Source of the DNA: an uncultured Nitrososphaerales archaeon
GTDB taxonomy: Archaea > Thermoproteota > Nitrososphaeria > Nitrososphaerales > Gagatemarchaeaceae
NCBI GenBank assembly: GCA_963706445.1
Contig: OY970160.1
Coordinates: 736,001-800,000 of the forward strand
Direction: 5' to 3'
Length of the DNA stretch: 64,000 bases
A program made the translations under genes and the position numbers. Each line of letters opens with the position of its first letter. Within the stretch, counting starts at the first letter, position 1. The notes beneath the pieces are model-generated. The model did no database searches. It had not been told where the DNA came from and was given only the letters and a program-made list of their open reading frames with translations. This document shows positions 1 through 64,000 of this stretch, in pieces.

Positions 1-433
1 AGCATCCAGAACTGGATGGCGGGACGTCGTCATGGTTGCCGAAACAGGGGACTGTGTTCAATTGAAGCTCACTATGTCAAACAATTCGTCAATGTCAGCC
101 ATGTCTGCCATTGAATTGTCTCGCGATGAGGGTTTGGGTGGAGGAGAAGTTCTCTTTCTTTGCATCTGTTCTCATGAACGGAAACGCCGGGTTCAGTATT
201 TACATTCGTGGAATATAGCGTATGAACGCAATGTCCATTCATTCTATATACCGTATAGGACCATTCGTTGCCATCCAAATGTGCCCAGCAAGGCAGGAGT
301 CTTGCCTTTGGCCTAGGTCCTCGGGCACCCGTCCATGAGCCAGGGGGGAAGGCAACATAGGGAGCAAGGCAGAAGAAGGCGAAGTTTGACGAGAGCTTCC
401 GATTCACCCGCCAGATGGAGACGGAGTCATGAC

Positions 434-2488
434 ATGCGGACGGTCATCCTGATTGCCCTGGTTGTTCTGGTGCTGTTCGGGGTGCAGGCGATTATTGCGC
501 CCCTCACTCGCGCTACCAGTGGCCCGGGAAGCGTCGTCACCGGACTAAGCATTGGGTACCCCGTAAGCCTGAATAATCAACAAAAGTTGTTCTTCGATAG
601 CACCTCAAAGCTCTGGTGGATTTTCTACTCCGACGGTTCTGCGATGCAATGCACCACTTCGAGCGATGGTGTCAGTTGGGCTCCACCCTACATGATAAAC
701 TCCAGCGTGCCGTCAGGGAACAAGTTTAGCGGTTGGCTTAACTCGAGCACTGGTGAATTCTACTACGTCGCTACGAATGGCGGTCCCTACTTCCACTATC
801 ATTACGGGGAGCTCTCCGCTTCCGGGTGTGGATCAATATCATGGTCCACCAAGGAGGTGGCCGGCTCCTTCGGCAACGTAAACACGCCCACGATTTCTGC
901 GTCCTCTCCTTCAGCCATATGGATCTCTGTGACTGAGAACACGAAAACCAACTACTACATTGAGGTGTTCCTATGCAATGCCTCGGGATGTTCCAGCAAA
1001 CATCTGGTACCCCTCCCCAACATAACCTACGAGTCTATCGTTCTAAGCATGGGCAGTGGTCAGTCGAGTTCACTCGATGCTGGATTGCTCTATGCGGCAG
1101 ATAACGTCAACGGGGGGAGCCCCATAAGGTTCGACTATACCACTGACGGAGGAAATACCTGGGTAAACTCATCTTTTGAGACCGTCAACAGCTACGGCGG
1201 CAACAGGATGTCCGCTTATGGCCTCGGCAAGACAGTCTATGTCGCGGGAATCGAAGACAACCCCAACAATGTTCTGTTCTTCAATTACACGCTCGGGGGA
1301 ACGAAATCGGCTGAAACGCAGGTAATAGCAGCAGGGGGATCCGTTAGGAACGTCGACATCACCGCTTACAACGGCACTGGCCTGGTCGTGGGTTACACAG
1401 ATTCCACGAACGTGGGGTACGCCTATACCTCCGATCTAGGCAATAGCTGGAAGCCGGTCCAGATTCTGTTCTCTGGAGAGCCCACGATCTACCAATCTGT
1501 GCTGAACATCGGGCGAGGGCCTGATAACCTGATTGGGTTGCTCTGGTCACAGGGGACGAGCTCCCGGGACATCGAGTTCGGCACTTTCAGTCTGCCTGGC
1601 TCAACAATAACCACTACCTCCGTCATTATTACGAGCCCCACAACTCGGACTGGCAGCAGCAATATCACAAGCATCTCAACGAATACTACACGCACCGGCT
1701 CCTCAAACTCCAGCATTTCAATCACAAACACAGGCTCCGTTCAAACTACCACAACCAACCCCACCGTCGCCACGAGCCCTACGACATCCACAACAGGCCA
1801 GGGTGCATCATCCAAGGCTACGTCTGACCAAGTTTACTTGCTGCTCTCAATGGACATCCTGAGCGCATTCGTTGCCTATCCGATTAGCTACTATTCCTTC
1901 AGGTTCAACAGGTTCCTGGACAGCAATTCACTCAAGGTGATCAGCGTCGGGTTCGCGATCCTTGGGACAGGCCTCCTAGTCGAGGGGCTGACGACTTTCA
2001 TCGCTGACGCCACGGTGGTTGATGGGCTACTCGCCAAGAAGCTAGTTGCCGATGGGGGTCTGATATTCCTCGCGCTGCAGCTGGTGGCCTACGTCTCTTT
2101 CGTCTGGGGGTATGGAATGCAGGTCTTCGGTAAGGAAAGGGCGGGCACCAGCCGTTTGACCGATCCTGGGGCGGTGTTGCCCGTGAGCGTCATCACCTTA
2201 ACATTCGGGGCATACTATGATGTCGCCCTTCTCGCATACCTCCTCATGGTCGCCCTCTTGGCCTTCGTCGTCTTTGAGGCCGTGCTAATCTACGGCAAGA
2301 ACAAGAGACGCTCGGCCCTGATCGTCCTCCTCGGTTTCGCATTGATACTCGTCGGTCATGTCCTCATGCTCGATTCGATAGCCGCCCGACTCCCAACGAC
2401 CTTCTATGACGGCACCGTTGCCCAGTTCGTCGGCTTCATCTTGTTGCTCTGGTTCGTCGTCAGGAGCGGCAGAATTCGTGCAACCTGA
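434..2488 (+). CDS. Receptor-like fusion: N-terminal signal/anchor, Asp-box (BNR) beta-propeller, Ser/Thr-rich stalk, C-terminal ~7-TM domain
   Basis: ORF 335..2488; probable start ATG 434 (MRTVILIALVV...). Asp-boxes SSDGVSW, TTDGGNTW, TSDLGNSW; ~75-aa S/T linker; multiple hydrophobic helices from QVYLLLSMD onward. Confidence 0.75.
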   Translation: MRTVILIALVVLVLFGVQAIIAPLTRATSGPGSVVTGLSIGYPVSLNNQQKLFFDSTSKLWWIFYSDGSAMQCTTSSDGVSWAPPYMINSSVPSGNKFSGWLNSSTGEFYYVATNGGPYFHYHYGELSASGCGSISWSTKEVAGSFGNVNTPTISASSPSAIWISVTENTKTNYYIEVFLCNASGCSSKHLVPLPNITYESIVLSMGSGQSSSLDAGLLYAADNVNGGSPIRFDYTTDGGNTWVNSSFETVNSYGGNRMSAYGLGKTVYVAGIEDNPNNVLFFNYTLGGTKSAETQVIAAGGSVRNVDITAYNGTGLVVGYTDSTNVGYAYTSDLGNSWKPVQILFSGEPTIYQSVLNIGRGPDNLIGLLWSQGTSSRDIEFGTFSLPGSTITTTSVIITSPTTRTGSSNITSISTNTTRTGSSNSSISITNTGSVQTTTTNPTVATSPTTSTTGQGASSKATSDQVYLLLSMDILSAFVAYPISYYSFRFNRFLDSNSLKVISVGFAILGTGLLVEGLTTFIADATVVDGLLAKKLVADGGLIFLALQLVAYVSFVWGYGMQVFGKERAGTSRLTDPGAVLPVSVITLTFGAYYDVALLAYLLMVALLAFVVFEAVLIYGKNKRRSALIVLLGFALILVGHVLMLDSIAARLPTTFYDGTVAQFVGFILLLWFVVRSGRIRAT

Positions 2489-2759
2489 AAAGCAGCGTAG
2501 CACCCTTCGGATTTGTCTCGACATCATAAATGCGGTGAAGGACCTTCAAAACGCAAAACCTACTCATATCCTGAACAAGGCGAACCTATCCCACGACAGG
2601 CTAGTCAAGTACCTGGACCAGCTTGTCACCCACGGCCTCATAGAAGCAAAGAGAGACGGTGAAAGCACGTACTATGTGATAACCACCAGGGGGGTCCAAT
2701 TCCTGATAGAAATGCAGAGGGCAGACGAGTTTGTGGCTGGCTTCGGGCTTTCTCTGTGA
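2478..2759 (+). CDS. Archaeal winged helix-turn-helix regulator (HTH_45/ArnR-like type)
   Basis: RSTLRICLDIINAV...KPTHILNKANLSHDRLVKYLDQL...YVITTRG pattern. GTG 2478 overlaps the end of the upstream gene. Confidence 0.8.
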   Translation: MQPEKQRSTLRICLDIINAVKDLQNAKPTHILNKANLSHDRLVKYLDQLVTHGLIEAKRDGESTYYVITTRGVQFLIEMQRADEFVAGFGLSL

Positions 2760-3099
2760 ATCATGATCGGTGTAAGGCGAAGGTGACGCGCATCCCTAAA
2801 ACAGGCATGAAAGAATCTGTTACGAGGCACTGCTTATGAAGTAAATATCCCCGCCGCCCGTCGTATTGTCCTGCCACACAACGTATACGTTCCCAAGGCC
2901 CGCGGCTATTAGAGGACCCTGCCCACCGGCCGGGTCACCAGGCCTGGCCATTTCTCATCGTTCATCTCGAGGGCACTTCAAAGCATAGAGAATCGAGGAT
3001 ACCTGCTTACTTAGTGGAACAATCAACTAGAAACTCCATAGTATCTTGACGCATTGATTCCGTCGGGCTTATTACCGGAGTCTCGTAAGAGTTCGAAGG

Positions 3100-4500
3100 A
3101 TGCGTTCTACGAAAAAGGCGTACCTATCGGCGTTCGCCCTTTCCTGCTTTGTCCTTCTCGCCTTTAGCGGAGCAGCTTCTGCAACGTCAGGCGGAGTAAC
3201 CTTTGGTGCCATACAGAACCTCAGCATCAACCCAGGTGCTTCGACCGCGCCGGTGGTGGCCACCACCAGCGATGGCACTCACCAGTACGTGTACGTCGCA
3301 TGGGAGGACACGAGCAACGGCGGGAGCAAGACCTTCTTCCAAAGGAGTACCGATGGTGGCACTATGTGGGGCTTCGTCATTGTCTTCACTGGCATCTCCG
3401 GGAAGGCCAACGCCAGGACCAGCGCAGTCCAGATCGCCGCCGAGGGACAGTATGTCTTTCTCACTTGGGAACAAGGAAGCCAGACCGCGTTCGCTTCCTC
3501 CTCAGACTACGGCGCCACGTTCTCCTGTGGGGCCTCCTCCACCATCGCATGCGTACTTTCAGCCGGAGTCCCCGCAGGCGTAATGACTGCCCAGGCTGTA
3601 GCAGCAAGTGGGAGCAACGTCTATGTGGGATGGGCCGACAGCGCCAGTGACGGATCACAATACATCTTCTTGGCCGCCAGCACAAATGCGGGCGCCACTT
3701 TCTCGACTCCAGTGCAGCTGAATACCGGAGCGGCGGAGTTCACACACGGAGAAACCGAGCTGGCAGCGAGCGGGAACTACGTGTATGCAACCTGGGACCT
3801 CGTCTGGTTCTCGGTCAGTGCAGACAACGGTCAGACCTGGTCTACCCCGACACAGATGATACCATCCAGCTGCTTCTTCCCGTGCATCGGGAGAGAGCCA
3901 ATGATTTCGGCCTCCGGCAGCTACGTGTATCTGACCTTCCCCATGGGTGGATATCATGGGGCTGGGTCGTACAGCGCGATCGTGAACGTGAGCCCCGACA
4001 ACGGGAATACTTGGACTCAGATCAACTTGAGCGGCGCGTATCTTTCAAACATCAGGGAAGTCCAGGTTACGTCCTACGGCGACAACGTGTATGTGACTTC
4101 AAGAGGTACGAACACCGGGGTGAAGGGGGTCCAGCAGTACGTGTACGTCTCCAACGATGATGGCAAGGATTGGGCCGGACCTACTATCCTGGGGGTTCTA
4201 TCAGGTGCGGAGAACGGCTTCGGAGGCCTTGCCGTTGACCAGAGTACTGGCGCGGTCTACGTCCAGTGGCCCCATGGCAACACCGGGCAGGTCTATCTTT
4301 CCGCGAGTCAGGATGACGGAGCAACCTGGTCGGCTGTTCAGCAGGTGAGCGCGTCCACCGGAGGCGTTGTGAGCATGGGAGACCCAAGCGGAGGCCAGGG
4401 TCCCATGGCCGCAGCGGGCAACGGCTATCTCTTTGTCGTCTGGGAGGACCTTTCTACGGGCAACGGGGACATCTATTTTGCCGCAGTCGCGCCTTCCTAG
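3100..4500 (+). CDS. Secreted Asp-box/BNR beta-propeller (sialidase-like fold), paralog 1
   Basis: Signal peptide; repeated SxDxGxTW/F boxes with YVYVxW strands. Confidence 0.8.
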   Translation: MRSTKKAYLSAFALSCFVLLAFSGAASATSGGVTFGAIQNLSINPGASTAPVVATTSDGTHQYVYVAWEDTSNGGSKTFFQRSTDGGTMWGFVIVFTGISGKANARTSAVQIAAEGQYVFLTWEQGSQTAFASSSDYGATFSCGASSTIACVLSAGVPAGVMTAQAVAASGSNVYVGWADSASDGSQYIFLAASTNAGATFSTPVQLNTGAAEFTHGETELAASGNYVYATWDLVWFSVSADNGQTWSTPTQMIPSSCFFPCIGREPMISASGSYVYLTFPMGGYHGAGSYSAIVNVSPDNGNTWTQINLSGAYLSNIREVQVTSYGDNVYVTSRGTNTGVKGVQQYVYVSNDDGKDWAGPTILGVLSGAENGFGGLAVDQSTGAVYVQWPHGNTGQVYLSASQDDGATWSAVQQVSASTGGVVSMGDPSGGQGPMAAAGNGYLFVVWEDLSTGNGDIYFAAVAPS

Positions 4501-4716
4501 ACCGTAGAACGTTCAACGGTCATAGCCTATAACGCAGTGTCTTCCTGACGAATTCAAGGAGTCTCTTATCGCTACTCAAGGTGGTCACGAAGAACAGAGC
4601 GCAATTCCATCCTCGATGGAGGAGGACTCCCTGGGATATGGAAGACGAGGTGCAATTACTCCACAACGGCTTTTAACCTCAATTAGAACCACTAATTCAA
4701 GTTGGGAGTTCATTCT

Positions 4717-6117
4717 ATGCACAGGATTAGTATCGGAATTCTCTTGATCTCCTTAATACTCGTTCCCACGGCCGTATTCGTTCGACCCGCCGATGCCACG
4801 TCTTCTCAAGTTAGCTTTGGTGCGGTTCAGAACCTGAGCGCCGGGATGGCTGGCAATGACACTGCACCGGTAGTTGCCACGGTGGGATCCAATGTATACG
4901 TGGCGTGGGAGGACAACCCTGCCAAAGGTCACCCAGTGACATACTTCACCACCAGCGCGGACAACGGCACTTCCGGTACATGGAGTACTCCTATCGCGTT
5001 TTCGGGTCTGCCTGGAGGCGCGACACCGCAGACGAGCGCGGTCCAGATTGCTGCCGAGGGGGAATACGTGTTCCTTACATGGGAGCAAAATAGCCAGACT
5101 GCCTATGCCATCAGCGCAAACTACGGTACGACATTCACCTACGGCCTGCTAACCGTCCCTAGCACCCTCACCGGAACAATGAGTGGTGAAGTCGTGTCCG
5201 CCTGCGGTACCTACGCTTACTTCACATGGGCGGACATACTGAGTTCAAACAGCAAAGACAAGCCGATTGTCTTCGTTCAAGCGCATGATACTACGGGCAA
5301 CGGAAACTTTGTGTTCAGCACTGCGAAATCGCTTTCGTCAACAAATAGCAACCATGAGGAAGACGAGTCGGCATGTACTGGCAGCTACGTGTACGTCGTG
5401 TGGGACTCGATCTACTTCACCGTGAGCAAGAACAACGGAGCAACTTGGTCCACGGCTAAACAGCTCAGACCAGCAGGAGGAAACGGGGGATCGCTCGCAA
5501 GGGAGCCCATGGTATCGGCCTCTGGACCAAACGTGTATGTGACAACCCCTAGCGACACGACGCCTGATGGTTCGTACCAGACCTTCGTCGTGGTAAGCAA
5601 CAACCACGGGGCAACTTTCTCACCTGCAAAGGATCTCAGCTATGGCTATCTGTCCAACGCAAGAGAAGTGCAGGTGGCATCCTCTGGTACCAACGTGTAC
5701 ATAACGTCGCGGGGAGAATCGGCAACCGTGAGCGGTACTCAGCAGTACATCTATGTGTCAAACAATAACGGATCTACTTTCTCAGCGCCAATACTCCTGG
5801 GGCCCAAACTTCCTAACCCTGAGAACGGATTCGGAGGCCTAGCAATATACGGAAACAACGTGTTCGTCCAGTGGGTGCACAACGCAAAGTCCAAGGGAGT
5901 ACAGCAGGTGTTCTTTGCAGCCAGTCAAGACAACGGGGCGACTTGGGCACCGAATCAGCAACTGAGCAGTTCCACAGGCGGGGTCGTGGGATATGGCGAC
6001 CCATCTGGTGGGCAGGGCCCCCTGATAGCCGCGGGCATGGGTAACGTCTACGCCGTATGGCAGGACAATACGACGGGCGGCGGAGACATCTACTTCATAG
6101 CAGGCACCGCTGCTTGA
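4717..6117 (+). CDS. Secreted Asp-box/BNR beta-propeller, paralog 2
   Basis: Signal peptide; Asp-boxes; shares SAVQIAAEG, REPM, REVQ, ENGFGG and GDPSGGQGP motifs with paralog 1. Confidence 0.8.
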   Translation: MHRISIGILLISLILVPTAVFVRPADATSSQVSFGAVQNLSAGMAGNDTAPVVATVGSNVYVAWEDNPAKGHPVTYFTTSADNGTSGTWSTPIAFSGLPGGATPQTSAVQIAAEGEYVFLTWEQNSQTAYAISANYGTTFTYGLLTVPSTLTGTMSGEVVSACGTYAYFTWADILSSNSKDKPIVFVQAHDTTGNGNFVFSTAKSLSSTNSNHEEDESACTGSYVYVVWDSIYFTVSKNNGATWSTAKQLRPAGGNGGSLAREPMVSASGPNVYVTTPSDTTPDGSYQTFVVVSNNHGATFSPAKDLSYGYLSNAREVQVASSGTNVYITSRGESATVSGTQQYIYVSNNNGSTFSAPILLGPKLPNPENGFGGLAIYGNNVFVQWVHNAKSKGVQQVFFAASQDNGATWAPNQQLSSSTGGVVGYGDPSGGQGPLIAAGMGNVYAVWQDNTTGGGDIYFIAGTAA

Positions 6118-6155
6118 ACCTGAGAAGCATACCAGCGAGATTGCCGCCAGTCAGC

Positions 6156-7544
6156 GTGAAGCGCATTCTCTTTTTCACGGTTGTTTCCCTAATCGTTCTA
6201 TCTCCTGTGGCCTACGGCGCGAAGGCGCCCTCCCCCCGCTTCACGTTCTCAATCCAGAACCTCAGCAACGACTCCGGCGCGTCCACCGCCCCGGTAGTCG
6301 CCACCGTCAACTACGGCGGCCACCAGTACGTCTACGTGGCGTGGGAGGACAAGACCCCTGGAAAGACGACGACATTCTTCCGCGTCAGCGTCGACGGTGG
6401 TATCTTCAAAACGCCTACTGAGTTCACAGGCCTGGGGGGCTCCGCCAATGCCCAAGACAGTGCCGTTCAGATCGCGGCCGAGGGGCAATACGTGTTCTTG
6501 ACATGGGAGCAGGACGACCAGAGTGCTTACGCCATTAGCTCTAACAATGGCGCGACATTCAGCTCCAATCTGTTCTCCGTAACAGGGGCCCTGTCAGGAA
6601 CGATGACAGGCGAAGCGATAAGTGCGTGCGGGAGGTATGCGTACTTCACCTGGGCAGACTTTGAAACGTCAGGCCTTAACAAGCCCATCCTCTACGTCGT
6701 AGCCCACGATAAAGGTGGGGGAGACTTCACCTTCACCTCACCGACAGCAGTTTCCTCCACGGCCAGCGCTCATGGGGAAGACGAGTCAGCGTGCGTCGGC
6801 GACTACGTGTACATCGTGTGGGACTCGATCTACTTCACCGCGAGTTCGAACCACGGGAAATCTTTCTCCACCCCGCAGCAGCTCCATAGTCCGTACTGTT
6901 CATTTCCATGCCTCGCGAGAGAGCCGATGATATCTGCCAATGGGACAAACGTCTATGTTACCTTCCCGAGCGACAACACAACTACACTCGGGGTTACGGG
7001 GCCATACAATACATACATCGTTGTCAGCCACGATAATGGGGCGACGTTTCCCAAGGGTCCGCAGCTATTGAGCAAGGGCTTCTCCAACACCAGAGAAGTG
7101 CAGGTCGCGTCCTATGGTTCCAACGTCTACGTGACTTCGCGCGGCACCAAGAGCGGAGTAGCGGGAACGCAGCAGTACATTTACGTCTCCACCGACAGTG
7201 CAGGCACATTCTCTGCAGGGATCCCTCTGGCTTCTTCTCCCCAATCTGGTCCTGAGAACGGATTTGGAGGGTTCGCCCTCGACCAAACCACGGGGAACGT
7301 GTACGTCCAGTGGCTTCATGGCATTATCTCCCAGCTCTACATAAGCGAGAGCACCAACAGCGGCGCCAGCTGGAGCGGAGGCCAGCAGGTGAGCCAGTCA
7401 ACCGGAGGAGTCATTGCGATGGGCGATCCCCACGGAGGCCAGGGGCCCGTGGCTGCTGCTGACAACGGGAAGGTCTACATAGTGTGGGAAGACACTTCGA
7501 CCGGCAACGGCGACATTTACTTCACCTCGGCGCCCTCGATGTAG
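6156..7544 (+). CDS. Secreted Asp-box/BNR beta-propeller, paralog 3
   Basis: ORF 6057..7544; probable start GTG 6156 just before the signal peptide; same motifs. Confidence 0.8.
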   Translation: MKRILFFTVVSLIVLSPVAYGAKAPSPRFTFSIQNLSNDSGASTAPVVATVNYGGHQYVYVAWEDKTPGKTTTFFRVSVDGGIFKTPTEFTGLGGSANAQDSAVQIAAEGQYVFLTWEQDDQSAYAISSNNGATFSSNLFSVTGALSGTMTGEAISACGRYAYFTWADFETSGLNKPILYVVAHDKGGGDFTFTSPTAVSSTASAHGEDESACVGDYVYIVWDSIYFTASSNHGKSFSTPQQLHSPYCSFPCLAREPMISANGTNVYVTFPSDNTTTLGVTGPYNTYIVVSHDNGATFPKGPQLLSKGFSNTREVQVASYGSNVYVTSRGTKSGVAGTQQYIYVSTDSAGTFSAGIPLASSPQSGPENGFGGFALDQTTGNVYVQWLHGIISQLYISESTNSGASWSGGQQVSQSTGGVIAMGDPHGGQGPVAAADNGKVYIVWEDTSTGNGDIYFTSAPSM

Positions 7545-8348
7545 AGCGCCACCAGTTCGGCTGCATCAAATATCAATCGAAGGCAATTTCACTACCTTGG
7601 AATGCTTCCCTGAGCGAGACTATCACAAAGGGCTCGGCCTGATCGACCCCCACAGGTTAGGTCTGAAGATCACTCTAGTCTGCACTCTACCTCTTTTGCC
7701 TGAAATGAAGCATTGTTGGACAAGGCGCCATCGAGCGGAACGCACGCTTTCCGTTGATTCTCTAAACAAACGTCTCGGCCCGTATCAAGCAACGCATCCT
7801 CATACCCTGCCCCACAACCTATTCTTCCTTGGGGCAAAGATTCCAGTCCTTGCTCTTTTATCGACCTGGCGGCGACGTGCGCAATTAATGGGCATGAAAT
7901 CTTCTGTCCGTATTAGGGTTCCCCTCACGAGGGCATCATTTATGATGTAATTAGATAACAAGCAAGCTCTGCGATTGATGCATCCAGACACATCAATCAA
8001 TAAGTAAAGGTCTTCTGGTAGCATGTTCTACATGGCAGGCCAGTCAACAGGAAACGACTACCTCCTTTCCCTTCAAAGCATCTCGGCGGGAAACGACGCT
8101 GCACTCCACTTCGACATTCTTGGCAATCACCTCTCCTTTCGTTCGTAAGAATTGTTCCTCGCAACCCACGACTATCGCCCTTCTTTTGAGAGCAGAACTC
8201 AATCTTCACTCTTTCAGGGCGAAGATTGTAATGATTCGGCTGCGTCGAACGGCATCCACGCCCTGCGCTCGAGCAGAACTCCGTCTGCTTGGCTAAACCC
8301 CGTGTAGGTCATTTGTTGGCAATGATTCAAGTCGATACCTCCAAGGGG

Positions 8349-10027
8349 ATGAAGTACGTTGCGGGATTGGCGCTGGTTTTGTTCCTTTTCATGCCCATTG
8401 GAGCGGTTCTGGGAGCCTCGCAGCCTCAACCAGGTTCGACTGCCAACACTGCGGGTTCGAACCAGGGCCCTCTAAACCAGGGCGCCATTGCGGCAGCCTC
8501 CGGGTCCCTCCCAACCTTCGTCCCCCGTTCATCCCAACCGCAGAGTGTCTATGTCGTCAATGGCGGGACGCTGAATTATGAAGTCGCCACCATCGAAGGA
8601 CTGGTCGCGCGAACCCAACCCCAGATATTTTTGGGCTCCACTTCCCAAGACAACTTCTGGCTCGACTACTCTGTCCAGCTCTACGGCATCAAGACCCAGT
8701 CCGCATCTCAGACGACGGTACTGCAGATGTTCAAGAGTCTCGTAAGCGACAGCTCCGGAAAGGTGAAGATTATCCTCTACAGCGCCAACGATCCGATCTT
8801 CCCTACCCAGCTTAACATAGCAAGGACCCTCGCGGGGTATACGACGCCCTCCCTGTTTCGAGCTCCGAGCTCAAGTCAGTGGAATCAGTCTACGGCTCCT
8901 CGAACGTAGACACTCTCTACAACCTGGAGGGCATGTTCAGCAACACGGTAACGGCCTATTCTTGGCTATGGACGCAAGTGGGTGGGAGCGTTACCAAGTC
9001 AGCGGTTGCGATCTCTCCGGGTGGGACTGGGCTGACAGACTACATCGTGGAGCACTCGATGTTTGTATTTGAATTCAGCACCACCACCATGACCTCTTCG
9101 GAGAGCACCGAAGCGACGAAGATCCTGTCGAACTACAAGCAGGGAACACCTGTGTTTGGCTTCTTTGGACTGGGAGTAGAGACTAACACCATTGACTTCC
9201 TGTCCCCCCTCGGCTTCTACATGATCCCATGTGACCAAGTGACAAACCTGAGCTTCTACTCTGGCTTGCCAGAAGCCATTAACTTGCAACAAGCCCCCCC
9301 GCCCAGCCCCGTCACCTACAGCCCCAGCAAGGTCTACATTACCATTCAATATTCGCAGGGGAACTCCATCGAGTATCTCTTTGGCGCCAACATGCAGATG
9401 TGGACCGAGACCGACTCTAAGGGCAATCTTATCAGGTCGGAACTCCCAGAATCTTGGCAGATCAACCCGGTCGCGGCCGAACTCGCCCCTCCGATCATTG
9501 AATACTGGTACAAGACGATGACCCCGGACGACTACTTCCTGTCTTCCACTTCTGATGGCCTCGGGTACGTTCACCCCGACCAGCTCCCGAACATGGCGGC
9601 CTACTTCAACTTGGCCGACCAGTTCAACGCGAACGTGAACCTGAACGAGATGATCATGGTGACGGGGACCAACACCAACAAGGTGCAAACCTCTCTTTAC
9701 CAGCAGATAGTCGCAGATGCATCCGTTACGGCGATATTCTCGAAGCTCCCTCACAACGCAAACCCCGTAGAAGCCTTGGGGGTACCGGTCTTCTCGATGA
9801 CCTACAAGGCACCCCAAAAGACGACTTGGACCAATGCCGACGTAACCACGGCAGTGAAGGCAATCAACTCGCTGGCGAGTTCGACCAAGTTCATCTGGAT
9901 TTACATGGACGCCGTCAACCCTGGCCCGGCCTTCCTGCTGGCTCTGGTCAAAGCCCTTGGCTCGAACTATGTTCCTCTGAGAGCCGACCAGTTCACGTCT
10001 GTCTATCAGCAGTATGCGTCCAAATGA
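8349..10027 (+). pseudogene. GxGYxYP-family putative glycoside hydrolase, split by a 1-nt frameshift (real lesion or sequencing error)
   Basis: N-part has signal peptide and ATIEGLVARTQPQIF; C-part has W(Q)INP and SDGLGYVHP. Adding one G to the run at 8834-8837 restores ...ARTLAGVYDALPVSSSELKSVESVYG. Confidence 0.7.
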
Positions 10028-10301
10028 AGGTCCATGGGCCCATCCTTGGTCGAGTCGCTGCAAATGCCCACACTAAGTAAGGAAACATCAACCGGCGCCT
10101 GAGCAATCTTGCATAGATCGGGCCCCGAGTCTCGACGGCCCTGATACATTTCCAAAGCACTTCAAAGAACAGGCGCGTACCTAGAACAGGTAGCTCATGT
10201 CAAAACCATTGACCTCTCACTAAGGACCTCCTGAAAAGTTGATTATCTTGGCAGATGTTTCACAAGACTTAAACAGGCGGAGAGGGCCGTCGTTCCATTA
10301 G

Positions 10302-11633
10302 TTGTTTCGAGTTACGCGCCCTAGGATGGGCCAGATTCTTCTCCTCGGCGTCCTGATGATCGTCAGCGCCGGAATTTCGATCCAGCCAACATCGGCTGCT
10401 TCCACGGCCGTGACATTCGGTGCGGCTGTCAACCTGAGCGGCGATGCTGGCAGCTCCACCACGCCCGTGGTCGCCACGTCAGGCACCTACGTCTATGTCG
10501 CCTGGATCGATAAGACCCCGGGTCACGCCGAGGTATTCTTCAGGGCGAACAGCAACTACGGGGCTGCGAACGCTTGGGGGAGTGTGATTCAGTTTGCCCA
10601 AAAGGGAAACGCACTGAATGTCCAGATCAAATCGGAGGGAACCCACGTGCTCCTGACCTGGCAGGAAGGCGGTGGTAAGGTAACACCGACGCCCTACATT
10701 GAATTCGCTCAAAGTTCGAACAACGGGGCTTCATTCGGCCCGACAGTGAACTTGAGCATCGGCACGGGACTAGCGGCCGAAGATGAGGTGTTCGCTGCCT
10801 CCGGGAGCAATGTGTACGTCACCTGGACCGTTCCCCCCAAGAGTGGAATAGGATTCGCGGCGAGCCACGACTACGGGGTCAGTTTCAGCGCTCCGACGAT
10901 ACTTGCAAACCTTCCGGGCGATCATGAGCAGGCTGTAGCAGCCTGGGGCAGCTACGTCTATGTCGTGTGGGGGCCGGGAGCTTCCTTCGTGGTCAGCAAG
11001 GACGCAGGGGCGACCTTCTCCTCGGTCACCGAGATCGGAAGCGGCTCGCGTGAAGCCATGATAGTGGCTTCGGCCAACGACGTCTATGTGACTTGGACGA
11101 GTGAGACGACCGGCTCCTATCAGGCCTATGTGGCAGTTAGTCAGAACCACGGCAGTAGTTTCACGGTCACCAACCTCAGTGGCAACTTCTTGAGCGCGAG
11201 GGAAGTCCAGCTGGCGGCGAACGGTACCAACGTATATGTCACCTATCGAGGACAGGCAACCACAAACACAGTGAACCAGTACATCAACGTGAGCAACAAT
11301 AACGGTACTTCGTTCGGGCTCCCGATAGACCTCGCAGCTCAGACCCAGGGCCAGACAGGATTCGGGGGAGTTATCGCCTCTGGGAGCAACGTGTACGCGA
11401 TGTGGCCACACTCGGACTCATCGGGGATATCTCAGATGTACTTCAGCGCAAGTCAGGATAGCGGGTCGACCTGGGGCGGGTTGCAGCAGTTGAGCGCGTC
11501 GTCAACGGGAGCGACTGGGATGAATGACCCTGGCGACGCAGGTCCCATGCTTGCGACAGGAAATGGCCACGTGTTCGTAGTCTGGCCAGACACGTCAGTG
11601 GGAAGCGGGGATATAATCTTCAGATCGTCGTAG
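10302..11633 (+). CDS. Secreted Asp-box/BNR beta-propeller, paralog 4 (more divergent)
   Basis: Signal peptide; Asp-boxes; REAM, REVQ, TGFGG and NDPGDAGP motifs. Confidence 0.8.
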   Translation: MFRVTRPRMGQILLLGVLMIVSAGISIQPTSAASTAVTFGAAVNLSGDAGSSTTPVVATSGTYVYVAWIDKTPGHAEVFFRANSNYGAANAWGSVIQFAQKGNALNVQIKSEGTHVLLTWQEGGGKVTPTPYIEFAQSSNNGASFGPTVNLSIGTGLAAEDEVFAASGSNVYVTWTVPPKSGIGFAASHDYGVSFSAPTILANLPGDHEQAVAAWGSYVYVVWGPGASFVVSKDAGATFSSVTEIGSGSREAMIVASANDVYVTWTSETTGSYQAYVAVSQNHGSSFTVTNLSGNFLSAREVQLAANGTNVYVTYRGQATTNTVNQYINVSNNNGTSFGLPIDLAAQTQGQTGFGGVIASGSNVYAMWPHSDSSGISQMYFSASQDSGSTWGGLQQLSASSTGATGMNDPGDAGPMLATGNGHVFVVWPDTSVGSGDIIFRSS

Positions 11634-11789
11634 GACGTCCAGGATCAAGAGGCTGAAGGCGATCCTTTCGTCAAGTACCTGCAAATCTCGATAACTCGAA
11701 TACTCTTCTAATGCTGTACGGTCAATCGCTGGTACTCCGGTAGTAGAGGCGGACAGACAATTGCGGGAGCAACCTTAACCCTGTTCGAT

Positions 11790-11830
11790 GTTGGGACGCC
11801 AACTTAGACTGGCAAGGCCCGGCCAGGAGC
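11790..11830 (+). repeat. att-like dispersed repeat copy A (conserved arm + tRNA-Asp-like 3' end)
   Basis: GTTGGGACGCCAACTTAGACTGGCAAGGCCCGGCCAGGAGC. Confidence 0.7.
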
Positions 11831-11887
11831 ATGCTGAGGGTAATTCAACAAGGAGGGCTCATAACAGGAACGACCAGTGACTTCGGC

Positions 11888-13876
11888 CTACCAGACACCG
11901 ATTCTCGGCTTGTTTCCGATCTCGCTTCTCGGTGCTGGCGGGAAAGCGGAGTCGAAACCTGGATGGTTGATAGCTGGGAATACCCCCCTGAGCTTACCAA
12001 GGGAGTGGGGGTCGGTGGTGGTAAGCCGCCAGATCTCCTGCTCTGCCACTTTCTCCCGCCAGATCTGGGCGTAGGAGATGAAGAATCGCTGCTCCGGCGT
12101 CAGGCCTTCACTTTTCCTCTGGCCCGCATGACCCTCCACCAGCCGCGGCCGTAGTGCCTCGTAGGCCAGGCTCACGCCTCCGAAGTCGGCGATGTTCTCT
12201 CCGAGGGTCAGCTTGCCGTTCGCGTGCAGCCCGGGAAGGACCTCCCTTTCGCTGTACGCCCTGACCACGCGTCGGGCCCTCCTGTCGAACTCCTTCTTGT
12301 CCATCTTCGTCCACGAGTTCCTCAGGTTGCCTTGTGCATCGTACTTCCTCCCCTGGTCGTCATAGCCGTGGGTAATTTCATGCCCTATCACGACGCCGAT
12401 GGCTCCGTAGTTCACAGCATCGTCTGCCGTGTGGTCGAAGAAAGGTGGTTGGAGTATCCCGGCGGGGAAGACTATCTCGTTCATGGTCTCGTCAAAATAG
12501 GCGTTCACCGTCGATGGGCTCATCTGCCATTCGTCTCTGTCGACGGGTGTCCCTACCCGGCTCGTCTGCCGGCGGAACTCGAAGGCTGCAGCTCGGCGGA
12601 CGTTTCCGGCGTAGTCTCTAGGGTCGATGTGTATGGACGAATAGTCGCGGAACCTCGGCGGGTGGCCTATCTTCACCCTGAAGTTGCCGAACTTCTCAAG
12701 GGCCTGTTTTCGTGTCTGCTCCGACATCCACGGCAAGGTTTCGAGCTTCTTGGTGAAGACCCTCCTCAGGTCGTCGGCAAGGACGTTAGCCCTGGCACGG
12801 GCCTCCTCGGGGAAATGGTCCTTGACGAAGAGCTTCCCCAAGGCCTCCCCGATCATCGCGTCGATGACTCGCAGGCTGCGCTTCCATCTCACCTCAGGTT
12901 TCTTCTGGCCCGTCAGCTTCCTGCGGAAGAAATCGAAGTGCTCCTCTTCGACGGCGGAGTGAAGGAAGGGAGAAGTTTCCCGGAGCACGTTCCAGCAGAG
13001 GTAGGCCCTCCAGTCGTCGATGCTCCCCTCGGAGACTAGCTTGTCTGCGGCGGCGAAGAACTCCGGCTGTCCGACGACGACATAGGGGACGGCAGGCACG
13101 CGCACGGAGTGGAAATAACTTGCAAGCCTGAGGGCGGGGTACTCCCACTCTAGCTTGGAGACCTCAACCTTGTTGTAGTTCTTTTCTTTCTCGCGTAGCA
13201 ATGTCCTGTTTCTGCTGGCCCTGGCCAAGGCCGTCTCGATGCGGAGGATGCCGGCGGCCCACCGCGTTGCCTGCGTCTTAGGGAGGCCCTTCAGGATGAG
13301 CATACGTACCATGTGGTCCCGGAACTGCCTTCGAATTTTGGCGAAAGACTTGGAAAGGTAGTATTCCCTGTCGGGAAGCGAAAGCCCTCCCTGTTGAAAG
13401 TAGAACGTGTAAGTGGAGCTGTTCTTGTCGTCAGCCTTCGAATAAGAATGGAAGATGGGTTCGATCCTTTCGCTGTGAAGGGGAGGGAGTATACGTGCGA
13501 GCTCGTCCTTCGAGGTGAGCCCTTCGGTCAGACGCCAGAGGTCCTCAATGGGTTCGAATTTGGTAGCCTCTATCTTCCTGGTATTGAGGGCGGAGAGGTA
13601 AAACCCTCCGACGATGGCGCCCGTCGGGTCGCTGGAAGGCGCTCCCAGGTCCCGGGCACACCTTTCTGCGATCTTCCTCAGGTGGACCATGTTCCACTCG
13701 TCTAGCTCGTTGAACGACCCGTACCAGGACTTGTCTGGAGGGAGGGAGTGGGTCTTCAGCCACCCTCCGACGGCATAGCGGTAGAAGTCGTTCCGTGGAT
13801 CGACGGTGGGATCCATGTAGCTCGTTGAGAACTTTGGTACTTGGATGGCCCATTTGCGTCTCGCACTCCTTGCCAA
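11888..13876 (-). CDS. pepO: M13 family metalloendopeptidase (neprilysin/PepO-like)
   Basis: VNAYF, FPAGILQPPFF, HEITHGYD (HExxH) and GENIAD motifs. Confidence 0.93.
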   Translation of the reverse strand: MARSARRKWAIQVPKFSTSYMDPTVDPRNDFYRYAVGGWLKTHSLPPDKSWYGSFNELDEWNMVHLRKIAERCARDLGAPSSDPTGAIVGGFYLSALNTRKIEATKFEPIEDLWRLTEGLTSKDELARILPPLHSERIEPIFHSYSKADDKNSSTYTFYFQQGGLSLPDREYYLSKSFAKIRRQFRDHMVRMLILKGLPKTQATRWAAGILRIETALARASRNRTLLREKEKNYNKVEVSKLEWEYPALRLASYFHSVRVPAVPYVVVGQPEFFAAADKLVSEGSIDDWRAYLCWNVLRETSPFLHSAVEEEHFDFFRRKLTGQKKPEVRWKRSLRVIDAMIGEALGKLFVKDHFPEEARARANVLADDLRRVFTKKLETLPWMSEQTRKQALEKFGNFRVKIGHPPRFRDYSSIHIDPRDYAGNVRRAAAFEFRRQTSRVGTPVDRDEWQMSPSTVNAYFDETMNEIVFPAGILQPPFFDHTADDAVNYGAIGVVIGHEITHGYDDQGRKYDAQGNLRNSWTKMDKKEFDRRARRVVRAYSEREVLPGLHANGKLTLGENIADFGGVSLAYEALRPRLVEGHAGQRKSEGLTPEQRFFISYAQIWREKVAEQEIWRLTTTDPHSLGKLRGVFPAINHPGFDSAFPPAPRSEIGNKPRIGVW

Positions 13877-13995
13877 GGTCGAACGTCATCATGACGAGAA
13901 ACATTGATGCTTAAAGCATTCATGTGGAGTTTCTATATCCACCCACCCCGCGTTATGAAACTGAAGCCGAGAGGACTTCCAAAGGGTGTTGCTAA

Positions 13996-14041
13996 GTTGG
14001 GGCGCGCCTACCTGAACTGTAAAGGCCCGGCTAGGGCGCCA
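13996..14041 (+). repeat. att-like dispersed repeat copy B
   Basis: GTTGGGGCGCGCCTACCTGAACTGTAAAGGCCCGGCTAGGGCGCCA. Confidence 0.8.
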
Positions 14042-14129
14042 TCAATGGTCTAGGAGCCCTTCAAAGTATGGGACATTCAACCTGATGTGTCATAACACGT
14101 ATACGCCCAGGTGACATCGCAATCGGAAC

Positions 14130-15770
14130 ATGGCCCTGGTTTCTCCCCGAAAGGCCGTCATAGCGGTGTTTCTTGGGCTGCTTATGCTCCTCAGTACTGA
14201 CGCGTTTGCTGTTTCAGGCGGGACGGCGCCAAGTTCTGCAGCCTCCAGCATTCAGCAGTTGCCCTACTACTCCGCCACGTACCCCACTCAGCGAACTGAG
14301 TTAGCCAGCTACATGGAGGGCCTCTACAATCCAACATACGATCTTACTCAGGGAACAGTGCTCTGTGGCATCCAGGCGAATGGATTTTCAATCATCGATG
14401 AGAACTTCCTCGACGGGCCGGCCCTCCAGGAATATGACCCCAGCATGGGGAATTCGATCAATTCATCAGTGTTCCATTACCTATCCCAGGTCGGCTATCA
14501 GAACAACGACAGGCGCGAGGTTCTCTTCGGGAATCAGATCCCTCTCCCGCCCCTTACCGGCATTCAGGTACAGATAGCTGGAACCATGCCTACTTGCCCG
14601 AACGGAGGCAAGAACTACACAGGATTTTTCATCACTACGGAGTTGCCTCAACTGTCAACTCCCGCCAAGTCTTACACGAATTCGATGAATATTCTGGCTG
14701 TCTCAGGACTCGAGGACTATCTCTCAGGGAACGTCTCAGGAGCGCTAGAGCTCTTCAACACAGCTCTAGGCTGGTGGACCTGGAATTCGACCTATCATGG
14801 GTTCCTCTCCCCGGCACAGATGCCATGCACTAAGACGACGTGCTCGAGCGGGAACAACTTCGACACGCGCGACTTAGCGTACTTCCTCTTCTTCGCGAGG
14901 GCTACGAGGTTCTACGTCCCTCCGACAACTCTTGGCCAGATTGAATCCACACTTTGGAGTCAGCAGCTCCCACAATACGGCGGAGGGATAGCCACCTCAT
15001 ATAGCTACAACGGATCACCGCTGCCGAAGGGAGGCCATACGAGCGGCGAAATCAACGGGCTCGCCCTGCTTGCTTACGATCCCAGGATTCAGACAACGTG
15101 GTGGCCCGGAGTCATCCAGACCCTGCCGACAACTGCCTCGGTTTCCTGCTCCCCTTCATCTCTTCTGGTGAATACTCCTACGACCTGCGAGGCATTGGTC
15201 AGCAACGGCGACACTTCAATCTCACTTCTACCGACAGGTCAGGTGACCTTCGGGGCCAGCGGATCTGGCAGTTTCTCAAGTTCAGGCCTCTGCAATCTGG
15301 CTCCGGTCAACAGCATCACCGAAGGCTGCTCGGTCATCTTCACTCCCGGTCCGGGCGGGGAAGGCGACCAGCTGATTTCAGCCGACTACCTAGGGGACGC
15401 CTACCATTCAGGCAGCGCCGGAAACGGGATCCTCAGCGTTTCCCAGCGTGGCGCATCCCTGAGCATGAAGTGTTCACCAAGCATTGTCGGGCCCACCTCG
15501 AAGGTGAAATGCACCGTCACGGTCAAGGATACGACAGCGACTGGAACCTTAATCGACCCCAGGGGGAGCGTTTCCTTCTCGGCTAGCAGGAATGTCAAGT
15601 TCAGTTCCCAGAGTTGCGTCCTAGCACCATCAGGAACTGGGCAAGCTTCCTGCAGCGTGACGTTCGTCCCGGGAAGCAAGGCAGTTGGGACGGTGACAGT
15701 TTCCGGTTCCTATGGAGGGGACAAGGATCACACCCCCGCTGTCGGTGGAACATCTGTGAGGGTCAGGTAG
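14130..15770 (+). CDS. Secreted protein: unknown N-terminal domain plus two C-terminal Ig-like repeats
   Basis: Signal peptide; two repeats of the type SVSCSPSS...TCxxxV...PTGxVxF...CSVxF...A/GxYxGD. Confidence 0.65.
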   Translation: MALVSPRKAVIAVFLGLLMLLSTDAFAVSGGTAPSSAASSIQQLPYYSATYPTQRTELASYMEGLYNPTYDLTQGTVLCGIQANGFSIIDENFLDGPALQEYDPSMGNSINSSVFHYLSQVGYQNNDRREVLFGNQIPLPPLTGIQVQIAGTMPTCPNGGKNYTGFFITTELPQLSTPAKSYTNSMNILAVSGLEDYLSGNVSGALELFNTALGWWTWNSTYHGFLSPAQMPCTKTTCSSGNNFDTRDLAYFLFFARATRFYVPPTTLGQIESTLWSQQLPQYGGGIATSYSYNGSPLPKGGHTSGEINGLALLAYDPRIQTTWWPGVIQTLPTTASVSCSPSSLLVNTPTTCEALVSNGDTSISLLPTGQVTFGASGSGSFSSSGLCNLAPVNSITEGCSVIFTPGPGGEGDQLISADYLGDAYHSGSAGNGILSVSQRGASLSMKCSPSIVGPTSKVKCTVTVKDTTATGTLIDPRGSVSFSASRNVKFSSQSCVLAPSGTGQASCSVTFVPGSKAVGTVTVSGSYGGDKDHTPAVGGTSVRVR

Positions 15771-15944
15771 TTCCTGTATCACCTGATTCGGACGACATCT
15801 GGCCACGGGTCAGCCCCCTTACAATTGGAACCTTCCAGCCAATTTCGCTCATGGATGGACTCCTTCCTTTCATTATTCATAAGTAAAATCTCAAATCGGC
15901 AGTCAACCCGGTTCTGGCGACTCCCCCTCGCAATCGTCTTTCTG

Positions 15945-16151
15945 TTAACCCTCGTCGGATGGCGGCCTTTCGACCCTTCCGATGCCATAGGCAAGATATC
16001 CTACCCCGACGAGTATTAGTAGCCCCGCTAATGCAATCACGAGACCTGCCGCCTGATTATTTACGGATACACCGAGACCGAGAAAGAGGACGAGACCCCC
16101 GCCGCTTGCCATCCATCGGAGCTTTCTCATCAGGGACTTCTTAGCGGACAT
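15945..16151 (-). CDS. Small two-TM membrane protein
   Basis: 68 aa with two hydrophobic segments. Confidence 0.5.
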   Translation of the reverse strand: MSAKKSLMRKLRWMASGGGLVLFLGLGVSVNNQAAGLVIALAGLLILVGVGYLAYGIGRVERPPSDEG

Positions 16152-16277
16152 TCCGTTCGGCTAGGTTCGAGGCGTTCTGAATTAAGGTTGACCACTTGTT
16201 CTCACCACGGAGTCTGATTCCACTCTATCTGCGTGAGTGTGGCCCTGCAGGAGCCGGTCGAAGCTGTCAGGAAATCG

Positions 16278-16787
16278 TTACATCGTCAGTTCCAGGTCTT
16301 GCAGCTTCCCGCCCGCAAGAGGCCTTTCTCCGCGCGCTTTCCTTCCTAACACTTCTAGCTGCCAGATTCCGACCGTGAAAGGTATCATCGCAGTTACTCC
16401 CCAGACCAGGGCAAAGACCTGTGCGCTGGCCAGATTGACCGGGGGAAGCTCCAGGTATTGGACCATGTCGAAGGCGAAGTCCGCCGACACCAGGGCGATG
16501 ACGAAGGAATAGCAGACGACCCTCGTCTCTTTGTGGGTGACCAGGATCGTGAGTGATATTACGGCTAGAGCCAGAAGAACGTCCCACTCGGCGACAAAGC
16601 TCGTGTCGAGCTGAGCCAAGGGATTGAGTTCAGCCCCTATCGCCACCCTTACCGCTGCGACGGTATCGACGTAGGTCAGGGTCCTCAGCATCAGAACGAT
16701 CCCCAGTGCCGTGAAGAAAGCGCCGTCGAACCGTCTCTCGGCCCCTTCGTCCAGCCGCGTCATCAGGGACTTGGACGCCTCGCGCAT
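16278..16787 (-). CDS. Membrane protein (possibly DUF5658-like)
   Basis: Four hydrophobic helices; D-T...ELNPL motif. Confidence 0.5.
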   Translation of the reverse strand: MREASKSLMTRLDEGAERRFDGAFFTALGIVLMLRTLTYVDTVAAVRVAIGAELNPLAQLDTSFVAEWDVLLALAVISLTILVTHKETRVVCYSFVIALVSADFAFDMVQYLELPPVNLASAQVFALVWGVTAMIPFTVGIWQLEVLGRKARGERPLAGGKLQDLELTM

Positions 16788-16943
16788 CCCATCTCAGAGG
16801 CTCGGACCCCTCTTATACGTATTCAAAAACCGAATTACCATGACGGCTCCCGCTAGCCCAGACGAATTCTAACTGATCTGTAATGAAGCCGAACTCATTC
16901 CAAGTGAGTTCGTCTTAAATATCAACTCGAGTCCATTTCGTTA

Positions 16944-17450
16944 ATGAATCTCCGGGGTCTGCTCTTGCTTCTGCTCCTTCTTGCCCTTCTGCTGCCCCTG
17001 ACCTCGATATTCCACTCTGCCGCAGTCTCTGAGGCCGGATACGCCGGCATCGGCAATTCGGTCGTGGTGGTTGCAAAGGAGAACTACGTCTTCGCCAGGG
17101 TTCAGATCGTCGTGCAACCACTTGAGAACAACACCAACGTGGTGGTTCACGGCGGCCAGATCCAACCCACCAGGTTCACGTTCCCCAATGGCACCTCCGT
17201 CACCGTAGACCAACCGACGACTTTCACCATCATCCTCTCAAACGAGGCCATCATCGGAGTTTCCGCCTCTTCGGCGGGAGGACCAGGCTACAATGTCAGC
17301 CCGGACAATCCGCTCAGCGTCCAGGTGCTTCCTGGCCAGAATGCGACCTCGAGCTCGGTGGTCGGCGCCATACCCGGCATCGACATCTTCCAGTATACCC
17401 TGAGCGGCGACTACGAGCTATCGGTGCAAGCGCTGGGGATGTCGCTCTGA
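16944..17450 (+). CDS. Secreted or membrane-anchored beta-rich hypothetical protein
   Basis: Poly-Leu signal; TTAAATA box ~29 nt upstream; first gene of a 3-gene operon. Confidence 0.65.
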   Translation: MNLRGLLLLLLLLALLLPLTSIFHSAAVSEAGYAGIGNSVVVVAKENYVFARVQIVVQPLENNTNVVVHGGQIQPTRFTFPNGTSVTVDQPTTFTIILSNEAIIGVSASSAGGPGYNVSPDNPLSVQVLPGQNATSSSVVGAIPGIDIFQYTLSGDYELSVQALGMSL

Positions 17451-17461
17451 GCGAAGCGGAC

Positions 17462-18148
17462 GTGGTCGCGAAGGTAGGCGACCTCATGAGAACCCTCGAC
17501 GACGTGAAGAGATACCGAGAGCTGGCCTCGGCGATGGTCGACTTCGTTGCCATCATGGTCGTCTCGTTGATTGCAGTCGTTGTCCTCACGTCGCTCCAGT
17601 TCGTCGCCGACGTCGTGTATGGGTCTCCCAATACACTCAATGGGCAGGCCCTGCTGCTGTTCGGTCCGCCTTTCCCCGCCAGCCCTTGGATCTTCCTGGG
17701 CGAGCTCGTCATCCTCTTCTCCGGGCTCATATTGGGGGTCTACTGGGTCGACAGGAGGGTGCGTATCACCAAGGTCGGAGGATGGAAGGGCGCACTTGAC
17801 GAAGGAGCCCCGGGGGCAATCAAGCTCCTCTCAAACATCGACTGGGACTCGATGCTGGGGTCGGTCAGCCTCGCCAGGGTTTCTTACCTATTCTATGCAC
17901 TGATCAAGGTCGTGGGGTACTTCTTATTGACGACAGTTGTCCTGTCATTCGTCTTCCTTTTCTCCTTGGGATTCTTGTTTCCGGCGGCCCTGAGCTACAT
18001 GCCATTCCTGTCGCTTGTCATCGTACTGCTCTTCACGAGAAAGAGCATCGCGGATGGTTTCCGACGCCTTCGATCGCTGGATTCACTCTTCTGGGACCTC
18101 AGGTGGTTTGCGTCTGAATTCAAGAGAGCGGAATTCAACCAAACCTGA
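17462..18148 (+). CDS. Four-TM membrane protein
   Basis: Hydrophobic helices; operonic spacing. Confidence 0.7.
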   Translation: MVAKVGDLMRTLDDVKRYRELASAMVDFVAIMVVSLIAVVVLTSLQFVADVVYGSPNTLNGQALLLFGPPFPASPWIFLGELVILFSGLILGVYWVDRRVRITKVGGWKGALDEGAPGAIKLLSNIDWDSMLGSVSLARVSYLFYALIKVVGYFLLTTVVLSFVFLFSLGFLFPAALSYMPFLSLVIVLLFTRKSIADGFRRLRSLDSLFWDLRWFASEFKRAEFNQT

Positions 18149-18413
18149 CCTCTACGTGCTCGCTCGCATAATCAAGATTCTGAGCGAAAAGGGGCAGACG
18201 AACAGGACGGCGCTAGCGACGGCGGCCGGAGTCTCCTACGACCGCTTTGTGCTGTACCTGGATTGGATGACCCAAAAGGGCTTTGTGAACCTCGCTGAGG
18301 ACGGAGATGTCCACCTGACGGCTGCCGGTGCTCAGGCCTACGACCAGCTCGTCCAATGGATCATCCAACACGTCGGTCAACTCCCTCTCAAACGTGAAAC
18401 GGGAGATCAGTAG
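18108..18413 (+). CDS. Archaeal winged helix-turn-helix regulator
   Basis: PDLYVLARII...RTALATAAGVSYDRFVLYLDWM...VHLTAAG; overlaps the upstream gene; start approximate. Confidence 0.75.
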   Translation: MRLNSRERNSTKPDLYVLARIIKILSEKGQTNRTALATAAGVSYDRFVLYLDWMTQKGFVNLAEDGDVHLTAAGAQAYDQLVQWIIQHVGQLPLKRETGDQ

Positions 18414-18506
18414 TCGCGTTCCTGGCTTCAGAAAGCAGGTTACGAGCTGTTCGGGTTGAATGCCACACCAACTGCTTTATGGCTGAAAATCAGGACGCGG
18501 TATGGA

Positions 18507-19154
18507 GTGAAGAGAACAAGGTCCGACTCGGAAGTAGTTGCACGGTTCCTAGTTAACGGTCTTCTTCTTGAGTCGGACCACCACCTCCCAAGCGTAGTGG
18601 GGGTCGTCGCTGGCAACAGGATCAAGGGTTCGTGGTGGGGTCACCCCAAGGGCCGCGAGATTTGGCGTGAATTGAATGAACTCGGAGAGCGCGACGATGT
18701 TCTGACCACACGGCTGATTTCGGGCAAGGTCACCTTCGTCCATCGAAGGCTGTGGCCTGACTTCTTTGCAATTGCGGTCTCAAGGGAGAGTTGGCAGACG
18801 AAAGGTCTCTCCGCCGACGCGAGAAATCTGTTCTACGTGGTGGAAAGTGAAGGAAGGGTCAGGACAGATGAAAAGTTGCCATCGGTGCGGTTCAAGGGCA
18901 AGATAGGTGACGCTGCACGCGAACTAGAAAGAAGTCTCCTGGTGCATAGTGACCAGGTACACACGGAGAGGGGCAGCCATGCAAAGGTACTTGTTTCGTG
19001 GCCGACCTGGGCTGGGTCGATCGGCCTGAGGCAAGATCGCACTAATCCAGCCGAGGCGAAGGTGAGATTCGAAATGATCTTGGACTCGATGAACAGAGAA
19101 AACGGCGGGAGCGGACGCCTGCCCTGGGTCGACGTAAGCCAAGGCAGAGATTAG
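18507..19154 (+). CDS. Winged-helix protein, AlkZ/YcaQ-related (uncharacterised)
   Basis: LPSVV...GSWWGHPKG...GKVTFVH motifs; start probably GTG 18507. Confidence 0.55.
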   Translation: MKRTRSDSEVVARFLVNGLLLESDHHLPSVVGVVAGNRIKGSWWGHPKGREIWRELNELGERDDVLTTRLISGKVTFVHRRLWPDFFAIAVSRESWQTKGLSADARNLFYVVESEGRVRTDEKLPSVRFKGKIGDAARELERSLLVHSDQVHTERGSHAKVLVSWPTWAGSIGLRQDRTNPAEAKVRFEMILDSMNRENGGSGRLPWVDVSQGRD

Positions 19155-19485
19155 ACGAACTTCAGTCGGACGCCTGGTTCGTCGCTGCGAACTCATCGAG
19201 GATATCCAGCGAGCGCTGGCGGAGGGCATGCGTCAGCGTCGTATACCCAAGGCCTTCTGGTAAAGATCCACAAGTCTGCATGCTGATCCTCCGTCTCCAT
19301 CTGCGTCCATATCCCATGGTCTTCTTTGCCTTCTGCTTCACTTCCTTTGAACTCACCAGGGTAATGCGATTCGACACTCTACTAAACGTTCCCGTCATTC
19401 GGAGGATATGCCTTTGTCTGCCGTTCGTCCCTTCGTAGTGGGTATGTCCTTATAAAATGACCAGGAAAAACCAAGGGTAGCGGCC

Positions 19486-19917
19486 TTGAGCACCCCGGCT
19501 CTTCCCAGCCTCGGCAGTCTGACCCTGACGGACGTGCTTGTGACCATCATCGGCTTGGTCATTCTGTGGGTAGTCATCTCGATACCGGCGTGGTTGGCAG
19601 GCAAGGCGATAACCGGGGGAAAATCCACCTTAGGCGACGCCATGGTGGCCACCCTGGTTGGCCCGATAGTCTACTTTGTGATCCTGATAGCGGTGGATTT
19701 CTTTCTGGGAGCGCTGATCGGCCCCGGGGCGTTCATTTTCGCCTTGATCTTGGCCTTCATTGCCTGGATTTGGGTCTACAAATCAAGCTTCGGAACGAGC
19801 TGGCTAGGCGGACTGGGGATAGCCATACTCTCAATAATCATCTTCGCCGTGATGAGCGTGATTCTTGGAGCCCTCTTCGGCGTAGTGGTTCCAGCATCAT
19901 TTTTCCCTCACCTTTAG
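19486..19917 (+). CDS. Four-TM membrane protein
   Basis: Hydrophobic ORF with a TTATAAAA box upstream. Confidence 0.7.
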   Translation: MSTPALPSLGSLTLTDVLVTIIGLVILWVVISIPAWLAGKAITGGKSTLGDAMVATLVGPIVYFVILIAVDFFLGALIGPGAFIFALILAFIAWIWVYKSSFGTSWLGGLGIAILSIIIFAVMSVILGALFGVVVPASFFPHL

Positions 19918-20135
19918 AAAATTGCGACCGACCAGCGAACAAGGCTAAGGGGGTCCATGTGATTGTCTCAGTCCACCTCTTTCTCAAGAAGCTAGACGTT
20001 GCCTACTTAGCTAACCTGTGGTTTCTTGTTCCATGAACTTCTATTCCACTCTATGAGCATGGTGAACCACCTTGACGGCCACCGAAACTTCCGATCAGAG
20101 TTCGGTTGACAGATCGAGAACCCTCGACGTCATGG

Positions 20136-20597
20136 CTATGACAGCCCGACCTGCTTCATCAGTCCCACAAGGTCGTAAAAGAGCCGCTCCTCGAGTATCT
20201 CTCCTTTCTCATTCCAGTGGGCGATTGTACAGAACTCCACATGAAAGGTCTTGTTCGTTGGAGGGATCAACTTGCCGTCAGCTCCCTTCATTGGACCCTT
20301 CATGGTGCCAGAGAAATCCGCGACCGTACAAGTGTAGTCACCCTGCCCGAAGAAGATCTTGTATGGGTTGTTGGTTAGGTGGTTGTCTGGAAAAGTCTTG
20401 AAGAATTCCACGGCTTCCAGGTCGTGATTGTGGCGTCCCATCGTGGCTGGGGCCCCGCCAGGCCAGTAGACGGCGACGTTTTCGTGGTGACGCTTCCTGA
20501 ATGTCTCCCAAAGGGGGCTCCCGGGTCCAGCATTCCAAGCGTCGTCGAGAGTCTTCATTAGGTCCAGATTGCGTTTGACCACGGGCTCGATCTCCAT
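20136..20597 (-). CDS. SnoaL-like/ester cyclase (NTF2 fold) protein
   Basis: FFKTFPDNH...GTMKGPM...IPPTNKTF...EERLFYDLVGLMKQVG pattern. Confidence 0.88.
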   Translation of the reverse strand: MEIEPVVKRNLDLMKTLDDAWNAGPGSPLWETFRKRHHENVAVYWPGGAPATMGRHNHDLEAVEFFKTFPDNHLTNNPYKIFFGQGDYTCTVADFSGTMKGPMKGADGKLIPPTNKTFHVEFCTIAHWNEKGEILEERLFYDLVGLMKQVGLS

Positions 20598-20734
20598 GGG
20601 TTAGATTGCAGTCCAACCGTTCCTTAAACATTCTGAGAGAAGTTTCTCCTGAAGAGTACGCGGTCGCCGGGAACACGAAGGCTCCAACCCCACAACGGAT
20701 TTATCACCACTACCTTCGAAGACGGTCGCATCAG

Positions 20735-22675
20735 ATGTCAGAGGGTAATAGGAGACTCGCGGCTATCATGTTCACCGACATTGTAGGATACACTGCGCTC
20801 TCTCAAAGGAACGAGAAGCTCGCGCTGCAGCTCCTCGAAATGCACCGCTCGCAGATGCGCCCTGTCTTCGCGAGGCACAAGGGGCGTGAGGTCAAGACCA
20901 TTGGGGACGCGTTCCTTGTCCAGTTCGAAAGCGCACTGGAAGCGGTGGAGTGCGCGGTGGAGATGCAGGAAGTAGTCCACAACCAAGGCGATAACTCCTC
21001 CGAGAAATTGCAGATGAAGGTAGGGATCCACGTTGGAGATGTCGTCCAAAGCAATCGAGATGTCTATGGCGACGCAGTCAACATCGCCTCGAGGATAGAG
21101 CCCATGGCGAAGGGGGGCGAAATCTGCATCTCACAGCAGGTCTATGACCAGGTCAGGAACAAGATTCCTTTCAAACTTGTCAAACTCGAACCGCACGAAC
21201 TGAAGAACGTGGCAGCACCGATAGACGTTTACAAGGTCGAGCTCCCATGGGAGGGACAGGCGATGAGCTTCAGACCCGTTCTGCTCCCGGCCGACAGGAT
21301 TGCCGTCCTTCCGTTCGTGAGCATGAGCATAGACCCTCAAGACGAGTTCTTCGCCGACGGCCTGACGGAGGAGCTGATAGGCAGCCTGGCCCTCATCAAG
21401 GGTCTCAAGGTAATCGCGAGGACTTCCGTCATGAACTACAAGAAGAAGGAGAAGAACGTCTCGGAGATAGGAAAGGAGTTGGGTGTCGGGACGGTCGTGG
21501 AGGGGAGCGTCCGAAAAGCGGCGAACAGGATAAGGGTCGCGGTGCAGGTAATCGACGTGAACACTGAAGAGCATCTCTGGGCGGATAAATACGACAGGGA
21601 CCTGGACGACATCTTCGCCGTTCAAAGTGAGATCGCAGACAGCGTTGCGAAGTCACTGCCCGTCAGCCTCCCAGCGGCCAAAGGTCCCGTCCCGAAGCAG
21701 AAGGAGACCGAGGACATCCAGGCCTACACGCTCTTCCTCCAGGGGCAGGCTCTGGTGTACGAGCCTGACGAGGCACCGCTAAGGCAATCATTGGGATTCT
21801 TCGTACAAGCCATCGAGAGAGACCCCTCATTTTCCAGGGCGTACGCTGGCATGGCAAGGTGCTACACAAATTTGGCCATCAGAGGGTCCATCTCCTGGTC
21901 CGAGGGGATCGAGCGCGGTAGAGCCGCCGCACAGAAAGCCCTCTCCGTCGGCCCCGACCTGGCAGAGGCGCACGCCCTGCTCGCTGATATTTCTAACATG
22001 GCCGACGACCCGATAATGGCGCAGGAGAAGGAGGTGAGGAGGGCGTTGGAGCTGAACCCCAACCTCGCCGACGCCCACCTCGCGCTCGGGGCTGTGGAAT
22101 CGATAAGGGGTAACCTGGGAGGCTTCGTCAGCAGCACCGAGACGGCATACCAACTTGATCCGCTTTCACCCCCGGTGATAAGGAGGCTAGGGGCGGCATA
22201 TTTCTTTGCAGGCCGAGTGCGAGACCTCCTCGAGCTCTTGAAGAGGACCCGCCACCTGGACCCAATCAACTATTACCGGCGGATGGCAGACATCTACTTC
22301 TCTAAGGGGAATCTTGCGGAGGCAGAGGCCATTGTGAACGAGTTGGAGAAGATTGCGCCAAACAGCGAATACGCCCACCTGAACCGCGGATACCTCGCCG
22401 CCCTCAAGGGGGACAGGACGACTGCCATGGAGATGATCGCGAAGCTTGACGAGACCCACGAAGCGGGATGGGCGAGGTCCTCGCTCGGGGGGTTCATCTT
22501 CTATGCCCTTGGGGACGTCGACAAGTTTTTCGAGTACATGTCCCGGGCGGCGGGGGACCACACACTCCGAGCTGAAGAGTTGATGCACTCCCCTGCCTTC
22601 TCCGAGGTCAGGAAGGATCCCCGGCTGAAACAACTTTTCAGCTCCGTCGGACTCACTCTCCCCCCAAGCACGTAA
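20735..22675 (+). CDS. Class III adenylate/guanylate cyclase + TolB-N-like domain + TPR repeats
   Basis: MFTDIVGYT, KTIGDA, GDAVNIASRIE catalytic motifs; IAVLPF...FADGLTEELI; TPRs. Confidence 0.9.
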   Translation: MSEGNRRLAAIMFTDIVGYTALSQRNEKLALQLLEMHRSQMRPVFARHKGREVKTIGDAFLVQFESALEAVECAVEMQEVVHNQGDNSSEKLQMKVGIHVGDVVQSNRDVYGDAVNIASRIEPMAKGGEICISQQVYDQVRNKIPFKLVKLEPHELKNVAAPIDVYKVELPWEGQAMSFRPVLLPADRIAVLPFVSMSIDPQDEFFADGLTEELIGSLALIKGLKVIARTSVMNYKKKEKNVSEIGKELGVGTVVEGSVRKAANRIRVAVQVIDVNTEEHLWADKYDRDLDDIFAVQSEIADSVAKSLPVSLPAAKGPVPKQKETEDIQAYTLFLQGQALVYEPDEAPLRQSLGFFVQAIERDPSFSRAYAGMARCYTNLAIRGSISWSEGIERGRAAAQKALSVGPDLAEAHALLADISNMADDPIMAQEKEVRRALELNPNLADAHLALGAVESIRGNLGGFVSSTETAYQLDPLSPPVIRRLGAAYFFAGRVRDLLELLKRTRHLDPINYYRRMADIYFSKGNLAEAEAIVNELEKIAPNSEYAHLNRGYLAALKGDRTTAMEMIAKLDETHEAGWARSSLGGFIFYALGDVDKFFEYMSRAAGDHTLRAEELMHSPAFSEVRKDPRLKQLFSSVGLTLPPST

Positions 22676-22823
22676 ACGAAGTCAGTTCAGCGAACCGGTA
22701 CCAATCTTGCTTGGTCGGCGCGAGACGATTCTCATATTTGAGAATGATTTCCGTGTGTTAAATAGGGTTCGGAGGCACTTCGTCCTGCCACTTGCTTCAA
22801 GACGAAAGGTCGAGGTTTGAAAT

Positions 22824-24024
22824 ATGAAAGCCAAAGTTTGGAAGCTCCTGGGTTTAATATTCATTGTGATCTTTGCGTTTTCAGCAATAAGCAGTGTTCA
22901 TGCTATTTCAACACTTGCAATATCCTCCACGATACCTAACGTTAGCGGCGCAATGGCTTATGATTCTAGCAATGGCGAAATATACGTAGTAGGCTACTCT
23001 GGCATTTCGGTTGTATCTGATGGTACAAACCAAGTGGTTGCAACGGTAACCATACCCGGGTATGCTGGGTCCCTGGCGGACCTGGCGTATGATTCTGGAC
23101 AACACGAGATATTCATCGCCTCAGGCAGTGGACTTGCTCAGGGGATCCCTCCCGCGGTTTGGATCGTATCTGATAGTACAAACGCCGTGGTAGCAAATGT
23201 AACATCGGGTGGATGGTGGGTTCCTTCGGGTGTGGTTTATGATTCTGCCAAAGGCGAGATATTTCTTACCGATGCAGGCAACGGCCAAAATGTCTTCGGA
23301 GGTGTCTACGTCATATCGGATAGCACCCATACTGTAATCGCATATGTTGGTGTGGGAAATTTCCCTGAAGCGATGGCCTATGATTCTGGCAAGGGCGAAA
23401 TCTTCGTCGCTAACACTGGCTCCAGCAGCATCTCAGTCATATCTGATAGCAACAACACCGTGGTAGCAATCATCAAGGGGGTCACCGCCTACGGCTTGGT
23501 TTATGATTCCAGTAAAGGAGAGGTATTCGCAACCGGAGCTGGCACGGTCTCGGTCATTTCGGACAACACAAACGCAGGTGGTTGCAAGTGTGACCGGGTT
23601 ATCGGAAGTTCAGGGCATAGCGTATGATTCTACCAAAGGAGAAATTTTTGCGGGTAACTCGGTAATATCGGATAGCAACAATGCAGTGGTTGCACAAGTT
23701 CCCAATGTACTAGCGTCGGTAGTGTATGATTCTGGCAAAGGCGAAATTATCGGATCAACGCCAGCCGCGCTCGATATCTTTTCAGATTCCTCCAGCACGT
23801 CCACGTCAACGACCACGACTAGTTCCGCGACAGCCACCACGCCGACCAGCATCACCAGCCAAATCTCGACCACGACTCAGAGCTCCGCATCGAGCACAAC
23901 AGGGGGAGGGATCCCCGAGTTCCCGGCCCAGCTCGGCTTCACTTTCCTGGCCACAGTCGCCATCGTGATGGCCTACGTATTCGCCAGGCGCGGTCTTCGA
24001 ATGGGCAAGCAAGACCCGATATAA
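22824..24024 (+). pseudogene. YVTN/YncE beta-propeller surface protein with PEF-CTERM-like tail, interrupted by a +1 frameshift
   Basis: AYDSxKGEIFV repeats. Removing the extra G at 23577 restores SDNTNAVVASVTG. Ends in S/T linker + IPEFP + TM + basic residues. Confidence 0.75.
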
Positions 24025-24039
24025 TCCACAATTCCTTGT

Positions 24040-24083
24040 GTTGGGGCGCCCACCTAGAATGCCAAGTCCCGGCCGGGGCGCCA
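24040..24083 (+). repeat. att-like dispersed repeat copy C
   Basis: GTTGGGGCGCCCACCTAGAATGCCAAGTCCCGGCCGGGGCGCCA; right half reads as T-loop/T-stem/acceptor stem/G/CCA. Confidence 0.85.
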
Positions 24084-24197
24084 AACTGTAGTTTGGGTCT
24101 GGATTTGCACACTAAACTGGCGCAGAAAGTGGATGCAGGACCTTCATCGTCACGAGAGCACTTAACAGCGAACAATGCTGAACGTCCTTCGGCGCAG

Positions 24198-25277
24198 ATG
24201 ACAGAATCCTCCGCTCGTTTGGGAGCCTCGAACCTTGCCGTCTCTCGTACAGAGAAGGCCAGGATCGCCTCAGTCTACTCCGCGATAGCCGCCGTCACCG
24301 TACTGTCGATGACTGCTGCCGCCGTCCTTGGTCGTATATCACCGGTTCTGAACGGCTTGGGAATCGTTGCCTACGTCCTTGGGCTGCGCCACGGCGTCGA
24401 CGCCGATCATATTGCTGCCATTGACAACACCACCAGGAAGCTGATGCAGCAGGGAAAGCCGAGGTTCACTGTAGGAAACTGGTTTTCGCTCGGCCATTCA
24501 ACAATAGTAGTCGGTCTGATTGCCGTCGTAGTCTTCGTCACCAGAAGTGTCATCGGACAAATCCCAGCGCTCCAGAGCGTAGGAGATATCGTCGGCACCC
24601 TGGTCTCAGGTGCCTTCTTGTTCATCATAGGGTTCATCAACCTACTGATCGTCTTCGGCGTCTACCGTCTGTTCAAGCAGGCGAAGTCGGGAGCGATGAA
24701 GGAAGAGCAGCTCGAAGAGTACATGCAGAAACGCGGTTTCCTCAATCGGTTGTTCCGACCGCTGTTCAGGTTCGTGAACGACGCATGGCAGATCTATCCG
24801 ATAGGCGTCCTCTTCGGGCTGGGCTTCGACACTGCGACAGAGGTCGCCCTGATCGCCATAAGCGTGGGCGTGGGGGCCTCCTCAACCATCCCTCTCTGGC
24901 AGATACTCGTGTTGCCGTTGCTTTTCACCTGTGGTATGGTCCTGACTGACACTACTGACGGTGTCACCATGAGGTTTGCCTACGGCTGGGCGTTCCTGAC
25001 CCCCCTGAAGAAAATCTACTACAATCTGGCCGTGACAGTGATGTCTGTGCTCGTGGCGTTCGTCATCGGCGGGATAGAGCTGGCCCAGGTGCTTGGCACC
25101 GAGCTCAAGCTGAGCTCTGGCTTCTGGATCTGGCTGGAGAACCTCGACTTCGAGACGATGGGGTTCGCGATCGTCGTCATCTTTGTGATAACATGGGCCT
25201 CTGCATACGGTGTCTGGAGATACAAGAAGTATGACCAGAATCCCTCAGGGTTCATTCGTCCTATTGTAGGGTCGTAA
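24198..25277 (+). CDS. NiCoT (HoxN/HupN/NixA) nickel/cobalt permease, copy 1
   Basis: RHGVDADHIAAID, FSLGHST and LGFDTATE signatures. Confidence 0.93.
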   Translation: MTESSARLGASNLAVSRTEKARIASVYSAIAAVTVLSMTAAAVLGRISPVLNGLGIVAYVLGLRHGVDADHIAAIDNTTRKLMQQGKPRFTVGNWFSLGHSTIVVGLIAVVVFVTRSVIGQIPALQSVGDIVGTLVSGAFLFIIGFINLLIVFGVYRLFKQAKSGAMKEEQLEEYMQKRGFLNRLFRPLFRFVNDAWQIYPIGVLFGLGFDTATEVALIAISVGVGASSTIPLWQILVLPLLFTCGMVLTDTTDGVTMRFAYGWAFLTPLKKIYYNLAVTVMSVLVAFVIGGIELAQVLGTELKLSSGFWIWLENLDFETMGFAIVVIFVITWASAYGVWRYKKYDQNPSGFIRPIVGS

Positions 25278-25332
25278 AGGGCCCCGCAGTCGACCTGGGT
25301 TCTGCCGAAACTACGGCAGCCGGATCTAACGC

Positions 25333-26910
25333 TCAGGAACGTGCAATCTCTACCAGGTCGAGGGGTTGTTTTCCCCTTGAAGCGGGGAGCCCGGTAATCC
25401 CGCCAACCAAGCTCTCAGCGGCCACCCCCCTCCTCTCCAGCACCTTGGCGAGCATCAATGAGGTGTTCCCGGCCATGCATACGACGAGAATGGGCTTGTC
25501 ATCCTTGGGGAGAAGATTCTCGAACTCCGCCGACGGATTCCTTCCGTTTAGGACCGCCTGCACGTCTTTAACATCGGCTACCTTGACTTCCGACTCGTCG
25601 CAGCCGAGGGAGGACGCTATGGCCCTTATTCCATCCGCTTTCGGGACGAACATATTATGTGCCCACACCACCCCTCCGTAGTCTCCGATGGCTGACGCGG
25701 CCTCATCGAGCCTAACTTGGTCTCTCTTCCCCCTCCGTGCAATGGCCTTGACCTCTGGGGTGTACTTCGCGGCCCCGTCAGCCACCATGACCACAAACTC
25801 CTTTCCGACTCCATAGTTGACTAACTGCATGCAGGCATAGAGGGCTAGGGCACCGCTTTCTCCGACGTCATAGCCCCTTCTGTTGAAGAACTCGAAGAGC
25901 CTGGTCGCCTCTTCGAAGTCCACTTCATGCTCCCCCAGGTACGACTCGGGGTCATAGAACTTCAGCCCCATGACCTTGTCCTTCGTCCTGATGCCAGCCA
26001 CGTCCTGGCCGGAAAGTGGGAAGACGACCCTAACTCCCTTCCTATGATGCTCCGAGGCGACATACTTGCTGACACCGGTCGCTGTCCCACCCGTCCCAAA
26101 TGCGCATACGAAATCCGCTCTCCCGAGGGAAGTCCCCTCGGCTATAAGCTGCTGATCGACTTCGGGGCCAGTTACGGTTCTGTGGACCTCGACGTTCAAC
26201 TCGTTGTCATATTGCTCAGTGCAGAAGCCGCCGTAGGCTTCAGCCAGCAGCTTGGCGAGCCCGATGGCATCCTGCCGGGCCAGCAGCTCCTCGGCCTTCC
26301 CGATTATCCCATCAAAGCGCTTTGGATCGAATCCAAGCTCTGAGAGCTGCTGTCTTAAGCTGGCGGCCACCCCCTTTGCGATGAGGAGATCCCCGGAACC
26401 CTTCAGCCCGGGGGCCGGGCAGATGTCGATGTCTAGGTTGACGAGCCTGACCCCTTCCCTCCGAAGCTGGTCCAGGACCCCCTGCTGAAGCCTCCTAGAA
26501 ACAAGGGCGACAACATCGATTCCCAATCCGCCTAGCTTCCCAAGAGCGAGCCCAAAGTTACCGGACGTCGCCTCGAAGATGGTCCGGCCTTTTGCCAGTC
26601 TGCCTGAAGCGATGGCTTCACCCACGATGCTGACCGCGGGCCTCACCTTCACCGAGCCACCGGCTATCTTCGAATCGAATTTCGCGAAAATACCGACTCC
26701 GTCTCCTTTCAGATTCAGCCCATACTCGGTCCGGGCGCATTCCAGAAGGTCGCTGGTCAGGTTGGTCAGCGGTGTGGGGTTCACTACCCTCTCCCCCTCG
26801 AGGTGGGGGACAAGGGCCTTCATACTCGCCTCGAACTTCTGCAGCAGTTCGTTGTCTCTGGAAGTGCTCTGCAATTCGGAATGACTGGTTTCGGCAGGAT
26901 TATATAACAT
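25333..26910 (-). CDS. PLP-dependent cysteine synthase-like enzyme fused to a C-terminal rhodanese-like domain
   Basis: GSVKVR (PLP Lys), EATSGNFG, GTGGT, GESG; C-terminal VVCMAGNTS...SLVGGI. Confidence 0.8.
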   Translation of the reverse strand: MLYNPAETSHSELQSTSRDNELLQKFEASMKALVPHLEGERVVNPTPLTNLTSDLLECARTEYGLNLKGDGVGIFAKFDSKIAGGSVKVRPAVSIVGEAIASGRLAKGRTIFEATSGNFGLALGKLGGLGIDVVALVSRRLQQGVLDQLRREGVRLVNLDIDICPAPGLKGSGDLLIAKGVAASLRQQLSELGFDPKRFDGIIGKAEELLARQDAIGLAKLLAEAYGGFCTEQYDNELNVEVHRTVTGPEVDQQLIAEGTSLGRADFVCAFGTGGTATGVSKYVASEHHRKGVRVVFPLSGQDVAGIRTKDKVMGLKFYDPESYLGEHEVDFEEATRLFEFFNRRGYDVGESGALALYACMQLVNYGVGKEFVVMVADGAAKYTPEVKAIARRGKRDQVRLDEAASAIGDYGGVVWAHNMFVPKADGIRAIASSLGCDESEVKVADVKDVQAVLNGRNPSAEFENLLPKDDKPILVVCMAGNTSLMLAKVLERRGVAAESLVGGITGLPASRGKQPLDLVEIARS

Positions 26911-26930
26911 ATGTTATCAATTGCGCCACA

Positions 26931-27269
26931 ATGGCTGAGAAGTACATCGCACCCGACGTGCCCGACAGCGATGTAACTCCAGCATTCGTCAGAGACGAAC
27001 TGCTGAAGTGCTTCGAGAGCGCCAACGGGGAATTTGCCCGGATCCTCCGTCAGCCTGTGACGGACGAACAACTGAAGCAACAGGTGAAGACATTCGTGGA
27101 AGGGGTGTTCTCCCAGTGCGGTGTGAGCTACGTTGCGCCAACGAAGGAAGGAATCGTGGCTGCGATTTCAGAGTGCAAGCGAAACGCCGAACAGATGATG
27201 GGATCCCAGGGCGCTGATATAATCGAACACCACTACGAAGAAATGATGAAACTGGTGAACAGGCTCTAA
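26931..27269 (+). CDS. Helical hypothetical protein (112 aa)
   Basis: TTATATAA box ~30 nt upstream of ATG 26931; protein-like composition. Confidence 0.7.
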   Translation: MAEKYIAPDVPDSDVTPAFVRDELLKCFESANGEFARILRQPVTDEQLKQQVKTFVEGVFSQCGVSYVAPTKEGIVAAISECKRNAEQMMGSQGADIIEHHYEEMMKLVNRL

Positions 27270-27486
27270 ACCTGCCTGGCTGGTTGTCGACGCGTCGAAA
27301 GTCGACTGTCAAACACAGGGTTCCTGGGGTTCACATTGACGTAGTCGGAGGCCGCTTGTCGAAGGTTAGGCCTTTCCCTTAGATTTAATCCATCCTTGGT
27401 ATAAGCCACGTACCATTGGAATTGCAGGCTAAACTGGGCGGGCCGCACCGGGCCCGAACCTGTGTTGGATTTGCACGGTAAACCAC

Positions 27487-27508
27487 TCGAATCCGGGCGG
27501 CCCCACCA
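27487..27508 (+). other. Isolated tRNA 3' fragment (tRNA-Pro-like), probable att scar
   Basis: TCGAATCCGGGCGGCCCCACCA = T-loop, T-stem, acceptor stem, discriminator, CCA. No 5' half upstream. Confidence 0.7.
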
Positions 27509-27683
27509 ACCTTCACCGTTTGAATCCACATCCTGCTCAATAGCGCCGTTATGGTCTTCCGTCTTGGATAAGGGCGTCCTCCAAATGGGGTACGTTGGAT
27601 ACGCAAGTCTCCAGGCGAAAGGCTAATTGAGCCCTCTTGCCTCCCCCAAACCCAGACAACGGGTTGACTGGTAGGCAGGAACA

Positions 27684-28256
27684 ATGGAGGTGAGCGGTGC
27701 CAATCCCACAGTTGCGGACGCGACGCCCGCAAAGGGAAACGTGGCCTGGAGCGGGAGACCCTCCATCGGGGCATACACGGCGCTGTACGGCGTGTTGGCG
27801 CTGGTGGCGATCGTCATCCTAGTAGTCCTCGAGGTTTGGGCCGGCGACGGTGTAAAATCCCTCGGCAACCTCTTGTTCGGTTCGGTAAACCTGGGCTCCT
27901 TTACGATTCCTGACGCCGTGGAGGTGGCAACGGTAGTCATCGTGCTCCTCCTCTACCTCGCCAAGGTGATCGGGCTCGTCATCCTCAGAGCTCGCAACAG
28001 TTACGAGCTCCGTTCCGACGGGCTTTACGTGAACCAAGGGATCGCCAACCTCCAGAACACCTTCCTGTCCGCGATGGCCTTCTCGGACGCGAGGCTAATC
28101 AGGACCCTGGGGATGAGGATCGTGGGCCTGAGCCTGATAATCGTCGACGCAAACGACGGCCGGCACTTCGAGCTGAAAATGCTAAAGGACGGCCTGAACG
28201 TCCAGGCTCTCATCCGGAGCAACCTCTCGCACCCCACGGTCAGGATTGAGAAGTAG
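27684..28256 (+). CDS. Membrane protein with a bacterial PH-like domain
   Basis: Two TM helices followed by YEL...LYVNQGI pattern. Confidence 0.6.
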   Translation: MEVSGANPTVADATPAKGNVAWSGRPSIGAYTALYGVLALVAIVILVVLEVWAGDGVKSLGNLLFGSVNLGSFTIPDAVEVATVVIVLLLYLAKVIGLVILRARNSYELRSDGLYVNQGIANLQNTFLSAMAFSDARLIRTLGMRIVGLSLIIVDANDGRHFELKMLKDGLNVQALIRSNLSHPTVRIEK

Positions 28257-28415
28257 CGCTAGGGCGCGCCGGAGATTACACAATCAGAGACTAGGCAGAT
28301 CCCTTCATGAGCGGAGGCGCGATTCCAGACCCCCCGGAACAAATCTCAAGTTTTGACCCGGAAGAGCCAGCTGACGATACGGATATCAGGACTCGAAATT
28401 CACCGAGTCCTGCCC

Positions 28416-29603
28416 ATGATTCTGGAGCTCCCCAGGAAGACGCAGCGTTTAGGTGGCGTCAAGATCCACGAAGTCCAAAGGGTCTACGAACTCGATTCCG
28501 GTGCCACCAAGTTCCCAACGAAGGTCAGGGAGGCGGTCGCGACCATTTCATCGGACGAAATCGATGTTATCAACCAGAGGATGGCAGTGGTCGTCCCCAT
28601 CAAGGATGAAAGAACCAATATTCTTGAGGGCGTGCTCAGCGGAATTCCCCATGACTGTCAGGTAATCGTCGTCTCAAACAGCAGCAGGTCGCCGGTAGAC
28701 AGGTTCCGGATGGAGTTGGAGACCATAAAGGAATTCAATCATTTCGTGAACGACAGGATCACGCTGGTGCACCAGAAGGATCCCGGAATAGCCGAGGCCT
28801 TCAAGACAACGGGCTACGAGTCTGTCCTCGAAAACGGGCTCGTTAGGGACGGCAAAGCCGAGGGTATGTTCGTTGCAATGGCGCTCGCAAAGATGATGGG
28901 CAAGGAGTATCTCGGTTTCGTAGACGCTGACAACTACATTCCCGGGGCCGTTCACGAATACGTCGAGATCTTCGCCGCGGGCTTCATACTGTCAGATAGC
29001 CCCTACTCGTTGGTCAGGGTATCCTGGGTCAACAAGCCCAAGATTGAGGAGGACCAGATGATCTTTCCGAAGTGGGGGAGGGTCTCGGAAGTGACGAACC
29101 AGTGCCTCAACAAGCTGATCGAGAGCAACACAGGCTTCGGGACGGAAATCATCAGGACCGTCAACGCGGGGGAACACGCGATCAGCATCTCGCTTGCCGA
29201 CCTGCTCCCCCTCCAATCGGGTTTCGCAGTCGAGACCTACGAGCTTGTCAACATCCTGGAGCAGTTTGGTGGGCTGGTTCCTTCACCGCATCCTGACGTG
29301 ATGTCTAAAGGGGTCGACGTGTATCAAATTGAGACGCGCAACCCTCACCTGCACGCTGAGAAGGGAGATTCGCACATCGAAGACATGCTCACTTCGTCCC
29401 TCAAGGCAATCTACGGCTCCCCGATATGCACAGAGAAGTCGAAGGCGATGATATCGGAAGCGCTCAACAACAGGGGGATAGCGCCAGAAAGCATGGGGCC
29501 GCCCTACCCACCCAAAATCAAGCCACTAGGCGGCCTAGATATCAAGCGGTTCGAGGCGGTGCTGAGGACTACCTCCCAAACACTCACTGAATTCGGAAGG
29601 TGA
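28416..29603 (+). CDS. mpgS: Mannosyl-3-phosphoglycerate synthase (GT55)
   Basis: VVVPIKDE, GVLSGIPHDC, VRDGKAEGM, GFVDADNYIPGAVHEY, ETRNPHLHAEKG. Confidence 0.93.
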   Translation: MILELPRKTQRLGGVKIHEVQRVYELDSGATKFPTKVREAVATISSDEIDVINQRMAVVVPIKDERTNILEGVLSGIPHDCQVIVVSNSSRSPVDRFRMELETIKEFNHFVNDRITLVHQKDPGIAEAFKTTGYESVLENGLVRDGKAEGMFVAMALAKMMGKEYLGFVDADNYIPGAVHEYVEIFAAGFILSDSPYSLVRVSWVNKPKIEEDQMIFPKWGRVSEVTNQCLNKLIESNTGFGTEIIRTVNAGEHAISISLADLLPLQSGFAVETYELVNILEQFGGLVPSPHPDVMSKGVDVYQIETRNPHLHAEKGDSHIEDMLTSSLKAIYGSPICTEKSKAMISEALNNRGIAPESMGPPYPPKIKPLGGLDIKRFEAVLRTTSQTLTEFGR

Positions 29604-30337
29604 TTCGACTGCCGGAAGGGTTCTCACCCAAGCTGGCGGCGATCGACCTCGACGGCACGCTCCTCCGGGGTCGGGTAATTGTTGAGGTCGCGCGGGAGTT
29701 CCATCTGGCCGACGAGGTTGCACGAGCCATGAATTCCAGACTCGCCCCCTATCGGAGGTCACAGAGAATCGCCTGGCTCCTGCGTGATGTTTCAACCTCC
29801 GACATAACCAGGATTGTCGAAGGGATGCCCCTATCGGACGGCGCGGCCGCGTCGGTCCAATGGCTGAAGGACTCGGGCATCAAGGTCGGAATAATAAGCG
29901 ATGGGTACACCCTCGCGACCAAGTTGGTGGCGCGAAAACTGAGGCTGGACTATGACGTCGCCAACGTGCTTCATCAGAGGAACGGCATCTTGACAGGCGC
30001 GATAACTATGCCGATGGGTTGGGAAAGGATTGGATGCAAGTGCCAGCAGTCCGTCTGCAAGCGGTACGCTCTGACTCGCTTGGCAAAGAGGTTCGGAGCC
30101 GACCTTTCAGAGACAGTCGCGATAGGGGATTCTGCCGCAGATCTATGCATGCTGACGTCCGCAGGGCTTGGAATCTGGTATTCACGCGACAAGATGCCCG
30201 CAGAGATCCTGGTTGGAAAGGGAGTTGTTCGCATTAAGAACTTGCGAAGGCTAAGCTCCGTCATGAATGCGACCAGGGCGGCGAGGGCTGCTACTCCGTT
30301 CCGGAGCGGGCCGATGCCCGGCACAACACACCCTTAA
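29600..30337 (+). CDS. HAD-IB (SerB-like) phosphatase
   Basis: DLDGTL, IISDG, K, GDSAAD motifs; 4-bp overlap with mpgS. Confidence 0.85.
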   Translation: MIRLPEGFSPKLAAIDLDGTLLRGRVIVEVAREFHLADEVARAMNSRLAPYRRSQRIAWLLRDVSTSDITRIVEGMPLSDGAAASVQWLKDSGIKVGIISDGYTLATKLVARKLRLDYDVANVLHQRNGILTGAITMPMGWERIGCKCQQSVCKRYALTRLAKRFGADLSETVAIGDSAADLCMLTSAGLGIWYSRDKMPAEILVGKGVVRIKNLRRLSSVMNATRAARAATPFRSGPMPGTTHP

Positions 30338-30449
30338 CCCGTGCGCTGTTTGAAGATTCTCAAGTCCTATCAAGCGCCTTGGTTCAGAAGTCCGATTCAG
30401 AACTCTGCGTTCAATTTATTTAGGCCTCCAATGCCCGGGTTGCCAACTC

Positions 30450-31607
30450 GTGAGCCTATTCGCAAACACGCATTCATCCAACAGGATACGAGCTCTTCTC
30501 TTTGTAACCATTTTTCTTCTCATAGCCTTCACAGTCCCGCTGACGCGGGCGCAGAGCGTGACTGCATCCGTTGCCGTGGGGACTTCTCCGACCGGAGCTG
30601 CCTACGATTCTTCCAAAGGGGAGGTCTTCGTAACCAACGTGGGTGACAACACCGTTTCGGTCATATCTGACAGCAACAACGATGTTGTCGCAACTGTGCC
30701 TGTGGGGCCCCAACCGAAAGGCATCGCGTACGACGTGAGCAACGAGGACGTCTACGTCGCCAACACGGGTACCGATTCGGTTTCAGTGATTTCTGACTCG
30801 AGCAACAGCCTAGTCCAGACTATTACCGTGGGGAACGCACCAAACACACCCGTGTATGACTCCGCGAAGAACGAAGTTTTTGTGACAAACAGTAACGATG
30901 GCACTGTTTCAATAATTTCAGGCAGCAACAATACAGTGGTTTCAACCATATCGGTTGGGACCCTCCCACGGGGAATCGTCTACGACCAGGCCAAGGGGGA
31001 GCTCTTCGTTGCTGACGAAAACAATGGGAACGTATACGTGGTCTCGGACTCCTCGAATGCCATCGTTGGGACCATCAGCCTCGGGACAAACAGTGCGCCC
31101 CTCGGAATGGCCTACGACTCCTCCAAGGGAGAGATCTTCGTGGCCGACTCCGGCGGCAACATAGTCTCCGTAATCTCAGACTCGACGAATTCCGTCGTCG
31201 CAACGGTTTCAGTGGGGAGCACCCCTTACTGGGCAGCCTACGATCCAGCATCAGGTGAAGTGTTCGTGACGAACTACGGAGGCACGACCGTATCAGTGAT
31301 TTCTGACAGCAGCAACACAGTGGTCTCCACTATCACCGTCGGGTCTTCTCCGGACAGGGATGACTACGATTCCGGAAAGGGGGAGGTCTTCGTGGCCAAT
31401 CAGGGCTCCAAAAGCGTGTCCGTTATCTCCTCCGCGACAAGCAGCGCTAGTGTTCCCGAGTTCCCTCCACAGCTAGGAATCCTAGTCGTGGCAACATTCC
31501 TCATCGTGATCAGCTATGCTATCACTAGGAGGAGGGTCGCGGGTCTTCGTGATTCGCGCGCATCAAATCGGGACCATCAGGGAACTGGCGAGCTCAAGAA
31601 GGGCTAG
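30450..31607 (+). CDS. YVTN beta-propeller surface protein with PEF-CTERM-like tail
   Basis: Seven ~42-aa repeats (YDSxKGEVFVTN..NTVSVISDS); VPEFP + TM + RRR. Confidence 0.88.
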   Translation: MSLFANTHSSNRIRALLFVTIFLLIAFTVPLTRAQSVTASVAVGTSPTGAAYDSSKGEVFVTNVGDNTVSVISDSNNDVVATVPVGPQPKGIAYDVSNEDVYVANTGTDSVSVISDSSNSLVQTITVGNAPNTPVYDSAKNEVFVTNSNDGTVSIISGSNNTVVSTISVGTLPRGIVYDQAKGELFVADENNGNVYVVSDSSNAIVGTISLGTNSAPLGMAYDSSKGEIFVADSGGNIVSVISDSTNSVVATVSVGSTPYWAAYDPASGEVFVTNYGGTTVSVISDSSNTVVSTITVGSSPDRDDYDSGKGEVFVANQGSKSVSVISSATSSASVPEFPPQLGILVVATFLIVISYAITRRRVAGLRDSRASNRDHQGTGELKKG

Positions 31608-31798
31608 CCAGGATGCCTGAGGCAGGTGCCCGGGTATGGCATGACATCTGGTAGTGGTGAGACCTGCCCAACCCCCAAACTCGTCGGGCTGTTCTGGTCC
31701 GAGGGGAGTCAACAAGCATCTTTGACCCGACTAAAAGATGAAATCGGACCGCAGCAAGCCATATTACTAGCACTCGGGCTCTTCTTGCATTATCTATC

Positions 31799-32227
31799 AT
31801 GCCAATGATCGACCTGTATGCCGCTGCCGACATATTCCCGGCTGGCTCCGACGCTCAGCTCGGACACGAGCTTACCATGGCTGTACTCCGCGCCGAAGGG
31901 GTGGCGACGCCTGGTCCGTTCCATCTGAACAACACCGCCGCCTTCATCCATCGGATGGACCCGAACGCTGTCCATACCGCGGCGACCGGCGCGGCCCGGA
32001 CGGTCAGGGTCCAGGTCGTCACTCCCCCGGGGGCACTTTCCCGGGAGGGGCAGAAGCAGCTCGTCAAAGAAGTCACTGAGATTGTCGTCAGGGTCTCAGG
32101 GGACCAGTCTCTGGGGAGCCGCACGTGGGTGATACTCACCGAGGCGGCCGAAGGTGGCTGGGGCCTCGCTGGGACCGCCTTTGGTCGTCAGGAGTTCGCG
32201 GACCTAGCGGCGAACGGTAGACCTTAG
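31799..32227 (+). CDS. Tautomerase superfamily protein
   Basis: N-terminal Pro (MPMID), tandem beta-alpha-beta units, TWV...GGWG. Confidence 0.8.
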   Translation: MPMIDLYAAADIFPAGSDAQLGHELTMAVLRAEGVATPGPFHLNNTAAFIHRMDPNAVHTAATGAARTVRVQVVTPPGALSREGQKQLVKEVTEIVVRVSGDQSLGSRTWVILTEAAEGGWGLAGTAFGRQEFADLAANGRP

Positions 32228-33771
32228 TCACCAGGATCACCGTCACCACTGTCAGCCAGGGCTTGGCCCAAGGGTTCAGATAGCATGGGACCTGAAGGCA
32301 GATTAAGCGTAAACGCCAAAGGCGTAGTGGTGCTACAAGCTCCATTTGAGACACATGCCTGGTAGGGGTACACAACACCTGAGCTGCCAAGATACAAAAG
32401 AGGCAAAGGTGATTGGTGAAAGTCTAGCATGTAAAAGAGATTGGGCTGCTCGGCATCCCTCTGAGTCAGGGGCTGGAGATTCCAGTTGTACTCTATCGTC
32501 GAAAGGAATGAAGAAAAGTCTTCTTGGGATGTTTGACCTCCAGAGTAACCGTAACTGGGACCATTAACTATCTGGCCCTGCTTCGAGTAAGGTGAGATAG
32601 CTATCAGAGGTACCCTCATGCCCATACCGTACTGATCTATCTGTGTAGGGACGACATTATCATAATAGCCTCCGTAGTCATCCCACGTCAGGTAGATGAC
32701 TGTCGAACTCCACGCTGGACTCTTTTCTATCGCATTGATTATTGAAGAGGTGTACTGCTCGCCCTGTAACCAGGTTGACTGTTGCGGATGCTCACTGACG
32801 TCGGGCGCTGGAATTATCCAAGACACGGAAGGCAAACTGTTTGAGGCTATGGCATTGCTCAGATCATTGTAGTTCTGCAAGCCCTGGCACTCGCCTTGAG
32901 TCTGTTGGACCTTGACGAAATCTGCTTCTCCTGACCAGAATCCATCATAGCCACCTCCAAAACCAGTTCCATGAATCTGACTGTTGACATAGGCAGCTGT
33001 CCATGGGACCACCCCATTGCAGTCGAGTGCGTCATTCCAATAGTACTGATAATACCCCCAGGAAATACCGTGTTGTGTTAGCTCCGTGCCAATATCGGCG
33101 AAGGTCAAATTATAGGGCGTCTGACATAGCCCTGAACACTTGTCAGTGATGCCACCTTGGGCTGCGACCGTATAGAGATGGTTGGGAAGGCTGAAACTCA
33201 GAGCACTCGACATGAACAGGTCATTGAGTGTATAGTACTGAGCGTAGTCCCAGTAGTAGGGAATCGCTTTACTATCGTAGTAGGCCATCGGATAAGTTGA
33301 TAGACTCTTTGCCACTGCTAATCCGAATCCATCCATCTTTCCATTGTCGTAAGCTGTATGAGCACATGTCGAAGCATGGCAGATATCAGTTTGCTGAATT
33401 ATAGGTCGAGTATCAGCATTGAACGGAGTCGCACACGGCCCTGAAGGTTGAGGCATGCAGGTGGAAAGGCTCAGGGCATATTGAGATGGGAGACCAGGGA
33501 AAGTTCCAAACATGTTATCGAAAGCATGGTTCTCTTGGATCATGAAGATGATGTGCTTAATGGGGCTAGCTGTAGGGGTTGAAGTGGCTGATGTTGCTGA
33601 AGTGGCTCAAGTGGCTGAAGCTGTGCTTTGCCCTCCAGTAGTGGTTGTCGAGCTCCCAACGGAGTAGATATTAGAATACATAAGGGCAACTCCCAGCACA
33701 ATCACTATTACGAAAACAGCGCCCGCAACAACCCACCAGGTTTTCAATTTGGAATTCCTAGGAGAGCTCAT
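32224..33771 (-). pseudogene. Phospholipase C/AcpA-type phosphoesterase with an in-frame TGA in the N-terminal linker
   Basis: IKHIIFMIQENHAFDNMFG, SLPNH, SEHP, TWDDYGGYYD, RVP motifs. Frame extends to ATG 33771 with a TM anchor; TGA at 33609-33607. Confidence 0.8.
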
Positions 33772-33898
33772 ACCCTGTTACGCTTTCGCAGGACTTCCCA
33801 GCCTAACAAGTTCACGTTGTTTCGCAATATGAAGTCGAATATTTGCGTTACTTTGTGGCCCTACGAGGCCTCGAATTCGCCAAAACCAAGCTATGTAG

Positions 33899-33941
33899 GT
33901 TGGGGTGCCTACGTGAACTGAGAAAGCCCCGCCAGGAAGCG
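33899..33941 (+). repeat. att-like dispersed repeat copy D
   Basis: GTTGGGGTGCCTACGTGAACTGAGAAAGCCCCGCCAGGAAGCG. Confidence 0.7.
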
Positions 33942-34312
33942 AGCATTATGGAGTCACTGGACACTATCAGAAACACACGCCCAATTTTCCTCTTGCCCTA
34001 CGCCCTGTCGTGCTGCGCACCTAAGACAATAGTTCGCGGGCCGTGCTCCATCGGCCTCAGAACTCATCTTATTTGCTCCTCGCGACGGAGTCCCTTCGGA
34101 AGGAGCTATTGGAGGCCCAAGTGATTTCAGTGCGGTCCGGAAAGAAATGAGCGTGTCTTGCCAAATCATGGATAAGTAATTACGATTATTAGCTAGCGCC
34201 GGTGAAATCTGCCTTTTCCCGTCCGAGCGCCCCCAGGATTCACCAATCATCAGCTCGCACCATTACCTCAGTACACCAAAACAACGGCATAAAGACAATC
34301 TTGCTGTCACAA

Positions 34313-34519
34313 ATGATCAGAGCCAAGCGAGCGGGGACCTGGTTCGGCCTAGGAAAGGTGCAGAGGAGCCTCTACAGCCTCGCCATGAGGCTGGACGTGA
34401 AGCTGCAGAGCCCCGAGCTCCTGAAGGCTCTCGTATCAGTGCTCAGGAGCCTGAGGGACAGGTTCGTCGTCGGCCACGCTCAGACCATATTCCTGGTGTT
34501 CGGTTTCAGGCGCAGGTAG
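34313..34519 (+). CDS. Small basic hypothetical protein, possibly a truncated fragment
   Basis: RAKRAGTWF...LYSLAMRL...LLKALVSVL; codon usage resembles neighbouring genes. Confidence 0.4.
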   Translation: MIRAKRAGTWFGLGKVQRSLYSLAMRLDVKLQSPELLKALVSVLRSLRDRFVVGHAQTIFLVFGFRRR

Positions 34520-34628
34520 CATCGGGAAGGGGAGCCGAGAATGGCAGTGGATTTCCCGTTGTGAGAGAGATCGAAACCTTCGAAGTCATTAGCTCAAAGA
34601 TGCGATTTCCCCTTCACAACCGACCTGC

Positions 34629-36014
34629 CTAGGTCGACTTGCAACTACACACACCCATGACATGGGCTTTCCATTGTCTCTTTGCGCTGTCTTCGCTTAT
34701 CCTGTTCTCCAGGCTTATTTCTCTGAAGGACTTCCCCTTCGGTTCCTCAGCTGAACCGTTGACGCCCATATGTTCGGCAACAATGACACGATGCATTTGT
34801 TCATCAATGGCTGGGGCCCGTCCACCGTATTTCCTAGCTTCGTCTCTCCTCCGAACCATTGCAATGGCAGTTTTCTTCTCGTCGAAGGAAACTCTGATAC
34901 CTAGCCTTTCGATGATCGAGGTGCCTCTCTTGATGTGCCATGGGGGCAATAGGAACCACCCGATAGCGAATTGTCCTCTTTCTCCAACCATGTTGAACAA
35001 ATGAGACGGGAGCTGCCTCATGAGCTCCGGAGTCTCGTATTTCATCGTCCAGTTAAGATTGTCAGGGATTTCCATCTGGCCCATTGTCTTCATGAAGAGA
35101 AAAGTTGTTAGTTCGCGGACGTCCTTTGAAACACCCACACTCCGTTGAGAATCAGTGATGACGGCATAGCCGCAATGAAAGAGGGTATTGTTGAAGGTGA
35201 TGAAATCTTCCGCCGAGTCTTTGGCGCCTCGAGGTCGCCCGGACTTCATTCTCCCAGCTATCCATTCTTGGGCTTCCCGAATGAGGATCACGTGAGTGCG
35301 GTTCCAACTGTCCCTCTTTGAGAAACACTCCGTCAGTTTTTCGAGAGCTGCGTAGTAAAGTTCCTCATTGGCGAAGAAACTCTTAGTCATGATGAAAATC
35401 CGCCCGTCTGGGGCTGTCTTCGGTTCCAGGTCTTCAATGCTCATCGTGTGATAATTGCAATCGAGAGTGGTTTCTGCCCCGCGAACCAGAATTACGCGGT
35501 CAGAATAGGGGGAATCGAGCCAAGCGAGCGACTCGTTGTCATTGGCAGCATACAGGTCGTAGACCGAAGACCCATTCTGCAAGTATTTGATGGCGATCGT
35601 CTCCCCAAGTCCAGATTTCCCAGATCGGCGGACCCCGATAATCCGAAAAGTTGCGACGTCCTTGAAGTCGGGCAGGTAAGGTGACCCCACGAATGATTTC
35701 AGTATCTGAATGGGAAACTGAATGTCTGGGGTCCAAGGTTTGAATGGAGTCCAAGATTCGACGGGACCTCGCACCGCTTCCGTTATCACACCCTCGGACT
35801 CGCAATTGCTGCACCCTTCGTCTGGCCAGAATCGTCTGTCATGGCGCTTACATACTCTGCTGTACATACGTCGGTAGGGCATTTCGACGCGATGGCGGGC
35901 CTTCGGATCTCTCACACCGACGTTCACAAGTTGCGAAATCGTCTTCTTGTCAGGCACGTATGCGTAGTCCTTCTCTCTTCTCGTCAGTGCCCTTGGGTCG
36001 TTAGGCAAGTCCAT
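34629..36014 (-). CDS. P-loop ATPase (Zot/FtsK-HerA/packaging-like) with a putative N-terminal Zn finger and C-terminal HTH
   Basis: Walker A GVRRSGKS, Walker B-like VILIREAQ, DSQR...KDVR; CKRH..CSNC; KSFREIS...SAKRQW..HVMGVCSC. Confidence 0.65.
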   Translation of the reverse strand: MDLPNDPRALTRREKDYAYVPDKKTISQLVNVGVRDPKARHRVEMPYRRMYSRVCKRHDRRFWPDEGCSNCESEGVITEAVRGPVESWTPFKPWTPDIQFPIQILKSFVGSPYLPDFKDVATFRIIGVRRSGKSGLGETIAIKYLQNGSSVYDLYAANDNESLAWLDSPYSDRVILVRGAETTLDCNYHTMSIEDLEPKTAPDGRIFIMTKSFFANEELYYAALEKLTECFSKRDSWNRTHVILIREAQEWIAGRMKSGRPRGAKDSAEDFITFNNTLFHCGYAVITDSQRSVGVSKDVRELTTFLFMKTMGQMEIPDNLNWTMKYETPELMRQLPSHLFNMVGERGQFAIGWFLLPPWHIKRGTSIIERLGIRVSFDEKKTAIAMVRRRDEARKYGGRAPAIDEQMHRVIVAEHMGVNGSAEEPKGKSFREISLENRISEDSAKRQWKAHVMGVCSCKST

Positions 36015-36546
36015 GCCCCATTATTCGGAGAGGTTACATAAAAACACTATGATTTTCATAAAGTCATCAGCGATTAGCGATAATTTAGCACTTAACGCTA
36101 ATGGAAATCAAATATCTAGTATATTCGGTTCGACAGCAATATGAACGAATGGGGTGTAACTCACATACTAGTAGTACGGGCACCCCTCTATACGCACGAC
36201 GACTGGCGAAACTAGGTCCTTTGCATCACGTTCAGTTTTTCTTGTTGCGGTATCGCGTTCGATCAGAATGGTACGAAGAAGGCTGACAGGAGAGAACACT
36301 ATTCTCCGGGCCTGATTCGCTATTCATTTCTTCTCGTGGCGTCGCATATGTTCAGTCACCATGCTGTCCAACTGCTTCTGGTACATACTGAAGAATGGCC
36401 GACCGCAAACCGGACACGAAGCAGAAAGGACCTTTGGCATTGGTGGCACCTTTATGGGCAACGATACCCATGACGGTATCCCCTCCTAATAAGCATGTCT
36501 TTGGGTAGTGTTTTTATACCCCCATATGGATATGGGTAGGGATAGC

Positions 36547-36867
36547 ATGTCAGAAAGCGACGAACCTAATTTCACTGTCGTCAGCATCAGTTATGCGGGG
36601 GATGGTGACCGGTACATGCTAGAGTTGTTCGACTCCAAGGTAATCGACGCGGCCAAGAAGGGGAGGAAGAGCAGGCGAGAACTCTGGGACATCCGGGAGC
36701 ACAATCTAGAACGCGAAGGAATGTTCCCGTTCATCCTCTCGACCCAGAGGGTGTTCCTCCCAGTCACTAACGGGGAGTTCATGAGGCTAGCCCCGTTCGT
36801 TGGCATGAGGGTGAGGATCGCCATCTCTGTTGTGGGGTCCCAATCGAGAACCCTGATTGCTGATTAG
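36547..36867 (+). CDS. Hypothetical protein
   Basis: TTTTATA box upstream; protein-like ORF. Confidence 0.55.
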   Translation: MSESDEPNFTVVSISYAGDGDRYMLELFDSKVIDAAKKGRKSRRELWDIREHNLEREGMFPFILSTQRVFLPVTNGEFMRLAPFVGMRVRIAISVVGSQSRTLIAD

Positions 36868-37131
36868 CAAACTTAGAGAAACCGTATGTGTGTGCTTACA
36901 TTCGCCCAGAGGAAATTCTTCTCTCCTCCGCCGCTTGATTCCGGGTCTGCGATTTTGGTCAGGTGAAACCATCCCATCAGTCTGGGGCCTGGCCACTCTT
37001 TTGCCAATGAGAGCTCGTCCCTCGTCACATGCACATTGTGCTAAAGGCGTTATCATGAAGGCAGGTCCCCCTCCAAGAAGCAGCCGTCGCCGTCCGTAAT
37101 TCTTTAATATTACGGACGTTATCGCTCACCA

Positions 37132-37365
37132 ATGGAGAAAACCGAGGTGCAGCGGAGATTCACAACCACTATCCCCAAAAAGGTAAGAGAGAAGCTTGGG
37201 TTGAAGGAGGGGACTGGCCTATTCTGGGAAGTTGAGGAGGGTCGGATGGTCGTCTATCCCGCCACCTACTCCTCACTCGACGGCGTCCTGGAGGGGAAGG
37301 TCGAATACACGCGCAGAGTGAAGGAACAAGTCGAGGAAAGATTCCTTGGGCTTGAGAAGGGTTGA
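37132..37365 (+). CDS. AbrB/MazE/SpoVT-family antitoxin
   Basis: TTIPKKVREKLGLKEG motif; overlaps the PIN gene. Confidence 0.88.
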   Translation: MEKTEVQRRFTTTIPKKVREKLGLKEGTGLFWEVEEGRMVVYPATYSSLDGVLEGKVEYTRRVKEQVEERFLGLEKG

Positions 37366-37799
37366 GGCCCCTTCCTGAAGCCATCATCCTAGACCTCGCG
37401 GCGATCCTTGCTTTCGTCTTTGAAGACGACGACCTTCACCCCAATGCGAAGAGGATGATGAATGAAATAGAGAGGAAGAAGGCCTCTGTCTATGTCAGCG
37501 AGGCTACACCGTATGAGGCGGAGGCGCTTTTCCTGTCGGGGAGAACAAGCGTGCCGCAGCGGTCATGGACCTCATTCGTTTCAAGGCTCTGGCAGGACCC
37601 GCTGTTCCCAAGGCTCCCGACCACCGCACGCGTGTTTGCCGAGCACCTTCGCTACTATAGAGGAAACGGCGGCAGGCTTACCTACTTCGACTCCTTCCAT
37701 GCGGCGACTTCGAGGGTGTCTGGCATTCCCCTGATCACCCCTGACGGAGAGCTCCTCTCTGAGAAATCCATCGGCACGATTGATCTGGCAGAGATGTAA
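37362..37799 (+). CDS. vapC: PIN-domain (VapC-like) toxin
   Basis: IILD, E, LTYFDSFHAA, LITPD acidic tetrad. Confidence 0.85.
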   Translation: MRPLPEAIILDLAAILAFVFEDDDLHPNAKRMMNEIERKKASVYVSEATPYEAEALFLSGRTSVPQRSWTSFVSRLWQDPLFPRLPTTARVFAEHLRYYRGNGGRLTYFDSFHAATSRVSGIPLITPDGELLSEKSIGTIDLAEM

Positions 37800-38137
37800 A
37801 GTCATCAACTCGCCGTCAGCAGTTCTATCTTCGTGATTATCCTCTCCAACTTCTCCCCCGGTTCGGCTAGGACGTCAGCATGGCCTTCAGCTTTGCTAGG
37901 TAGTCGCCGATGTCGGCCCTTCTTGCCTCTTCTTCGTCCCACGAATTCCCGATTCCAAAAGCCGACTTTCTAACCCGGTCCCGCTTTTCTCATCATGGTT
38001 TCTTTATGGGTCCGGCTATCGTAGTATCGCCCTGAGGAACGATTGGCTGCCCACGAACCACTCCGTCTGCGTACAGCTGTAGGCTTGCCCAGGTTATATA
38101 GTCAAAAGGCGCACTTTGCGCTCAGAGTTACCGGACC

Positions 38138-38360
38138 ATGGATACGGTTCAGCGACACCGTCCGCAGCGGCTCGTGCCCAGGAATAAGCAAAGAGGGAAG
38201 ACAAGGGTAGCAGGAAACAGGCCTCGGTGAAGCGGAGGTTGCGAGGGTCTGCTTCCATCCGGCCATCGTGGATCTGGTGTGTTCTACATGTGGCACCGAG
38301 TTCAACGATGTGGCACTTGCAGAAGTCCTCGAAGGCTGGGAAATCAGAGTCTCAAGCTGA
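38138..38360 (+). pseudogene. Frameshifted copy of the small Cys/His protein at 57094
   Basis: High DNA similarity to 57050-57310; extra C at 38222-38223 gives an early TGA; TTATATAG box conserved. Confidence 0.7.
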
Positions 38361-38667
38361 AATCCGGAATCAGGGCGTGGCGCTCGAAGATTCAGTCCAG
38401 AGCTACCTTGGAGCCGGACCTGCTCAGCGATTTCCTGACCGTGCTTTCCGCATTCGTGCTGTATCGCTCTGTAATGACGCTTTCCCGATGAGCCACATCG
38501 AGAAGGAGATTCGCCCCAGCAAGGCAAGTCAAAGCGCCGTTCCCTAGCCGGCTCATCCTGAGCTGTCTGTGCGGTGGGGCGCCCATACAGACTACCCAAT
38601 CGTGCAAAGTTGAGCTTAGGATAACATGGTACCAAAATTGAAATAACACACTGGCTGATTCAAAGTC

Positions 38668-39504
38668 ATGAACCTGACCCTCGAAAACGTGTCAGACAGG
38701 GTGACGGTCTTCACCGGTCGCCATCCGACGGAAGGAGTTGGTGTTACGTCCACGGTCGTATCATCGGGAAAAGACGCGTTTGTGTTCGACACTCTGATGT
38801 ACCCAGACGACACTCGGAACCTGCTCCTGAGCGTGAAGTCCATGGGGTTGGTCCCGGTGGGCCTGATAAACACACATTGGCACTGGGACCATACAGCGGG
38901 GAACCAGATGTTCTTTGAGACAAGGAGAATAATCTCACACAGTCTCTCTCCTGACTTGATGCGCAAAATGACCTGGGACGATTTCAACAAAGACCTTGAA
39001 GAGGGAGACAAGATCAGGACCGTGTATCCCAACGAGACGATCAAAGACAAGTCGGTCCTGACACTAGGTGATTTGGAAGTCGAGTTTCTCCACACTCCGG
39101 GGCATACACCTGATTCTATCGTCGCACACCTGAAGAATGAACGCGTCATCGTAGCAGGTGACACAGTGATGGAGCTGCCATACCTGTGGTTCGGGGACAG
39201 CCTGACGCTGATCGATTCGCTCCGGAGTCTTAAATCAGCCTCAGCCGGGAAGGTAATAGTTCAAGGGCATGGGGGACTGTGCAGCACGGAGAAGCTCGAC
39301 TCAGACATCCGCTACATTGAGAGTACAAGGAAGATGGTAGCGGAATGCATCAGCTCCGGGAAGACGCCCAAGGAGGTAGCGCAGCTGATTCCGCTTTCGG
39401 AATGTCTTCCGAGTGAGAGGCTTGAGAGGATGCCGGAGGCTTACGGAGAATTTCATTCTGGAAACTTGGAGAAGCTCTGTGGGGAGATTACGCAGTCTGG
39501 TTGA
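38668..39504 (+). CDS. MBL-fold metallo-hydrolase
   Basis: THWHWDH, PGHT, AGD and GHG motifs. Confidence 0.92.
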   Translation: MNLTLENVSDRVTVFTGRHPTEGVGVTSTVVSSGKDAFVFDTLMYPDDTRNLLLSVKSMGLVPVGLINTHWHWDHTAGNQMFFETRRIISHSLSPDLMRKMTWDDFNKDLEEGDKIRTVYPNETIKDKSVLTLGDLEVEFLHTPGHTPDSIVAHLKNERVIVAGDTVMELPYLWFGDSLTLIDSLRSLKSASAGKVIVQGHGGLCSTEKLDSDIRYIESTRKMVAECISSGKTPKEVAQLIPLSECLPSERLERMPEAYGEFHSGNLEKLCGEITQSG

Positions 39505-39571
39505 CCGTTGTGCGGGGATACCGTTCCACGAGACCTTCTCAGTACGCCGCTGACGCATCATCCACGCGTCC

Positions 39572-39614
39572 GCTGGGGCGCTTACCTAGATTGACAAGTC
39601 CAGGCCAGGGTGCC
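39572..39614 (+). repeat. att-like dispersed repeat copy E
   Basis: GCTGGGGCGCTTACCTAGATTGACAAGTCCAGGCCAGGGTGCC. Confidence 0.8.
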
Positions 39615-39665
39615 TGTCAATATTCGATGGCTCCCTGCATCTTGAACCATGTTCTAGTTCGAAGC

Positions 39666-40157
39666 CTAACGAGACCACGTTATTGAGAAGGTCGAGAAGC
39701 TAATGGCACTGGTTGCTGTCAGACAATAGACATAATCGGTCCCTGAATACAGAGTTACGGGAATACCGCTGCTCAAGGTTATCATCTTGCCCCCTGAAGT
39801 ACATTCGTGAGAAAACTTCGCCATGCCTACGCTGAGGATCCAACCGGACGGCACGCGAAAAACTGGCGTAGCCTGCGGAGAAACGCCACCTCGAGATTGT
39901 TCAGTTGTGAATGCTGAGCCTGTACCGCATCCATAGACGAGAGTTGAGGGCCGCCCCGAGAACGATGGGATGATGCTCTGACGGGGATCTAGTGTTAGAT
40001 GACTGCATCCGCTTCTCAAAGGGGGATTGGAAGAAGGCGGAGGATTTGCAACGGCATGGACAACGAACCTTCCACCGAGCAACAAGATGGCGACGAAGAG
40101 CATCACAAGTCCCGCTGAGCGCAATCGCATCATCTCAGATGTGTCCCTGAAGCCCAA
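39666..40157 (-). CDS. Small secreted Cys-containing beta protein (paralog of 40207..40698)
   Basis: Signal; shares S-IP, VYxCGT, AF, TPxFxVPSGW, YxYCL and FSITWS motifs. Confidence 0.7.
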   Translation of the reverse strand: MGFRDTSEMMRLRSAGLVMLFVAILLLGGRFVVHAVANPPPSSNPPLRSGCSHLTLDPRQSIIPSFSGRPSTLVYGCGTGSAFTTEQSRGGVSPQATPVFRVPSGWILSVGMAKFSHECTSGGKMITLSSGIPVTLYSGTDYVYCLTATSAISFSTFSITWSR

Positions 40158-40206
40158 AGAAAAGCTGGGGCTCCATCGTCGTAGTTTTCAACGACTCGAT
40201 GGGGAC

Positions 40207-40698
40207 TTACTGTGACCAGGTTATGGAGAACGATGTGAAGGTGGATGCACTGAGTGACGAGAGACAGTAGTCGTAGAATGTCCCTCCGGCCAAACTGACT
40301 GGAGTTGCAGTGGTTAGTGAAATTAACCCCGTCTGGCATGGTCCGGAAGAAACTGGTGAAACACCCAGAGCCCAGCCACTTGGGACAGTAAACGTCGGTG
40401 TTACGGATACGGGGTTGTTTCCTGTTGCTGTTTGGAATGCAGCATCGGCGCCGGTGCCTGCCGTGCCACACGCATAGACAATTGATGCACCTGATCCTGC
40501 AATCCCTGGTATGACACTTTCAGAAGGCACGATGACTAGCTGATTATTGGTACAAGGTCCAGCAGTGAGGGAAGCCGTAGCGAATGTTTGACCTGGGAAG
40601 GTCTGAGTAAAGAGAGTTGCAGCATAAGCCACCATAGCACCTGAGATCATTATGCCTGCCGCGAGGAGGATAAGGGATCGTTTAGATCTTATTTTCAT
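40207..40698 (-). CDS. Small secreted Cys-containing beta protein, candidate fibre subunit
   Basis: SD-like GAGGTGA before ATG 40698; signal ending AYA; mature N-terminal strand ATLFTQTFPG. Confidence 0.72.
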   Translation of the reverse strand: MKIRSKRSLILLAAGIMISGAMVAYAATLFTQTFPGQTFATASLTAGPCTNNQLVIVPSESVIPGIAGSGASIVYACGTAGTGADAAFQTATGNNPVSVTPTFTVPSGWALGVSPVSSGPCQTGLISLTTATPVSLAGGTFYDYCLSSLSASTFTSFSITWSQ

Positions 40699-41085
40699 TT
40701 GATTCACCTCTCTGTTTGGTTTTGTTTCTTCATAGTATAGGCCAACTTGCAAAGACTGGAATCGAAAAATACTTGGTCATTTTTTGGCCTCGGATTCTCC
40801 CTGCTTCCACTCAAATGTCTTAATTCTAGGAGAAATTGATGCCTTGGGCTCATCGCTGGACGAGAGCGCGCATGCAACCTAGTTCCAGTAGCATATTCTC
40901 AAACCATCATTGGATACTCATCGCTTTGCCAAGGCGAAATTTCTTTAGCCTCCTCTAGAGACATTCCGATCTATTTCGCCTTAATCCTTCGCCATTCAAT
41001 CCGGATAAGCACGAAGGGGTTTTGAATACTCCAGCAGGTCTATTAGACGCGCCCCAGTCCAGAGCTGTTCCAAGGAAGCTCTTTC

Positions 41086-42906
41086 ATGGGAGAAAAGGGT
41101 AGCAAAGACTCGTCCTTAGGCCAGCGGGGCACCAACGGTCCCGACGAGGGCAAGCTCTCGCAACCCCTCAAATTCACTTCATCGCGAACAAAGCAACTCT
41201 TCGACTACTTGGTAGAATCATTTGTCGAGGACTACATGCGCAAGAAGTACGCCCAGGAGAGATCCGGATGGCGGAGTCTTGTTGACGCGGCCCGGAAGAT
41301 CGGGCTGCCTACCTCTGCGATGTACGGGAAGGGTGGCGGGCAGAGCCCTTTTGTCAGCGAGCTGATTCGACGAGGTATTGTCGAGCTGCGCGTATTTCCC
41401 GGTGAGCGCGGGCGCGGCGGGGGAATATCGAGGCTCAGAATCGCCTACGAAAAGAAACCCGTCCAGGGCTTGGTTGACAGGCTCGTCTGGGGCGACCTGC
41501 GAGGTGAGGAGCAAGTGCAACACTTGAACAGGCTGAAAGTGGCGGTGCTGCCGTTCACCAATATGAGCCCTGACCCTCGAGACGGATACTTCGCGGACGG
41601 GATGACAGAGGAGCTGATCTCAGCGGTCTCCAAGGTACGAGGGTTGAGCGTGATCTCACGAATCTCTGTCATGCACTACAAGGACCAGTCGATAGGGGCC
41701 CGGGAGATCGGTAGAGAACTGAAGACCGGCACGCTGCTCGAAGGCAGCGTCAGGAAGGCAGGCGATCGGGTCCGGGTCGCTGTCCAAATGATCAACGCCG
41801 AAACCGACGAGCATCTCTGGGCAGAGAACTACGACAGGACACTGGAGGACGTCTTCTCCATTCAAAGTGACATAGCCCAGAACGTAGCATCCATGCTCAA
41901 GGTCACCCTCCTTAATAGCGACCGGGAGAGGCTCGAGAAGGCCCCGACAAAAGACCCGGAAGCCCACGCCCTGTACCTGAAGGGGAGATCCCTTGGGATA
42001 CGTGGAACCGAGGCAGATCTGAAGAAAGCGGCCAAGTTCTATCGGAAGGCTATCCTGAAGGATCCCAAGTATGCCCTCGCGTACGCTTGGCTCTCCGATG
42101 CCACGTCTACATTGGGATTCTACGAGATGACGCCGCCCGTGAAGTCGTTCAAGAGAGCCGAAGAACTTGCCCGACGAGCGCTCGAAATAGACCCATCGCT
42201 CCCCGAAGCTCACATGTCATTGGGTGAAGTCCTTTTCAATCAATGGGATTTCAAAGGCTCAGAGGAAGAATTGAACCGTGCCTTGGAGCTGGACCCAAAC
42301 TCCGCGACGGTCCTGAGCGACAAAGCGAATCTAATGCTCTTCAGGGGGCGTCTCGACGAAGCCGCGACGCTCGCAAGGAGGGCGCTGGAACTTGACCCCC
42401 TATCACCGTCCATCCTCAATAATGCTGCAACAATTCTCCTCTATTCTGGCAAACTGGACGACGCCATAACCCTCTTCAAGAAGGTTCTCGAAATTGATCC
42501 CGAAGCGGCCTCTGCGCTGTGCAACCTCGGCGTGGCGTACGTCCAGAAGGGGATGTTAGACGAAGGCATAGATTCAATTCGTGATGCGATAAGGATGTCA
42601 AAGGGCTCCAGCCCGGGTCAGTGGAGCGACCTGGGACACGCGCTGAGCAAAGCTGGCAGGTTCGCAGAACTCAGGGAGCTTCTGATCGAAACCCTCGAAT
42701 GGCACGCGAAGAACCATCGTGGCGCCATCGCGCTCGTGTCACTCTACGCAAACCTTGGCGACAAGGACAAGGCCTTCGAGTGGCTGGAGAAGGCCATCGA
42801 AGAGCATTCAGGCTATCTCAATGGGATCCTTGCCGACTTCGCCTTCGAGGACCTCCGTTCGGACCCCCGGATGGAAGCAATCATAGCCCGTCTGGGCTTA
42901 AGATGA
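41086..42906 (+). CDS. TolB-N-like/TPR protein with an N-terminal HTH-like domain in place of the cyclase
   Basis: VAVLPF..FADGMTEELI + TPRs as in the cyclases; N-terminal WRSLVDAARKIGLPTSAMYG...GERGRGG. Confidence 0.75.
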   Translation: MGEKGSKDSSLGQRGTNGPDEGKLSQPLKFTSSRTKQLFDYLVESFVEDYMRKKYAQERSGWRSLVDAARKIGLPTSAMYGKGGGQSPFVSELIRRGIVELRVFPGERGRGGGISRLRIAYEKKPVQGLVDRLVWGDLRGEEQVQHLNRLKVAVLPFTNMSPDPRDGYFADGMTEELISAVSKVRGLSVISRISVMHYKDQSIGAREIGRELKTGTLLEGSVRKAGDRVRVAVQMINAETDEHLWAENYDRTLEDVFSIQSDIAQNVASMLKVTLLNSDRERLEKAPTKDPEAHALYLKGRSLGIRGTEADLKKAAKFYRKAILKDPKYALAYAWLSDATSTLGFYEMTPPVKSFKRAEELARRALEIDPSLPEAHMSLGEVLFNQWDFKGSEEELNRALELDPNSATVLSDKANLMLFRGRLDEAATLARRALELDPLSPSILNNAATILLYSGKLDDAITLFKKVLEIDPEAASALCNLGVAYVQKGMLDEGIDSIRDAIRMSKGSSPGQWSDLGHALSKAGRFAELRELLIETLEWHAKNHRGAIALVSLYANLGDKDKAFEWLEKAIEEHSGYLNGILADFAFEDLRSDPRMEAIIARLGLR

Positions 42907-42934
42907 AGCGCCGAATCTAGAAGTTAGCCATTAT

Positions 42935-42974
42935 GTTGGGGCGCCCACGCGAACTGAGAAAACCCGGTTAGGGT
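42935..42974 (+). repeat. att-like dispersed repeat copy F
   Basis: GTTGGGGCGCCCACGCGAACTGAGAAAACCCGGTTAGGGT. Confidence 0.72.
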
Positions 42975-43011
42975 AAGGGAAATGTCATGATTAAATAGAG
43001 AAAAGGCGAGT

Positions 43012-43356
43012 ATGATGCCAGTGAAGACGACCAGGACCCTGGGAATCGTCTCGGCAGTCGTCGGCCTCGTCCTACTCTTGATTACCTTCGCCCTAGCCTA
43101 CTCCGTCTTCGCCAGCCATCAGGGCGCACTCACATCGACGGACCTTTCCACGAACTTCGCTTCGCTGTTACAGGCTGCGGTGCAGGCCCTCTTTCTGGGA
43201 ATAATGGGTTGGGCCGGCTCACTCCTCATGATCCGGGGAATCGACTTCGAGAAGGTCGAGAGGGGCGTCGGCGTCGTCACCTTCAAAGTGGACAAGGGGG
43301 TAGGGATCATGACCCAGCAGCCTGATCAAGAAGAGAACAAACCGAAGAGCTCTTGA
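43012..43356 (+). CDS. Two-TM membrane protein
   Basis: First gene of a tight 3-gene operon. Confidence 0.65.
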   Translation: MMPVKTTRTLGIVSAVVGLVLLLITFALAYSVFASHQGALTSTDLSTNFASLLQAAVQALFLGIMGWAGSLLMIRGIDFEKVERGVGVVTFKVDKGVGIMTQQPDQEENKPKSS

Positions 43357-43838
43357 AGACCGAACAGTCGACCGCAGGGAGGTCTCTGAGGGGCGTATCC
43401 ATAGTCATAACTCTCCTTTCCGTGGTCATCTTCGCCACGATCGCCTATTCGGCCTACGAGGACAGCGTCGGTATCCTTGGGATCTTTGGCCAGGGTTCCA
43501 GCACGCCGGCGATCAGTGCCAAGACTGTCTACCAGGGTTCGACGGCCATGGTATCCATGAACATAACGCTGCATAACAATGGTCTCTATCCCCTCGCCTT
43601 CTCGATATCGTGCGTCCGATCCCCGGGCGCCCTGAACGCCACATGCAACAATCCCGCGACCTCGATAGCCATGAGCCAAACGGCGACCGTGCACTTCCTC
43701 ATGAATGTCACCGGGGTCGCCCCCCAGTCCGGAACGGGCGGGAGGCCCATAGATGTTGACGTGAATGTGACGCTCAATCCATTCGTCTCGCTCAAGGTCA
43801 CCACCGACCTGAGTGGGCTGGTAGGAGTTGTTCCCTAG
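43353..43838 (+). CDS. Membrane-anchored beta-sandwich protein (LEA_2/WHy-like)
   Basis: N-terminal TM; ITLHNNGLYPL pattern; 4-bp overlap. Confidence 0.55.
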   Translation: MKTEQSTAGRSLRGVSIVITLLSVVIFATIAYSAYEDSVGILGIFGQGSSTPAISAKTVYQGSTAMVSMNITLHNNGLYPLAFSISCVRSPGALNATCNNPATSIAMSQTATVHFLMNVTGVAPQSGTGGRPIDVDVNVTLNPFVSLKVTTDLSGLVGVVP

Positions 43839-43841
43839 GCC

Positions 43842-44312
43842 TTGATGGGCGAGTACGTGAGCTGGCGAAGCAGGATTCTTGGAGCCGCCTTTGCCGCAGC
43901 ATTGAACATCTTTGTCTGGGTAGTCGTCCCCTATTTCTTGTACTCTGACCTCCTAAAGCTCGAGCCGACTGCAGTGAGCGCCGCCGGCTCTGGGATCTTC
44001 TCCCTGGACTTCATTTACACCTTCGGAGCGATCATAACGGGTCTCGAAGTGATGGGTGCCCTGACGAACGGGATGGCGGTCTCGGTCCCGCTGATCAGCG
44101 GTGGATACATTGCGTCGGCCTACTTCACCTACGCCTTGGTCAACGGGGGAACTTTCGCCCTCGAAGCGGCAGGTCTGAAATTCGCACTCTCGTTCCAACC
44201 GCTGCTTTTCCTGCTGATGCTCCCATCTCTATTTAGCGCATTCAAGGGGCCGATTTCTTTCTTGCTTGAGCGCACGGAGGCAGGGAGGGGAGCTTCTGAT
44301 CTTGCAGGTTAG
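43842..44312 (+). CDS. Four-TM membrane protein
   Basis: Hydrophobic; operonic. Confidence 0.65.
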   Translation: MMGEYVSWRSRILGAAFAAALNIFVWVVVPYFLYSDLLKLEPTAVSAAGSGIFSLDFIYTFGAIITGLEVMGALTNGMAVSVPLISGGYIASAYFTYALVNGGTFALEAAGLKFALSFQPLLFLLMLPSLFSAFKGPISFLLERTEAGRGASDLAG

Positions 44313-44374
44313 GCTACTGCAAGAGTCTGGAATTGCCACTTAGGCCTAGGCCTGCTTGACAATGCGCCCGAGGG

Positions 44375-44514
44375 ATTCGGGCTCCTACCTAGAATGTCTA
44401 GGCCCGGCCAGGGCGCACAACAGGGCGGTCTTCTCGGCTCCGACAATGGCTTGTTTCAGCCTAAGATCAACGGAGTAACCATCACGATCAACGGATCTGC
44501 TACCTAAACTGCAA
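44375..44514 (+). repeat. att-like repeat copy G plus ~100-bp extension shared with copy I
   Basis: GGGCTCCTACCTAGAATGTCTAGGCCCGGCCAGGGCGCACAAC...CTCGGCTCCGACAATGGCTTGTTTCAGC...AACTGCAA. Confidence 0.85.
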
Positions 44515-44565
44515 TCACATAGCTCGAATAACCATTTATCAGCCATCAATTTCCCCGAAGATGAC

Positions 44566-44973
44566 GTGGGCTCAACCCTACTCCTTCAGCCCATGATGTA
44601 CTTCGTTCCTTTCCGACTAGCCGCTCCCCAACGGGGATCAGAAGGAGACTCAGGTCAGACACCGATTCCAGCCGTTCTTGATCCTTCGTTCAAACGCATA
44701 ATGGTCTACGTCTTCGTTGCTAGCCGAGGGGGACAAAACAGGGCACGAATCGCGGAGATGCTTCGAGGAGAGCCGTCGAACCTCAACAGGATCTCAGAGG
44801 GCCTCAAGCTCGACTACAAGACGGTCCGTCATCACATCGGGGTTCTAGAGGAGAACGGAGTCATCATCTCGAATGCAAAGGGGGCTTACGGTGCGGTTTA
44901 TTTCCTGACCCCTTATTTTGAAAAATACTTCGAAATCGTCAAGGAAATGTGGGTTCGATTTGGGCATAGTTAG
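44566..44973 (+). CDS. ArsR-like winged-helix regulator
   Basis: SRGGQNRARI...LKLDYKTVRHHIGVLEENG...YGAVYFLT; true start probably downstream of 44566. Confidence 0.85.
   Translation: MGSTLLLQPMMYFVPFRLAAPQRGSEGDSGQTPIPAVLDPSFKRIMVYVFVASRGGQNRARIAEMLRGEPSNLNRISEGLKLDYKTVRHHIGVLEENGVIISNAKGAYGAVYFLTPYFEKYFEIVKEMWVRFGHS
44947..44968 (+). promoter_or_regulatory. Tandem 11-bp operator O1 (inside the 3' end of the HTH gene)
   Basis: ATGTGGGTTCG-ATTTGGGCATA; ends 33 nt before ATG 45001. Confidence 0.7.
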
Positions 44974-45000
44974 ATATAGCTTGAGAGGGTCGAATAGCTG

Positions 45001-45312
45001 ATGGCGTTCGACATCTTCTGGATGAACGTCGCTGCAGGTTTCGCGTTCGTCAACATCGCCTTCGTGGCTTTGTTGATAGGCCTCTACTTCAGGAGCTGGC
45101 AGAAGGTGCGTTCCTCGCTGAGCCTCGCACTGATTCTCTTCGCTGTATTCTTCCTGGTTCAGAATGGGGTAATCGTAGTCTTCTGGTACGTCCTCTACGG
45201 TCTTGGCCCTCCCTTCCAGTCGGTCGTGGTTTCAGCGGCCCCCTACCTTGCTGCAATCAACGCCCTTGAGACGCTTGCGCTCGCGAACCTAGTTAGGATC
45301 ACTTGGAGCTAG
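45001..45312 (+). CDS. Three-TM membrane protein, probable partner of the ArsR-like HTH
   Basis: Hydrophobic; Y..W.KVRS...LILFA.FFLVQN pattern; adjacent to the HTH gene. Confidence 0.75.
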   Translation: MAFDIFWMNVAAGFAFVNIAFVALLIGLYFRSWQKVRSSLSLALILFAVFFLVQNGVIVVFWYVLYGLGPPFQSVVVSAAPYLAAINALETLALANLVRITWS

Positions 45313-45365
45313 TCCAAGCCAGGCTGGCCATGCCCCAGCCCGGTTCGGCAGATCCCGTCAACCCG

Positions 45366-45387
45366 ATTTGGGTCGGATTTGGGCATA
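45366..45387 (+). promoter_or_regulatory. Tandem 11-bp operator O2
   Basis: ATTTGGGTCGG-ATTTGGGCATA; ends 33 nt before ATG 45420. Confidence 0.75.
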
Positions 45388-45419
45388 CCGCTAATTAGTC
45401 TGAACCAAGAATAATACCG

Positions 45420-45599
45420 ATGACCGGATATTCAGCCGACCTGAAGCAAGTATGTGGCTGTGCCTGGGCAGCTACCGGTGCCACTTCGGACGAAGTGACA
45501 AACAAAGTGGCGTCGCATGCGATGCAGGCTCACGGGATGGATGAGGTCCCAGCCGAAGTAGCCCAGAAGCTTCAGGCAGCCATGAGACCGACGATGTAA
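45420..45599 (+). CDS. DUF1059-like small metal-binding protein (59 aa, not in the ORF track)
   Basis: MTGYSADLKQVCGCAWAATGATSDEVTNKVASHAMQAHGMDEVPAEVAQKLQAAMRPTM; CxC plus HxxxxH. Confidence 0.8.
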   Translation: MTGYSADLKQVCGCAWAATGATSDEVTNKVASHAMQAHGMDEVPAEVAQKLQAAMRPTM

Positions 45600-45609
45600 G
45601 AACTCACTG

Positions 45610-45637
45610 GAGGCGCAAGCCTCCTCTTTCTTTTTCT
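45610..45637 (+). terminator. Hairpin plus T-rich terminator
   Basis: GAGGC-GCAA-GCCTC followed by CTCTTTCTTTTTCT directly after the DUF1059 gene. Confidence 0.55.
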
Positions 45638-45783
45638 GATCAGACGATCTTGCAATCCATCAAAAGGAAGCTTTGTCGAAGGAGAACAAGCCGTAGGTGA
45701 TTTTAGGCGAATTGGAGGGCACCCTTGAAGACAACAGCTGCGCCGAAACAAGAAGGTCGAGGCAGAGGGCGATTCATTTGCCG

Positions 45784-45805
45784 ATTTGGGCATAATTCTG
45801 GCATA
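45784..45805 (+). promoter_or_regulatory. Tandem 11-bp operator O3
   Basis: ATTTGGGCATA-ATTCTGGCATA; ends 35 nt before ATG 45840. Confidence 0.75.
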
Positions 45806-45839
45806 GCCTTTTCTACTTTTTGCACTCGATGCTCTTCCG

Positions 45840-46163
45840 ATGAATGACATAACAGATGAAAGTCGGCGCAAGTTTCTGAAGGTTGTGGCGCTTGGAGGGG
45901 TAGCTGTCGCTGCAACACCGCTCTTGATGAATGCCAAGATCCTGGGGTTGGGGTCAGCTTCCGTAAGCCCCGCTTTGGGGACAGGAACGGCATACGCACC
46001 TGTTTCAACTAAAACGGGTGGCGCCGGAGGGGACGATTCCACTTTGGTAGTCGTAGTGAAGAACGGCCAGGTCACAGGCTACAGGGGTGCGCAGAAGGTC
46101 GCCATGAATGACCTTGCGCTCGGATCCCAACTTCACACCTCCTTCGAGTCATACCTGGAGTGA
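45840..46163 (+). CDS. Small twin-arginine (Tat) signal protein
   Basis: Consensus SRRKFLK plus h-region; small C-terminal beta domain. Confidence 0.85.
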   Translation: MNDITDESRRKFLKVVALGGVAVAATPLLMNAKILGLGSASVSPALGTGTAYAPVSTKTGGAGGDDSTLVVVVKNGQVTGYRGAQKVAMNDLALGSQLHTSFESYLE

Positions 46164-46169
46164 TTGGAA

Positions 46170-47627
46170 ATGACATCCCACAGAGAGGCGCCGTCGATCT
46201 CTAAGGACCCGGTTGCGGACAATACAGATCTGTATGCGTTCGTCAGTCCCGACAAGCCGAACACAGTGACAATCCTGGCCAACTACATACCGCTTGAAGA
46301 GCCAGCTGGAGGCCCGAATTTCAATTCGTTCGGGGACGACGTACTCTACGAGATCAAGATCGACAATGACGCCGACGCCAAACCAGACATCACCTATCAG
46401 TTCACATTCAGGACTACGGTCGCAAACAAGAACACCTTCCTTTACAACACCGGTCCAATAGCAACGCTCGATTCGCCGAACTGGAACGTCCGTCAGTTCT
46501 ACAAGGTGACCGAAGTCAAGGGAGATGGCATCGCAAAGGTGCTTGGTGACAACCTTCCCTGCCCGCCGGTCAACATAGGTCCCCGGTCAACGCCCAGCTA
46601 TGCGAGCTTGGCCGACGCCGCGATCAAGGCCCTTTCCGACGGATCTTCGGTGTTCGCCGGCGCACGCGCGGACGGGTTCTACGTAGACCTTGGGTCGATC
46701 TTTGACCTGGGGACACTAAGGCCGCTCGAGTCCTACCACCTGATTCCAGTCCCGCCGAACGCTGCGGGGGTGAACGGACTTAAGGGATACAACTGCCACA
46801 GTATCGCTCTTCAGGTGCCCATCTCCAAACTGACGTCGGACGGTTCGGTACCAACCGACCCTAGCAAGCAAGAGGCTGTCCTTGGTTTCTGGGCTACAGC
46901 TAGTCGGCGAGCGGTCAGGGTTCCAGACGGAGCCTCTTCGAGCCAGGCATTCGAAGAAGCGGGGCCCTTCGTTCAGGTGTCCAGACTCGGAAACCCTCTG
47001 ATCAACGAGGTCGTAATTCCGGTCGGTACGAAGGACCAGTGGAACACTGTACAACCCTCGATGGACTCGGCCTTCGCCCCCTACTATCTAGTCCCCGAGC
47101 TCTCCAAGCTTCTGCCGGTACTGTACCCGGGCGTCTTCCCCAATCTGGCCGGCCTCTCAGGCTCAGCCGCCCCCAGAAACGACCTCGCAGCCATTCTTCT
47201 GACGGGTATCCCGAGCGGGATAATCACCGGGTTCCAGAACTTCACTGGTGCGACTCAGGCAGACATGCTCAGGCTGAACGTCGCCATCCCTCCAAACACA
47301 ACCGCGGGGGCCAACCCGCCTTTCAACAGCTCGAGCAGGCAGGGGATCCTTGGCGGAGACCTGGCGGGCTATCCCAACGGCCGACGGGTGTTCGACAACG
47401 TCGTGGCCATAGAGCTCCGAGCCATAGCGGGTCTCACATACCCCCTTGTCATGCCCAGCTACACCCCTGACGCGGCCGCAGGAATTTTGGCCGACACCGA
47501 CACCCCAGATCCAGGTGTCACAAAGTTCTCTGACGCCCAGAACGATGTCACCAACGCGCCATACCTGGGAAGCTTTCCATACCTCGCGACTCCCTACCAG
47601 GGTTACGAGCATGAGCACGACCCCTAG
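46170..47627 (+). CDS. DUF4331 family protein without a signal peptide
   Basis: SHREAP...DNTDLYAF, QVSRLGNPLINEV, DMLRLN and GYPNGRR motifs; SD GGAGTGA before ATG 46170. Confidence 0.88.
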   Translation: MTSHREAPSISKDPVADNTDLYAFVSPDKPNTVTILANYIPLEEPAGGPNFNSFGDDVLYEIKIDNDADAKPDITYQFTFRTTVANKNTFLYNTGPIATLDSPNWNVRQFYKVTEVKGDGIAKVLGDNLPCPPVNIGPRSTPSYASLADAAIKALSDGSSVFAGARADGFYVDLGSIFDLGTLRPLESYHLIPVPPNAAGVNGLKGYNCHSIALQVPISKLTSDGSVPTDPSKQEAVLGFWATASRRAVRVPDGASSSQAFEEAGPFVQVSRLGNPLINEVVIPVGTKDQWNTVQPSMDSAFAPYYLVPELSKLLPVLYPGVFPNLAGLSGSAAPRNDLAAILLTGIPSGIITGFQNFTGATQADMLRLNVAIPPNTTAGANPPFNSSSRQGILGGDLAGYPNGRRVFDNVVAIELRAIAGLTYPLVMPSYTPDAAAGILADTDTPDPGVTKFSDAQNDVTNAPYLGSFPYLATPYQGYEHEHDP

Positions 47628-47657
47628 GCCGGTTCCGGACTTCGTAGGTTTCCATCC

Positions 47658-48695
47658 ATGAAGCTGGGACTGCCAATGGGGGACAGGATGGCGGTCCTAG
47701 GAATCTACGCAGCCATCGGGGCAGCCACGGCAGCCAGCCTGATGATAGCAGGGATCGTCGGGCGCTCGTTCGCCTTGATTCTGGGATTGAGCATGACGAC
47801 CTACATCCTCGGAGTCAGGCACGGGCTCGATGCGGACCATATTGCAGCCATAGACAACGTCACCAGGAGGCTGATGAACGGGGGGAAGCGCCCCATGACG
47901 GTGGGGACCTGGTTCTCGCTCGGGCACTCTACCATAGTCTTCGCTCTCACAGCTGGGATCACGATCGGGGCGCGCCAGGTCCTAGCCGCCGAGCCCGAGA
48001 TAGCCGGAATGGGATCTATCCTGGGTACGGGCATATCGGCCGCCTTTCTCTGGCTCATCGGGACAGTCAACCTCCTTTCTGCCATCCAAATCTACCGAAC
48101 GCTGAGGGCTGTACACAGCGGGAAGAATCAGGGCGACTCCGCTGATATTGCCATCCAGGGCGGGGGCTTCTTCAGCAGGAGGATGGGCCGGCTCTTCGAC
48201 CTGGTTCGGAAGCCGTGGCAGATATACCCCATAGGCATCCTGTTTGGGCTCGGGTTCGACACCGCGACCGAGGTCGCGCTAGTCTCGCTCAGTGTGCTCG
48301 CCGCGGTGGGGGGCTCGATCCCGGTCTGGACCGTGCTCATATTGCCAGCTACCTTCAGCTGCGGGATGGTGCTGGTCGATACTACCGACGGTGTGATGAT
48401 GACTTTTGCCTACGAATGGGCGTTTCTCCAACCTATGCGCAAGATATTCTACAATCTGACCTTGACCGTAGGGTCAATCGTCGTAGCCTTCCTGATAGGG
48501 GGGGTCGAGGTGCTCCAGGTCCTCTCACAGGGGCTGGGCCTTAGGGGCTTTTTCTGGACCTGGATGGGGGGAATCGACTTTGAAACCCTGGGGCTGTTCG
48601 TAGTTGCGGCGTTCGGGGCCACATGGGTCGTATCGTTGTCCTTGTACCGGTTCAGGCGCTACGGAAGGACCCTGGCGTTGCCCGCCGGCCCGTGA
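47658..48695 (+). CDS. NiCoT nickel/cobalt permease, copy 2
   Basis: RHGLDADHIAAID, FSLGHST and LGFDTATE signatures. Confidence 0.93.
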   Translation: MKLGLPMGDRMAVLGIYAAIGAATAASLMIAGIVGRSFALILGLSMTTYILGVRHGLDADHIAAIDNVTRRLMNGGKRPMTVGTWFSLGHSTIVFALTAGITIGARQVLAAEPEIAGMGSILGTGISAAFLWLIGTVNLLSAIQIYRTLRAVHSGKNQGDSADIAIQGGGFFSRRMGRLFDLVRKPWQIYPIGILFGLGFDTATEVALVSLSVLAAVGGSIPVWTVLILPATFSCGMVLVDTTDGVMMTFAYEWAFLQPMRKIFYNLTLTVGSIVVAFLIGGVEVLQVLSQGLGLRGFFWTWMGGIDFETLGLFVVAAFGATWVVSLSLYRFRRYGRTLALPAGP

Positions 48696-48717
48696 AGATC
48701 CGTTTTCGCCGATGGCC

Positions 48718-49140
48718 CTAGCTGTTCGCGTGAAATATTCCTGAGCTTACTTCCTCGGTGACCTTGAGCCCTCCAGGTGGCACATTGAAGGGGCAGATGA
48801 TCCCCCGGCTGTATTTGACCGCTCCCTCGACCTCGATGACTGGGAACTCATCCTCGGTTGCCCGGGCGGCATGGGACCGGACTTCCTGTTCCGTCTGACA
48901 CAGCCTATCCAAGTTCTTGAGCAGGTCCTCCCCTTTTTCCGTGTAAATCCGACGTATCTTGGCCTCTCCCTCAAGCTGTTTTGACACCTCAGAATCGTAC
49001 AGAAAGACCCTGTCTCCCTCTTCGATCAGATCCCAATCGTCGCTCTTCTCCCCTACGTAAAGAACCCTATGATGAACGATGTTGTGCACCGCTTCGCGGC
49101 CCATGGGAATTATTATCCCTGTCACTCCGTTTTTCCCCAT
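48718..49140 (-). CDS. PUA/ASCH-like (DUF365-like) protein
   Basis: GDRVFLYDS...LEGEAKI...KY pattern. Confidence 0.6.
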   Translation of the reverse strand: MGKNGVTGIIIPMGREAVHNIVHHRVLYVGEKSDDWDLIEEGDRVFLYDSEVSKQLEGEAKIRRIYTEKGEDLLKNLDRLCQTEQEVRSHAARATEDEFPVIEVEGAVKYSRGIICPFNVPPGGLKVTEEVSSGIFHANS

Positions 49141-49198
49141 TTGTTGCTCGCCATCAATGGACGACTTTTGGCACTTTCGGAAGGGGTCCGTGAGAATT

Positions 49199-49492
49199 CT
49201 AGGAGAATTTCTTTACGCGCTGCACGATTTCGGCCGAAATCTGATCTGAGGTCTTTCCTTCGGTGCTTATCCCAAGCTGCTTCGCTGTATTGCGAAGCGC
49301 GTCAGGGGAACCAACTTCCGCCTCCGGGTGACCTGCCACAGGCGCTGCGGTTTCCTTCCCACCCATCTCGAATTCGTTCTTCGCCCTCCCTAAACTCCTT
49401 GCCAGTTGAGGGATCTTTGTAGGGCCCCACATCAAGACAACCACAGCGATTGCCCCTATGATCAACAGCTGAACCGGGTCTGCGAATACCAT
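49199..49492 (-). CDS. tatA: Twin-arginine translocase TatA/E subunit
   Basis: TM + WGPTKIPQLARSLGRAKNEF; archaeal-type tail LGISTEGKT. Confidence 0.9.
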   Translation of the reverse strand: MVFADPVQLLIIGAIAVVVLMWGPTKIPQLARSLGRAKNEFEMGGKETAAPVAGHPEAEVGSPDALRNTAKQLGISTEGKTSDQISAEIVQRVKKFS

Positions 49493-49525
49493 TGAAAGAC
49501 GAAGTGCGTACTGCAGATATTAGCT

Positions 49526-49547
49526 TATGCCAGATTTTGGCCCAAAT
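49526..49547 (-). promoter_or_regulatory. Tandem 11-bp operator O4
   Basis: Minus strand ATTTGGGCCAA-AATCTGGCATA; ends 34 nt before tatA ATG 49492. Confidence 0.72.
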
Positions 49548-49570
49548 CCCGGACGGACTTCCCCGGCTAG

Positions 49571-49638
49571 GTAGGGCGCCTTCAGCTCAACGGACAACGC
49601 CCGGCCAGGGCGCCTCCTTCCAATGTAGGCGCCCCAAC
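49571..49638 (+). repeat. att-like repeat copy H followed by an inverted left arm
   Basis: GTAGGGCGCCTTCAGCTCAACGGACAACGCCCGGCCAGGGCGCC; then GTAGGCGCCCCAAC (49625-49638), the reverse complement of the arm. Confidence 0.72.
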
Positions 49639-49849
49639 GTACTCATAGACTAGGAACATCAGATGAACTAGTGACTTACTTCCATGACCACGGGAAGAAG
49701 CTGGAAGCGACCATTCTCAGGACGGAGAGCGAAGACTTCCCCTGTCGGCTGAAGCACAGAGTCTTGACCATTCTCTGCATTGGCGAAGAAGTCCCTGAAT
49801 GCCGGCCAGTGTTTGTGAATCGCAGAAGAGGCTGGTTCCCTCAATAGTT

Positions 49850-51376
49850 CTATCGCATATCGGGGGGCAGCTCTCCTGCCTCCAAGTCATCCTCTGTTAT
49901 TCCTCGGCACTTGGCATATGCCGCCCTATAGCCACGGAGTAGGTCACGGCTTTCTCCGAGGACGTATTCCAAAGTATCCAATCGATTCGAGTCAATCAGC
50001 GAGCTGTTCTTGTATCGTCCAGTGTTCTTATCGTAGCCCATGGCTTCGTTTGCTGCATCCCAATCCCGTTTTTGCTTGAGGTACACATCTAGGGCTTTCA
50101 GATAGGCTGCTTCCGCTTCGGCGCACGGATCCGGTGCGGCCGGATTCGGAGGCGGGGGTTCGAGGGGGGGAGCAGTCTTTGGAGCCGCCGCCGGAGGGGG
50201 GATAGGCACCGCGGGAGTAGGGGGTGCAGCTGGGGTCGGAATGCCTGGCGGCTCTTCTGGCGGTGCAGTCGCCGCTATCTCAGCCTCCAGCTTCTCCATG
50301 AACGTGTCTTCTTCCAACGGCGGTTGACCAGGAAGATACTCCGGCTCCAACCCTAGGTCATCTCCTGGGGGCTTTCCTGACAGCGGAGGTGGACCAGGAG
50401 GCTTGGGCGGGGGGTTAGCCGCTCCCTCCTTCTCGTCGTCCTCATCCCCTCCAGAGAAATACCAGTACAGGAATATTGCAGCGCCGATACCCACAAACGC
50501 AACCAAGAGCTCCCAGGCCAAGGCACCATTAGTGGTCGTGCCGCTGCTTGCTGTTGAACTACTGGAGCTCGAAGATGGGCTCGTCGTCGTATTACTGCTA
50601 GGAGAAGTGGTCGATACTACAGATGTCGTCGTGTTCGTAGCTTGACTGACCGTGATATTGGCGATGGGAGAAGTGACTGTCATAGGCAGACTGGCGTTGT
50701 CGGTCACCTGGAGCTCGAAATGCCAGATCCCTGCAGTGGAAAGATTGCCTGTTGGAACTGTCGGTGGGGGTGTAGCTGTGCAAGCGAAGGGGTTCCCCAT
50801 GACCACAAAGGCGTTGAGTTCGGGAGCCCACACAAGCCACTGGCATGCGTAGGGTGGTGTCCCTCCGCTGAACGGCGTCGTAGTGGTGAGGGTGACTGAC
50901 TGGCCGGCGTTGACCGTAGGCTGAGAGACGGAGATCACGGGAGCCACGAGGGCGGGGTTGACGATCGCCGTGGCGTTGGCCAAGGCGGTACCCAGAGAGC
51001 CCGCGTTCAACAGCGCGCAGAATGGAACAGTAGCTGGGGTTTGAGATGGCGTCAGCGGGGGGGTTGTGAAATTGTCTGACGGTCCAGACTGGAGTGGTGG
51101 TGTGGGGCACCCCGGCGTCCCGAAGCCGGAGGACCAGGTTATCGTATAGGGGAATCCTGATGGCACTCCGCTTACTTGGGCTCTGAAATGAGCGGACCAC
51201 CCGTAGTCGACCCTTTGATTGGGGACTGTGAGTGTGACACCACCCTGGGCGTGCGCTACCGGGGTGGCGACTGTGAAGACAAGGACCAGCAACGAACTGC
51301 CGAGAAGCAAACTAGAAACAAATGGCCCAAATCGGACGTCCGTTGGCCGCACGTTCACAATGCGACAGGACTGCAT
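49850..51376 (-). CDS. Single-pass membrane protein: two Ig/PKD-like domains, S/T stalk, TM, Pro-rich tail and terminal helical hairpin
   Basis: Signal ending AHA; GGTPPY..QW..ELQVTD motif; TM WELLVAFVG...; Pro-rich region. Confidence 0.7.
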   Translation of the reverse strand: MQSCRIVNVRPTDVRFGPFVSSLLLGSSLLVLVFTVATPVAHAQGGVTLTVPNQRVDYGWSAHFRAQVSGVPSGFPYTITWSSGFGTPGCPTPPLQSGPSDNFTTPPLTPSQTPATVPFCALLNAGSLGTALANATAIVNPALVAPVISVSQPTVNAGQSVTLTTTTPFSGGTPPYACQWLVWAPELNAFVVMGNPFACTATPPPTVPTGNLSTAGIWHFELQVTDNASLPMTVTSPIANITVSQATNTTTSVVSTTSPSSNTTTSPSSSSSSSTASSGTTTNGALAWELLVAFVGIGAAIFLYWYFSGGDEDDEKEGAANPPPKPPGPPPLSGKPPGDDLGLEPEYLPGQPPLEEDTFMEKLEAEIAATAPPEEPPGIPTPAAPPTPAVPIPPPAAAPKTAPPLEPPPPNPAAPDPCAEAEAAYLKALDVYLKQKRDWDAANEAMGYDKNTGRYKNSSLIDSNRLDTLEYVLGESRDLLRGYRAAYAKCRGITEDDLEAGELPPDMR

Positions 51377-51446
51377 TCGGTCGATATAGGCATCACCTAC
51401 AAGAACGACCGTGATGAGGGTTATGACGGGATCTTTGTGCGCTCGG

Positions 51447-51586
51447 TCGGGGGCGCCTACCTGAACTGACTATTCCCGGCCAGGGTGCACAACATGGCGG
51501 TCTCCTCGGCTCCGACAATGGCTTGTTTCAGCTTAAGAACAACGGACTAACCATCACGTTCAAGGAATCTGCTACCGAAACTGCAA
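51447..51586 (+). repeat. att-like repeat copy I plus ~100-bp extension shared with copy G
   Basis: GGGGGCGCCTACCTGAACTGACTATTCCCGGCCAGGGTGCACAAC...AACTGCAA. Confidence 0.85.
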
Positions 51587-51608
51587 GACGAGGCATTCGC
51601 ACTTCATC

Positions 51609-52523
51609 CTATATTCTACTTGCAATTTCATTGAAAACTGCAGCCAAATCGGTACCCGCCGTTGTAACCGCCGCGATTATGACTACTGCAATAAGTCCCG
51701 CTACGAGGCCATACTCGATTTGTGTTACTAGTGGCGAAACAGTCGCAGACGCACTGTCGAGGAGGAAGTTATCGAAGCCGTTGCCACTCGCTGCATTCCC
51801 GATGAGTATGTTGCTGGAAGTGCTGATGAGGAAGAAGCCAACCCCGTTGTTGCTGTTCGCTCTGTTCCCGATGAGCGTGTTGCTGGACGAATAACCGAGG
51901 ACAAAGCCATCAAAGCTGTTGCTGTTCGCTGTGTTCCCGATGAGCGTGTTGCTGGAAGTGCTCACGAAGAGGAAGCCAGCCACGTTGTTGTCGCTCGCTG
52001 TGTTCCCGATTAGTGTGTTGCTGGAGGAGAGCACGAGGAAGAAGCCAACCTGGCCGTTACCATTCGCTGTGTTCCTGATGAGTACGCTGCTGGGAGAGCT
52101 GACGATGATGAAGCCGCCCCCATTACCATTCGCTGTATTCCCGATGAGTGTGTTGGAAGAGCTGCCGAGGCCAAAGCCGTCATAGAATCCCGTAACATTG
52201 CAGTTCATGACCGTGACTCTTGCTATCCCGGTAATCTCACTGATCCCTATGCTGTCAGCAGCGCCGGAGCCGCCTATGGTCTGCCCAGCGCAGTTGAGGG
52301 TTATACCATTAGCGCCTATGATGAGGCCGTTCCCTGGGCAGGGACCAATGCTGGCGTTCAGTGTAGTGCTGGTCGTAATTGTGGAGCCACACATTGGCGC
52401 CGGCGCAGCGTGGACAGGGACAGGCAAGAAAGCAAGGGTTGAACCAAGAATCATCGCGAGAAGCAAAATCGCATAGCGGGCCTTCCGAGTGCCCTTACCC
52501 ATTAGGGTTGCCGTGGCCTGCAC
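51609..52523 (-). CDS. Secreted right-handed beta-helix (NosD/CASH-type repeats) ending in an Flp-pilin-like segment
   Basis: ~23-aa repeats SSSNTLIGNTANxNxxxGF; C-terminus IEYGLVAGLIAVVIIAAVTTAGTDLAAVFNEIA. Confidence 0.82.
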   Translation of the reverse strand: MQATATLMGKGTRKARYAILLLAMILGSTLAFLPVPVHAAPAPMCGSTITTSTTLNASIGPCPGNGLIIGANGITLNCAGQTIGGSGAADSIGISEITGIARVTVMNCNVTGFYDGFGLGSSSNTLIGNTANGNGGGFIIVSSPSSVLIRNTANGNGQVGFFLVLSSSNTLIGNTASDNNVAGFLFVSTSSNTLIGNTANSNSFDGFVLGYSSSNTLIGNRANSNNGVGFFLISTSSNILIGNAASGNGFDNFLLDSASATVSPLVTQIEYGLVAGLIAVVIIAAVTTAGTDLAAVFNEIASRI

Positions 52524-52593
52524 TTGCTATATAAGCGGTTGTGGAGTGTTTGTTGCGATAATTTATTTTTTCGCGGTAATTCGTGAAAAGAGA

Positions 52594-52635
52594 GGTCTTT
52601 GGCCGGGATTTGTCATCCTAGGTAGGCGCCCCCTC
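52594..52635 (-). repeat. att-like repeat copy J (opposite orientation)
   Basis: Minus strand GGGGGCGCCTACCTAGGATGACAAATCCCGGCCAAAG; retains CAAATCCCGG T-loop/T-stem. Confidence 0.8.
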
Positions 52636-52933
52636 TCGTAGGGCGGGACGGCCTGTCTGGTGTGAAGTGGTGTCTTTGTTCTGGTGGAATGTAGCACCTG
52701 CGGGCGCAGGTGCCTTGCCGACTCAATCCCGGGTGCGCCCTTATCTCCTTCAGGATGTCGTTGGACGGAACCATCTCTGACGTCCACTTTTCGACCACAT
52801 TGTGGTCGAAACTTCGAAATCCCTTCAATCCTAACACAATCCCGCTTCTATCCGATAAGTTGTCTGGCTCTATCCATAGTTTCCGACGCATAGACTGTGC
52901 TTCCGCAATAGCAAGGGTGCCTGTCGTCTAGCC

Positions 52934-54532
52934 ATGGGCGCTCCTTCCTACTCCACACTGGACTACCACGAAGAGACAAAACACTCCGAGCTCAGCGTGA
53001 GACTGTCGGCTCACTACCTTGACTGGGAGAACAAGCCCTCTCCATTCAAGACGTACAGGAACCTGCCCTCGGTCCCACTCCCCCGCGACATCCCCCGTCC
53101 GGGGCAGGGGTCTCAGGCGGCCATCAAAGGGGTCCTTTCAGCTACGGGGAAGGGGCGCGTCGACCTCCGAACTCTTGCAGAGGTACTGTTCTTCTCGGCC
53201 GGCCTGACGAGGAGGGTAGGGATCGGGAACCAAACGTATTACATGCGTGCCGCATCCGCCACGGGCGCCCTCTACCCAATCGAACTGTATGTGGTCAGCG
53301 GGGGTATCGAAGGATTGAGCGCGGGTGTCTATCATTTTGATCCTCTTGGCTTCGCCCTGGTCAAGCTGAGGGACGGCGACTACCGGTCGGAACTTGGTGC
53401 TGCCTGTGGTCGCGACTGCCTTTTCTCGCCCGTCACCATCGCACTGACGTCCTTGGCGTGGAGAAACGCATGGAAGTACCAAGCGAGGTCATACCGCCAC
53501 TGGTTCTGGGACGGGGGGGTCATCGCGGCCAACCTACTGGCGACGTGCTCTTCCGAGGGCCTGGCGACGAAGCTCTCGGTCGGTTTCGTAGACGCGGAGA
53601 TCGATAGGCTGTTGGGCCTACAAAGGGGCGAGGAGGCGAGCGTCGCTCTCGCTTCTGTCGGGATGGGACTCGCAAAGGTGCCTCAGCGAGCGACGAAAGG
53701 AGTCCTGGAGACCTCACCCGAAGCCGAGCCCACATCGAAAGGCGAGGTCGTTTACCCAGCGATATGGAGGGCGAACGAGGTCTCTTCACTGGCGGGCCTC
53801 GCCGAGGTAGAGAGTTGGAGGGAGGGCTCCAGACCTGCTCCCAGAGGCGAGGCCCACGACAGGGCCAAGTTCAGGCTGCGCCCATGGAACGAAGAGGGCC
53901 ATGGCGCCTCTCCTCTCTCGGAAGTGATCCTCCGCCGGGGATCGACCCGAAGGTTCGCCCGCAAGAGCATCTCCTTCGAGGCCCTCTCCACAATCATTGA
54001 CGCTTCGACGTCGGACATCCCCATCGATTTCCTCCCGCTCATCGACTTCTACATGATAGCGAACGATGTACAGGGCCTACCCCAGGGGTCGTACTTCTTC
54101 AACCGCGGCGCCGGTTCGCTGGAGCAGCTGAAGGCGGGCCACCTTAGGAGCATGTCCGCCTATCTCTGTCTGGAGCAACCGCTGTTCGGAGACGCGAGCG
54201 TTGTGTTCTTCCTGATGGCGGACCTCGGCCAGGTCGTCTCCTCTCTCGGCGACAGAGGCTACAGGGCGGCCCAGTTCGAAGCTGGAATAAGGGCGGGCAA
54301 GATCTACCTATCCTCCTATTCCGTTTTAATTGGGGCCTCGGGCTCGACCTTCTTCGACGACGCGGTCACAGAATTCTTCTCCCCGCACGCGAAAGGGAAG
54401 AGCGCGATGATCGCGGTGGGGGTGGGCGTCCCCGCATACAAGGCCCTACCCGGCACAATCCTGCCGCAGTTGCGAGTTGACCCGACCATTCCGCCGCACC
54501 CTGACGGCACTTCACCCCCTGGCCAGATCTAA
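52934..54532 (+). CDS. SagB/ThcOx-type tandem nitroreductase-fold oxidoreductase
   Basis: YHEETKH, RAASATGALYPIELY, WKYQARSYR, RRGSTRRF, YRAAQFEAG. Confidence 0.9.
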   Translation: MGAPSYSTLDYHEETKHSELSVRLSAHYLDWENKPSPFKTYRNLPSVPLPRDIPRPGQGSQAAIKGVLSATGKGRVDLRTLAEVLFFSAGLTRRVGIGNQTYYMRAASATGALYPIELYVVSGGIEGLSAGVYHFDPLGFALVKLRDGDYRSELGAACGRDCLFSPVTIALTSLAWRNAWKYQARSYRHWFWDGGVIAANLLATCSSEGLATKLSVGFVDAEIDRLLGLQRGEEASVALASVGMGLAKVPQRATKGVLETSPEAEPTSKGEVVYPAIWRANEVSSLAGLAEVESWREGSRPAPRGEAHDRAKFRLRPWNEEGHGASPLSEVILRRGSTRRFARKSISFEALSTIIDASTSDIPIDFLPLIDFYMIANDVQGLPQGSYFFNRGAGSLEQLKAGHLRSMSAYLCLEQPLFGDASVVFFLMADLGQVVSSLGDRGYRAAQFEAGIRAGKIYLSSYSVLIGASGSTFFDDAVTEFFSPHAKGKSAMIAVGVGVPAYKALPGTILPQLRVDPTIPPHPDGTSPPGQI

Positions 54533-55860
54533 TCGGGATCGGGCAAATCCAGGCTTGCGATGGCCATAACATTCCCCATCTGATTATGCGTAAGTGGCGT
54601 TCCCAACCACGGAGAGAGAGGAGCCTGATTGAAATTGAATGCACCAACTGTAATGTTGTTAGAAGCTCCTACTCTCGCATTTAGCGAAGGCAGGTTCCAG
54701 TTGTAGTCTATGAAGGAAAGAACAGACTCAAACGAATACGCCGTGTTGTCAATCCCAGCTCTTGCATAAGGCGAAACCAACAATGCAGACACCCTGAACC
54801 CAAGCTCTTCCAATCCGTTGGTCCCGCCCGGACTGATGTTTGGCAGAGTCGGGGGGACTATCGGGTCATAGAAACCTCCCCAGTCGTCAGTCATGATGAA
54901 GATGGCAGTGCTGCTCCAATCCGGGCCGTTCATTATTGCGTCGACTACTGACTGGACCCACTGCTCCCCAGCTTCGACGCTGTGCGGCGGGTGCTCACTG
55001 TCAAGCTCGTTCGGGATTACCCAGCTCACCGCAGGAAGGTTTCCGCTGCTTGCGTCCGTGATTATGTTCGTTCTTGGAACGAAATCAGACTTTAGTGTCG
55101 TGTACGTATCCGTCTTCTCCAGACTCGGATTCCAGTACGAGATGACGTAGCTGTCGCCACCAACTTCGATGGCCTGAGTTAGACTGTTGTATTTGATGGT
55201 ATTATCGTAGTACTTTACTGATATGCTCTTGCCTGACTGAAGGGCCTCCAGCATCGTTTCGATTTCGGACGCCTGTTCAATCAACTCGGCGGTCGAAGCA
55301 TTATTCGACAGTGTTTTCCCTACATTGGTTATGGCTATGGCAGGAGAGTTGCCCGAGATCGCGGCCCAGTGATTGGGGAGGGAGTAGCTCAGGTATGACG
55401 AGAAGAACTGGTCCATCAGAGTATAATGCTCGGCGAGCCCCCAATAGTAGCCGAGTACGTTGGCGTTGAAGTAGCTCATGACTTCTTGATTATCGTTGGC
55501 CACAAGGAACTGATTCATTGCACCGTTGTTGTACGCAGTGTCTGCCGAGGTTCCACTGTGGGAAAGGGGCCCGGTGTTGTCAGGATTATTCGTTTCATAC
55601 GGGCAGAGGGTCGTCCCGTTTTTGTACTTCTGGCAGGTCGCACTAGCAACCCCACCTTCGACCCCCGGATAGTCACCCCAGTAGTTGAAGAAGGTGTGAT
55701 TCTCCTGGATGATTATGACGACGTGGGTTATGGGCGTTTCAGTCCCAGAAGCTGACGACACCGGCAGGATAGACACGCCAGTTAAAACCATTGAGGCTAT
55801 CACGGCCAGCGCTACGACCTTCGTCAGCGTGGATATCGAAGAAAGCGTGAGGCGTCTCAT
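54529..55860 (-). CDS. Secreted phospholipase C/AcpA-type phosphoesterase
   Basis: ITHVVIIIQENHTF, SLPNH, SEHP, DDWGGFYD; start 55860 or 55902. Confidence 0.88.
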   Translation of the reverse strand: MRRLTLSSISTLTKVVALAVIASMVLTGVSILPVSSASGTETPITHVVIIIQENHTFFNYWGDYPGVEGGVASATCQKYKNGTTLCPYETNNPDNTGPLSHSGTSADTAYNNGAMNQFLVANDNQEVMSYFNANVLGYYWGLAEHYTLMDQFFSSYLSYSLPNHWAAISGNSPAIAITNVGKTLSNNASTAELIEQASEIETMLEALQSGKSISVKYYDNTIKYNSLTQAIEVGGDSYVISYWNPSLEKTDTYTTLKSDFVPRTNIITDASSGNLPAVSWVIPNELDSEHPPHSVEAGEQWVQSVVDAIMNGPDWSSTAIFIMTDDWGGFYDPIVPPTLPNISPGGTNGLEELGFRVSALLVSPYARAGIDNTAYSFESVLSFIDYNWNLPSLNARVGASNNITVGAFNFNQAPLSPWLGTPLTHNQMGNVMAIASLDLPDPD

Positions 55861-55932
55861 CTGATCACTCGGGCCTCCGGAGTCCCTTGAGCATCCAGAC
55901 ATATAACGTCATTACGTGCCATTTAGCGGTTA

Positions 55933-56308
55933 TTGAACATCTCCACGCGGGGGACGTAATTGAAGCACAGGGGAAGTGGTCGCCGCAGACCCACGGCTGG
56001 CACGACCAGATAATTGACGAAACCACAGACTTAGAGTGACAGGGTACGCAAAGTCTCCTTCAACATTCACTCCGCCGCTCAATTCAGGCAGTTTTATCGT
56101 GAGCAATACCGGCGTTTTGCCCCTCGCTGACTTCGCCCCGGTAAACTTTGGCAATACGTATACCAACGTAAAGGAGACGTGCATCGTGACAGCGGTTCTG
56201 GCCAACGGCACGACGGAACCCGTGATCTCTCTGGGAGCACTATCGGCTGAGCCTGGTTTCACTCTCGAAGAGAACAAGTCTGCACGACAGGCCATGGGTT
56301 TCGATTGA
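55933..56308 (+). pseudogene. Possible remnant of a G1 (glutamic) peptidase-like gene
   Basis: HAGDVIEA...IIDETT, frameshift near 56030, then SGSFIV...LPLADFAPVNFG; no N-terminus. Confidence 0.4.
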
Positions 56309-56380
56309 TGCATAACTCGCTGCGCCCTTCGAAGGCAGTCAGGTTTGCAGGCCCCGTGTCTGTAGCAGACAAAGTGCTCA

Positions 56381-56896
56381 TCATCTGATCCCCGTGTCGA
56401 TGTTGAAGTTGACGGTGTATGTGCCGGCGACGAAGGTCTCGTGCGCCGGAAAGACGTTGGAGCAGCCCATCCAGTTGCAATCGGGCATTGCGATGGTGAA
56501 GTTTCCAGAAGGCAATGATATACTGTAGGTACCGTTGGAACCAAGGATGGAAGTGTAGGCAATTACGTACTGCGGGCAGGCTCCATTCGGCATACAGTTC
56601 GGATATTTGTCGAATTCCAGCTGGTAGCCAGTGATGTTCACGTTGCATGATTGCCCTGCAGTGCACACGGGAGTCGCCGGCCCCACTGTTACAGTCCCTT
56701 GGACGAGCACGCCGCACTCAGTCTGACAAGTCTGGATGCCGGTGGATTGGGTCGTCGTTGAGGTAGTCAGGGTGCCTGAACCGGATGGGCTAGTCCCCCT
56801 CCGCGAAAGTGAGACGTAGCCTACCGCTCCCACAAGGATGACCACCACGATGGCGAAGGCCGCGGCCGCCGTCATGATTGCTCTTTTTCGGGACAT
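56381..56896 (-). CDS. Membrane-anchored Cys-rich protein with a prealbumin/carboxypeptidase-regulatory-like beta domain
   Basis: N-terminal TM; GTVTVGP..PVC; GTYSISLPSGNFTI. Confidence 0.65.
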   Translation of the reverse strand: MSRKRAIMTAAAAFAIVVVILVGAVGYVSLSRRGTSPSGSGTLTTSTTTQSTGIQTCQTECGVLVQGTVTVGPATPVCTAGQSCNVNITGYQLEFDKYPNCMPNGACPQYVIAYTSILGSNGTYSISLPSGNFTIAMPDCNWMGCSNVFPAHETFVAGTYTVNFNIDTGIR

Positions 56897-57093
56897 TTTC
56901 TACGCCCTTACGGGTGGCCGAAGGCCTATAGTTCTATCTCCTAGAACACGAACCATATGTCCTTGCCAAGCGTCTGGCCCTGGTCGGGTCAGAATCATCT
57001 CGAGTCCCCCTTTCGGGGCTCGACTGCGTCCAGGTAGGGTTTGCCTAGCTTATATAGTGAAAAAGCGCTCTTCCCTTTCAGAGCCACTAGGCA

Positions 57094-57363
57094 ATGGACA
57101 CAATTCAGCGACACCGTCCGCAGCGGCTCGCGCCCAAGCCTAAGCAAGGAGTGAAGACAAGGGCAGCAGGAAACAGGCTCGGTGAAGCGGAGGTTGCGAA
57201 GGTCTGCTTCCATCCGGCCATCGTGGATCTGGTGTGTTCTACATGTGGCACCGAGTTCAACGATGTGGCGCTCTCAGAAGCCCTCAAAGGCTGGGAAACC
57301 AGAATCCCATGCTTACAGCCGGACCATCAGGTCCAGGCGCTCGACCAAAACAGGAATCGCTAG
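57094..57363 (+). CDS. Small putative Zn-ribbon protein
   Basis: CFHP-x6-CSTCG; TTATATAG box upstream; duplicated at 38138. Confidence 0.6.
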   Translation: MDTIQRHRPQRLAPKPKQGVKTRAAGNRLGEAEVAKVCFHPAIVDLVCSTCGTEFNDVALSEALKGWETRIPCLQPDHQVQALDQNRNR

Positions 57364-57751
57364 GTCGTTCTCCTGCGTGGGCGATGAAGAGCCAGAGACT
57401 CGCGTGGATGCAGAGGAGGCACTTGAAGGTCTTGTGGAAAGGCCGTTCAAATCTGTTATTTGATAAATCAAGGCGTTTTATGTGATGACATGCCATCAGA
57501 CGAACTGTGTGAGACATGCGGCAAAGGACTGCACAGGAGCTGCAACAGCCTACCCCACTTTTCGCACCTCAGCCTGTTGCACCCCACCGAATGAGCGCGA
57601 CCGAGACTTACTCCTGTTGCGACAGGAAGGAAGTCTGGACGCAAATCGCTCCGGGCTGGTTGGACTCGGTCATGTCAGATGCGGCGTGAAAAAGTTCGTC
57701 CAGTCATATCCAGATTCGTGGAAGGTGACAGCTGCCAACCGCAGAAGCAGC

Positions 57752-59686
57752 TCAGCTCGGAGGTCCGTAGGGGAGGCCTGCTCTCCTGAAGACCTCCCCC
57801 AAGCGGGGGTCCTTCCTCGCCTTCTCCAGCAGGGGGCTGTATCGCAAGGCCTGAGCCGGCATGGTGTGGTCATCCGCCGACCTGAGCATGTATTCGAAGA
57901 ACTTGTCCATGTCCCCGAGAGCATAGTAGATGTATCCAGCGTAGGACGACTTGCCCCACCCCGCGCCCTTGTCGAGTTTCGCTATCATGTCATTGGCGGT
58001 CTTCATGTCACCAGTGATTGCGGCGAAGTATCCCCTGTTGAGGTAAGTGGACCCCAGGGTCGGGCCTAGCCTCTCAAGTTCTTTCACCACTTTCTCCGCC
58101 TCATCGTGCATACCCTTGCTCACGTAGTAGTCGAAAAGAAGACGGTTGGTGCGGTAGGGCTCGATGTGGATGGCACTCTTCCAGTGCGCTAGGGCCTCAT
58201 CCGCTCTTCCTGTCCAGAAGTACATCAGGCCCAGCATACTGATGGCCCTCGGCGCTAGGGGGTCGAGCTCATACCCCTTCTCAGCTGACCGAATCATCTC
58301 CTGGGTGTCCCCGAGGACGGACGATTCGTCTGCCAGCAAGAGGTGCGCGTCTGCCAGGTTGGGGTTGAGCTCGATGGCCTTCTTGAGCTCGATGATGCAA
58401 TCCCTGTCTTGGTCTGCCGTGAACATTACAAAAGCCAGGCTATAGTGCGCCTCGGCGAGGGCGGGGTCCAACTCCACGGCCTTCAACGCAGCCGCCCGTC
58501 CCTTCTGAATCCCTTCGTCGTAATGGATGTATCCCTCGTTGGCCAGTCGAACGTAACTCTCTGCGACGCTCGCCTGCGCCTTCGCGAACCTCGGGTCCTT
58601 GGCCATGGCCTGCTCGAACAGGTTCAGAGCGCTCCTGAGTGGCGTCTCCTCGGGCTGAAGAATCAACTGCCTGCCTCGCAAGTAGAACATGTAGGCCTCG
58701 GAGTCCATTGTCGCTTTCTTCTCCAGAGCGGTCTTCTCCGACCCTAACAGCTGGATCTTCAGCTCGCCAGCAACCTTCTCCGCCAACTCGCTCTGGACCG
58801 CGAATATATCGTCCAGGTTCCTGTCATAGTTCGAGGCCCAGAGGTGCCCCTCTGTGCTGGCGTTGATCAGCTGGGCAGTCACCCGGATCCTGTTCCCTGC
58901 CTTCCTCACGCTGCCTTCCATTACGGTGCCGACGTTGAGCTCCTTCCCTATCTGCGATACGTTCTTCTCTTTCTTCCTGTAGTTCATCACAGACGTTCGA
59001 GCGATGACCTCCAAACCCTTCACCAGCGATACACTCGTGATCAGCTCTTCGGTAAGACCATCGGCAAAGTATTCGTCGTTGGGGTCGGGGCTCAGGCTGA
59101 CGAAGGGGAGGACTGCAAGGCGCCTTCTGTCAAGCTGCGCCGGCTCGGTCGATGTTTCGCCGCTCCAGGGCATGACAACCTTGTAGACCTCCATAGGCTC
59201 GGCGACATTCTTCAGAGATTTGGAACCGAGGCTCGACAGTTGGAGGTCCAACTTGTTGTGGACGAGGTCGAAGACCCTGTGAGTGAGGCAGACCCCTCCG
59301 TCCTCTGCAAGCGGCTCGATCCTCGACGCGACGTTGACGGCATCCCCGGAGATGTCCCCCTGTGACTCGACCACCTCCCCTACGTGGATCCCAATTCTGA
59401 GGTGGATCCTCTTGTCGGAGGCGAGGGATAGGTTGAACTCCCTGACGGCCCTCTGGATGTCGTAGGCGCATCTCACGGATTCCACTGCGTTGGGGAACTC
59501 AACCAGGAACGCGTCCCCGATGGTTTTCACCTCCCTACCTTCATGGCGTGCAAGGATAGGTCTGATCAACTTTCTCTGCTCATCGACGAGAGCGAGCGAC
59601 AGGGATTCGTCCTTCTGCCCCAGGGCCGTGTACCCGACCATGTCCGTGAACATGATGGCCGCGAGCCTGCTCTGGTCCCCTGGCAA
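57752..59686 (-). CDS. Class III adenylate/guanylate cyclase + TolB-N-like + TPR (paralog of 20735)
   Basis: MFTDMVGYT, KTIGDA, GDAVNVASRIE. Confidence 0.9.
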   Translation of the reverse strand: MPGDQSRLAAIMFTDMVGYTALGQKDESLSLALVDEQRKLIRPILARHEGREVKTIGDAFLVEFPNAVESVRCAYDIQRAVREFNLSLASDKRIHLRIGIHVGEVVESQGDISGDAVNVASRIEPLAEDGGVCLTHRVFDLVHNKLDLQLSSLGSKSLKNVAEPMEVYKVVMPWSGETSTEPAQLDRRRLAVLPFVSLSPDPNDEYFADGLTEELITSVSLVKGLEVIARTSVMNYRKKEKNVSQIGKELNVGTVMEGSVRKAGNRIRVTAQLINASTEGHLWASNYDRNLDDIFAVQSELAEKVAGELKIQLLGSEKTALEKKATMDSEAYMFYLRGRQLILQPEETPLRSALNLFEQAMAKDPRFAKAQASVAESYVRLANEGYIHYDEGIQKGRAAALKAVELDPALAEAHYSLAFVMFTADQDRDCIIELKKAIELNPNLADAHLLLADESSVLGDTQEMIRSAEKGYELDPLAPRAISMLGLMYFWTGRADEALAHWKSAIHIEPYRTNRLLFDYYVSKGMHDEAEKVVKELERLGPTLGSTYLNRGYFAAITGDMKTANDMIAKLDKGAGWGKSSYAGYIYYALGDMDKFFEYMLRSADDHTMPAQALRYSPLLEKARKDPRLGEVFRRAGLPYGPPS

Positions 59687-59890
59687 CTAGGTCTCTCAGG
59701 ATTTCTGTTCTTCCTGCCGTTAAAATGGTTTGGGCACAGCGCTTTCGGAGGCTTCCCCCGAGGGCGCGCTCTCTCGCTTCCGTCGGGGCGGGACTCGCAG
59801 AAGCAGGGCGTTCATAAGGCTGATAGAGGTCGTCTCTAGATTGCCGCTTCAGAAGCGGTATATTCTCCAGCGACTCTTGATCGTGCTGGT

Positions 59891-60178
59891 ATGTTGGAAG
59901 GAGTAGCGAGCAACGTGGAATACAAAGTAATCTATCGCGCATATAGTCACAGAGAACTCGCGGGGAGCAATACAACCGGAAAATTCAGAGAGATTCACGA
60001 AGTAGACGAGTCGAGGGTACTGAGCGAAGCTCAATCCGTAAACGAAGCCAAAGATTGGAGCGAAAATCTGAACGCATTCGCCAAAGAGGGGTTCTCAGTC
60101 AAGAACAGCGGAACTCTGCAAATGTATGAGAACATCGTGTTTTGGGCTCTGCTCGAAAAAACTCTGCACAAGACATAA
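59891..60178 (+). CDS. Small hypothetical protein
   Basis: EYKVIY...LNAFAKEGF...ALLEK (DUF4177-like pattern). Confidence 0.55.
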   Translation: MLEGVASNVEYKVIYRAYSHRELAGSNTTGKFREIHEVDESRVLSEAQSVNEAKDWSENLNAFAKEGFSVKNSGTLQMYENIVFWALLEKTLHKT

Positions 60179-60334
60179 GCCCACCCGTAGTCTGCGGTGC
60201 TGACCTGAATCCCACGGTGACAGTCGGACCATCAGGTCGGGGCAGCCCGCCAAAACCAGAATCGCTTAGGCCGTTCTCACAAGTAGAACTTTACACCTCA
60301 TCAGGTTACCCTCTGAGGCACGAGAGGCCTCGCC

Positions 60335-60601
60335 ATGGTCGTAGTTCTCAGCCTCATAGTGGCCGAGTGTGCGACCCTGTTCGTGCTATTCGTTCCAGTC
60401 GTCCCCCAGACCGCAACCGAACCTTGCTATCCCATTGGTGGGTCAACGCAATGCCCCCTAGGTGTTCTCGTCTTCAATTACTATGGGTCGATTTCATTCC
60501 ATTACTTCAACGTCGGAATGACATACGGCGCATATGGCGGTCTTCAGATGGTTACTTCGCCGAGCTGGTCTCCTTTGTACTGCTTGCCCATCCATCGTTG
60601 A
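60335..60601 (+). CDS. Small membrane-anchored hypothetical protein
   Basis: TM ending FVPVVP; YYGSISFHYF..G. Confidence 0.45.
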   Translation: MVVVLSLIVAECATLFVLFVPVVPQTATEPCYPIGGSTQCPLGVLVFNYYGSISFHYFNVGMTYGAYGGLQMVTSPSWSPLYCLPIHR

Positions 60602-60743
60602 GTGGCTAAAAGGCGCTTCACGCTGCTGACGTTCACTCGGAGGTCCGTCGATCCTAGCCCCTCATCTGCTCTGTTCCTGCGCGCACTCTCGACCTTTCGG
60701 CTTGTTAACAATGGTTTACTAGTAGAGAGCATCTTGGTTCCGC

Positions 60744-62411
60744 ATGGCCTGGTCAAGGGCCGTGAAGTATCTGCTTCCCTTGGCCTGGACATTTGTGCCG
60801 ATGTATTTGATCGAAAGACAAGCCGATGCTTACTTTCTCTCCGACAACCTTGCCGGCTTCTACAGCATATCCGGTTGGAGGCTCGAGCTCTTCATCATCA
60901 TTGCCGTGGTCGGGGCGATAGGCGCTGGTATACTCCTGAAAGAGCTTTGGGGCGCTGTCATTGCCGAAACTGTCGCCCTGGTCGGCTTCTTCGTGGCCGT
61001 CTACGCCTTGTACGATCCCCGGGTGTGCTACGCGACGGGACCAGGCGGTCTTGAACCCCTTCGCTTCGGCTTCTTCCTCGGTTCCATAACCACTTCCGGC
61101 TCGGCCCTGGGCGCCACCATCAGAGGCAAGGCTCTCTCTCGTCTGGGGCACTTCGTAGCGGGTTTCTTCGGCTTCGCCGCGTTCGGGTTCTACCCTGTCA
61201 TCTTCACCTTCGCCGGCACCAAGTTGCTCTCGCCCTTCCATCCCTGGGCTGCTGCGCTACTTCTGGCGTTGGCATCCGTCACGATCTCGGTGATCGTATC
61301 GCTGAGACTTGGGCCTCGACTAGGATTCGCCGCCCCTCTGCTTTCCCTCGCCGCACTTTTCGCAATCTCCGCTGGTATCGCGAGCGCATACTTCGACTCC
61401 ATCGCCTCGGACATCGCTACATTCGCTCTTGTCGTGATTGCATCCGCAGCCATCGGTGCGTACTTCGTCCAAATAGAGAGGCCATTGGCAAAGCGCCACG
61501 GGTCGTGGTTCAGCGGGGCGTTCGCAACGGGCTTGGTCCTAGTCCTATTGTTGATGCTTCTGTTAATCCCGGACGCGGTGAACGGCGTCCTTCCAGCCTC
61601 TGCCGCATCGTCCGGTTCCCTTGTGATGGGTGCCCCGGTCTATTTGGGCGGGTACATGGATGCACCACCAGGGCACGCGTCCGGCGCAGAGGTAACGATC
61701 AGCTTCGCAGGGACCAACGCTTCCTCAATTCAGGCGGACAACTTTCTGTCGGGGGGCATAGGGATTCATGCGGCTGGGTGTTGCGTCGACGGCATCGATT
61801 ACTCCTACCGTTTCGATCTTTACCAGTTCCATGACGGGAGTGAAACGCTGGTCGCGACGGCCTGGCAGGTCTGCGATGACAACGCCGCCTGTGGGGGGCA
61901 CTCGTGGAAGGTGCTGATGTTCTCGGATGCGCAGCCATACCAGCCAACAAGATCAAGTGACAACGTGACACTCAGGATGGAGTGGTTACAGAACCGATCA
62001 GGCGCATCGGTCCTGTGGACTTACTCAGAGCAAGGAGGGCCGTTCGCCAACTTCACTAGCTTCGTCCCTCCCACTTCCGAGAACCATGACTTCAACACGG
62101 GCGTACTCCCTGGCGGGACTCCAACCGCGGCACAGAGCGGGAGCTATTTCTTCCAATTCGGCATCATGAGCAGGTACCCCATCGGCCACAGCGGGTGGAC
62201 AGTTGCCTTGACATGTCCAGCGGTCCTCACCACAGAATGGAGCTGTGTCCCACATGCCAGGACGCTCACGGGAGACCAGTCGTTCTGGAAGGTCTTCTGG
62301 CGCTGGGGCGAAGACTACCCCGATACGATGGTCGTCTCACCTCAACCGGACCGCATGGTCTTCGGATTCTCCTCGGCTTCCCCGGCCAAGAGCTTTGAAA
62401 GCCTCTGGTGA
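60744..62411 (+). CDS. Multi-pass membrane protein with a C-terminal extracellular Cys/Trp-rich beta domain
   Basis: ~9 TM helices, then GCCVDGIDY, CDDNAACGGHSW, FWKVFWRWGE. Confidence 0.7.
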   Translation: MAWSRAVKYLLPLAWTFVPMYLIERQADAYFLSDNLAGFYSISGWRLELFIIIAVVGAIGAGILLKELWGAVIAETVALVGFFVAVYALYDPRVCYATGPGGLEPLRFGFFLGSITTSGSALGATIRGKALSRLGHFVAGFFGFAAFGFYPVIFTFAGTKLLSPFHPWAAALLLALASVTISVIVSLRLGPRLGFAAPLLSLAALFAISAGIASAYFDSIASDIATFALVVIASAAIGAYFVQIERPLAKRHGSWFSGAFATGLVLVLLLMLLLIPDAVNGVLPASAASSGSLVMGAPVYLGGYMDAPPGHASGAEVTISFAGTNASSIQADNFLSGGIGIHAAGCCVDGIDYSYRFDLYQFHDGSETLVATAWQVCDDNAACGGHSWKVLMFSDAQPYQPTRSSDNVTLRMEWLQNRSGASVLWTYSEQGGPFANFTSFVPPTSENHDFNTGVLPGGTPTAAQSGSYFFQFGIMSRYPIGHSGWTVALTCPAVLTTEWSCVPHARTLTGDQSFWKVFWRWGEDYPDTMVVSPQPDRMVFGFSSASPAKSFESLW

Positions 62412-62590
62412 CACGTTCCTCAACCTTGGCTCCAAACCAATCCTAGTAGTGAATGCTAGCCGGGATGCGTGCTTAGATATCAAACCCATTTGGCGCTGAA
62501 CCCCGGCCGGGGCATCATTGCAGTGGGCGTAGGATTCGCTTGATTATCTAAGCGCATCCCACCGGGCCCGCTACTAATTGGGTCTTTAAC

Positions 62591-63784
62591 TTGGATACCA
62601 TGACAAGACTTAATCAAATAGTTCCAGACTTAAATAAGACAACTGAACCCGACTTGTTAATTGGTTCGAATTACCTTTGCCTACAGGACTTTTTTTTGGG
62701 ATTGATTTTGCTTTTGTCGCTGTGTCCCTCACTGGTTAGAGTCCAAGCCTCATCGTCACCTGGAATCCGCGTCGTCGCGACCGTAAGTGTTGGATCATCC
62801 CCGTTCGAGTCAGCGTTCGACTCGGCTAACAACCGGATGGATGTAATCAACTTTGGGTCGAACACTGTGTCAGCCATAAACCCCAGCAGTCAAGAGGTCA
62901 AAACGGTGGATGTCGGGAACGTTGGAGACATTAGCCCCTATTTCGTCCCCTTCATAGCCTTCAATCCTTCCAATCGGAACATGTATTCAACAAATTCTGG
63001 GTCAGACACATTATCCGTGATTGGCCCTGCAGATAAGGTCGATGCGATTATTACAGTGGGAAACAATCCTGAGTATCTCGCCTACGACCCAGCGAATGGC
63101 GACATGTACGTATCGAACGCCAACGGATATTTGCCAACTCCAGGTTCTGTTTCGGTCGTCGATTCAACAAACTCAATTGTTGCGACCGTTACTGTTGGAA
63201 GTTCCCCGCAAGGGATTGCCTACGATCCCTCCAATGGGTACATTTACGTAGCGAACTTTCTTTCGGACACTGTGTCAACGATTGGTCCCGCTAACACTGT
63301 GATTGCGACGATTGGAGTTGGGAGCTTACCTGCCATAATCGCTTACGATTCGGCCAATGGGGACATGTTTGTGACTAACGTATTCTCAAACACAGTATCA
63401 GTGATTAGTCCGGGGAACGTCGTGGTGGCAACCATCCCAGTTGGAATCAATCCTCTGAATTTGGCTTACAATCCGGCCAATGGTGAGATGTATGTGGCCA
63501 GTTTTGGTTCGAACACAGTTTCAGCAATTGACGCGACTAACACGGTTGTTGCGACCATTCCGGTTGGAAGTAGTCCTAATGGCTTGGCATTCGACCCTGC
63601 AAATGGCGACATGTATGTCCCTAACGGAATATCAAACACAGTGTCTATTATCCTTCCCACGAACACGGTAAGCGTAACAGTGCCGGTAGGGATAATGCCC
63701 TTTAACATTACATACGAACCGGTGAAAGGGGTCATGTACGTCATCGACAGCGACTCAAACACAGTTTCGATAATCTCCTCCTAA
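62591..63784 (+). CDS. Secreted YVTN/YncE beta-propeller
   Basis: AYDPANGDMYVxN..SNTVSVI repeats; start codon uncertain; no C-terminal anchor. Confidence 0.85.
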   Translation: MDTMTRLNQIVPDLNKTTEPDLLIGSNYLCLQDFFLGLILLLSLCPSLVRVQASSSPGIRVVATVSVGSSPFESAFDSANNRMDVINFGSNTVSAINPSSQEVKTVDVGNVGDISPYFVPFIAFNPSNRNMYSTNSGSDTLSVIGPADKVDAIITVGNNPEYLAYDPANGDMYVSNANGYLPTPGSVSVVDSTNSIVATVTVGSSPQGIAYDPSNGYIYVANFLSDTVSTIGPANTVIATIGVGSLPAIIAYDSANGDMFVTNVFSNTVSVISPGNVVVATIPVGINPLNLAYNPANGEMYVASFGSNTVSAIDATNTVVATIPVGSSPNGLAFDPANGDMYVPNGISNTVSIILPTNTVSVTVPVGIMPFNITYEPVKGVMYVIDSDSNTVSIISS

Positions 63785-64000
63785 AGCCTGGAATCCATTC
63801 TTGAGACCTGCTTGTGTGCAGTCCCACCGGGTCCGAACCCTCGGTCCAATTTCCCATATCCAAGTCTCGTACGCACCCGAGGCCGGGTCTCGTAGCGACG
63901 GTAGGGTTCTCAATAGTGAGAATCGTGCTCATGCCTATAGGTTTCTAGGACGAATATCAAAACCGCGTTGGGAGGCCAGGAGACGAGAGCGGGTTCAGGT

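Follow-up and report, generated by a model that had tools for sequence, protein, structure and literature searches.

Repeats with a tRNA-Asp core delimit a row of gene modules in an uncultured Nitrososphaerales archaeon

Distribution of the repeat

Why does one short element recur at the borders of gene modules in an archaeal genome, and are its copies the traces of gene capture? We asked this for a stretch of 64,000 nucleotides from an uncultured Nitrososphaerales archaeon (GCA_963706445.1, OY970160.1:736001-800000; hereafter the window), in which a preliminary description had listed ten such copies. Positions are those of the window unless marked as genome positions.

A profile HMM was made from the ten window copies, and the whole genome of 1,817,757 bp was scanned with it at a cut-off of E<1e-6. 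The ~44-bp element is present in ten copies between positions 11788 and 52637 (nhmmer), nine on the plus strand and one on the minus strand, independently of gene direction. Each copy was recovered where the preliminary description had placed it, and the spacings agree as well. All ten lie inside 40.8 kb, with none elsewhere in the genome at this cut-off, which bears out the earlier view of an element confined to one island and not spread in the manner of REP or MITE sequences. A 16-mer of the right half has four matches, against 0.06 expected from shuffles. Mean column identity across the ten copies is 69%, and in four of them the match ends early, after CCAGG(G). The HMM also pointed to genome 803081, some 3 kb beyond the window end, where there is a decayed copy, and to weak candidate copies at genome 810486 and 723796; furthermore, it matched the tRNA-Asp gene itself (genome 1258876-1258900, minus strand).

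The copies are always intergenic, as had been claimed, in that none falls within an ORF supported by family membership. Three of them (24040, 33899 and 52590) reach into the ends of ORF calls of 92-97 aa that have no such support, or into the NicO gene at its TTG start, which is probably over-extended.

Modules between the sites

Site copy 1 (11788..11835, plus strand; E=5.6e-9) consists of the left part of the element, the arm, and of its right part, the core, and its match is lost after CCAGG; a BNR-like gene (10302-11633) lies 5' of it in the same orientation. Module 1 is an M13 peptidase gene alone (11888..13876, minus strand; Pfam PF05649/PF01431), which has a paralogue of 72% nucleotide identity at genome 1218900-1220791, and the homology of this module with other species is limited to the gene. 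Copy 2 (13995..14049, plus strand; E=3.1e-11) is full, with a 2-nt insertion in the arm. The 10 kb of module 2 (14130..24024) encode, according to Pfam, a Big_3_5 protein, hypothetical proteins, a 143-aa membrane protein, a SnoaL protein, a cyclase-TPR protein (20606-22675) and an NHL-repeat protein. The full copy 3 (24036..24091, plus strand; E=1.1e-11) is followed by the 9.9 kb of module 3 (24100..33890), with NicO, a PALP enzyme, mannosyl-3-phosphoglycerate synthase and a HAD phosphatase, an NHL propeller, a tautomerase and a phosphoesterase (Pfam). In copy 4 (33896..33948, plus strand; E=9.3e-10) the match is again lost after CCAGG.

The first of two arm-only fragments in the window (38570..38593, plus strand) belongs to repeat family D11 and is a weak nhmmer match at genome 774570. 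The 3' flank of copy 5 (39572..39623, plus strand; E=3.9e-11) is, when compared by eye, like the 3' flank of tRNA-Asp in two congeners (G009 and G018). A TPR protein of the cyclase-TPR paralogue family (41086..42906, plus strand; Pfam) has its stop codon 26 bp 5' of copy 6 (42932..42985, plus strand; E=1.2e-8). Copies 7 (44374..44425, plus strand; E=3.7e-10) and 9 (51445..51498, plus strand; E=8.7e-12) have about 96 nt of 3' flank in common (136-nt repeat D10, 88%). Copy 8 (49568..49621, plus strand; nhmmer) contains an exact 16-nt match to tRNA-Asp, CCCGGCCAGGGCGCCT (blastn), and immediately 3' of its core lies the second arm-only fragment, which is inverted (49622..49641, minus strand). A similar inverted arm motif was seen 3' of site 2 on the metagenome contig L113. 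The last module holds a single gene, for a NosD/beta-helix protein with a Flp-like end (51609..52523, minus strand; Pfam), and is flanked by copies 9 and 10, which together form the inverted repeat I3; copy 10 (52586..52637, minus strand; E=2.1e-9) loses its match after CCAA. The genes enclosed in such site-closed modules are accessory: secreted hydrolases, adhesin-like repeat proteins, cyclase-TPR signalling proteins, metal transporters and enzymes of compatible-solute synthesis.

Anatomy of the site

The host's tRNA-Asp gene has two introns, and the core (the right 16-19 bp of the site) matches its 3' exon together with 3 nt from the T-loop intron. Sixteen bp (TCCCGGCCAGGGCGCC) form the identity core common to site and exon; they mostly follow AAG, the triplet with which the T-loop intron also ends. 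The core is thus a direct repeat of the 3' end of a tRNA gene, and an identity of 16-19 nt between site and tRNA-Asp is present in every genome. The host tRNA-Asp has one mismatch to the family core, as opposed to six for either tRNA-Glu, which confirms the proposed origin of the right half.

The left arm of 22-25 bp is conserved (GTTGGGGCGCCTAC-N-TG-N-AAG) and matches no tRNA of the host genome. It had been described as an element arm joined to the tRNA end at the T-loop, and the junction of this foreign piece does fall exactly there, at the boundary between intron and 3' exon. Throughout the genus the tRNA-Asp gene is conserved and has the 16-nt T-loop intron, which rules out the arm as a longer ancestral form of this intron. 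Arm-like matches at genome positions 470185 and 308029 are due to chance, and the hexamer GGCGCC is not avoided in the genome (observed/expected 0.96). That an attachment core starts exactly where intron and exon meet in a tRNA gene is relevant to the old notion of an interplay between tRNA introns and integrating elements.

The island in its host genome

The sole tRNA-Asp gene of the host (genome 1258882-1258992) is 470 kb away from the array. It stands in its ancestral context, with a 3' side that is syntenic with the congener G006 and contains no site; a move of the array off tRNA-Asp by one inversion is therefore ruled out. The preliminary description had directed attention to the array edges for an intact tRNA and an integrase, and neither is there. 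There is no intact tRNA in the window and, as already remarked, no integrase; a cognate integrase was found neither within 200 kb nor in the rest of the genome, and tblastn with 11 integrases detected no remnant in the array. The three tyrosine recombinases of the host genome are all far from the array, two of them adjoining tRNA-Glu and tRNA-His. We saw no serine recombinase in the genome, no transposase near the sites and no recombinase in the modules that they bound.

Integrases and anchored sites in relatives

In relatives, the same site is linked to an integrase. A clade of ~400-aa tyrosine integrases is encoded 63 nt 3' of tRNA-Asp in five contexts and 3' of a full site in one, and an integrase beside the junction is seen in G067, G043, L162, L163 and L164. 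The enzyme is of the tRNA-targeting type, with a catalytic domain and a C-terminal zinc ribbon. G067 has two paralogous integrase genes of 92% identity, one behind tRNA-Asp and the other behind a full site; homology between the two loci starts exactly at TCCCGG and runs through a right arm into the integrase gene. Three more metagenomic homologues (82-96% identity) also follow tRNA-Asp and have the same right arm. The minimal element, in G043, is an integrase only (2.1 kb).

In two congeners a site lies directly downstream of tRNA-Asp and closes one or two modules, all in one orientation: tRNA-Asp, a gene of 576 aa and a site in G006; tRNA-Asp, an integrase pseudogene, a site, a cyclase-TPR gene and another site in G043. 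The integrase clade occurs in 2 of 55 congeners, as compared with 21 of 55 for the sites; G065, for example, has 31 near-consensus sites and no integrase of this clade. Since most many-site congeners have no site within ~18 kb downstream of tRNA-Asp, their arrays lie elsewhere. Members of the family come exclusively from Nitrososphaerales/Thaumarchaeota MAGs and metagenome contigs (of unrecorded environment); scans of viral contigs found neither site pattern nor integrase. Among contigs with close integrase homologues (2059 and 2931 bp), none has overlapping ends, and no free circle is therefore seen. The suggestion of an island built by serial integration has thus gained from the relatives, in which the site goes together with a tyrosine integrase specific for tRNA-Asp and with arrays anchored at tRNA-Asp, but it has lost in the window itself, whose array has neither at its edges.

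Polarity, breakpoints and junctions

Of 93 genes on the 5' side of a site, 69 point the same way as the site (117 distinct copies; binomial p=3e-6, with copies that are not independent), and the median distance between stop codon and site is 68 bp. Genes on the 3' side have no orientation bias (41 versus 43). For cyclase-TPR genes, a site follows the stop codon by 26-153 bp in 8 of about 12 full-length cases.

Ordinary orthologues within the genus are ~70% identical. Two species share a 428-bp unit of a small ORF and a site at 96% identity; it stops exactly at the 3' end of the core, and two other between-species blocks of homology begin at this point. Synteny had been predicted to break at the sites, and between species it does so; the breakpoints suggest past integration events at the core. 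An orthologous block of four genes has sites at its bounds in G004 and none here. Apart from single genes, we found no nucleotide synteny of the whole region with congeners, so that gain and loss of modules cannot be mapped in close relatives.

Contigs of four public sequencing runs (3-5x depth, window 33600-53500) contain no excision or circle junctions, which is no evidence against mobility. Two junctions (39572 and 42935) are spanned without change by run contigs, the latter (copy 6) by one from an independent soil run of 2024. The two halves of the site show about the same conservation between species that have no other alignable intergenic DNA, and this could reflect selection for another function.

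Interpretation

We consider it probable (roughly 0.7) that soil and peat Nitrososphaerales harbour a family of integrative elements specific for tRNA-Asp, and that each of the 44-bp repeats is one of their attachment-site junctions. Since the site is the docking site of a tRNA-Asp-specific integrase in relatives, the 41-kb stretch would be a stack of captured gene modules. The left arm would be borne by the element, on the side away from the integrase gene, and in the live form the ~400-aa integrase would be encoded 63 nt after the core, behind the conserved right arm. The substrates of this enzyme would be arm, core and right arm on one side and, on the other, either the tRNA-Asp 3' exon or a site copy already in place, with the exchange near CCAGG; repeated insertions would stack modules that each end in arm and core. 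In this host the integrase genes would then have been lost, leaving a 41-kb row of at least nine integrase-less modules of 1.1-10 kb with accessory genes, or perhaps a row of 63-90 kb if decayed copies are counted.

Growth of the array by serial integration may also have taken place in this genome, and its modules may still be movable by an integrase supplied in trans. Capture in trans is something we infer, because the array is remote from tRNA-Asp, there is no cognate integrase, the clade is rare among congeners and no excision junction was seen; the route by which the array would have reached its present position is likewise a reconstruction. More tentatively, the whole could be an archaeal gene-capture system of integron layout on a tRNA-type attachment site. 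A rare, transiently present tyrosine integrase of the G067 type would cut out units of one or a few ORFs and a 44-bp site in circular form and place them at any resident site, while selection would keep the sites where the enzyme is absent and so provide genera with 'ready' platforms away from the tRNA. No plasmids or conjugation systems of uncultured soil and peat Nitrososphaerales are known in the data set examined. Provided that the modules have kept their mobility, a single integrase and a single 44-bp site would make a concrete and testable route of gene flow in this poorly understood archaeal group.

Potentially, units of gene and site could instead have multiplied in an old island, through ordinary duplication and through homologous recombination of an unequal kind at the 44-bp repeats, the sites being passive scars after the first integrations. 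We think this unlikely. It would fit the paralogue families of the island (cyclase-TPR, NHL, NicO, phosphoesterase, BNR), the additional flank common to copies 7 and 9, the more decayed state of the copies here and the stability of the junctions in two independent studies. However, most adjacent modules are unrelated in sequence, and the cyclase-TPR paralogues predate the species split, with 61-68% identity between species versus 53% within. Moreover, the 96%-identical unit in two species requires transfer and not local duplication.

Rather unlikely, too, is a site kept by the host for a cis function on the upstream gene, as a 3'-end or stability element of the transcript or as a protein-binding site, which mimics or derives from the tRNA-Asp 3' end; the clusters would then be co-regulated accessory genes. 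The strong polarity and short stop-to-site distance, the conservation of both halves in species that have no integrase and the recurrence 3' of cyclase-TPR genes would all agree with this. On the other hand, about a quarter of the sites follow a gene of the opposite direction, and neither the integrase right after site or tRNA nor the homology breaks at the core end would be explained. Archaeal termination uses T-runs, and the site has none. A conserved fold is lacking as well: the consensus has a predicted energy of -3.1 kcal/mol with seven weak pairs, two of which covary, with both sides changed (covariation term +0.69 kcal/mol), and there is no Rfam match at gathering score in the window. 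In view of this weak consensus fold, a structured-RNA family was dropped as a candidate.

A non-autonomous repeat of MITE or REP type, spread by transposition and similar to the tRNA by chance, is largely refuted and very improbable: the element is short, intergenic, multi-copy and numerous in some congeners, but it has no visible terminal inverted repeats, occupies one island in uniform orientation, has the tRNA-Asp identity in every genome, and is linked to a tyrosine integrase and to no nearby transposase. Least probable of all is a true integron with attC sites and an IntI-type integrase, although integrons have reportedly been found in Archaea and the single-gene cassettes and the one-directional order of ORF and site resemble one; it is refuted by attC structure, as the 44-bp sites are conserved in sequence and form no hairpins. 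Also against it are an identity core that is a tRNA exon, the lack of IntI and attI, and a linked integrase of the ordinary tRNA-targeting type with a zinc ribbon.

Comparison with known systems

The locus had been likened to an integron or tycheposon platform. In integron and CALIN arrays, promoterless-looking ORFs are each followed by a site, in one direction and often with no integrase nearby. This repeated layout, and the frequent absence of a nearby integrase, is what the present arrays have in common with them (69 of 93 genes on the 5' side co-oriented; nine of ten sites on one strand here). Unlike theirs, the site is of double-strand type, conserved in sequence and derived from a tRNA. 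Since an attC-like fold and IntI are missing, 'integron' stands as a term of layout only.

Tycheposons of Prochlorococcus use tRNA-targeting recombinases, and newer insertions push older ones inward; their islands contain partial tRNAs, fragmented integrases and cargo outside functional elements, and full elements are much rarer than islands (bioRxiv 10.1101/2020.12.28.424599). Our arrays share the tRNA-targeting recombinases, the partial tRNAs, the leftover cargo and the rarity of full elements relative to islands. They differ in their archaeal host, in the fusion of each partial tRNA to one conserved 22-nt arm, in mostly not adjoining the target tRNA, and in modules as small as a single gene, with a constant polarity of gene and site; a replication module was not seen, and the mobility of our modules is putative.

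The accretion arrays and cis-mobilizable elements (CIMEs) of streptococcal ICE and IME families are reported to be att-flanked and free of integrase and excisionase, to arise when site-specific integration occurs in tandem, and to be presumably mobile with the enzyme of a related element (PMC6323972; PMC5704250). Our modules are similar in being att-flanked and free of recombination genes, at a site that the integrase elements of G067 and G043 also use; CIMEs occur in small numbers at a locus, on the primary att site, whereas here 10-31 sites per genome form several clusters, often with no related integrase.

In Thaumarchaeota, integrated elements target mainly tRNA genes with att cores of median 17 bp, and tandem arrays by tyrosine recombinases are acknowledged (Krupovic et al. 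2019, PMC6563490). Phylum, tRNA target and short cores (16-19 bp here) are the same, but that survey covers integrase-bearing elements of several genes; a search of its text found no integrase-less arrays of one-to-few-gene modules with a conserved composite site, and tRNA-Asp is absent from its main text (PMC6563490).

Of the traits of non-partitioning, pNOB8-like integrative elements, the array here has the direct repeats of a tRNA 3' end; an integrase gene at one junction and an intact target tRNA at one end are seen in relatives and not in this array. Unlike in partitioning elements of the SSV type, the attachment site is not inside the integrase ORF. An SSV-type origin was rejected, as the core lies 63 nt upstream of an intact integrase start and site variants contain stop codons: by eye, several have TAG or TAA in the sole frame that the consensus leaves open.

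Copies of the repeat in the host genome

The host genome is a single contig of 1,817,757 bp with 58% G+C, of which the window spans 736001-800000, and its tRNA genes are rich in introns. All ten copies of the site (a repeat of about 44 bp with a left arm and a right core) reported in the preliminary description are present where it placed them, between window positions 11788 and 52637, and in the orientation it assigned. A profile HMM built from these copies and run against the whole genome returned, at E < 1e-6, the ten copies only. Below this threshold we see one decayed copy at genome position 803081, just beyond the window, and weak candidates at 810486 and 723796. The right half alone was matched at genome 1258876-1258900 (-), and fragments consisting of the arm only are found at window 38570 (+) and, inverted, at 49622-49641 (-); a similar inverted arm follows a core on metagenome contig L113. 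The ten copies occupy 40.8 kb of a 1.8-Mb genome and nine of them share a strand. Therefore the site is not dispersed like a REP or MITE element, the alternative that had been set against an island, and neither chance nor genome-wide spread can explain the clustering.

We were not able to match the site or the window to any Rfam family. The consensus fold of the ten copies reaches only -3.1 kcal/mol, the sole open frame is interrupted by stop codons among the site variants, and no terminal inverted repeats were seen at the site. As had been stated, no integrase is in view: the window ORFs scanned against Pfam include no recombinase or transposase. The host genome has no serine recombinases and only three tyrosine recombinases, at 543 kb (adjoining tRNA-Glu), 1522 kb and 1618 kb (adjoining tRNA-His).

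Relation of the core to tRNA-Asp

The match at 1258.9 kb is the sole tRNA-Asp(GTC) gene of the genome (1258882-1258992, -), outside the window. Of its two introns, one interrupts the anticodon loop and the other, 16 nt long, splits the T-loop at 59/60; this two-intron gene is kept in 42 of the 54 congeners searched. The family core, AAG-TCCCGGCCAGGGCGCC, differs from the host tRNA-Asp gene by one mismatch and from either tRNA-Glu by six, which bears out the proposal that the right half is the 3' end of the host tRNA-Asp. Since the core comprises the entire tRNA-Asp 3' exon together with the last three intron bases, its source was the gene rather than the mature tRNA. The left arm (22-25 nt, GTTGGGGCGCCTAC..TG..AAG, with GGGGCGCC motifs) does not match any tRNA of the host genome. 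The idea that it is a longer ancestral T-loop intron was rejected, as this intron is a conserved 16 nt across the genus.

Both introns are found genus-wide (loci L036-L065). The tRNA-Asp gene of four congeners (L039, L040, L048 and L059) has unrelated sequence in place of its first 9 nt, suggesting either that a third intron is present or that the gene is split.

Integrase elements in related genomes

Two congeners have the classical tRNA-anchored layout, with all parts co-oriented. In G006 the order is tRNA-Asp, a gene for 576 aa and a site; in G043 it is tRNA-Asp, an integrase gene with one in-frame TGA, a site, a cyclase-TPR gene and a second site. The clade of the G043 integrase includes two genes of genome G067 (75-92% identity), one behind tRNA-Asp and the other behind a full site; L105:5479-6708 (-) is an integrase of the G067 type. 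When the three loci are aligned, homology between the tRNA loci and the site locus starts exactly at TCCCGG and continues across a right arm, conserved and about 60 nt long, into the integrase start codon. Three more metagenomic homologues (96, 83 and 82% identity) lie directly behind tRNA-Asp with the same right arm. The integrase protein combines a Phage_integrase domain with a C-terminal zinc ribbon, and sister clades (28-41% identity) adjoin tRNA-Thr, -Ala, -Leu, -Gly and -Glu. A second tRNA-Asp-linked integrase type, in G012, bounds a 10-kb element with a core-only repeat; an N-terminal fragment of this type lies between two full sites on one metagenome contig. These layouts make the arm-core repeat the distal junction (attR) of tRNA-Asp integrase elements; where the right arm comes next, the repeat is an element-to-element junction.

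Distribution of the site

Searched with a sequence model of the site, 21 of the 55 genomes of the genus contain it, with at most 31 copies each, nearly always clustered and frequently in several clusters per genome. In other families of the order the model matches the tRNA-Asp end alone. Scanning 185,579 species genomes for the exact pattern gave 26 loci, every one from this lineage; the same scan gave 50 metagenome contigs with the site and no site in viral contigs. In public records the repeat occurs in MAGs assigned to Nitrososphaerales or Thaumarchaeota and recovered from peat, soil and groundwater.

Cassette-like features and position of the junction

Across 117 distinct copies, 69 of 93 genes lying 5' of a site are co-oriented with it (p = 3e-6, a value that overstates independence because the copies are related), with a median stop-to-site distance of 68 bp, and genes lying 3' of a site have no orientation bias (41 vs 43). 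The commonest neighbour is a cyclase-TPR family of about 650 aa; in 8 of about 12 full-length members a site follows 26-153 bp past the stop codon. The window holds three cyclase-TPR paralogues (20606-22675, 41086-42906 and 57752-59686), the middle one of which has lost a recognisable cyclase domain.

The preliminary description anticipated that synteny would break at the sites, and this is what we see: blocks of 86-96% identity between species start or stop at the 3' end of the core, against a genus baseline of about 70% nucleotide identity for ordinary orthologues. The clearest is a 428-bp unit (a small ORF and a site), 96% identical between G010 and a MAG from SPRUCE peat; downstream of this unit the two sequences are unrelated, that of G010 being the right arm. 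Distinct right flanks (GGCGCC..., GGACTTTCGTGC, GGGCRTACMAC and the right arm) recur past CCAGG(G) across different genomes, which places the junction at CCAGG(G).

Locus L025 of G004 (C1:206823-206894) has two sites joined tail to tail at the palindromic GGCGCC in a perfect palindromic junction, the product expected from two sites synapsed in the wrong alignment or from cassette inversion. Beyond the sites, copies 7 and 9 (window 44379-44514 and 51451-51586) have about 96 nt of 3' flank in common; at about 90% identity this stretch is more conserved than the sites, and we did not find it in other genomes.

Mobility and relation to known systems

An intact tRNA, to be looked for at the edge of the array according to the preliminary description, is absent there, and tRNA-Asp lies 470 kb away. 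Simple displacement of the array from tRNA-Asp is excluded, since the downstream side of the host gene is syntenic with G006 and has no site. Downstream of tRNA-Asp in G004, G014, G016 and G019 the first 18 kb or so likewise yielded no site, so the arrays of these four genomes are not at the tRNA; in G065 none of the listed sites is on the tRNA-Asp contig. Only 2 of 55 genomes contain the cognate integrase clade; G065, G004 and G006, with 12-31 near-consensus sites, lack it. Just to the left of the window, at genome 725.5-729.3 kb, four genes form a block whose orthologue in G004 is bounded by sites; in the host the block has no bounding sites. The same junctions are found in contigs from four public runs (three studies, low depth), and no excision products were seen among them. 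Arm and core are evenly conserved between species whose remaining intergenic DNA cannot be aligned, and the simplest explanation would be that the site is still used for recombination or is selected in some other role.

In summary, the repeat is a real attachment-site junction derived from tRNA-Asp, and the window holds an integrase-less accretion island. That its modules are captured and moved in trans is a possibility we rate rather low, at roughly three in ten. The earlier label "archaeal integron/tycheposon-like" is apt for the layout, which is like that of an integron, and for the working, which can be likened to that of tycheposon-shaped islands and CIME arrays, but it does not extend to class membership. 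Lacking attC, IntI, an adjoining tRNA and demonstrated mobility, and with no replication module in evidence, the array is outside the tycheposon, CIME and integron classes as defined.

Other observations in and around the window

A gene for a 143-aa membrane protein without a Pfam family (window 19486-19917, +) is 84-88% identical at the nucleotide level between the window and at least 10 congeners, compared with about 70% for other genes; G045 and G008 carry it about 1 kb downstream from tRNA-Asp, past an integrase-type right arm and without an integrase. The M13 peptidase gene forms a single-gene module (11888-13876, -) and has a paralogue at genome 1218900-1220791 (72% nucleotide identity); between species its homology is limited to the gene itself. 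The 33899-39572 module contains a small ORF and a PIN-domain gene (37132-37799, +), likely a VapBC-type toxin-antitoxin pair. A direct repeat of about 287 nt (38082-38368 and 57038-57323, 82-91% identity, 19 kb apart) has one copy in the array and the other past the last site; the first copy has variant bases in metagenome contigs. Between the inverted sites, a NosD/beta-helix gene carries four to six tandem 69-nt repeats (51758-52115).

The variable island probably starts well ahead of the first site; orthologues of G004 array genes are found at genome 721-729 kb. Left of the first site there are three paralogous BNR-repeat genes (3100-4500, 6057-7544 and 10302-11633), and along with them an inverted 110-nt repeat of 84% identity (2830-2940 and 5994-6103).

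Follow-up and report, generated by a model that had tools for sequence, protein, structure and literature searches.

Genes of the island

The genes described here form an island of about 5 kb in a soil-type archaeon and lie within the window, the 64-kb stretch of DNA that was analyzed. The first gene (44566–44973, + strand) encodes a putative winged-helix regulator of the ArsR/SmtB fold, hereafter HTH, which comprises 135 amino acids when read from a GTG codon; the source annotation starts at M46 (90 amino acids). The next gene (45001–45312, +) encodes a three-transmembrane (3-TM) protein of 103 amino acids that contains no Cys or His. Further downstream are a gene for a 59-amino-acid DUF1059 protein with CGC and His motifs (45420–45599, +; Pfam E = 9e-13) and a three-gene operon (45840–48695, +) that opens with a gene for a Tat-signal protein (45840–46163, +). 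The DUF4331 gene (46164–47627, +) follows after a gap of 0 nt, and the gene for a NicO/NiCoT nickel/cobalt permease (47658–48695, +) after a gap of 30 nt. The opposite strand carries tatA (49199–49492, −; Pfam TatA_B_E) and, downstream of it, an ORF of 140 amino acids (48718–49140, −) that has only a weak match to DUF365 and may be co-transcribed with tatA. An earlier note on this DNA had named the DUF1059, Tat-signal, DUF4331, NicO/NiCoT and TatA proteins, and these calls were confirmed.

The same note placed the genes between two att copies, and an att-type core, CCCGGCCAGGGCGC, is indeed found on either side. The left core (44403–44416, +) is an exact copy and belongs to a 136-nt repeat (44379–44514 compared with 51451–51586). 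The right core, 14 nt in length, is at 49600–49613 (+).

The HTH call of the note was confirmed as well, through the Pfam families HTH_20 and HTH_5, although both scores are below the family cut-offs (22.8 compared with 27, and 20.2 compared with 22). The NCBIfam model HTH_metalloreg (NF033788) scores 23.7 against a cut-off of 55, and the SdpR subfamily model (NF033789) 18 bits against 100. The AlphaFold model (pLDDT 82) contains helices at residues 40–51, 56–68, 73–80, 84–96, 116–120 and 122–133 and strands at 100–102 and 112–114. The top PDB matches of this model in Foldseek are CzrA, SmtB and HlyU, with TM scores of 0.63–0.71 on the target. Judging from the model, HTH has the ArsR/SmtB fold and a C-terminal helix that would serve in dimerization, sharing with these metalloregulators the helices, the recognition helix, the beta wing and the C-terminal helix. 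However, HTH differs from them in scoring below the family cut-offs and in having neither Cys nor an alpha5 His/Asp site. There is no Cys in the protein, and its His residues are confined to the recognition helix and the penultimate position. Among 40 HTH homologues no conserved column corresponds to a metal or thiol site, whether an alpha3 Cys pair or an alpha5 Asp/His cluster. The 78 close homologues are labelled Thaumarchaeota or Nitrososphaerales by their sources.

The 3-TM protein is a member of DUF8036 (PF26119), which is the precomputed domain on it and on all 120 listed homologues; an Atlas search with the protein returned 0.96 for DUF8036. Searches of the literature found no publication on DUF4331 or DUF8036, and DUF1059, for which no relative was found in the PDB, is mentioned in passing in two papers.

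Tandem arrays and core promoters

A search with the motif ATTTGGGNNNNAWTYKGGCATA, allowing up to two mismatches, returned exactly four matches in the window, three on the + strand and one on the − strand. No match was found in 100 dinucleotide shuffles of the window (expected by chance, 0), and the four are also the only matches at this threshold in the 1,817,757-bp genome, where three more appear only at three mismatches. The earlier note had reported an 11-bp tandem motif at four promoters and had proposed genome-wide density as a check on it; both the four sites and their rarity are borne out. We refer to the matches as the predicted tandem operators O1 (44947–44968, +; ATGTGGGTTCG-ATTTGGGCATA, one mismatch to ATTTGGGNNNNAWTYKGGCATA), O2 (45366–45387, +; ATTTGGGTCGG-ATTTGGGCATA), O3 (45784–45805, +; ATTTGGGCATA-ATTCTGGCATA) and O4 (49526–49547, −; ATTTGGGCCAA-AATCTGGCATA). 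They end 33, 33, 35 and 34 nt, respectively, before the ATG codons at 45001, 45420, 45840 and 49492 (−), exactly as had been claimed.

The array consists of two head-to-tail GATTTGGG units with a period of 11 bp, made up of seven conserved and four variable bases, a spacing that places both units on one face of the helix. Some arrays in relatives have three units. Directly after the array is an A-rich segment at the BRE position, which reads CATA here and CAAA in relatives. A palindromic unit (TTTG-GG-CAAA) was also considered and was dropped in favor of direct repeats, since it fits the proximal unit alone, and that in some species only, and a winged-helix dimer would need arms spaced further apart. 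No Rfam family, including the metal riboswitches, matches between 44000 and 50000.

O1 falls within the final codons of HTH, another point on which the earlier note was correct. The ORF ends in E-M-W-V-R-F-G-H-S-stop, and its stop codon TAG (44971–44973) is itself part of the TATA box that precedes the 3-TM gene (TTAGATATAG, 44970–44979, +, at −31 to −22 of the ATG). The DUF1059 gene has a TATA box at 45391–45398 (+; CTAATTAG), and that of tatA, as read from the sequence, is at 49516–49523 (−; CTAATATC, −31 to −24 of the ATG). The AT-rich boxes after O1, O2 and O4, at about −31 to −23, coincide with the peak in AT content that precedes ATG codons throughout the genome (−31 to −26). These four promoters had been described as having weak TATA positions, but this applies clearly only to O3 (CTTTTCTAC), which is poor. 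The suggestion that a gap of about 33 nt suits leaderless transcripts agrees with the genomic AT peak, and both the distances from motif to ATG and the position of the TATA box fit such transcripts.

Distribution of the array and its neighboring genes

An orthologue of HTH is present in 11 of 55 genomes of the genus; the motif occurs at orthologous promoters in exactly these 11, and every one of their loci carries the array. Conservation upstream of orthologues was a further check that had been proposed, and the O1-type array is retained at all 12 orthologous loci. Across the same loci the TTAGATATAG TATA box is almost invariant, and the DUF8036 gene, preceded by the array, either follows HTH directly or is divergent to it. 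At the orthologous promoters the array precedes the start codon by 35–41 nt in an unvarying orientation, and divergent promoters have two separate arrays, one for each direction. At loci L008, L019 and L020, whose partner gene is divergent to HTH or set apart from it, the array lies in non-coding DNA before the partner gene and so cannot be a coding by-product. The DUF1059 gene is under an array in 10 of the 11 genomes with an HTH orthologue. In the intergenic footprint of these 10, only the two repeats, the A-rich BRE position (AAA), CTAATTAG and the ATG are conserved.

Whole-genome scans of 61 relatives yielded motif matches in the seven orthologue-bearing genomes among them, and the reversed pattern used as a control gave none. 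Single extra matches occur in three further genomes and at one further place (G018, G045, G057 and G011:1007649). All are inside long ORFs and have no TATA or ATG context, and we count them as chance. With the pattern WTDTGGR-N4-AWWTGGR, 31 of 103 matches in the 61 genomes fall within 5 kb of an HTH-family gene, and 20 of 69 HTH-family genes have such a site within 1 kb, where fewer than one is expected. Genome G000 has three HTH paralogues, each with a DUF8036 gene and an array before it; its one other strict site is beside an HTH paralogue and precedes a cupredoxin gene. A covariation between YK(T/A) in the recognition helix and the seventh base of the unit (G/A) seemed promising among paralogues. 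It was dropped because distant proteins with YKT also have GGA units at the coding end, where the codon that follows Trp dictates the seventh base.

Across the archaeal domain, at least 589 loci combine HTH and DUF8036 genes with ATTTGGR repeats in 11-bp phase; they range from Nitrososphaerota to DPANN, methanogens, ANME-1, haloarchaea and Asgard archaea. In the best 80 of these loci a DUF8036-like ORF follows HTH in 72, and there are 76 strict sites compared with one reversed-control match in 378 kb. Forty-two of these sites are in the last HTH codons, where they encode W and F-G; the other 34 are away from the 3' end of HTH, and most of them are followed by a TATA box and an ORF. In about 40 promoters the arrays, of two or three units, stop 4–7 nt short of the TATA box. 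The motif is real, unique in this genome, conserved, found together with the HTH gene, fixed in its geometry and part of a domain-wide module. The earlier note had missed that the island is one instance of this module. It had also missed that the dual coding of O1 recurs throughout the family, in which the final codons of the regulator gene (I/M-W-x-K/R-F-G) are predicted to double as operator of the partner gene's promoter, a clean case of a coding end that also serves as promoter and operator. We found no publication on the HTH–DUF8036–array system.

The note had likewise overlooked that O3 and O4 are specific to this lineage. None of the other 54 genus genomes yielded DUF4331, so O3 has no counterpart in relatives; judged by adjacency to DUF4331, tatA and the NiCoT gene were not found in them either. 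These three genes may have been acquired and wired into the module. The cargo of the regulon differs between genomes: here it includes NiCoT, DUF4331 and TatA, whereas relatives have exported Cys/His proteins and a pair made up of an FAD-oxidoreductase and a Rieske protein. One target in relatives, a protein of 330 amino acids, has no match in Atlas or Pfam. The module in G000 has a different genomic context, and the pairwise identities are compatible with both relocation and re-acquisition.

Candidate mode of regulation

Sequence comparison strongly supports the pairing of regulator and predicted operator, and the arrays are very probably the docking site of the neighboring HTH protein. O1 to O4 are probably operator arrays through which HTH controls four units, namely the DUF8036 gene, the DUF1059 gene, the operon for the Tat-signal protein, DUF4331 and NiCoT, and tatA. 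An HTH dimer without metal-site residues would bind the arrays and, in the case of activation, would assist TFB or TBP in reaching the core promoter next to them. Most proteins of the ArsR/SmtB fold repress, and they bind inverted repeats in the form of symmetric dimers. The fold is not known to read direct repeats arranged head to tail, which counts against binding by HTH; the 12-2-12 inverted repeat of ArsR/SmtB proteins overlaps the promoter, whereas the direct repeat described here is upstream of BRE/TATA.

The DUF8036 partner appears to be the one invariant target and most likely feeds back on the regulator, either by sequestering it at the membrane or by providing signal input. The targets are exported, membrane or metal-related proteins, and from these we infer a signal related to the envelope or to trace metals. 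Since HTH and the DUF8036 protein lack Cys/His ligands, a metal signal would have no visible sensor.

Archaeal activators typically bind just upstream of the BRE, and repressors overlap the promoter or are situated downstream (PMC5512572). The placement of the array just upstream of the BRE and its fixed orientation therefore favor activation, which we consider somewhat better than an even chance, with repression at about half that likelihood. If HTH were a repressor of the ArsR/SmtB type, arrays beside the BRE would keep TFB off, and a signal received through DUF8036, which would sequester HTH at the membrane in the manner of SdpI, would derepress the regulon. We regard this as rather unlikely, even though the top structural matches CzrA and SmtB are repressors, the membrane partner gene adjoins HTH in so many distant loci (72 of the best 80 of at least 589), the proximal repeat extends into the BRE position, and several target promoters have an ordinary-looking BRE/TATA, so that an activator is not obviously required. 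The match to the SdpR autorepressor model also points this way but is weak, falling far below its cut-off. Moreover, in none of the roughly 40 promoters does an array overlap the TATA box or the start site, and simple occlusion needs neither a fixed orientation nor one array for each of two divergent promoters.

No site lies more than about 6 kb from HTH, and linkage could mimic functional pairing if another factor, such as a specialized TFB paralogue or a regulator encoded elsewhere, read the repeats, and the repeats accompanied HTH only through their inheritance as one locus. Such a factor is improbable. TFB contacts only about 6–7 bp beside the TATA box, leaving the units 11 and 22 bp further upstream unexplained; HTH is the only DNA-binding protein always present; and the association spans phyla and paralogues within one genome and has persisted after the move of the module to a different genomic context in G000. 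Still less credible is an absence of regulatory function, with the repeat a by-product of the C-terminal peptide and of local duplication of promoter segments. The 42 strict sites in HTH coding ends would suit this explanation, as would a 32-nt stretch common to O1 and O2 (78% identity), but it does not account for the 34 strict sites elsewhere against a single control match, for an intergenic footprint that keeps the repeats and not their flanks, for the non-coding sites before divergent partner genes, or for the fixed distance to TATA box and ATG.

Several known systems offer parallels. EarA at the fla promoter of Methanococcus maripaludis, and similarly TFB-RF1, Ptr2 and the ara-box, involve short sites just upstream of BRE/TATA, from which the activator is believed to aid the loading of TFB or TBP at the core promoter (PMC5512572). 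As there, multiple short sites are immediately upstream of BRE/TATA here. The present system differs in its strict 11-bp-phased head-to-tail units, its constant membrane partner and the array in the regulator's coding end.

The SdpR protein of Bacillus subtilis is an ArsR-type autorepressor whose multi-pass partner SdpI sequesters it at the membrane. Both systems have a small ArsR-like regulator beside the gene for a multi-pass membrane protein that it controls (here predicted), but the partner here is DUF8036 rather than SdpI, the SdpR score is low, and control may have the opposite sign. ECF sigma/anti-sigma pairs follow a similar logic, in which a membrane protein is encoded by a partner of the transcription factor gene that belongs to the factor's own regulon, and most targets are membrane proteins or exported. 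To our knowledge archaea have no sigma factors, and HTH, which matched only winged-helix families, would instead be a winged-helix protein acting beside TBP/TFB. We tentatively propose, while giving it somewhat less than an even chance, that HTH–DUF8036 is a domain-wide archaeal transmembrane signalling module. In it a membrane-controlled ArsR-fold protein on phased GATTTGGG units beside the BRE would switch on exported, membrane and metal-handling genes, as a counterpart of ECF sigma/anti-sigma or SdpR/SdpI pairs that is portable and here resides in an integrative island. For few archaeal transcription factors are the site, the targets and the input route all known, and membrane-linked control of transcription in archaea has barely been explored. 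The module would offer a defined protein, a phased 7+4-bp site, a promoter geometry that does not vary and a membrane partner that is obligatory. It extends from DPANN to Asgard archaea, and genetic systems exist for some of the lineages that have it (Methanosarcinales, Methanobacterium and haloarchaea).

The Pho box of PhoB/OmpR-type regulators consists of direct repeats with an 11-bp period and seven conserved plus four variable bases. Like the array it is next to the core promoter and is read head to tail, but here the promoter is archaeal, and HTH contains neither a receiver domain nor an effector domain of the OmpR type. In Nitrososphaera viennensis, genes repressed under copper limitation have a tandem GATTTAAA-N4-GATTTAAA promoter motif near an 'HTH-ArsR' gene (Reyes et al. 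2020, PMC7785015). As here, two GATTT-type direct repeats are kept among related species and an ArsR-like gene is in the cluster. However, the period is 12 bp, the sequence differs and no regulator is assigned there. In a Nitrososphaera-sized genome of the order, neither of the two matches of the GATTTAAA motif is near the family's HTH gene. We retain it as an analogue and not as the same system.

Tandem arrays at four promoters

We identified four candidate operators, each an array of two head-to-tail units with an 11-bp phase, at 44947-44968 (O1), 45366-45387 (O2) and 45784-45805 (O3) on the forward strand and at 49526-49547 (O4) on the reverse strand. All four match the tandem pattern that an earlier note had reported four times in the window, and the pattern is matched there four times versus never in 100 shuffles. 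The genome is a single contig of 1,817,757 bp with 58% G+C, and the window covers its positions 736001-800000. A scan of the whole genome for the motif, allowing up to two mismatches, returned only these same four sites. O1 falls within the last codons of the ArsR-like HTH gene (44566-44973, +), where it had been placed from the sequence. The arrays end 33, 33, 35 and 34 nt, the distances previously claimed, before the start codons of the 3-TM gene (45001, +), the DUF1059 gene (45420, +), a gene for a Tat-signal protein, the first of an operon that continues with DUF4331 and a NiCoT permease (45840, +), and tatA (49492, -), respectively. The att-type core CCCGGCCAGGGCGC at 44403 and 49600 flanks all four sites, which confirms the location of the proposed regulon between att copies.

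The CATA ends of O1 to O4 are followed by the AT-rich boxes TTAGATATAG, CTAATTAG, CTTTTCTAC and CTAATATC, respectively, at about -31 to -23. The earlier note had considered all TATA positions weak; however, this description fits only one box, and the other three are not weak. When 393 upstream regions from across the genome are crudely profiled, A+T content peaks at -31 to -26 relative to the ATG and no purine-rich ribosome-binding peak stands out before the start codon; AT-rich heptamers in the upstream regions of this genome begin at -34 to -29. The repeat cores lie at about -54 to -48 and -43 to -37, upstream of the BRE position. Given the gaps between array and ATG and the coincidence of the boxes with the genomic A+T peak, the layout of all four units is that of leaderless archaeal promoters, which the gap of about 33 nt had been said to fit.

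A perfect 16-nt palindrome, GATTTCGGCCGAAATC, occurs within the 3' end of tatA (49226-49241), 85 nt upstream of the ATG of a 140-aa ORF (48718-49140, -). Each half is one base off the operator unit GATTTGGG, and the HTH protein may use the palindrome as a site of inverted type, or the resemblance may be due to chance. The ORF, which lies downstream of tatA and has only a weak DUF365 match, may be co-transcribed with tatA and hence belong to the regulon.

The HTH and DUF8036 proteins and their conservation

A single-chain model of the HTH protein (pLDDT 82, residues 1-39 disordered) has an ArsR/SmtB fold and, among PDB structures, matches CzrA, SmtB and HlyU best. The profile scores are under the ArsR/SmtB family cut-offs, and the protein contains no Cys and no alpha5 metal site. 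Cys and His are both absent from the 3-TM protein, which belongs to DUF8036 (PF26119). All three HTH paralogues of the genome have a DUF8036 neighbour (3/3). In a second module, outside the window, the HTH gene is at 1428571 and the DUF8036 gene is divergent. Its strict array, ATATGGAGGAG-ATTTGGA plus TTCATATC, at C1:1428134-1428151 (-) (1064-1081 in the extracted locus L022), precedes a gene for a membrane-anchored cupredoxin, an arrangement also found in a relative (G018, locus L015).

Close homologues are labelled Thaumarchaeota or Nitrososphaerales by their sources. An HTH orthologue is present in 11 of 55 genus genomes (55-69% identity), and the motif proved to be conserved in every orthologous locus of these 11, always upstream of the 3-TM gene and in 10/11 also upstream of DUF1059. 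Orientation is constant, and the array lies 35-41 nt from the start codon, with the relatives' gene starts called mechanically. Compared over ten genomes, the DUF1059 intergenic region keeps only the pair of repeats, an AAA segment, CTAATTAG and the ATG. When the whole genomes of 61 relatives were scanned, the seven orthologue-bearing genomes among them all matched, most several times; single matches in three more genomes and one more place are all within long ORFs. The reversed-pattern control gave no matches in the 61 genomes.

In relatives the array also precedes a gene for a 330-aa membrane-anchored protein containing Cys and His, often with three phased units, followed by a gene for a 174-aa membrane protein. 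A divergently transcribed FAD-dependent oxidoreductase and Rieske protein have their own array, and in one genome an array precedes the gene for a secreted protein of 239 aa, a paralogue of the 330-aa one. Both targets (330 aa at 7740-8732, +, and 239 aa at 5250-5969, -, of locus L027) are exported proteins with conserved Cys and an HxH motif, and neither has a family match in Pfam, NCBIfam or Atlas. A gene for a ZIP-family metal transporter adjoins the module in two relatives, G011 (L029, 6799-7611, -) and G062 (L040, 5932-6747, -), the Pfam assignment being for L029 and the L040 ORF being called from its similar N-terminus. No array was detected before the ZIP gene in either locus.

The association extends well beyond the genus. 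The pattern WTDTGGR-N4-AWWTGGR has 103 matches in 61 genomes of the order, 31 of them within 5 kb of an HTH-family gene. Of the 69 HTH-family genes, 20 have such a match no more than 1 kb away, versus less than one expected. If the partner gene diverges from the HTH gene or stands apart from it, the array is in non-coding DNA upstream of the partner, and it is thus not merely a shadow of coding sequence. A domain-wide scan in which a single genome represented each prokaryotic species returned at least 589 loci, in Nitrososphaerota, Thermoplasmatota, Woese- and Nanoarchaeota, Aenigmatarchaeota, Methanosarcinales and ANME-1, as well as Methanobacteria, Methanomassiliicoccales, Halobacteria, Bathyarchaeia and Thorarchaeota. 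In the best 80 of these loci a DUF8036 ORF is downstream of the HTH gene in 72, and there are 76 strict arrays versus one reversed-control match in 378 kb. Forty-two of the arrays lie at the 3' end of the HTH gene; most of the other 34 are followed by a TATA box and an ORF. The typical HTH C-terminus in these 80 loci, E-I-W-x-K-F-G-K-K-stop, is encoded by GAGATTTGGGnnnAATTTGGGAAAAAGTAA then TTAAATA, so that the last codons form the predicted operator and an A-rich BRE, and the stop codon opens the TATA box; the partner ATG is typically about 37 nt past the array.

The regulator, its site and the sign of control

The uniqueness of the arrays, their phyletic co-occurrence with the HTH gene, their conservation at orthologous promoters, and their recurrence with paralogues and across phyla make it very probable, on sequence grounds, that the HTH protein is paired with the phased site. 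Array-bearing targets or module neighbours encode exported, membrane or metal-related proteins, including NiCoT, TatA, a Tat substrate, cupredoxins, Cys/His-containing exported proteins and the adjoining ZIP transporter of two relatives.

The HTH protein could act as a repressor, which would suit both its ArsR/SmtB fold and core promoters that look ordinary. However, we moderately favor activation: every array sits just upstream of the BRE and clear of the TATA box and the start site, the orientation is fixed, and divergent promoters carry one array each. The arrangement resembles that of the EarA, TFB-RF1 and Ptr2 sites (PMC5512572). An ArsR-type dimer is symmetric, whereas the units here are head-to-tail. 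The DUF8036 partner may act as an antagonist or a sensor, or may just be the principal effector.

A literature search turned up no publication on either DUF8036 or DUF4331. In Haloferax, a pair of a transmembrane protein and a regulator (DUF7521) is noted in one preprint as strongly regulated. For N. viennensis, a tandem GATTTAAA promoter motif has been described close to an ArsR-like gene, with no regulator assigned (Reyes et al. 2020, PMC7785015); a test of that motif in one genome of the order gave no link to the HTH family.

Arrangement in this genome

The proximal repeats of this genome all end in CATA (44965-44968, 45384-45387, 45802-45805 and 49526-49529), where relatives have CAAA, AAAA, TAAA or AATT. 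In O1 the change alters the penultimate HTH residue from the Gln of relatives to His. The concerted change suggests either readout of this segment as DNA or sequence exchange among the sites.

No gene for the oxidoreductase or for the 330-aa protein was found in this genome. DUF4331 was detected in none of the other 54 genus genomes (0/54), and O3 and O4 are therefore lineage-specific. Ten relatives have the HTH/DUF8036/DUF1059 module between an rRNA operon and btpA. Here btpA directly abuts the rRNA genes with no module between them (C1:1126-1917 and onwards, outside the window), and the module sits in an island between att cores at 780 kb. The pairwise identities are compatible with a module that was either moved or re-acquired. 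Immediately right of the third att core is a gene for a beta-helix-like surface protein (51609-52523, -) that contains 69-nt tandem repeats at 51758-52168.

What the first reader, a model, noticed from the sequence alone, without database searches (positions are those of the whole stretch)
45840..49492. Candidate nickel-dependent, Tat-hitchhiking DUF4331 system
Seen: an operon of a small protein with a consensus Tat signal (SRRKFLK), a DUF4331 protein with no signal peptide and a NiCoT permease, plus a co-regulated extra tatA. DUF4331 starts M-T-S-H and ends HEHDP. Knowledge: Met is normally removed before Thr, which would give NH2-Thr-Ser-His, an ATCUN (Xaa-Xaa-His) Ni/Cu-binding motif. Tat can export signal-less subunits bound to a signal-bearing partner, as in NiFe hydrogenases. 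Inference: DUF4331 (function unknown) is a Ni or Cu metalloprotein loaded in the cytoplasm and exported folded by its small partner, with its own metal importer, a possible chaperone (DUF1059) and a TatA.
Basis: partly seen in the sequence, partly recalled or inferred. Interest (0 to 1): 0.82.

Follow-up and report, generated by a model that had tools for sequence, protein, structure and literature searches.

The report
Tat-escorted DUF4331 nickel-linked export module
A large, very widespread protein of unknown function (DUF4331) has no export signal here and is probably carried out of the cell by a tiny signal-bearing partner; its conserved Thr/Ser-Ser-His tip and its own nickel permease make a new nickel-handling system testable.

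Summary
The window encodes a 107-aa protein with a consensus twin-arginine signal, a leaderless DUF4331 protein (starts MTSHREAP, ends HEHDP), a NiCoT permease and a second tatA.

I add a 23-bp operator. It occurs four times in the 1.8-Mb genome, only at this locus, 32-34 nt before four start codons.

- **Escort link:** an escort homologue flanks 78 of 79 evaluable leaderless DUF4331 genes, in archaea and several bacterial phyla. It flanks 0 of 52 signal-bearing ones.
- **N-terminus:** in both classes the predicted mature end is X-X-His.
- **Neighbours:** of 55 long leaderless loci, 16 hold NiCoT, 15 TatA/TatC and 21 an ECF sigma factor. Three of four proteobacterial loci hold a HupE/UreJ-2 permease.

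Tat hitchhiking and a metal-binding tip are therefore well supported by comparison. Nickel is the likeliest metal.

Cytoplasmic metal loading is not supported as a family trait, because most relatives gain their free end only after export. DUF1059 is specific to this genome. The complex model gave no verdict.

No paper in the searched library mentions DUF4331, and no solved relative or known fold was found. This scan has reported the same module repeatedly on other genomes.

The parts
44566..44973 (+). ArsR-type winged-helix regulator; candidate regulator of the local regulon (inferred)
   Evidence: Pfam HTH_20 and HTH_5 hits below their cut-offs. Homologues lie at the same position in 4 Bathyarchaeota loci, and the one in L007 scores HTH_5 at 34.9 bits.
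44946..44968 (+). operator copy 1 (AATGTGGGTTCGATTTGGGCATA), ending 32 nt before the mem103 ATG
45001..45312 (+). small membrane protein (103 aa, no family), conserved next to the regulator in Bathyarchaeota loci
   Evidence: 5 loci
45365..45387 (+). operator copy 2 (GATTTGGGTCGGATTTGGGCATA), ending 32 nt before the DUF1059 ATG
45420..45599 (+). DUF1059 protein (59 aa), co-regulated here but not conserved in related loci
   Evidence: PF06348 E 9e-13; 0 of 80 loci
45783..45805 (+). operator copy 3 (GATTTGGGCATAATTCTGGCATA), ending 34 nt before the escort ATG
45840..46163 (+). escort: twin-arginine signal (SRRKFLK plus hydrophobic region), disordered linker, and a 40-aa three-strand-plus-helix domain (residues about 66-107)
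   Evidence: TIGR01409; family alignment A2; AF2 pLDDT above 90 for residues 66-107
46170..47627 (+). leaderless DUF4331 (485 aa): M-T-S-H-R-E-A-P start, HEHDP end
   Evidence: PF14224, 460 bits; start fixed by 116 of 120 homologues; AF2 pTM 0.84
47658..48695 (+). NiCoT (HoxN/NixA/NicT-type) nickel/cobalt permease, last gene of the operon
   Evidence: PF03824, 277 bits; NicT and TIGR00802 hits below their equivalog/subfamily cut-offs; RHGLDADH signature in the translation
48718..49140 (-). 140-aa protein downstream of tatA on the same strand (58-nt gap); DUF365/ASCH-like by language-model features only
49199..49492 (-). second, locus-specific TatA
   Evidence: PF02416, 31.2 bits; the housekeeping tatA-tatC pair is elsewhere
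49526..49548 (-). operator copy 4 (GATTTGGGCCAAAATCTGGCATA), ending 33 nt before the tatA start

Best explanation
The locus is one regulon that makes and exports a two-protein module.

1. The 107-aa escort carries the only export signal, a twin-arginine signal. Its 40-aa C-terminal domain binds the folded, leaderless DUF4331 protein in the cytoplasm.
2. The pair crosses the membrane through the Tat translocase by the hitchhiker mode, helped by the locus's own TatA.
3. Methionine removal leaves DUF4331 with a flexible free end, NH2-Thr-Ser-His. This is an ATCUN-type site that binds Ni(II).
4. Outside the cell, DUF4331 works with the co-transcribed NiCoT permease in nickel acquisition: it captures the metal and hands it over.
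5. A 23-bp operator at four promoters, probably read by the adjacent ArsR-type regulator, switches the membrane protein, DUF1059, the escort-DUF4331-NiCoT operon and tatA together.

Shown: gene content, conservation of the start, the escort/leaderless correlation, enrichment of the neighbours, and the operator.

Inferred: the physical complex, Tat export, Met removal, metal binding, nickel as the metal, and the direction of metal flow.
For: Escort and cargo:
- An escort HMM hits next to 78 of 79 evaluable leaderless DUF4331 genes. The loci come from Bathyarchaeota, Thermoplasmata, Chloroflexota, Actinomycetota, Dormibacterota and Aminicenantes.
- The median gap from escort stop to DUF4331 start is 11 nt.
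- None of 52 signal-bearing loci has an escort.

The family is extracytoplasmic elsewhere:
- 87 of 115 50%-cluster representatives carry signal peptides.
- Bacteroidota forms carry T9SS sorting tails.
- Two representatives have a directly fused Tat signal.

Tat link:
- TatA/TatC lie in 15 of 55 long loci.
- In the Bathyarchaeota genome G005 the only TatC lies beside the pair.
- Here an extra TatA shares the operator.

Metal link:
- The mature end is X-X-His in every class.
- The N-terminal 16 residues are disordered in the model.
- NiCoT lies in 16 of 55 long leaderless loci, upstream in some and downstream in others.
- An unrelated nickel-type permease, HupE/UreJ-2, follows DUF4331 in 3 of 4 proteobacterial loci. 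Two of the four also hold a TonB-dependent receptor.
- ATCUN sites bind Cu(II) and Ni(II), and NiCoT carries Ni and Co (established knowledge). Nickel is the overlap.
Against: - There is no direct evidence for a complex, for export or for metal binding.
- NiCoT is absent from about 70% of the leaderless loci.
- DUF4331 is unusually conserved for a simple metal shuttle: 55-67% identity between archaea and bacteria, with about 100 invariant residues. That would suit an enzyme better.
- Residues 4-8 (HREAP) are invariant beyond what an ATCUN site needs.
- N-terminal acetylation, common in archaea after Met removal (established knowledge), would block an ATCUN site.
- The genome also has HypA and a NiFe-hydrogenase-like gene, so nickel import has another cytoplasmic client.
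Confidence: 0.5

Rival explanations
1. DUF4331 is a nickel (or copper) metalloenzyme. It is loaded with metal in the cytoplasm, where NiCoT supplies the nickel and Met removal creates the binding end. It is then exported already folded and metallated on the escort.
For: - NiCoT imports into the cytoplasm, and nickel permeases are classically encoded with their client enzymes such as hydrogenase and urease (established knowledge).
- Only leaderless forms have a free N-terminus before export, and these are the ones that use Tat.
- The very high conservation suits an enzyme.
- A C-terminal HxHD is present in 76 of 120 close homologues.
Against: - Most of the family has cleavable signal peptides, few of which show an RR pair, so X-X-His arises only outside the cell.
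- In proteobacteria the neighbours are a TonB-dependent receptor and an inner-membrane HupE/UreJ-2 permease, which move metal inward past a periplasmic protein.
- No catalytic fold or motif was recognised.
Confidence: 0.25
2. DUF4331 is an exported surface protein whose job is not metal handling, for example a binding or hydrolytic protein. The conserved S-S-H-R-E-A-P end would then be structural or a maturation signal, and nickel permeases would be only occasional neighbours.
For: - NiCoT is missing from about 70% of leaderless loci.
- The core is a generic beta-sandwich. The best PDB match is a starch-binding protein, Z 7.5, within the noise range.
- Invariance of residues 4-8 goes beyond ATCUN needs.
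Against: - Two unrelated nickel-type permease families (NiCoT and HupE/UreJ-2) and TonB-dependent receptors recur next to DUF4331 in different phyla and gene orders.
- His stays exactly third after three different ways of making the N-terminus: Met removal, and cleavage of signal peptides with and without a twin-arginine motif.
Confidence: 0.17
3. The leaderless DUF4331 stays in the cytoplasm, and the small Tat protein is an independent exported or membrane-anchored protein that merely shares the operon.
For: No physical evidence for a complex exists.
Against: - The escort is found when DUF4331 lacks its own signal and not when it has one: 78/79 against 0/52 loci.
- The rest of the family is extracytoplasmic.
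- Dedicated Tat genes sit in the clusters.
Confidence: 0.05

Closest known systems
Gamma ('hitchhiker') subunit and catalytic alpha subunit of FAD-glucose dehydrogenase of Burkholderia cepacia (PMC6719666)
   Same: A small protein with a twin-arginine signal is needed for folding and secretion of a large signal-less partner, with which it forms a stable complex. That the two genes are adjacent is from my own knowledge.
   Different: There is no sequence or fold relation: gamma is a five-helix, 121-aa mature protein, while this escort is a 40-aa three-strand-plus-helix domain. The cargo there is a known FAD/3Fe-4S enzyme; here it has no known function or cofactor.
Streptomyces MelC1/MelC2, the tyrosinase and its Tat-signal 'caddie' (own knowledge; MelC1 is mentioned in PMC4273604)
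   Same: An upstream small Tat-signal protein escorts a leaderless metalloprotein out of the cell and is tied to its metal centre.
   Different: MelC1 inserts copper into a type-3 copper enzyme. Pfam found no family on the escort, so no MelC1 family either. The metal site here would be an N-terminal X-X-His, and the linked transporter is a Ni/Co permease.
Classical Tat hitchhiker enzymes: [NiFe]-hydrogenase small/large subunits, DmsAB, PaoABC (PMC4273604)
   Same: One subunit carries the RR signal for a folded hetero-oligomer.
   Different: In those, the signal-bearing subunit is itself a cofactor-bearing enzyme subunit. Here it is a minimal docking domain on a flexible linker.
ATCUN (NH2-X-X-His) Cu(II)/Ni(II) sites, e.g. 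serum albumin (own knowledge)
   Same: A free amine, two backbone amides and His3. Positions 1-3 fit the motif in all DUF4331 classes.
   Different: Binding is untested. The following R-E-A-P is also invariant, which no ATCUN rule explains.
N-terminal-His metal-capture proteins found by 'signal-strapping': DUF4198 nickel-binding protein and Ang-1/Ang-2 'anglerase' domains fused to HupE/UreJ-2 permeases (PMC12537917)
   Same: An extracytoplasmic protein whose processed N-terminus chelates a transition metal next to a nickel-type permease. Proteins with that architecture (signal peptide, N-terminal His, HupE/UreJ-2) lie one gene beyond Sec-type DUF4331, after a TPR protein, in 3 of 4 proteobacterial loci.
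   Different: Those use His1, not His3. They are fused to the permease and are small beta-sandwiches. The paper does not mention DUF4331.

Membership tests
Pfam DUF4331 (PF14224) | Profile match above the gathering score over the full domain | tested here: met
   460.5 bits against a cut-off of 27, profile positions 2-421 of 421
Tat hitchhiker pair | One partner carries a twin-arginine signal | tested here: met
   SRRKFLK plus a hydrophobic region; TIGR01409 21.7 bits against 16.7; RR invariant in 69 family members
Tat hitchhiker pair | The cargo has no signal of its own although its family is exported | tested here: met
   Starts at MTSH; 87 of 115 representatives of the family carry signal peptides
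Tat hitchhiker pair | The two proteins form a complex before export | tested here: inconclusive
   Only genomic correlation supports it: 78/79 against 0/52 loci. The structure-based test gave no verdict.
Tat hitchhiker pair | Export of the cargo depends on the partner's RR motif and on TatC | not testable with these tools
   Needs fractionation or reporter assays with an RR-to-KK escort and a tat mutant.
ATCUN motif | His at position 3 of the mature chain, no Pro at position 2 | tested here: met
   T-S-H after Met removal. [ST]-S-H in 116 of 120 close homologues, and [SA]-[SND]-H after the predicted cleavage site in signal-bearing forms.
ATCUN motif | Free, unmodified alpha-amine (Met removed, not acetylated) | not testable with these tools
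   Thr at position 2 permits Met removal (established rule). Acetylation state is unknown.
ATCUN motif | Square-planar Cu(II)/Ni(II) binding | not testable with these tools
   Needs metal analysis or spectroscopy.
NiCoT permeases (PF03824; TC 2.A.52) | Profile match and the H-X4-D-H signature in TM2 | tested here: met
   277.4 bits against 27.7; RHGLDADH in the translation
NicT equivalog (NF052500) / TIGR00802 subfamily | Score above the curated cut-off | tested here: not met
   337.8 against 450, and 311.4 against 333.05. It is a family member, but no named orthologue.
TatA/E (PF02416) | Profile match above the cut-off | tested here: met
   31.2 bits against 21. NCBIfam subfamily cut-offs are not reached.
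MelC1 caddie family | Sequence homology of the escort to MelC1 | tested here: not met
   The Pfam scan of the escort returned no family. The likeness is functional only.

The most novel reading that the evidence does not exclude
DUF4331 is the founding member of an undescribed class of extracytoplasmic nickel proteins. It would be either a capture protein that feeds NiCoT and HupE/UreJ-type permeases, or a new nickel enzyme. Its essential free X-X-His end is produced by three different routes. In one clade this forced the invention of a dedicated minimal Tat escort, so that the protein leaves the cell folded and possibly already metallated. That clade has spread between Archaea and Bacteria together with its own Tat components.
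Probability: 0.4. Interest if true: 0.85.

Novelty: new variant of a known kind. Interest (0 to 1): 0.74.

Why it matters
DUF4331 is a very large family: 5,456 clusters at 50% identity. It was found in about one in six of the Acidobacteriota and Actinomycetota genomes sampled. No paper in the searched library mentions it, no solved relative exists, and no known fold was recognised.

The comparative pattern turns it into a concrete, cheap set of experiments: a metal-binding tip, an escort only where the signal is missing, and recurring nickel-type permeases.

If confirmed, it would add three things:
- a new extracytoplasmic component to nickel (or copper) homeostasis in soil bacteria and archaea;
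- the smallest known dedicated Tat hitchhiker escort;
- an explanation for extra Tat genes in many genomes.

It would also give NiCoT permeases their first known extracytoplasmic partner.

Tried and rejected
- **Complex prediction of DUF4331 with escort residues 60-107:** score 0.03, no verdict. This is no evidence either way.
- **PDB sequence search:** no relative of DUF4331 found.
- **Foldseek against PDB:** nothing at E <= 0.001.
- **VIA-align wide search:** best Z 7.5 (Sas6, 197 residues, rmsd 4.6), within the range the tool calls common. I make no fold assignment.
- **Escort domain against PDB:** best Z 2.7, nothing usable.
- **ESM Atlas by shape:** only other DUF4331 clusters.
- **Direct phmmer of the window's escort against the 80 loci:** no hits. 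Kinship became visible only by alignment and HMM.
- **Natural escort-DUF4331 fusions that could be folded as one chain:** none. Only directly fused Tat signals were found.
- **Literature searches for DUF4331 and PF14224:** no papers. DUF1059 gave two unrelated mentions.
- **The operator motif in related Bathyarchaeota loci:** not found, so it is specific to this genome.
- **Whether NiCoT has no other client in this genome:** rejected. HypA and a NiFe-hydrogenase-like gene exist. CODH was not found, and urease gave only a marginal match.
- **TTG at 46164 as the start:** rejected in favour of the ATG at 46170, because the homologues start at M-[ST]-S-H and a GGAGTGAT Shine-Dalgarno-like element precedes the ATG.
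Full report
**What is in the window**

The stretch 44.5-49.6 kb holds these genes, in order:
- an ArsR-type HTH gene (44566-44973, +);
- a 103-aa membrane protein with no family (45001-45312, +);
- a DUF1059 protein (45420-45599, +);
- a 107-aa protein with the consensus twin-arginine motif SRRKFLK (45840-46163, +);
- a DUF4331 protein (46170-47627, +; PF14224, E 9e-138);
- a NiCoT permease (47658-48695, +; PF03824, E 2e-82, with the RHGLDADH signature);
- on the other strand, tatA (49492-49199) followed by a 140-aa gene (49140-48718).

The gaps escort-DUF4331 (6 nt) and DUF4331-NiCoT (30 nt) fit one operon. A GGAGTGAT element precedes the DUF4331 ATG.

The genome is a single 1.82-Mb contig. 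It has one DUF4331 gene, its tatA-tatC pair at 958.5 kb and a second NiCoT inside this window at about 24.2-25.3 kb. The nearest loci are from soil Bathyarchaeota, so the host is probably an archaeon of that kind.

**A local regulon**

GATTTGGGCATA occurs exactly three times in the genome, all at this locus. Extended to its 23-bp two-part direct-repeat form, the motif occurs four times in 1,817,757 bp and nowhere else. The copies lie at 44946, 45365 and 45783 on the + strand and at 49548 on the - strand.

Each copy ends 32-34 nt before a start codon: the membrane protein, DUF1059, the escort and tatA. The neighbouring ArsR-type protein is the obvious candidate regulator, which is an inference. 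The motif is not present in related Bathyarchaeota loci.

**The start of DUF4331**

Of the 120 closest homologues (60-85% identity), 116 begin M-[ST]-S-H-R-E-[AG]-P at residue 1. The ATG at 46170 is therefore the start, and the protein has no signal peptide. S3, H4, R5, E6, A7 and P8 are invariant in a 40-sequence alignment. HxHD lies in the last 14 residues of 76 of the 120.

**The escort is a family, tied to the leaderless state**

I fetched 80 genome loci encoding the closest relatives. They come from Bathyarchaeota, Thermoplasmata, Chloroflexota, Actinomycetota, Dormibacterota, Aminicenantes and one alphaproteobacterial bin.

- A motif scan found a small upstream ORF with [ST]RRxFL plus a hydrophobic stretch in 69 of 74 loci.
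- After the starts were refined, the proteins align as one family (A2). The architecture is an RR signal, a variable linker and a conserved domain of about 35 aa. The window's protein fits it at the near-invariant G83, D91 and L94.
- An HMM of this family hits next to DUF4331 in 78 of the 80 loci. One of the two misses is cut by a contig end. Nine of the 78 were not used to build the model. In a few loci the gene is downstream or divergent.
- The median gap from escort stop to DUF4331 start is 11 nt.
- AlphaFold2 folds residues 66-107 as three strands plus a helix with pLDDT above 90. Residues 18-61 are disordered.

As a negative control I sampled genomes evenly from three phyla.

| Phylum | Genomes with a DUF4331 match | E-value threshold |
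|---|---|---|
| Acidobacteriota | 26 of 151 | <= 1e-30 |
| Actinomycetota | 25 of 151 | <= 1e-30 |
| Proteobacteria | 8 of 251 | <= 0.001 (default) |

The first two tallies include one and five unpublished genomes (G279; G423, G453, G493, G525, G553). I left their loci out of everything that follows.

All 52 evaluable loci encode signal-bearing DUF4331, and none has an escort within 1.5 kb. The contrast is 78/79 against 0/52.

**The N-terminal tip**

Among 50%-identity cluster representatives (5,456 at E <= 0.001), 115 of the 150 best retain the N-terminus. Of these, 28 are leaderless MSSH. The other 87 have a signal peptide ending in a small residue, directly followed by S-S-H (less often A-S-H or T-S-H). 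Divergent acidobacterial forms keep A|SSH or A|ADH. Two representatives carry directly fused Tat signals followed by S-N-H or S-S-H.

So the N-terminus is made in three ways: Met removal, cleavage of a signal peptide without an RR motif, and cleavage of a Tat signal. In all three His is the third residue.

This is the ATCUN pattern for Cu(II)/Ni(II), which is established chemistry; binding itself is untested. The first 16 residues are disordered in the model.

**Neighbours**

Counts in the 55 leaderless loci of at least 15 kb:

| Neighbour | Loci (of 55) |
|---|---|
| NiCoT | 16 |
| TatA and/or TatC | 15 |
| ECF sigma factor | 21 |
| RskA-type anti-sigma factor | 11 |

- The NiCoT-positive loci span several phyla, and the permease is upstream in some and downstream in others. 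The link is therefore not one inherited arrangement.
- In the Bathyarchaeota genome G005 the only TatC lies beside the pair.
- In 3 of 4 proteobacterial Sec-type loci the order is DUF4331, then a TPR protein, then a protein with a signal peptide, an N-terminal His and a HupE/UreJ-2 permease domain. An ECF sigma/anti-sigma pair lies alongside. Two of the four loci also hold a TonB-dependent receptor.
- That permease architecture is the one described as 'anglerase'-HupE/UreJ-2 by Franco Cairo et al. 2025 (PMC12537917). The paper does not mention DUF4331.
- Bacteroidota DUF4331 clusters carry T9SS sorting tails.

**Structure**

The DUF4331 model has pTM 0.84 and mean pLDDT 76. It is a beta-sandwich core with a helical part. 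No convincing solved relative was found.

Two short insertions, at about residues 326-330 and 349-353, are present in the leaderless clade and absent from signal-bearing relatives. I propose them as the escort's docking site, purely as an inference.

**Reading**

Tat hitchhiking is strongly supported by comparison, and I put it near 0.8.

A functional metal-binding tip is well supported, at about 0.65. Nickel is the best guess, because it is the only metal shared by ATCUN chemistry (Cu, Ni) and NiCoT substrates (Ni, Co).

Two readings remain for what the protein does.
- **Capture outside the cell, with hand-over to the permease.** I prefer this one. Most relatives obtain the free end only after export, and in proteobacteria the neighbours form an inward transport chain.
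It is favoured by the extreme conservation of the protein and by the fact that only the leaderless forms have a free end before export.

The genome has another nickel client, HypA plus a NiFe-hydrogenase-like gene, so the presence of NiCoT does not decide between the two.

DUF1059 shares the operator here but is absent from all 80 related loci. A chaperone role for it is unsupported.

**Novelty**

No paper in the searched library mentions DUF4331 or PF14224.

The closest known systems are functional analogues, not relatives:
- the FAD-glucose dehydrogenase gamma 'hitchhiker' subunit (PMC6719666);
- MelC1/MelC2;
- the hydrogenase and PaoABC hitchhikers (PMC4273604);
- N-terminal-His metal-capture proteins (PMC12537917).

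This scan has reported the same module many times on other genomes. I re-tested its main claims here and they held.

Noticed in passing
window 24036-25277 (+): A second NiCoT/NicO permease (PF03824, 321.7 bits), standing alone between repeat-rich surface proteins and a PLP-type enzyme gene. The genome therefore has two NiCoT genes, both in this window.
   Followed up: partly
window 44946-44968, 45365-45387, 45783-45805 (+) and 49526-49548 (-): A 23-bp two-part direct repeat unique to this locus in the whole genome. Each copy ends 32-34 nt before a start codon, which suggests leaderless or very short-leader transcripts under one regulator.
   Followed up: yes
window 44566-45312 (+); L007 6706-7445: An ArsR-type HTH gene followed by a small three-helix membrane protein is conserved next to the escort-DUF4331 pair in Bathyarchaeota loci. 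It may be the archaeal counterpart of the ECF sigma/anti-sigma pairs found in the bacterial loci.
   Followed up: partly
window 48718-49140 (-): A 140-aa protein, probably co-transcribed with the extra tatA. It has no Pfam or NCBIfam hit. Language-model features point to DUF365/ASCH-like (PUA-like) clusters.
   Followed up: partly
G000:C1 about 1177132-1179620 (outside the window): A NiFe-hydrogenase-like large-subunit ORF (412 aa; only the first 70 profile positions match) with HypA close by. It is a possible cytoplasmic nickel client and could also be a complex-I-type subunit.
   Followed up: no
window 20606-22675 and 41086-42906 (+): Two large paralogous proteins share a central 'AVLPF...DGxxEELI...VxxQxID' segment followed by TPR-like repeats. 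One has an adenylate-cyclase-like N-terminus. Neither was analysed.
   Followed up: no
window 49850-51376 (-) and 51609-52523 (-): A 508-aa secreted or anchored protein with Ser/Thr- and Pro-rich stretches, and a 304-aa protein made of 'SNTLIGNTA(N/S)GN' repeats (parallel beta-helix-like), lie just beyond tatA.
   Followed up: no
L117, L119, L120 (proteobacterial loci): Sec-type DUF4331 is followed by a TPR protein and a HupE/UreJ-2 permease whose predicted mature N-terminus begins with His (AWA|HK..., ALA|HK...). This is the 'anglerase' architecture of PMC12537917.
   Followed up: partly
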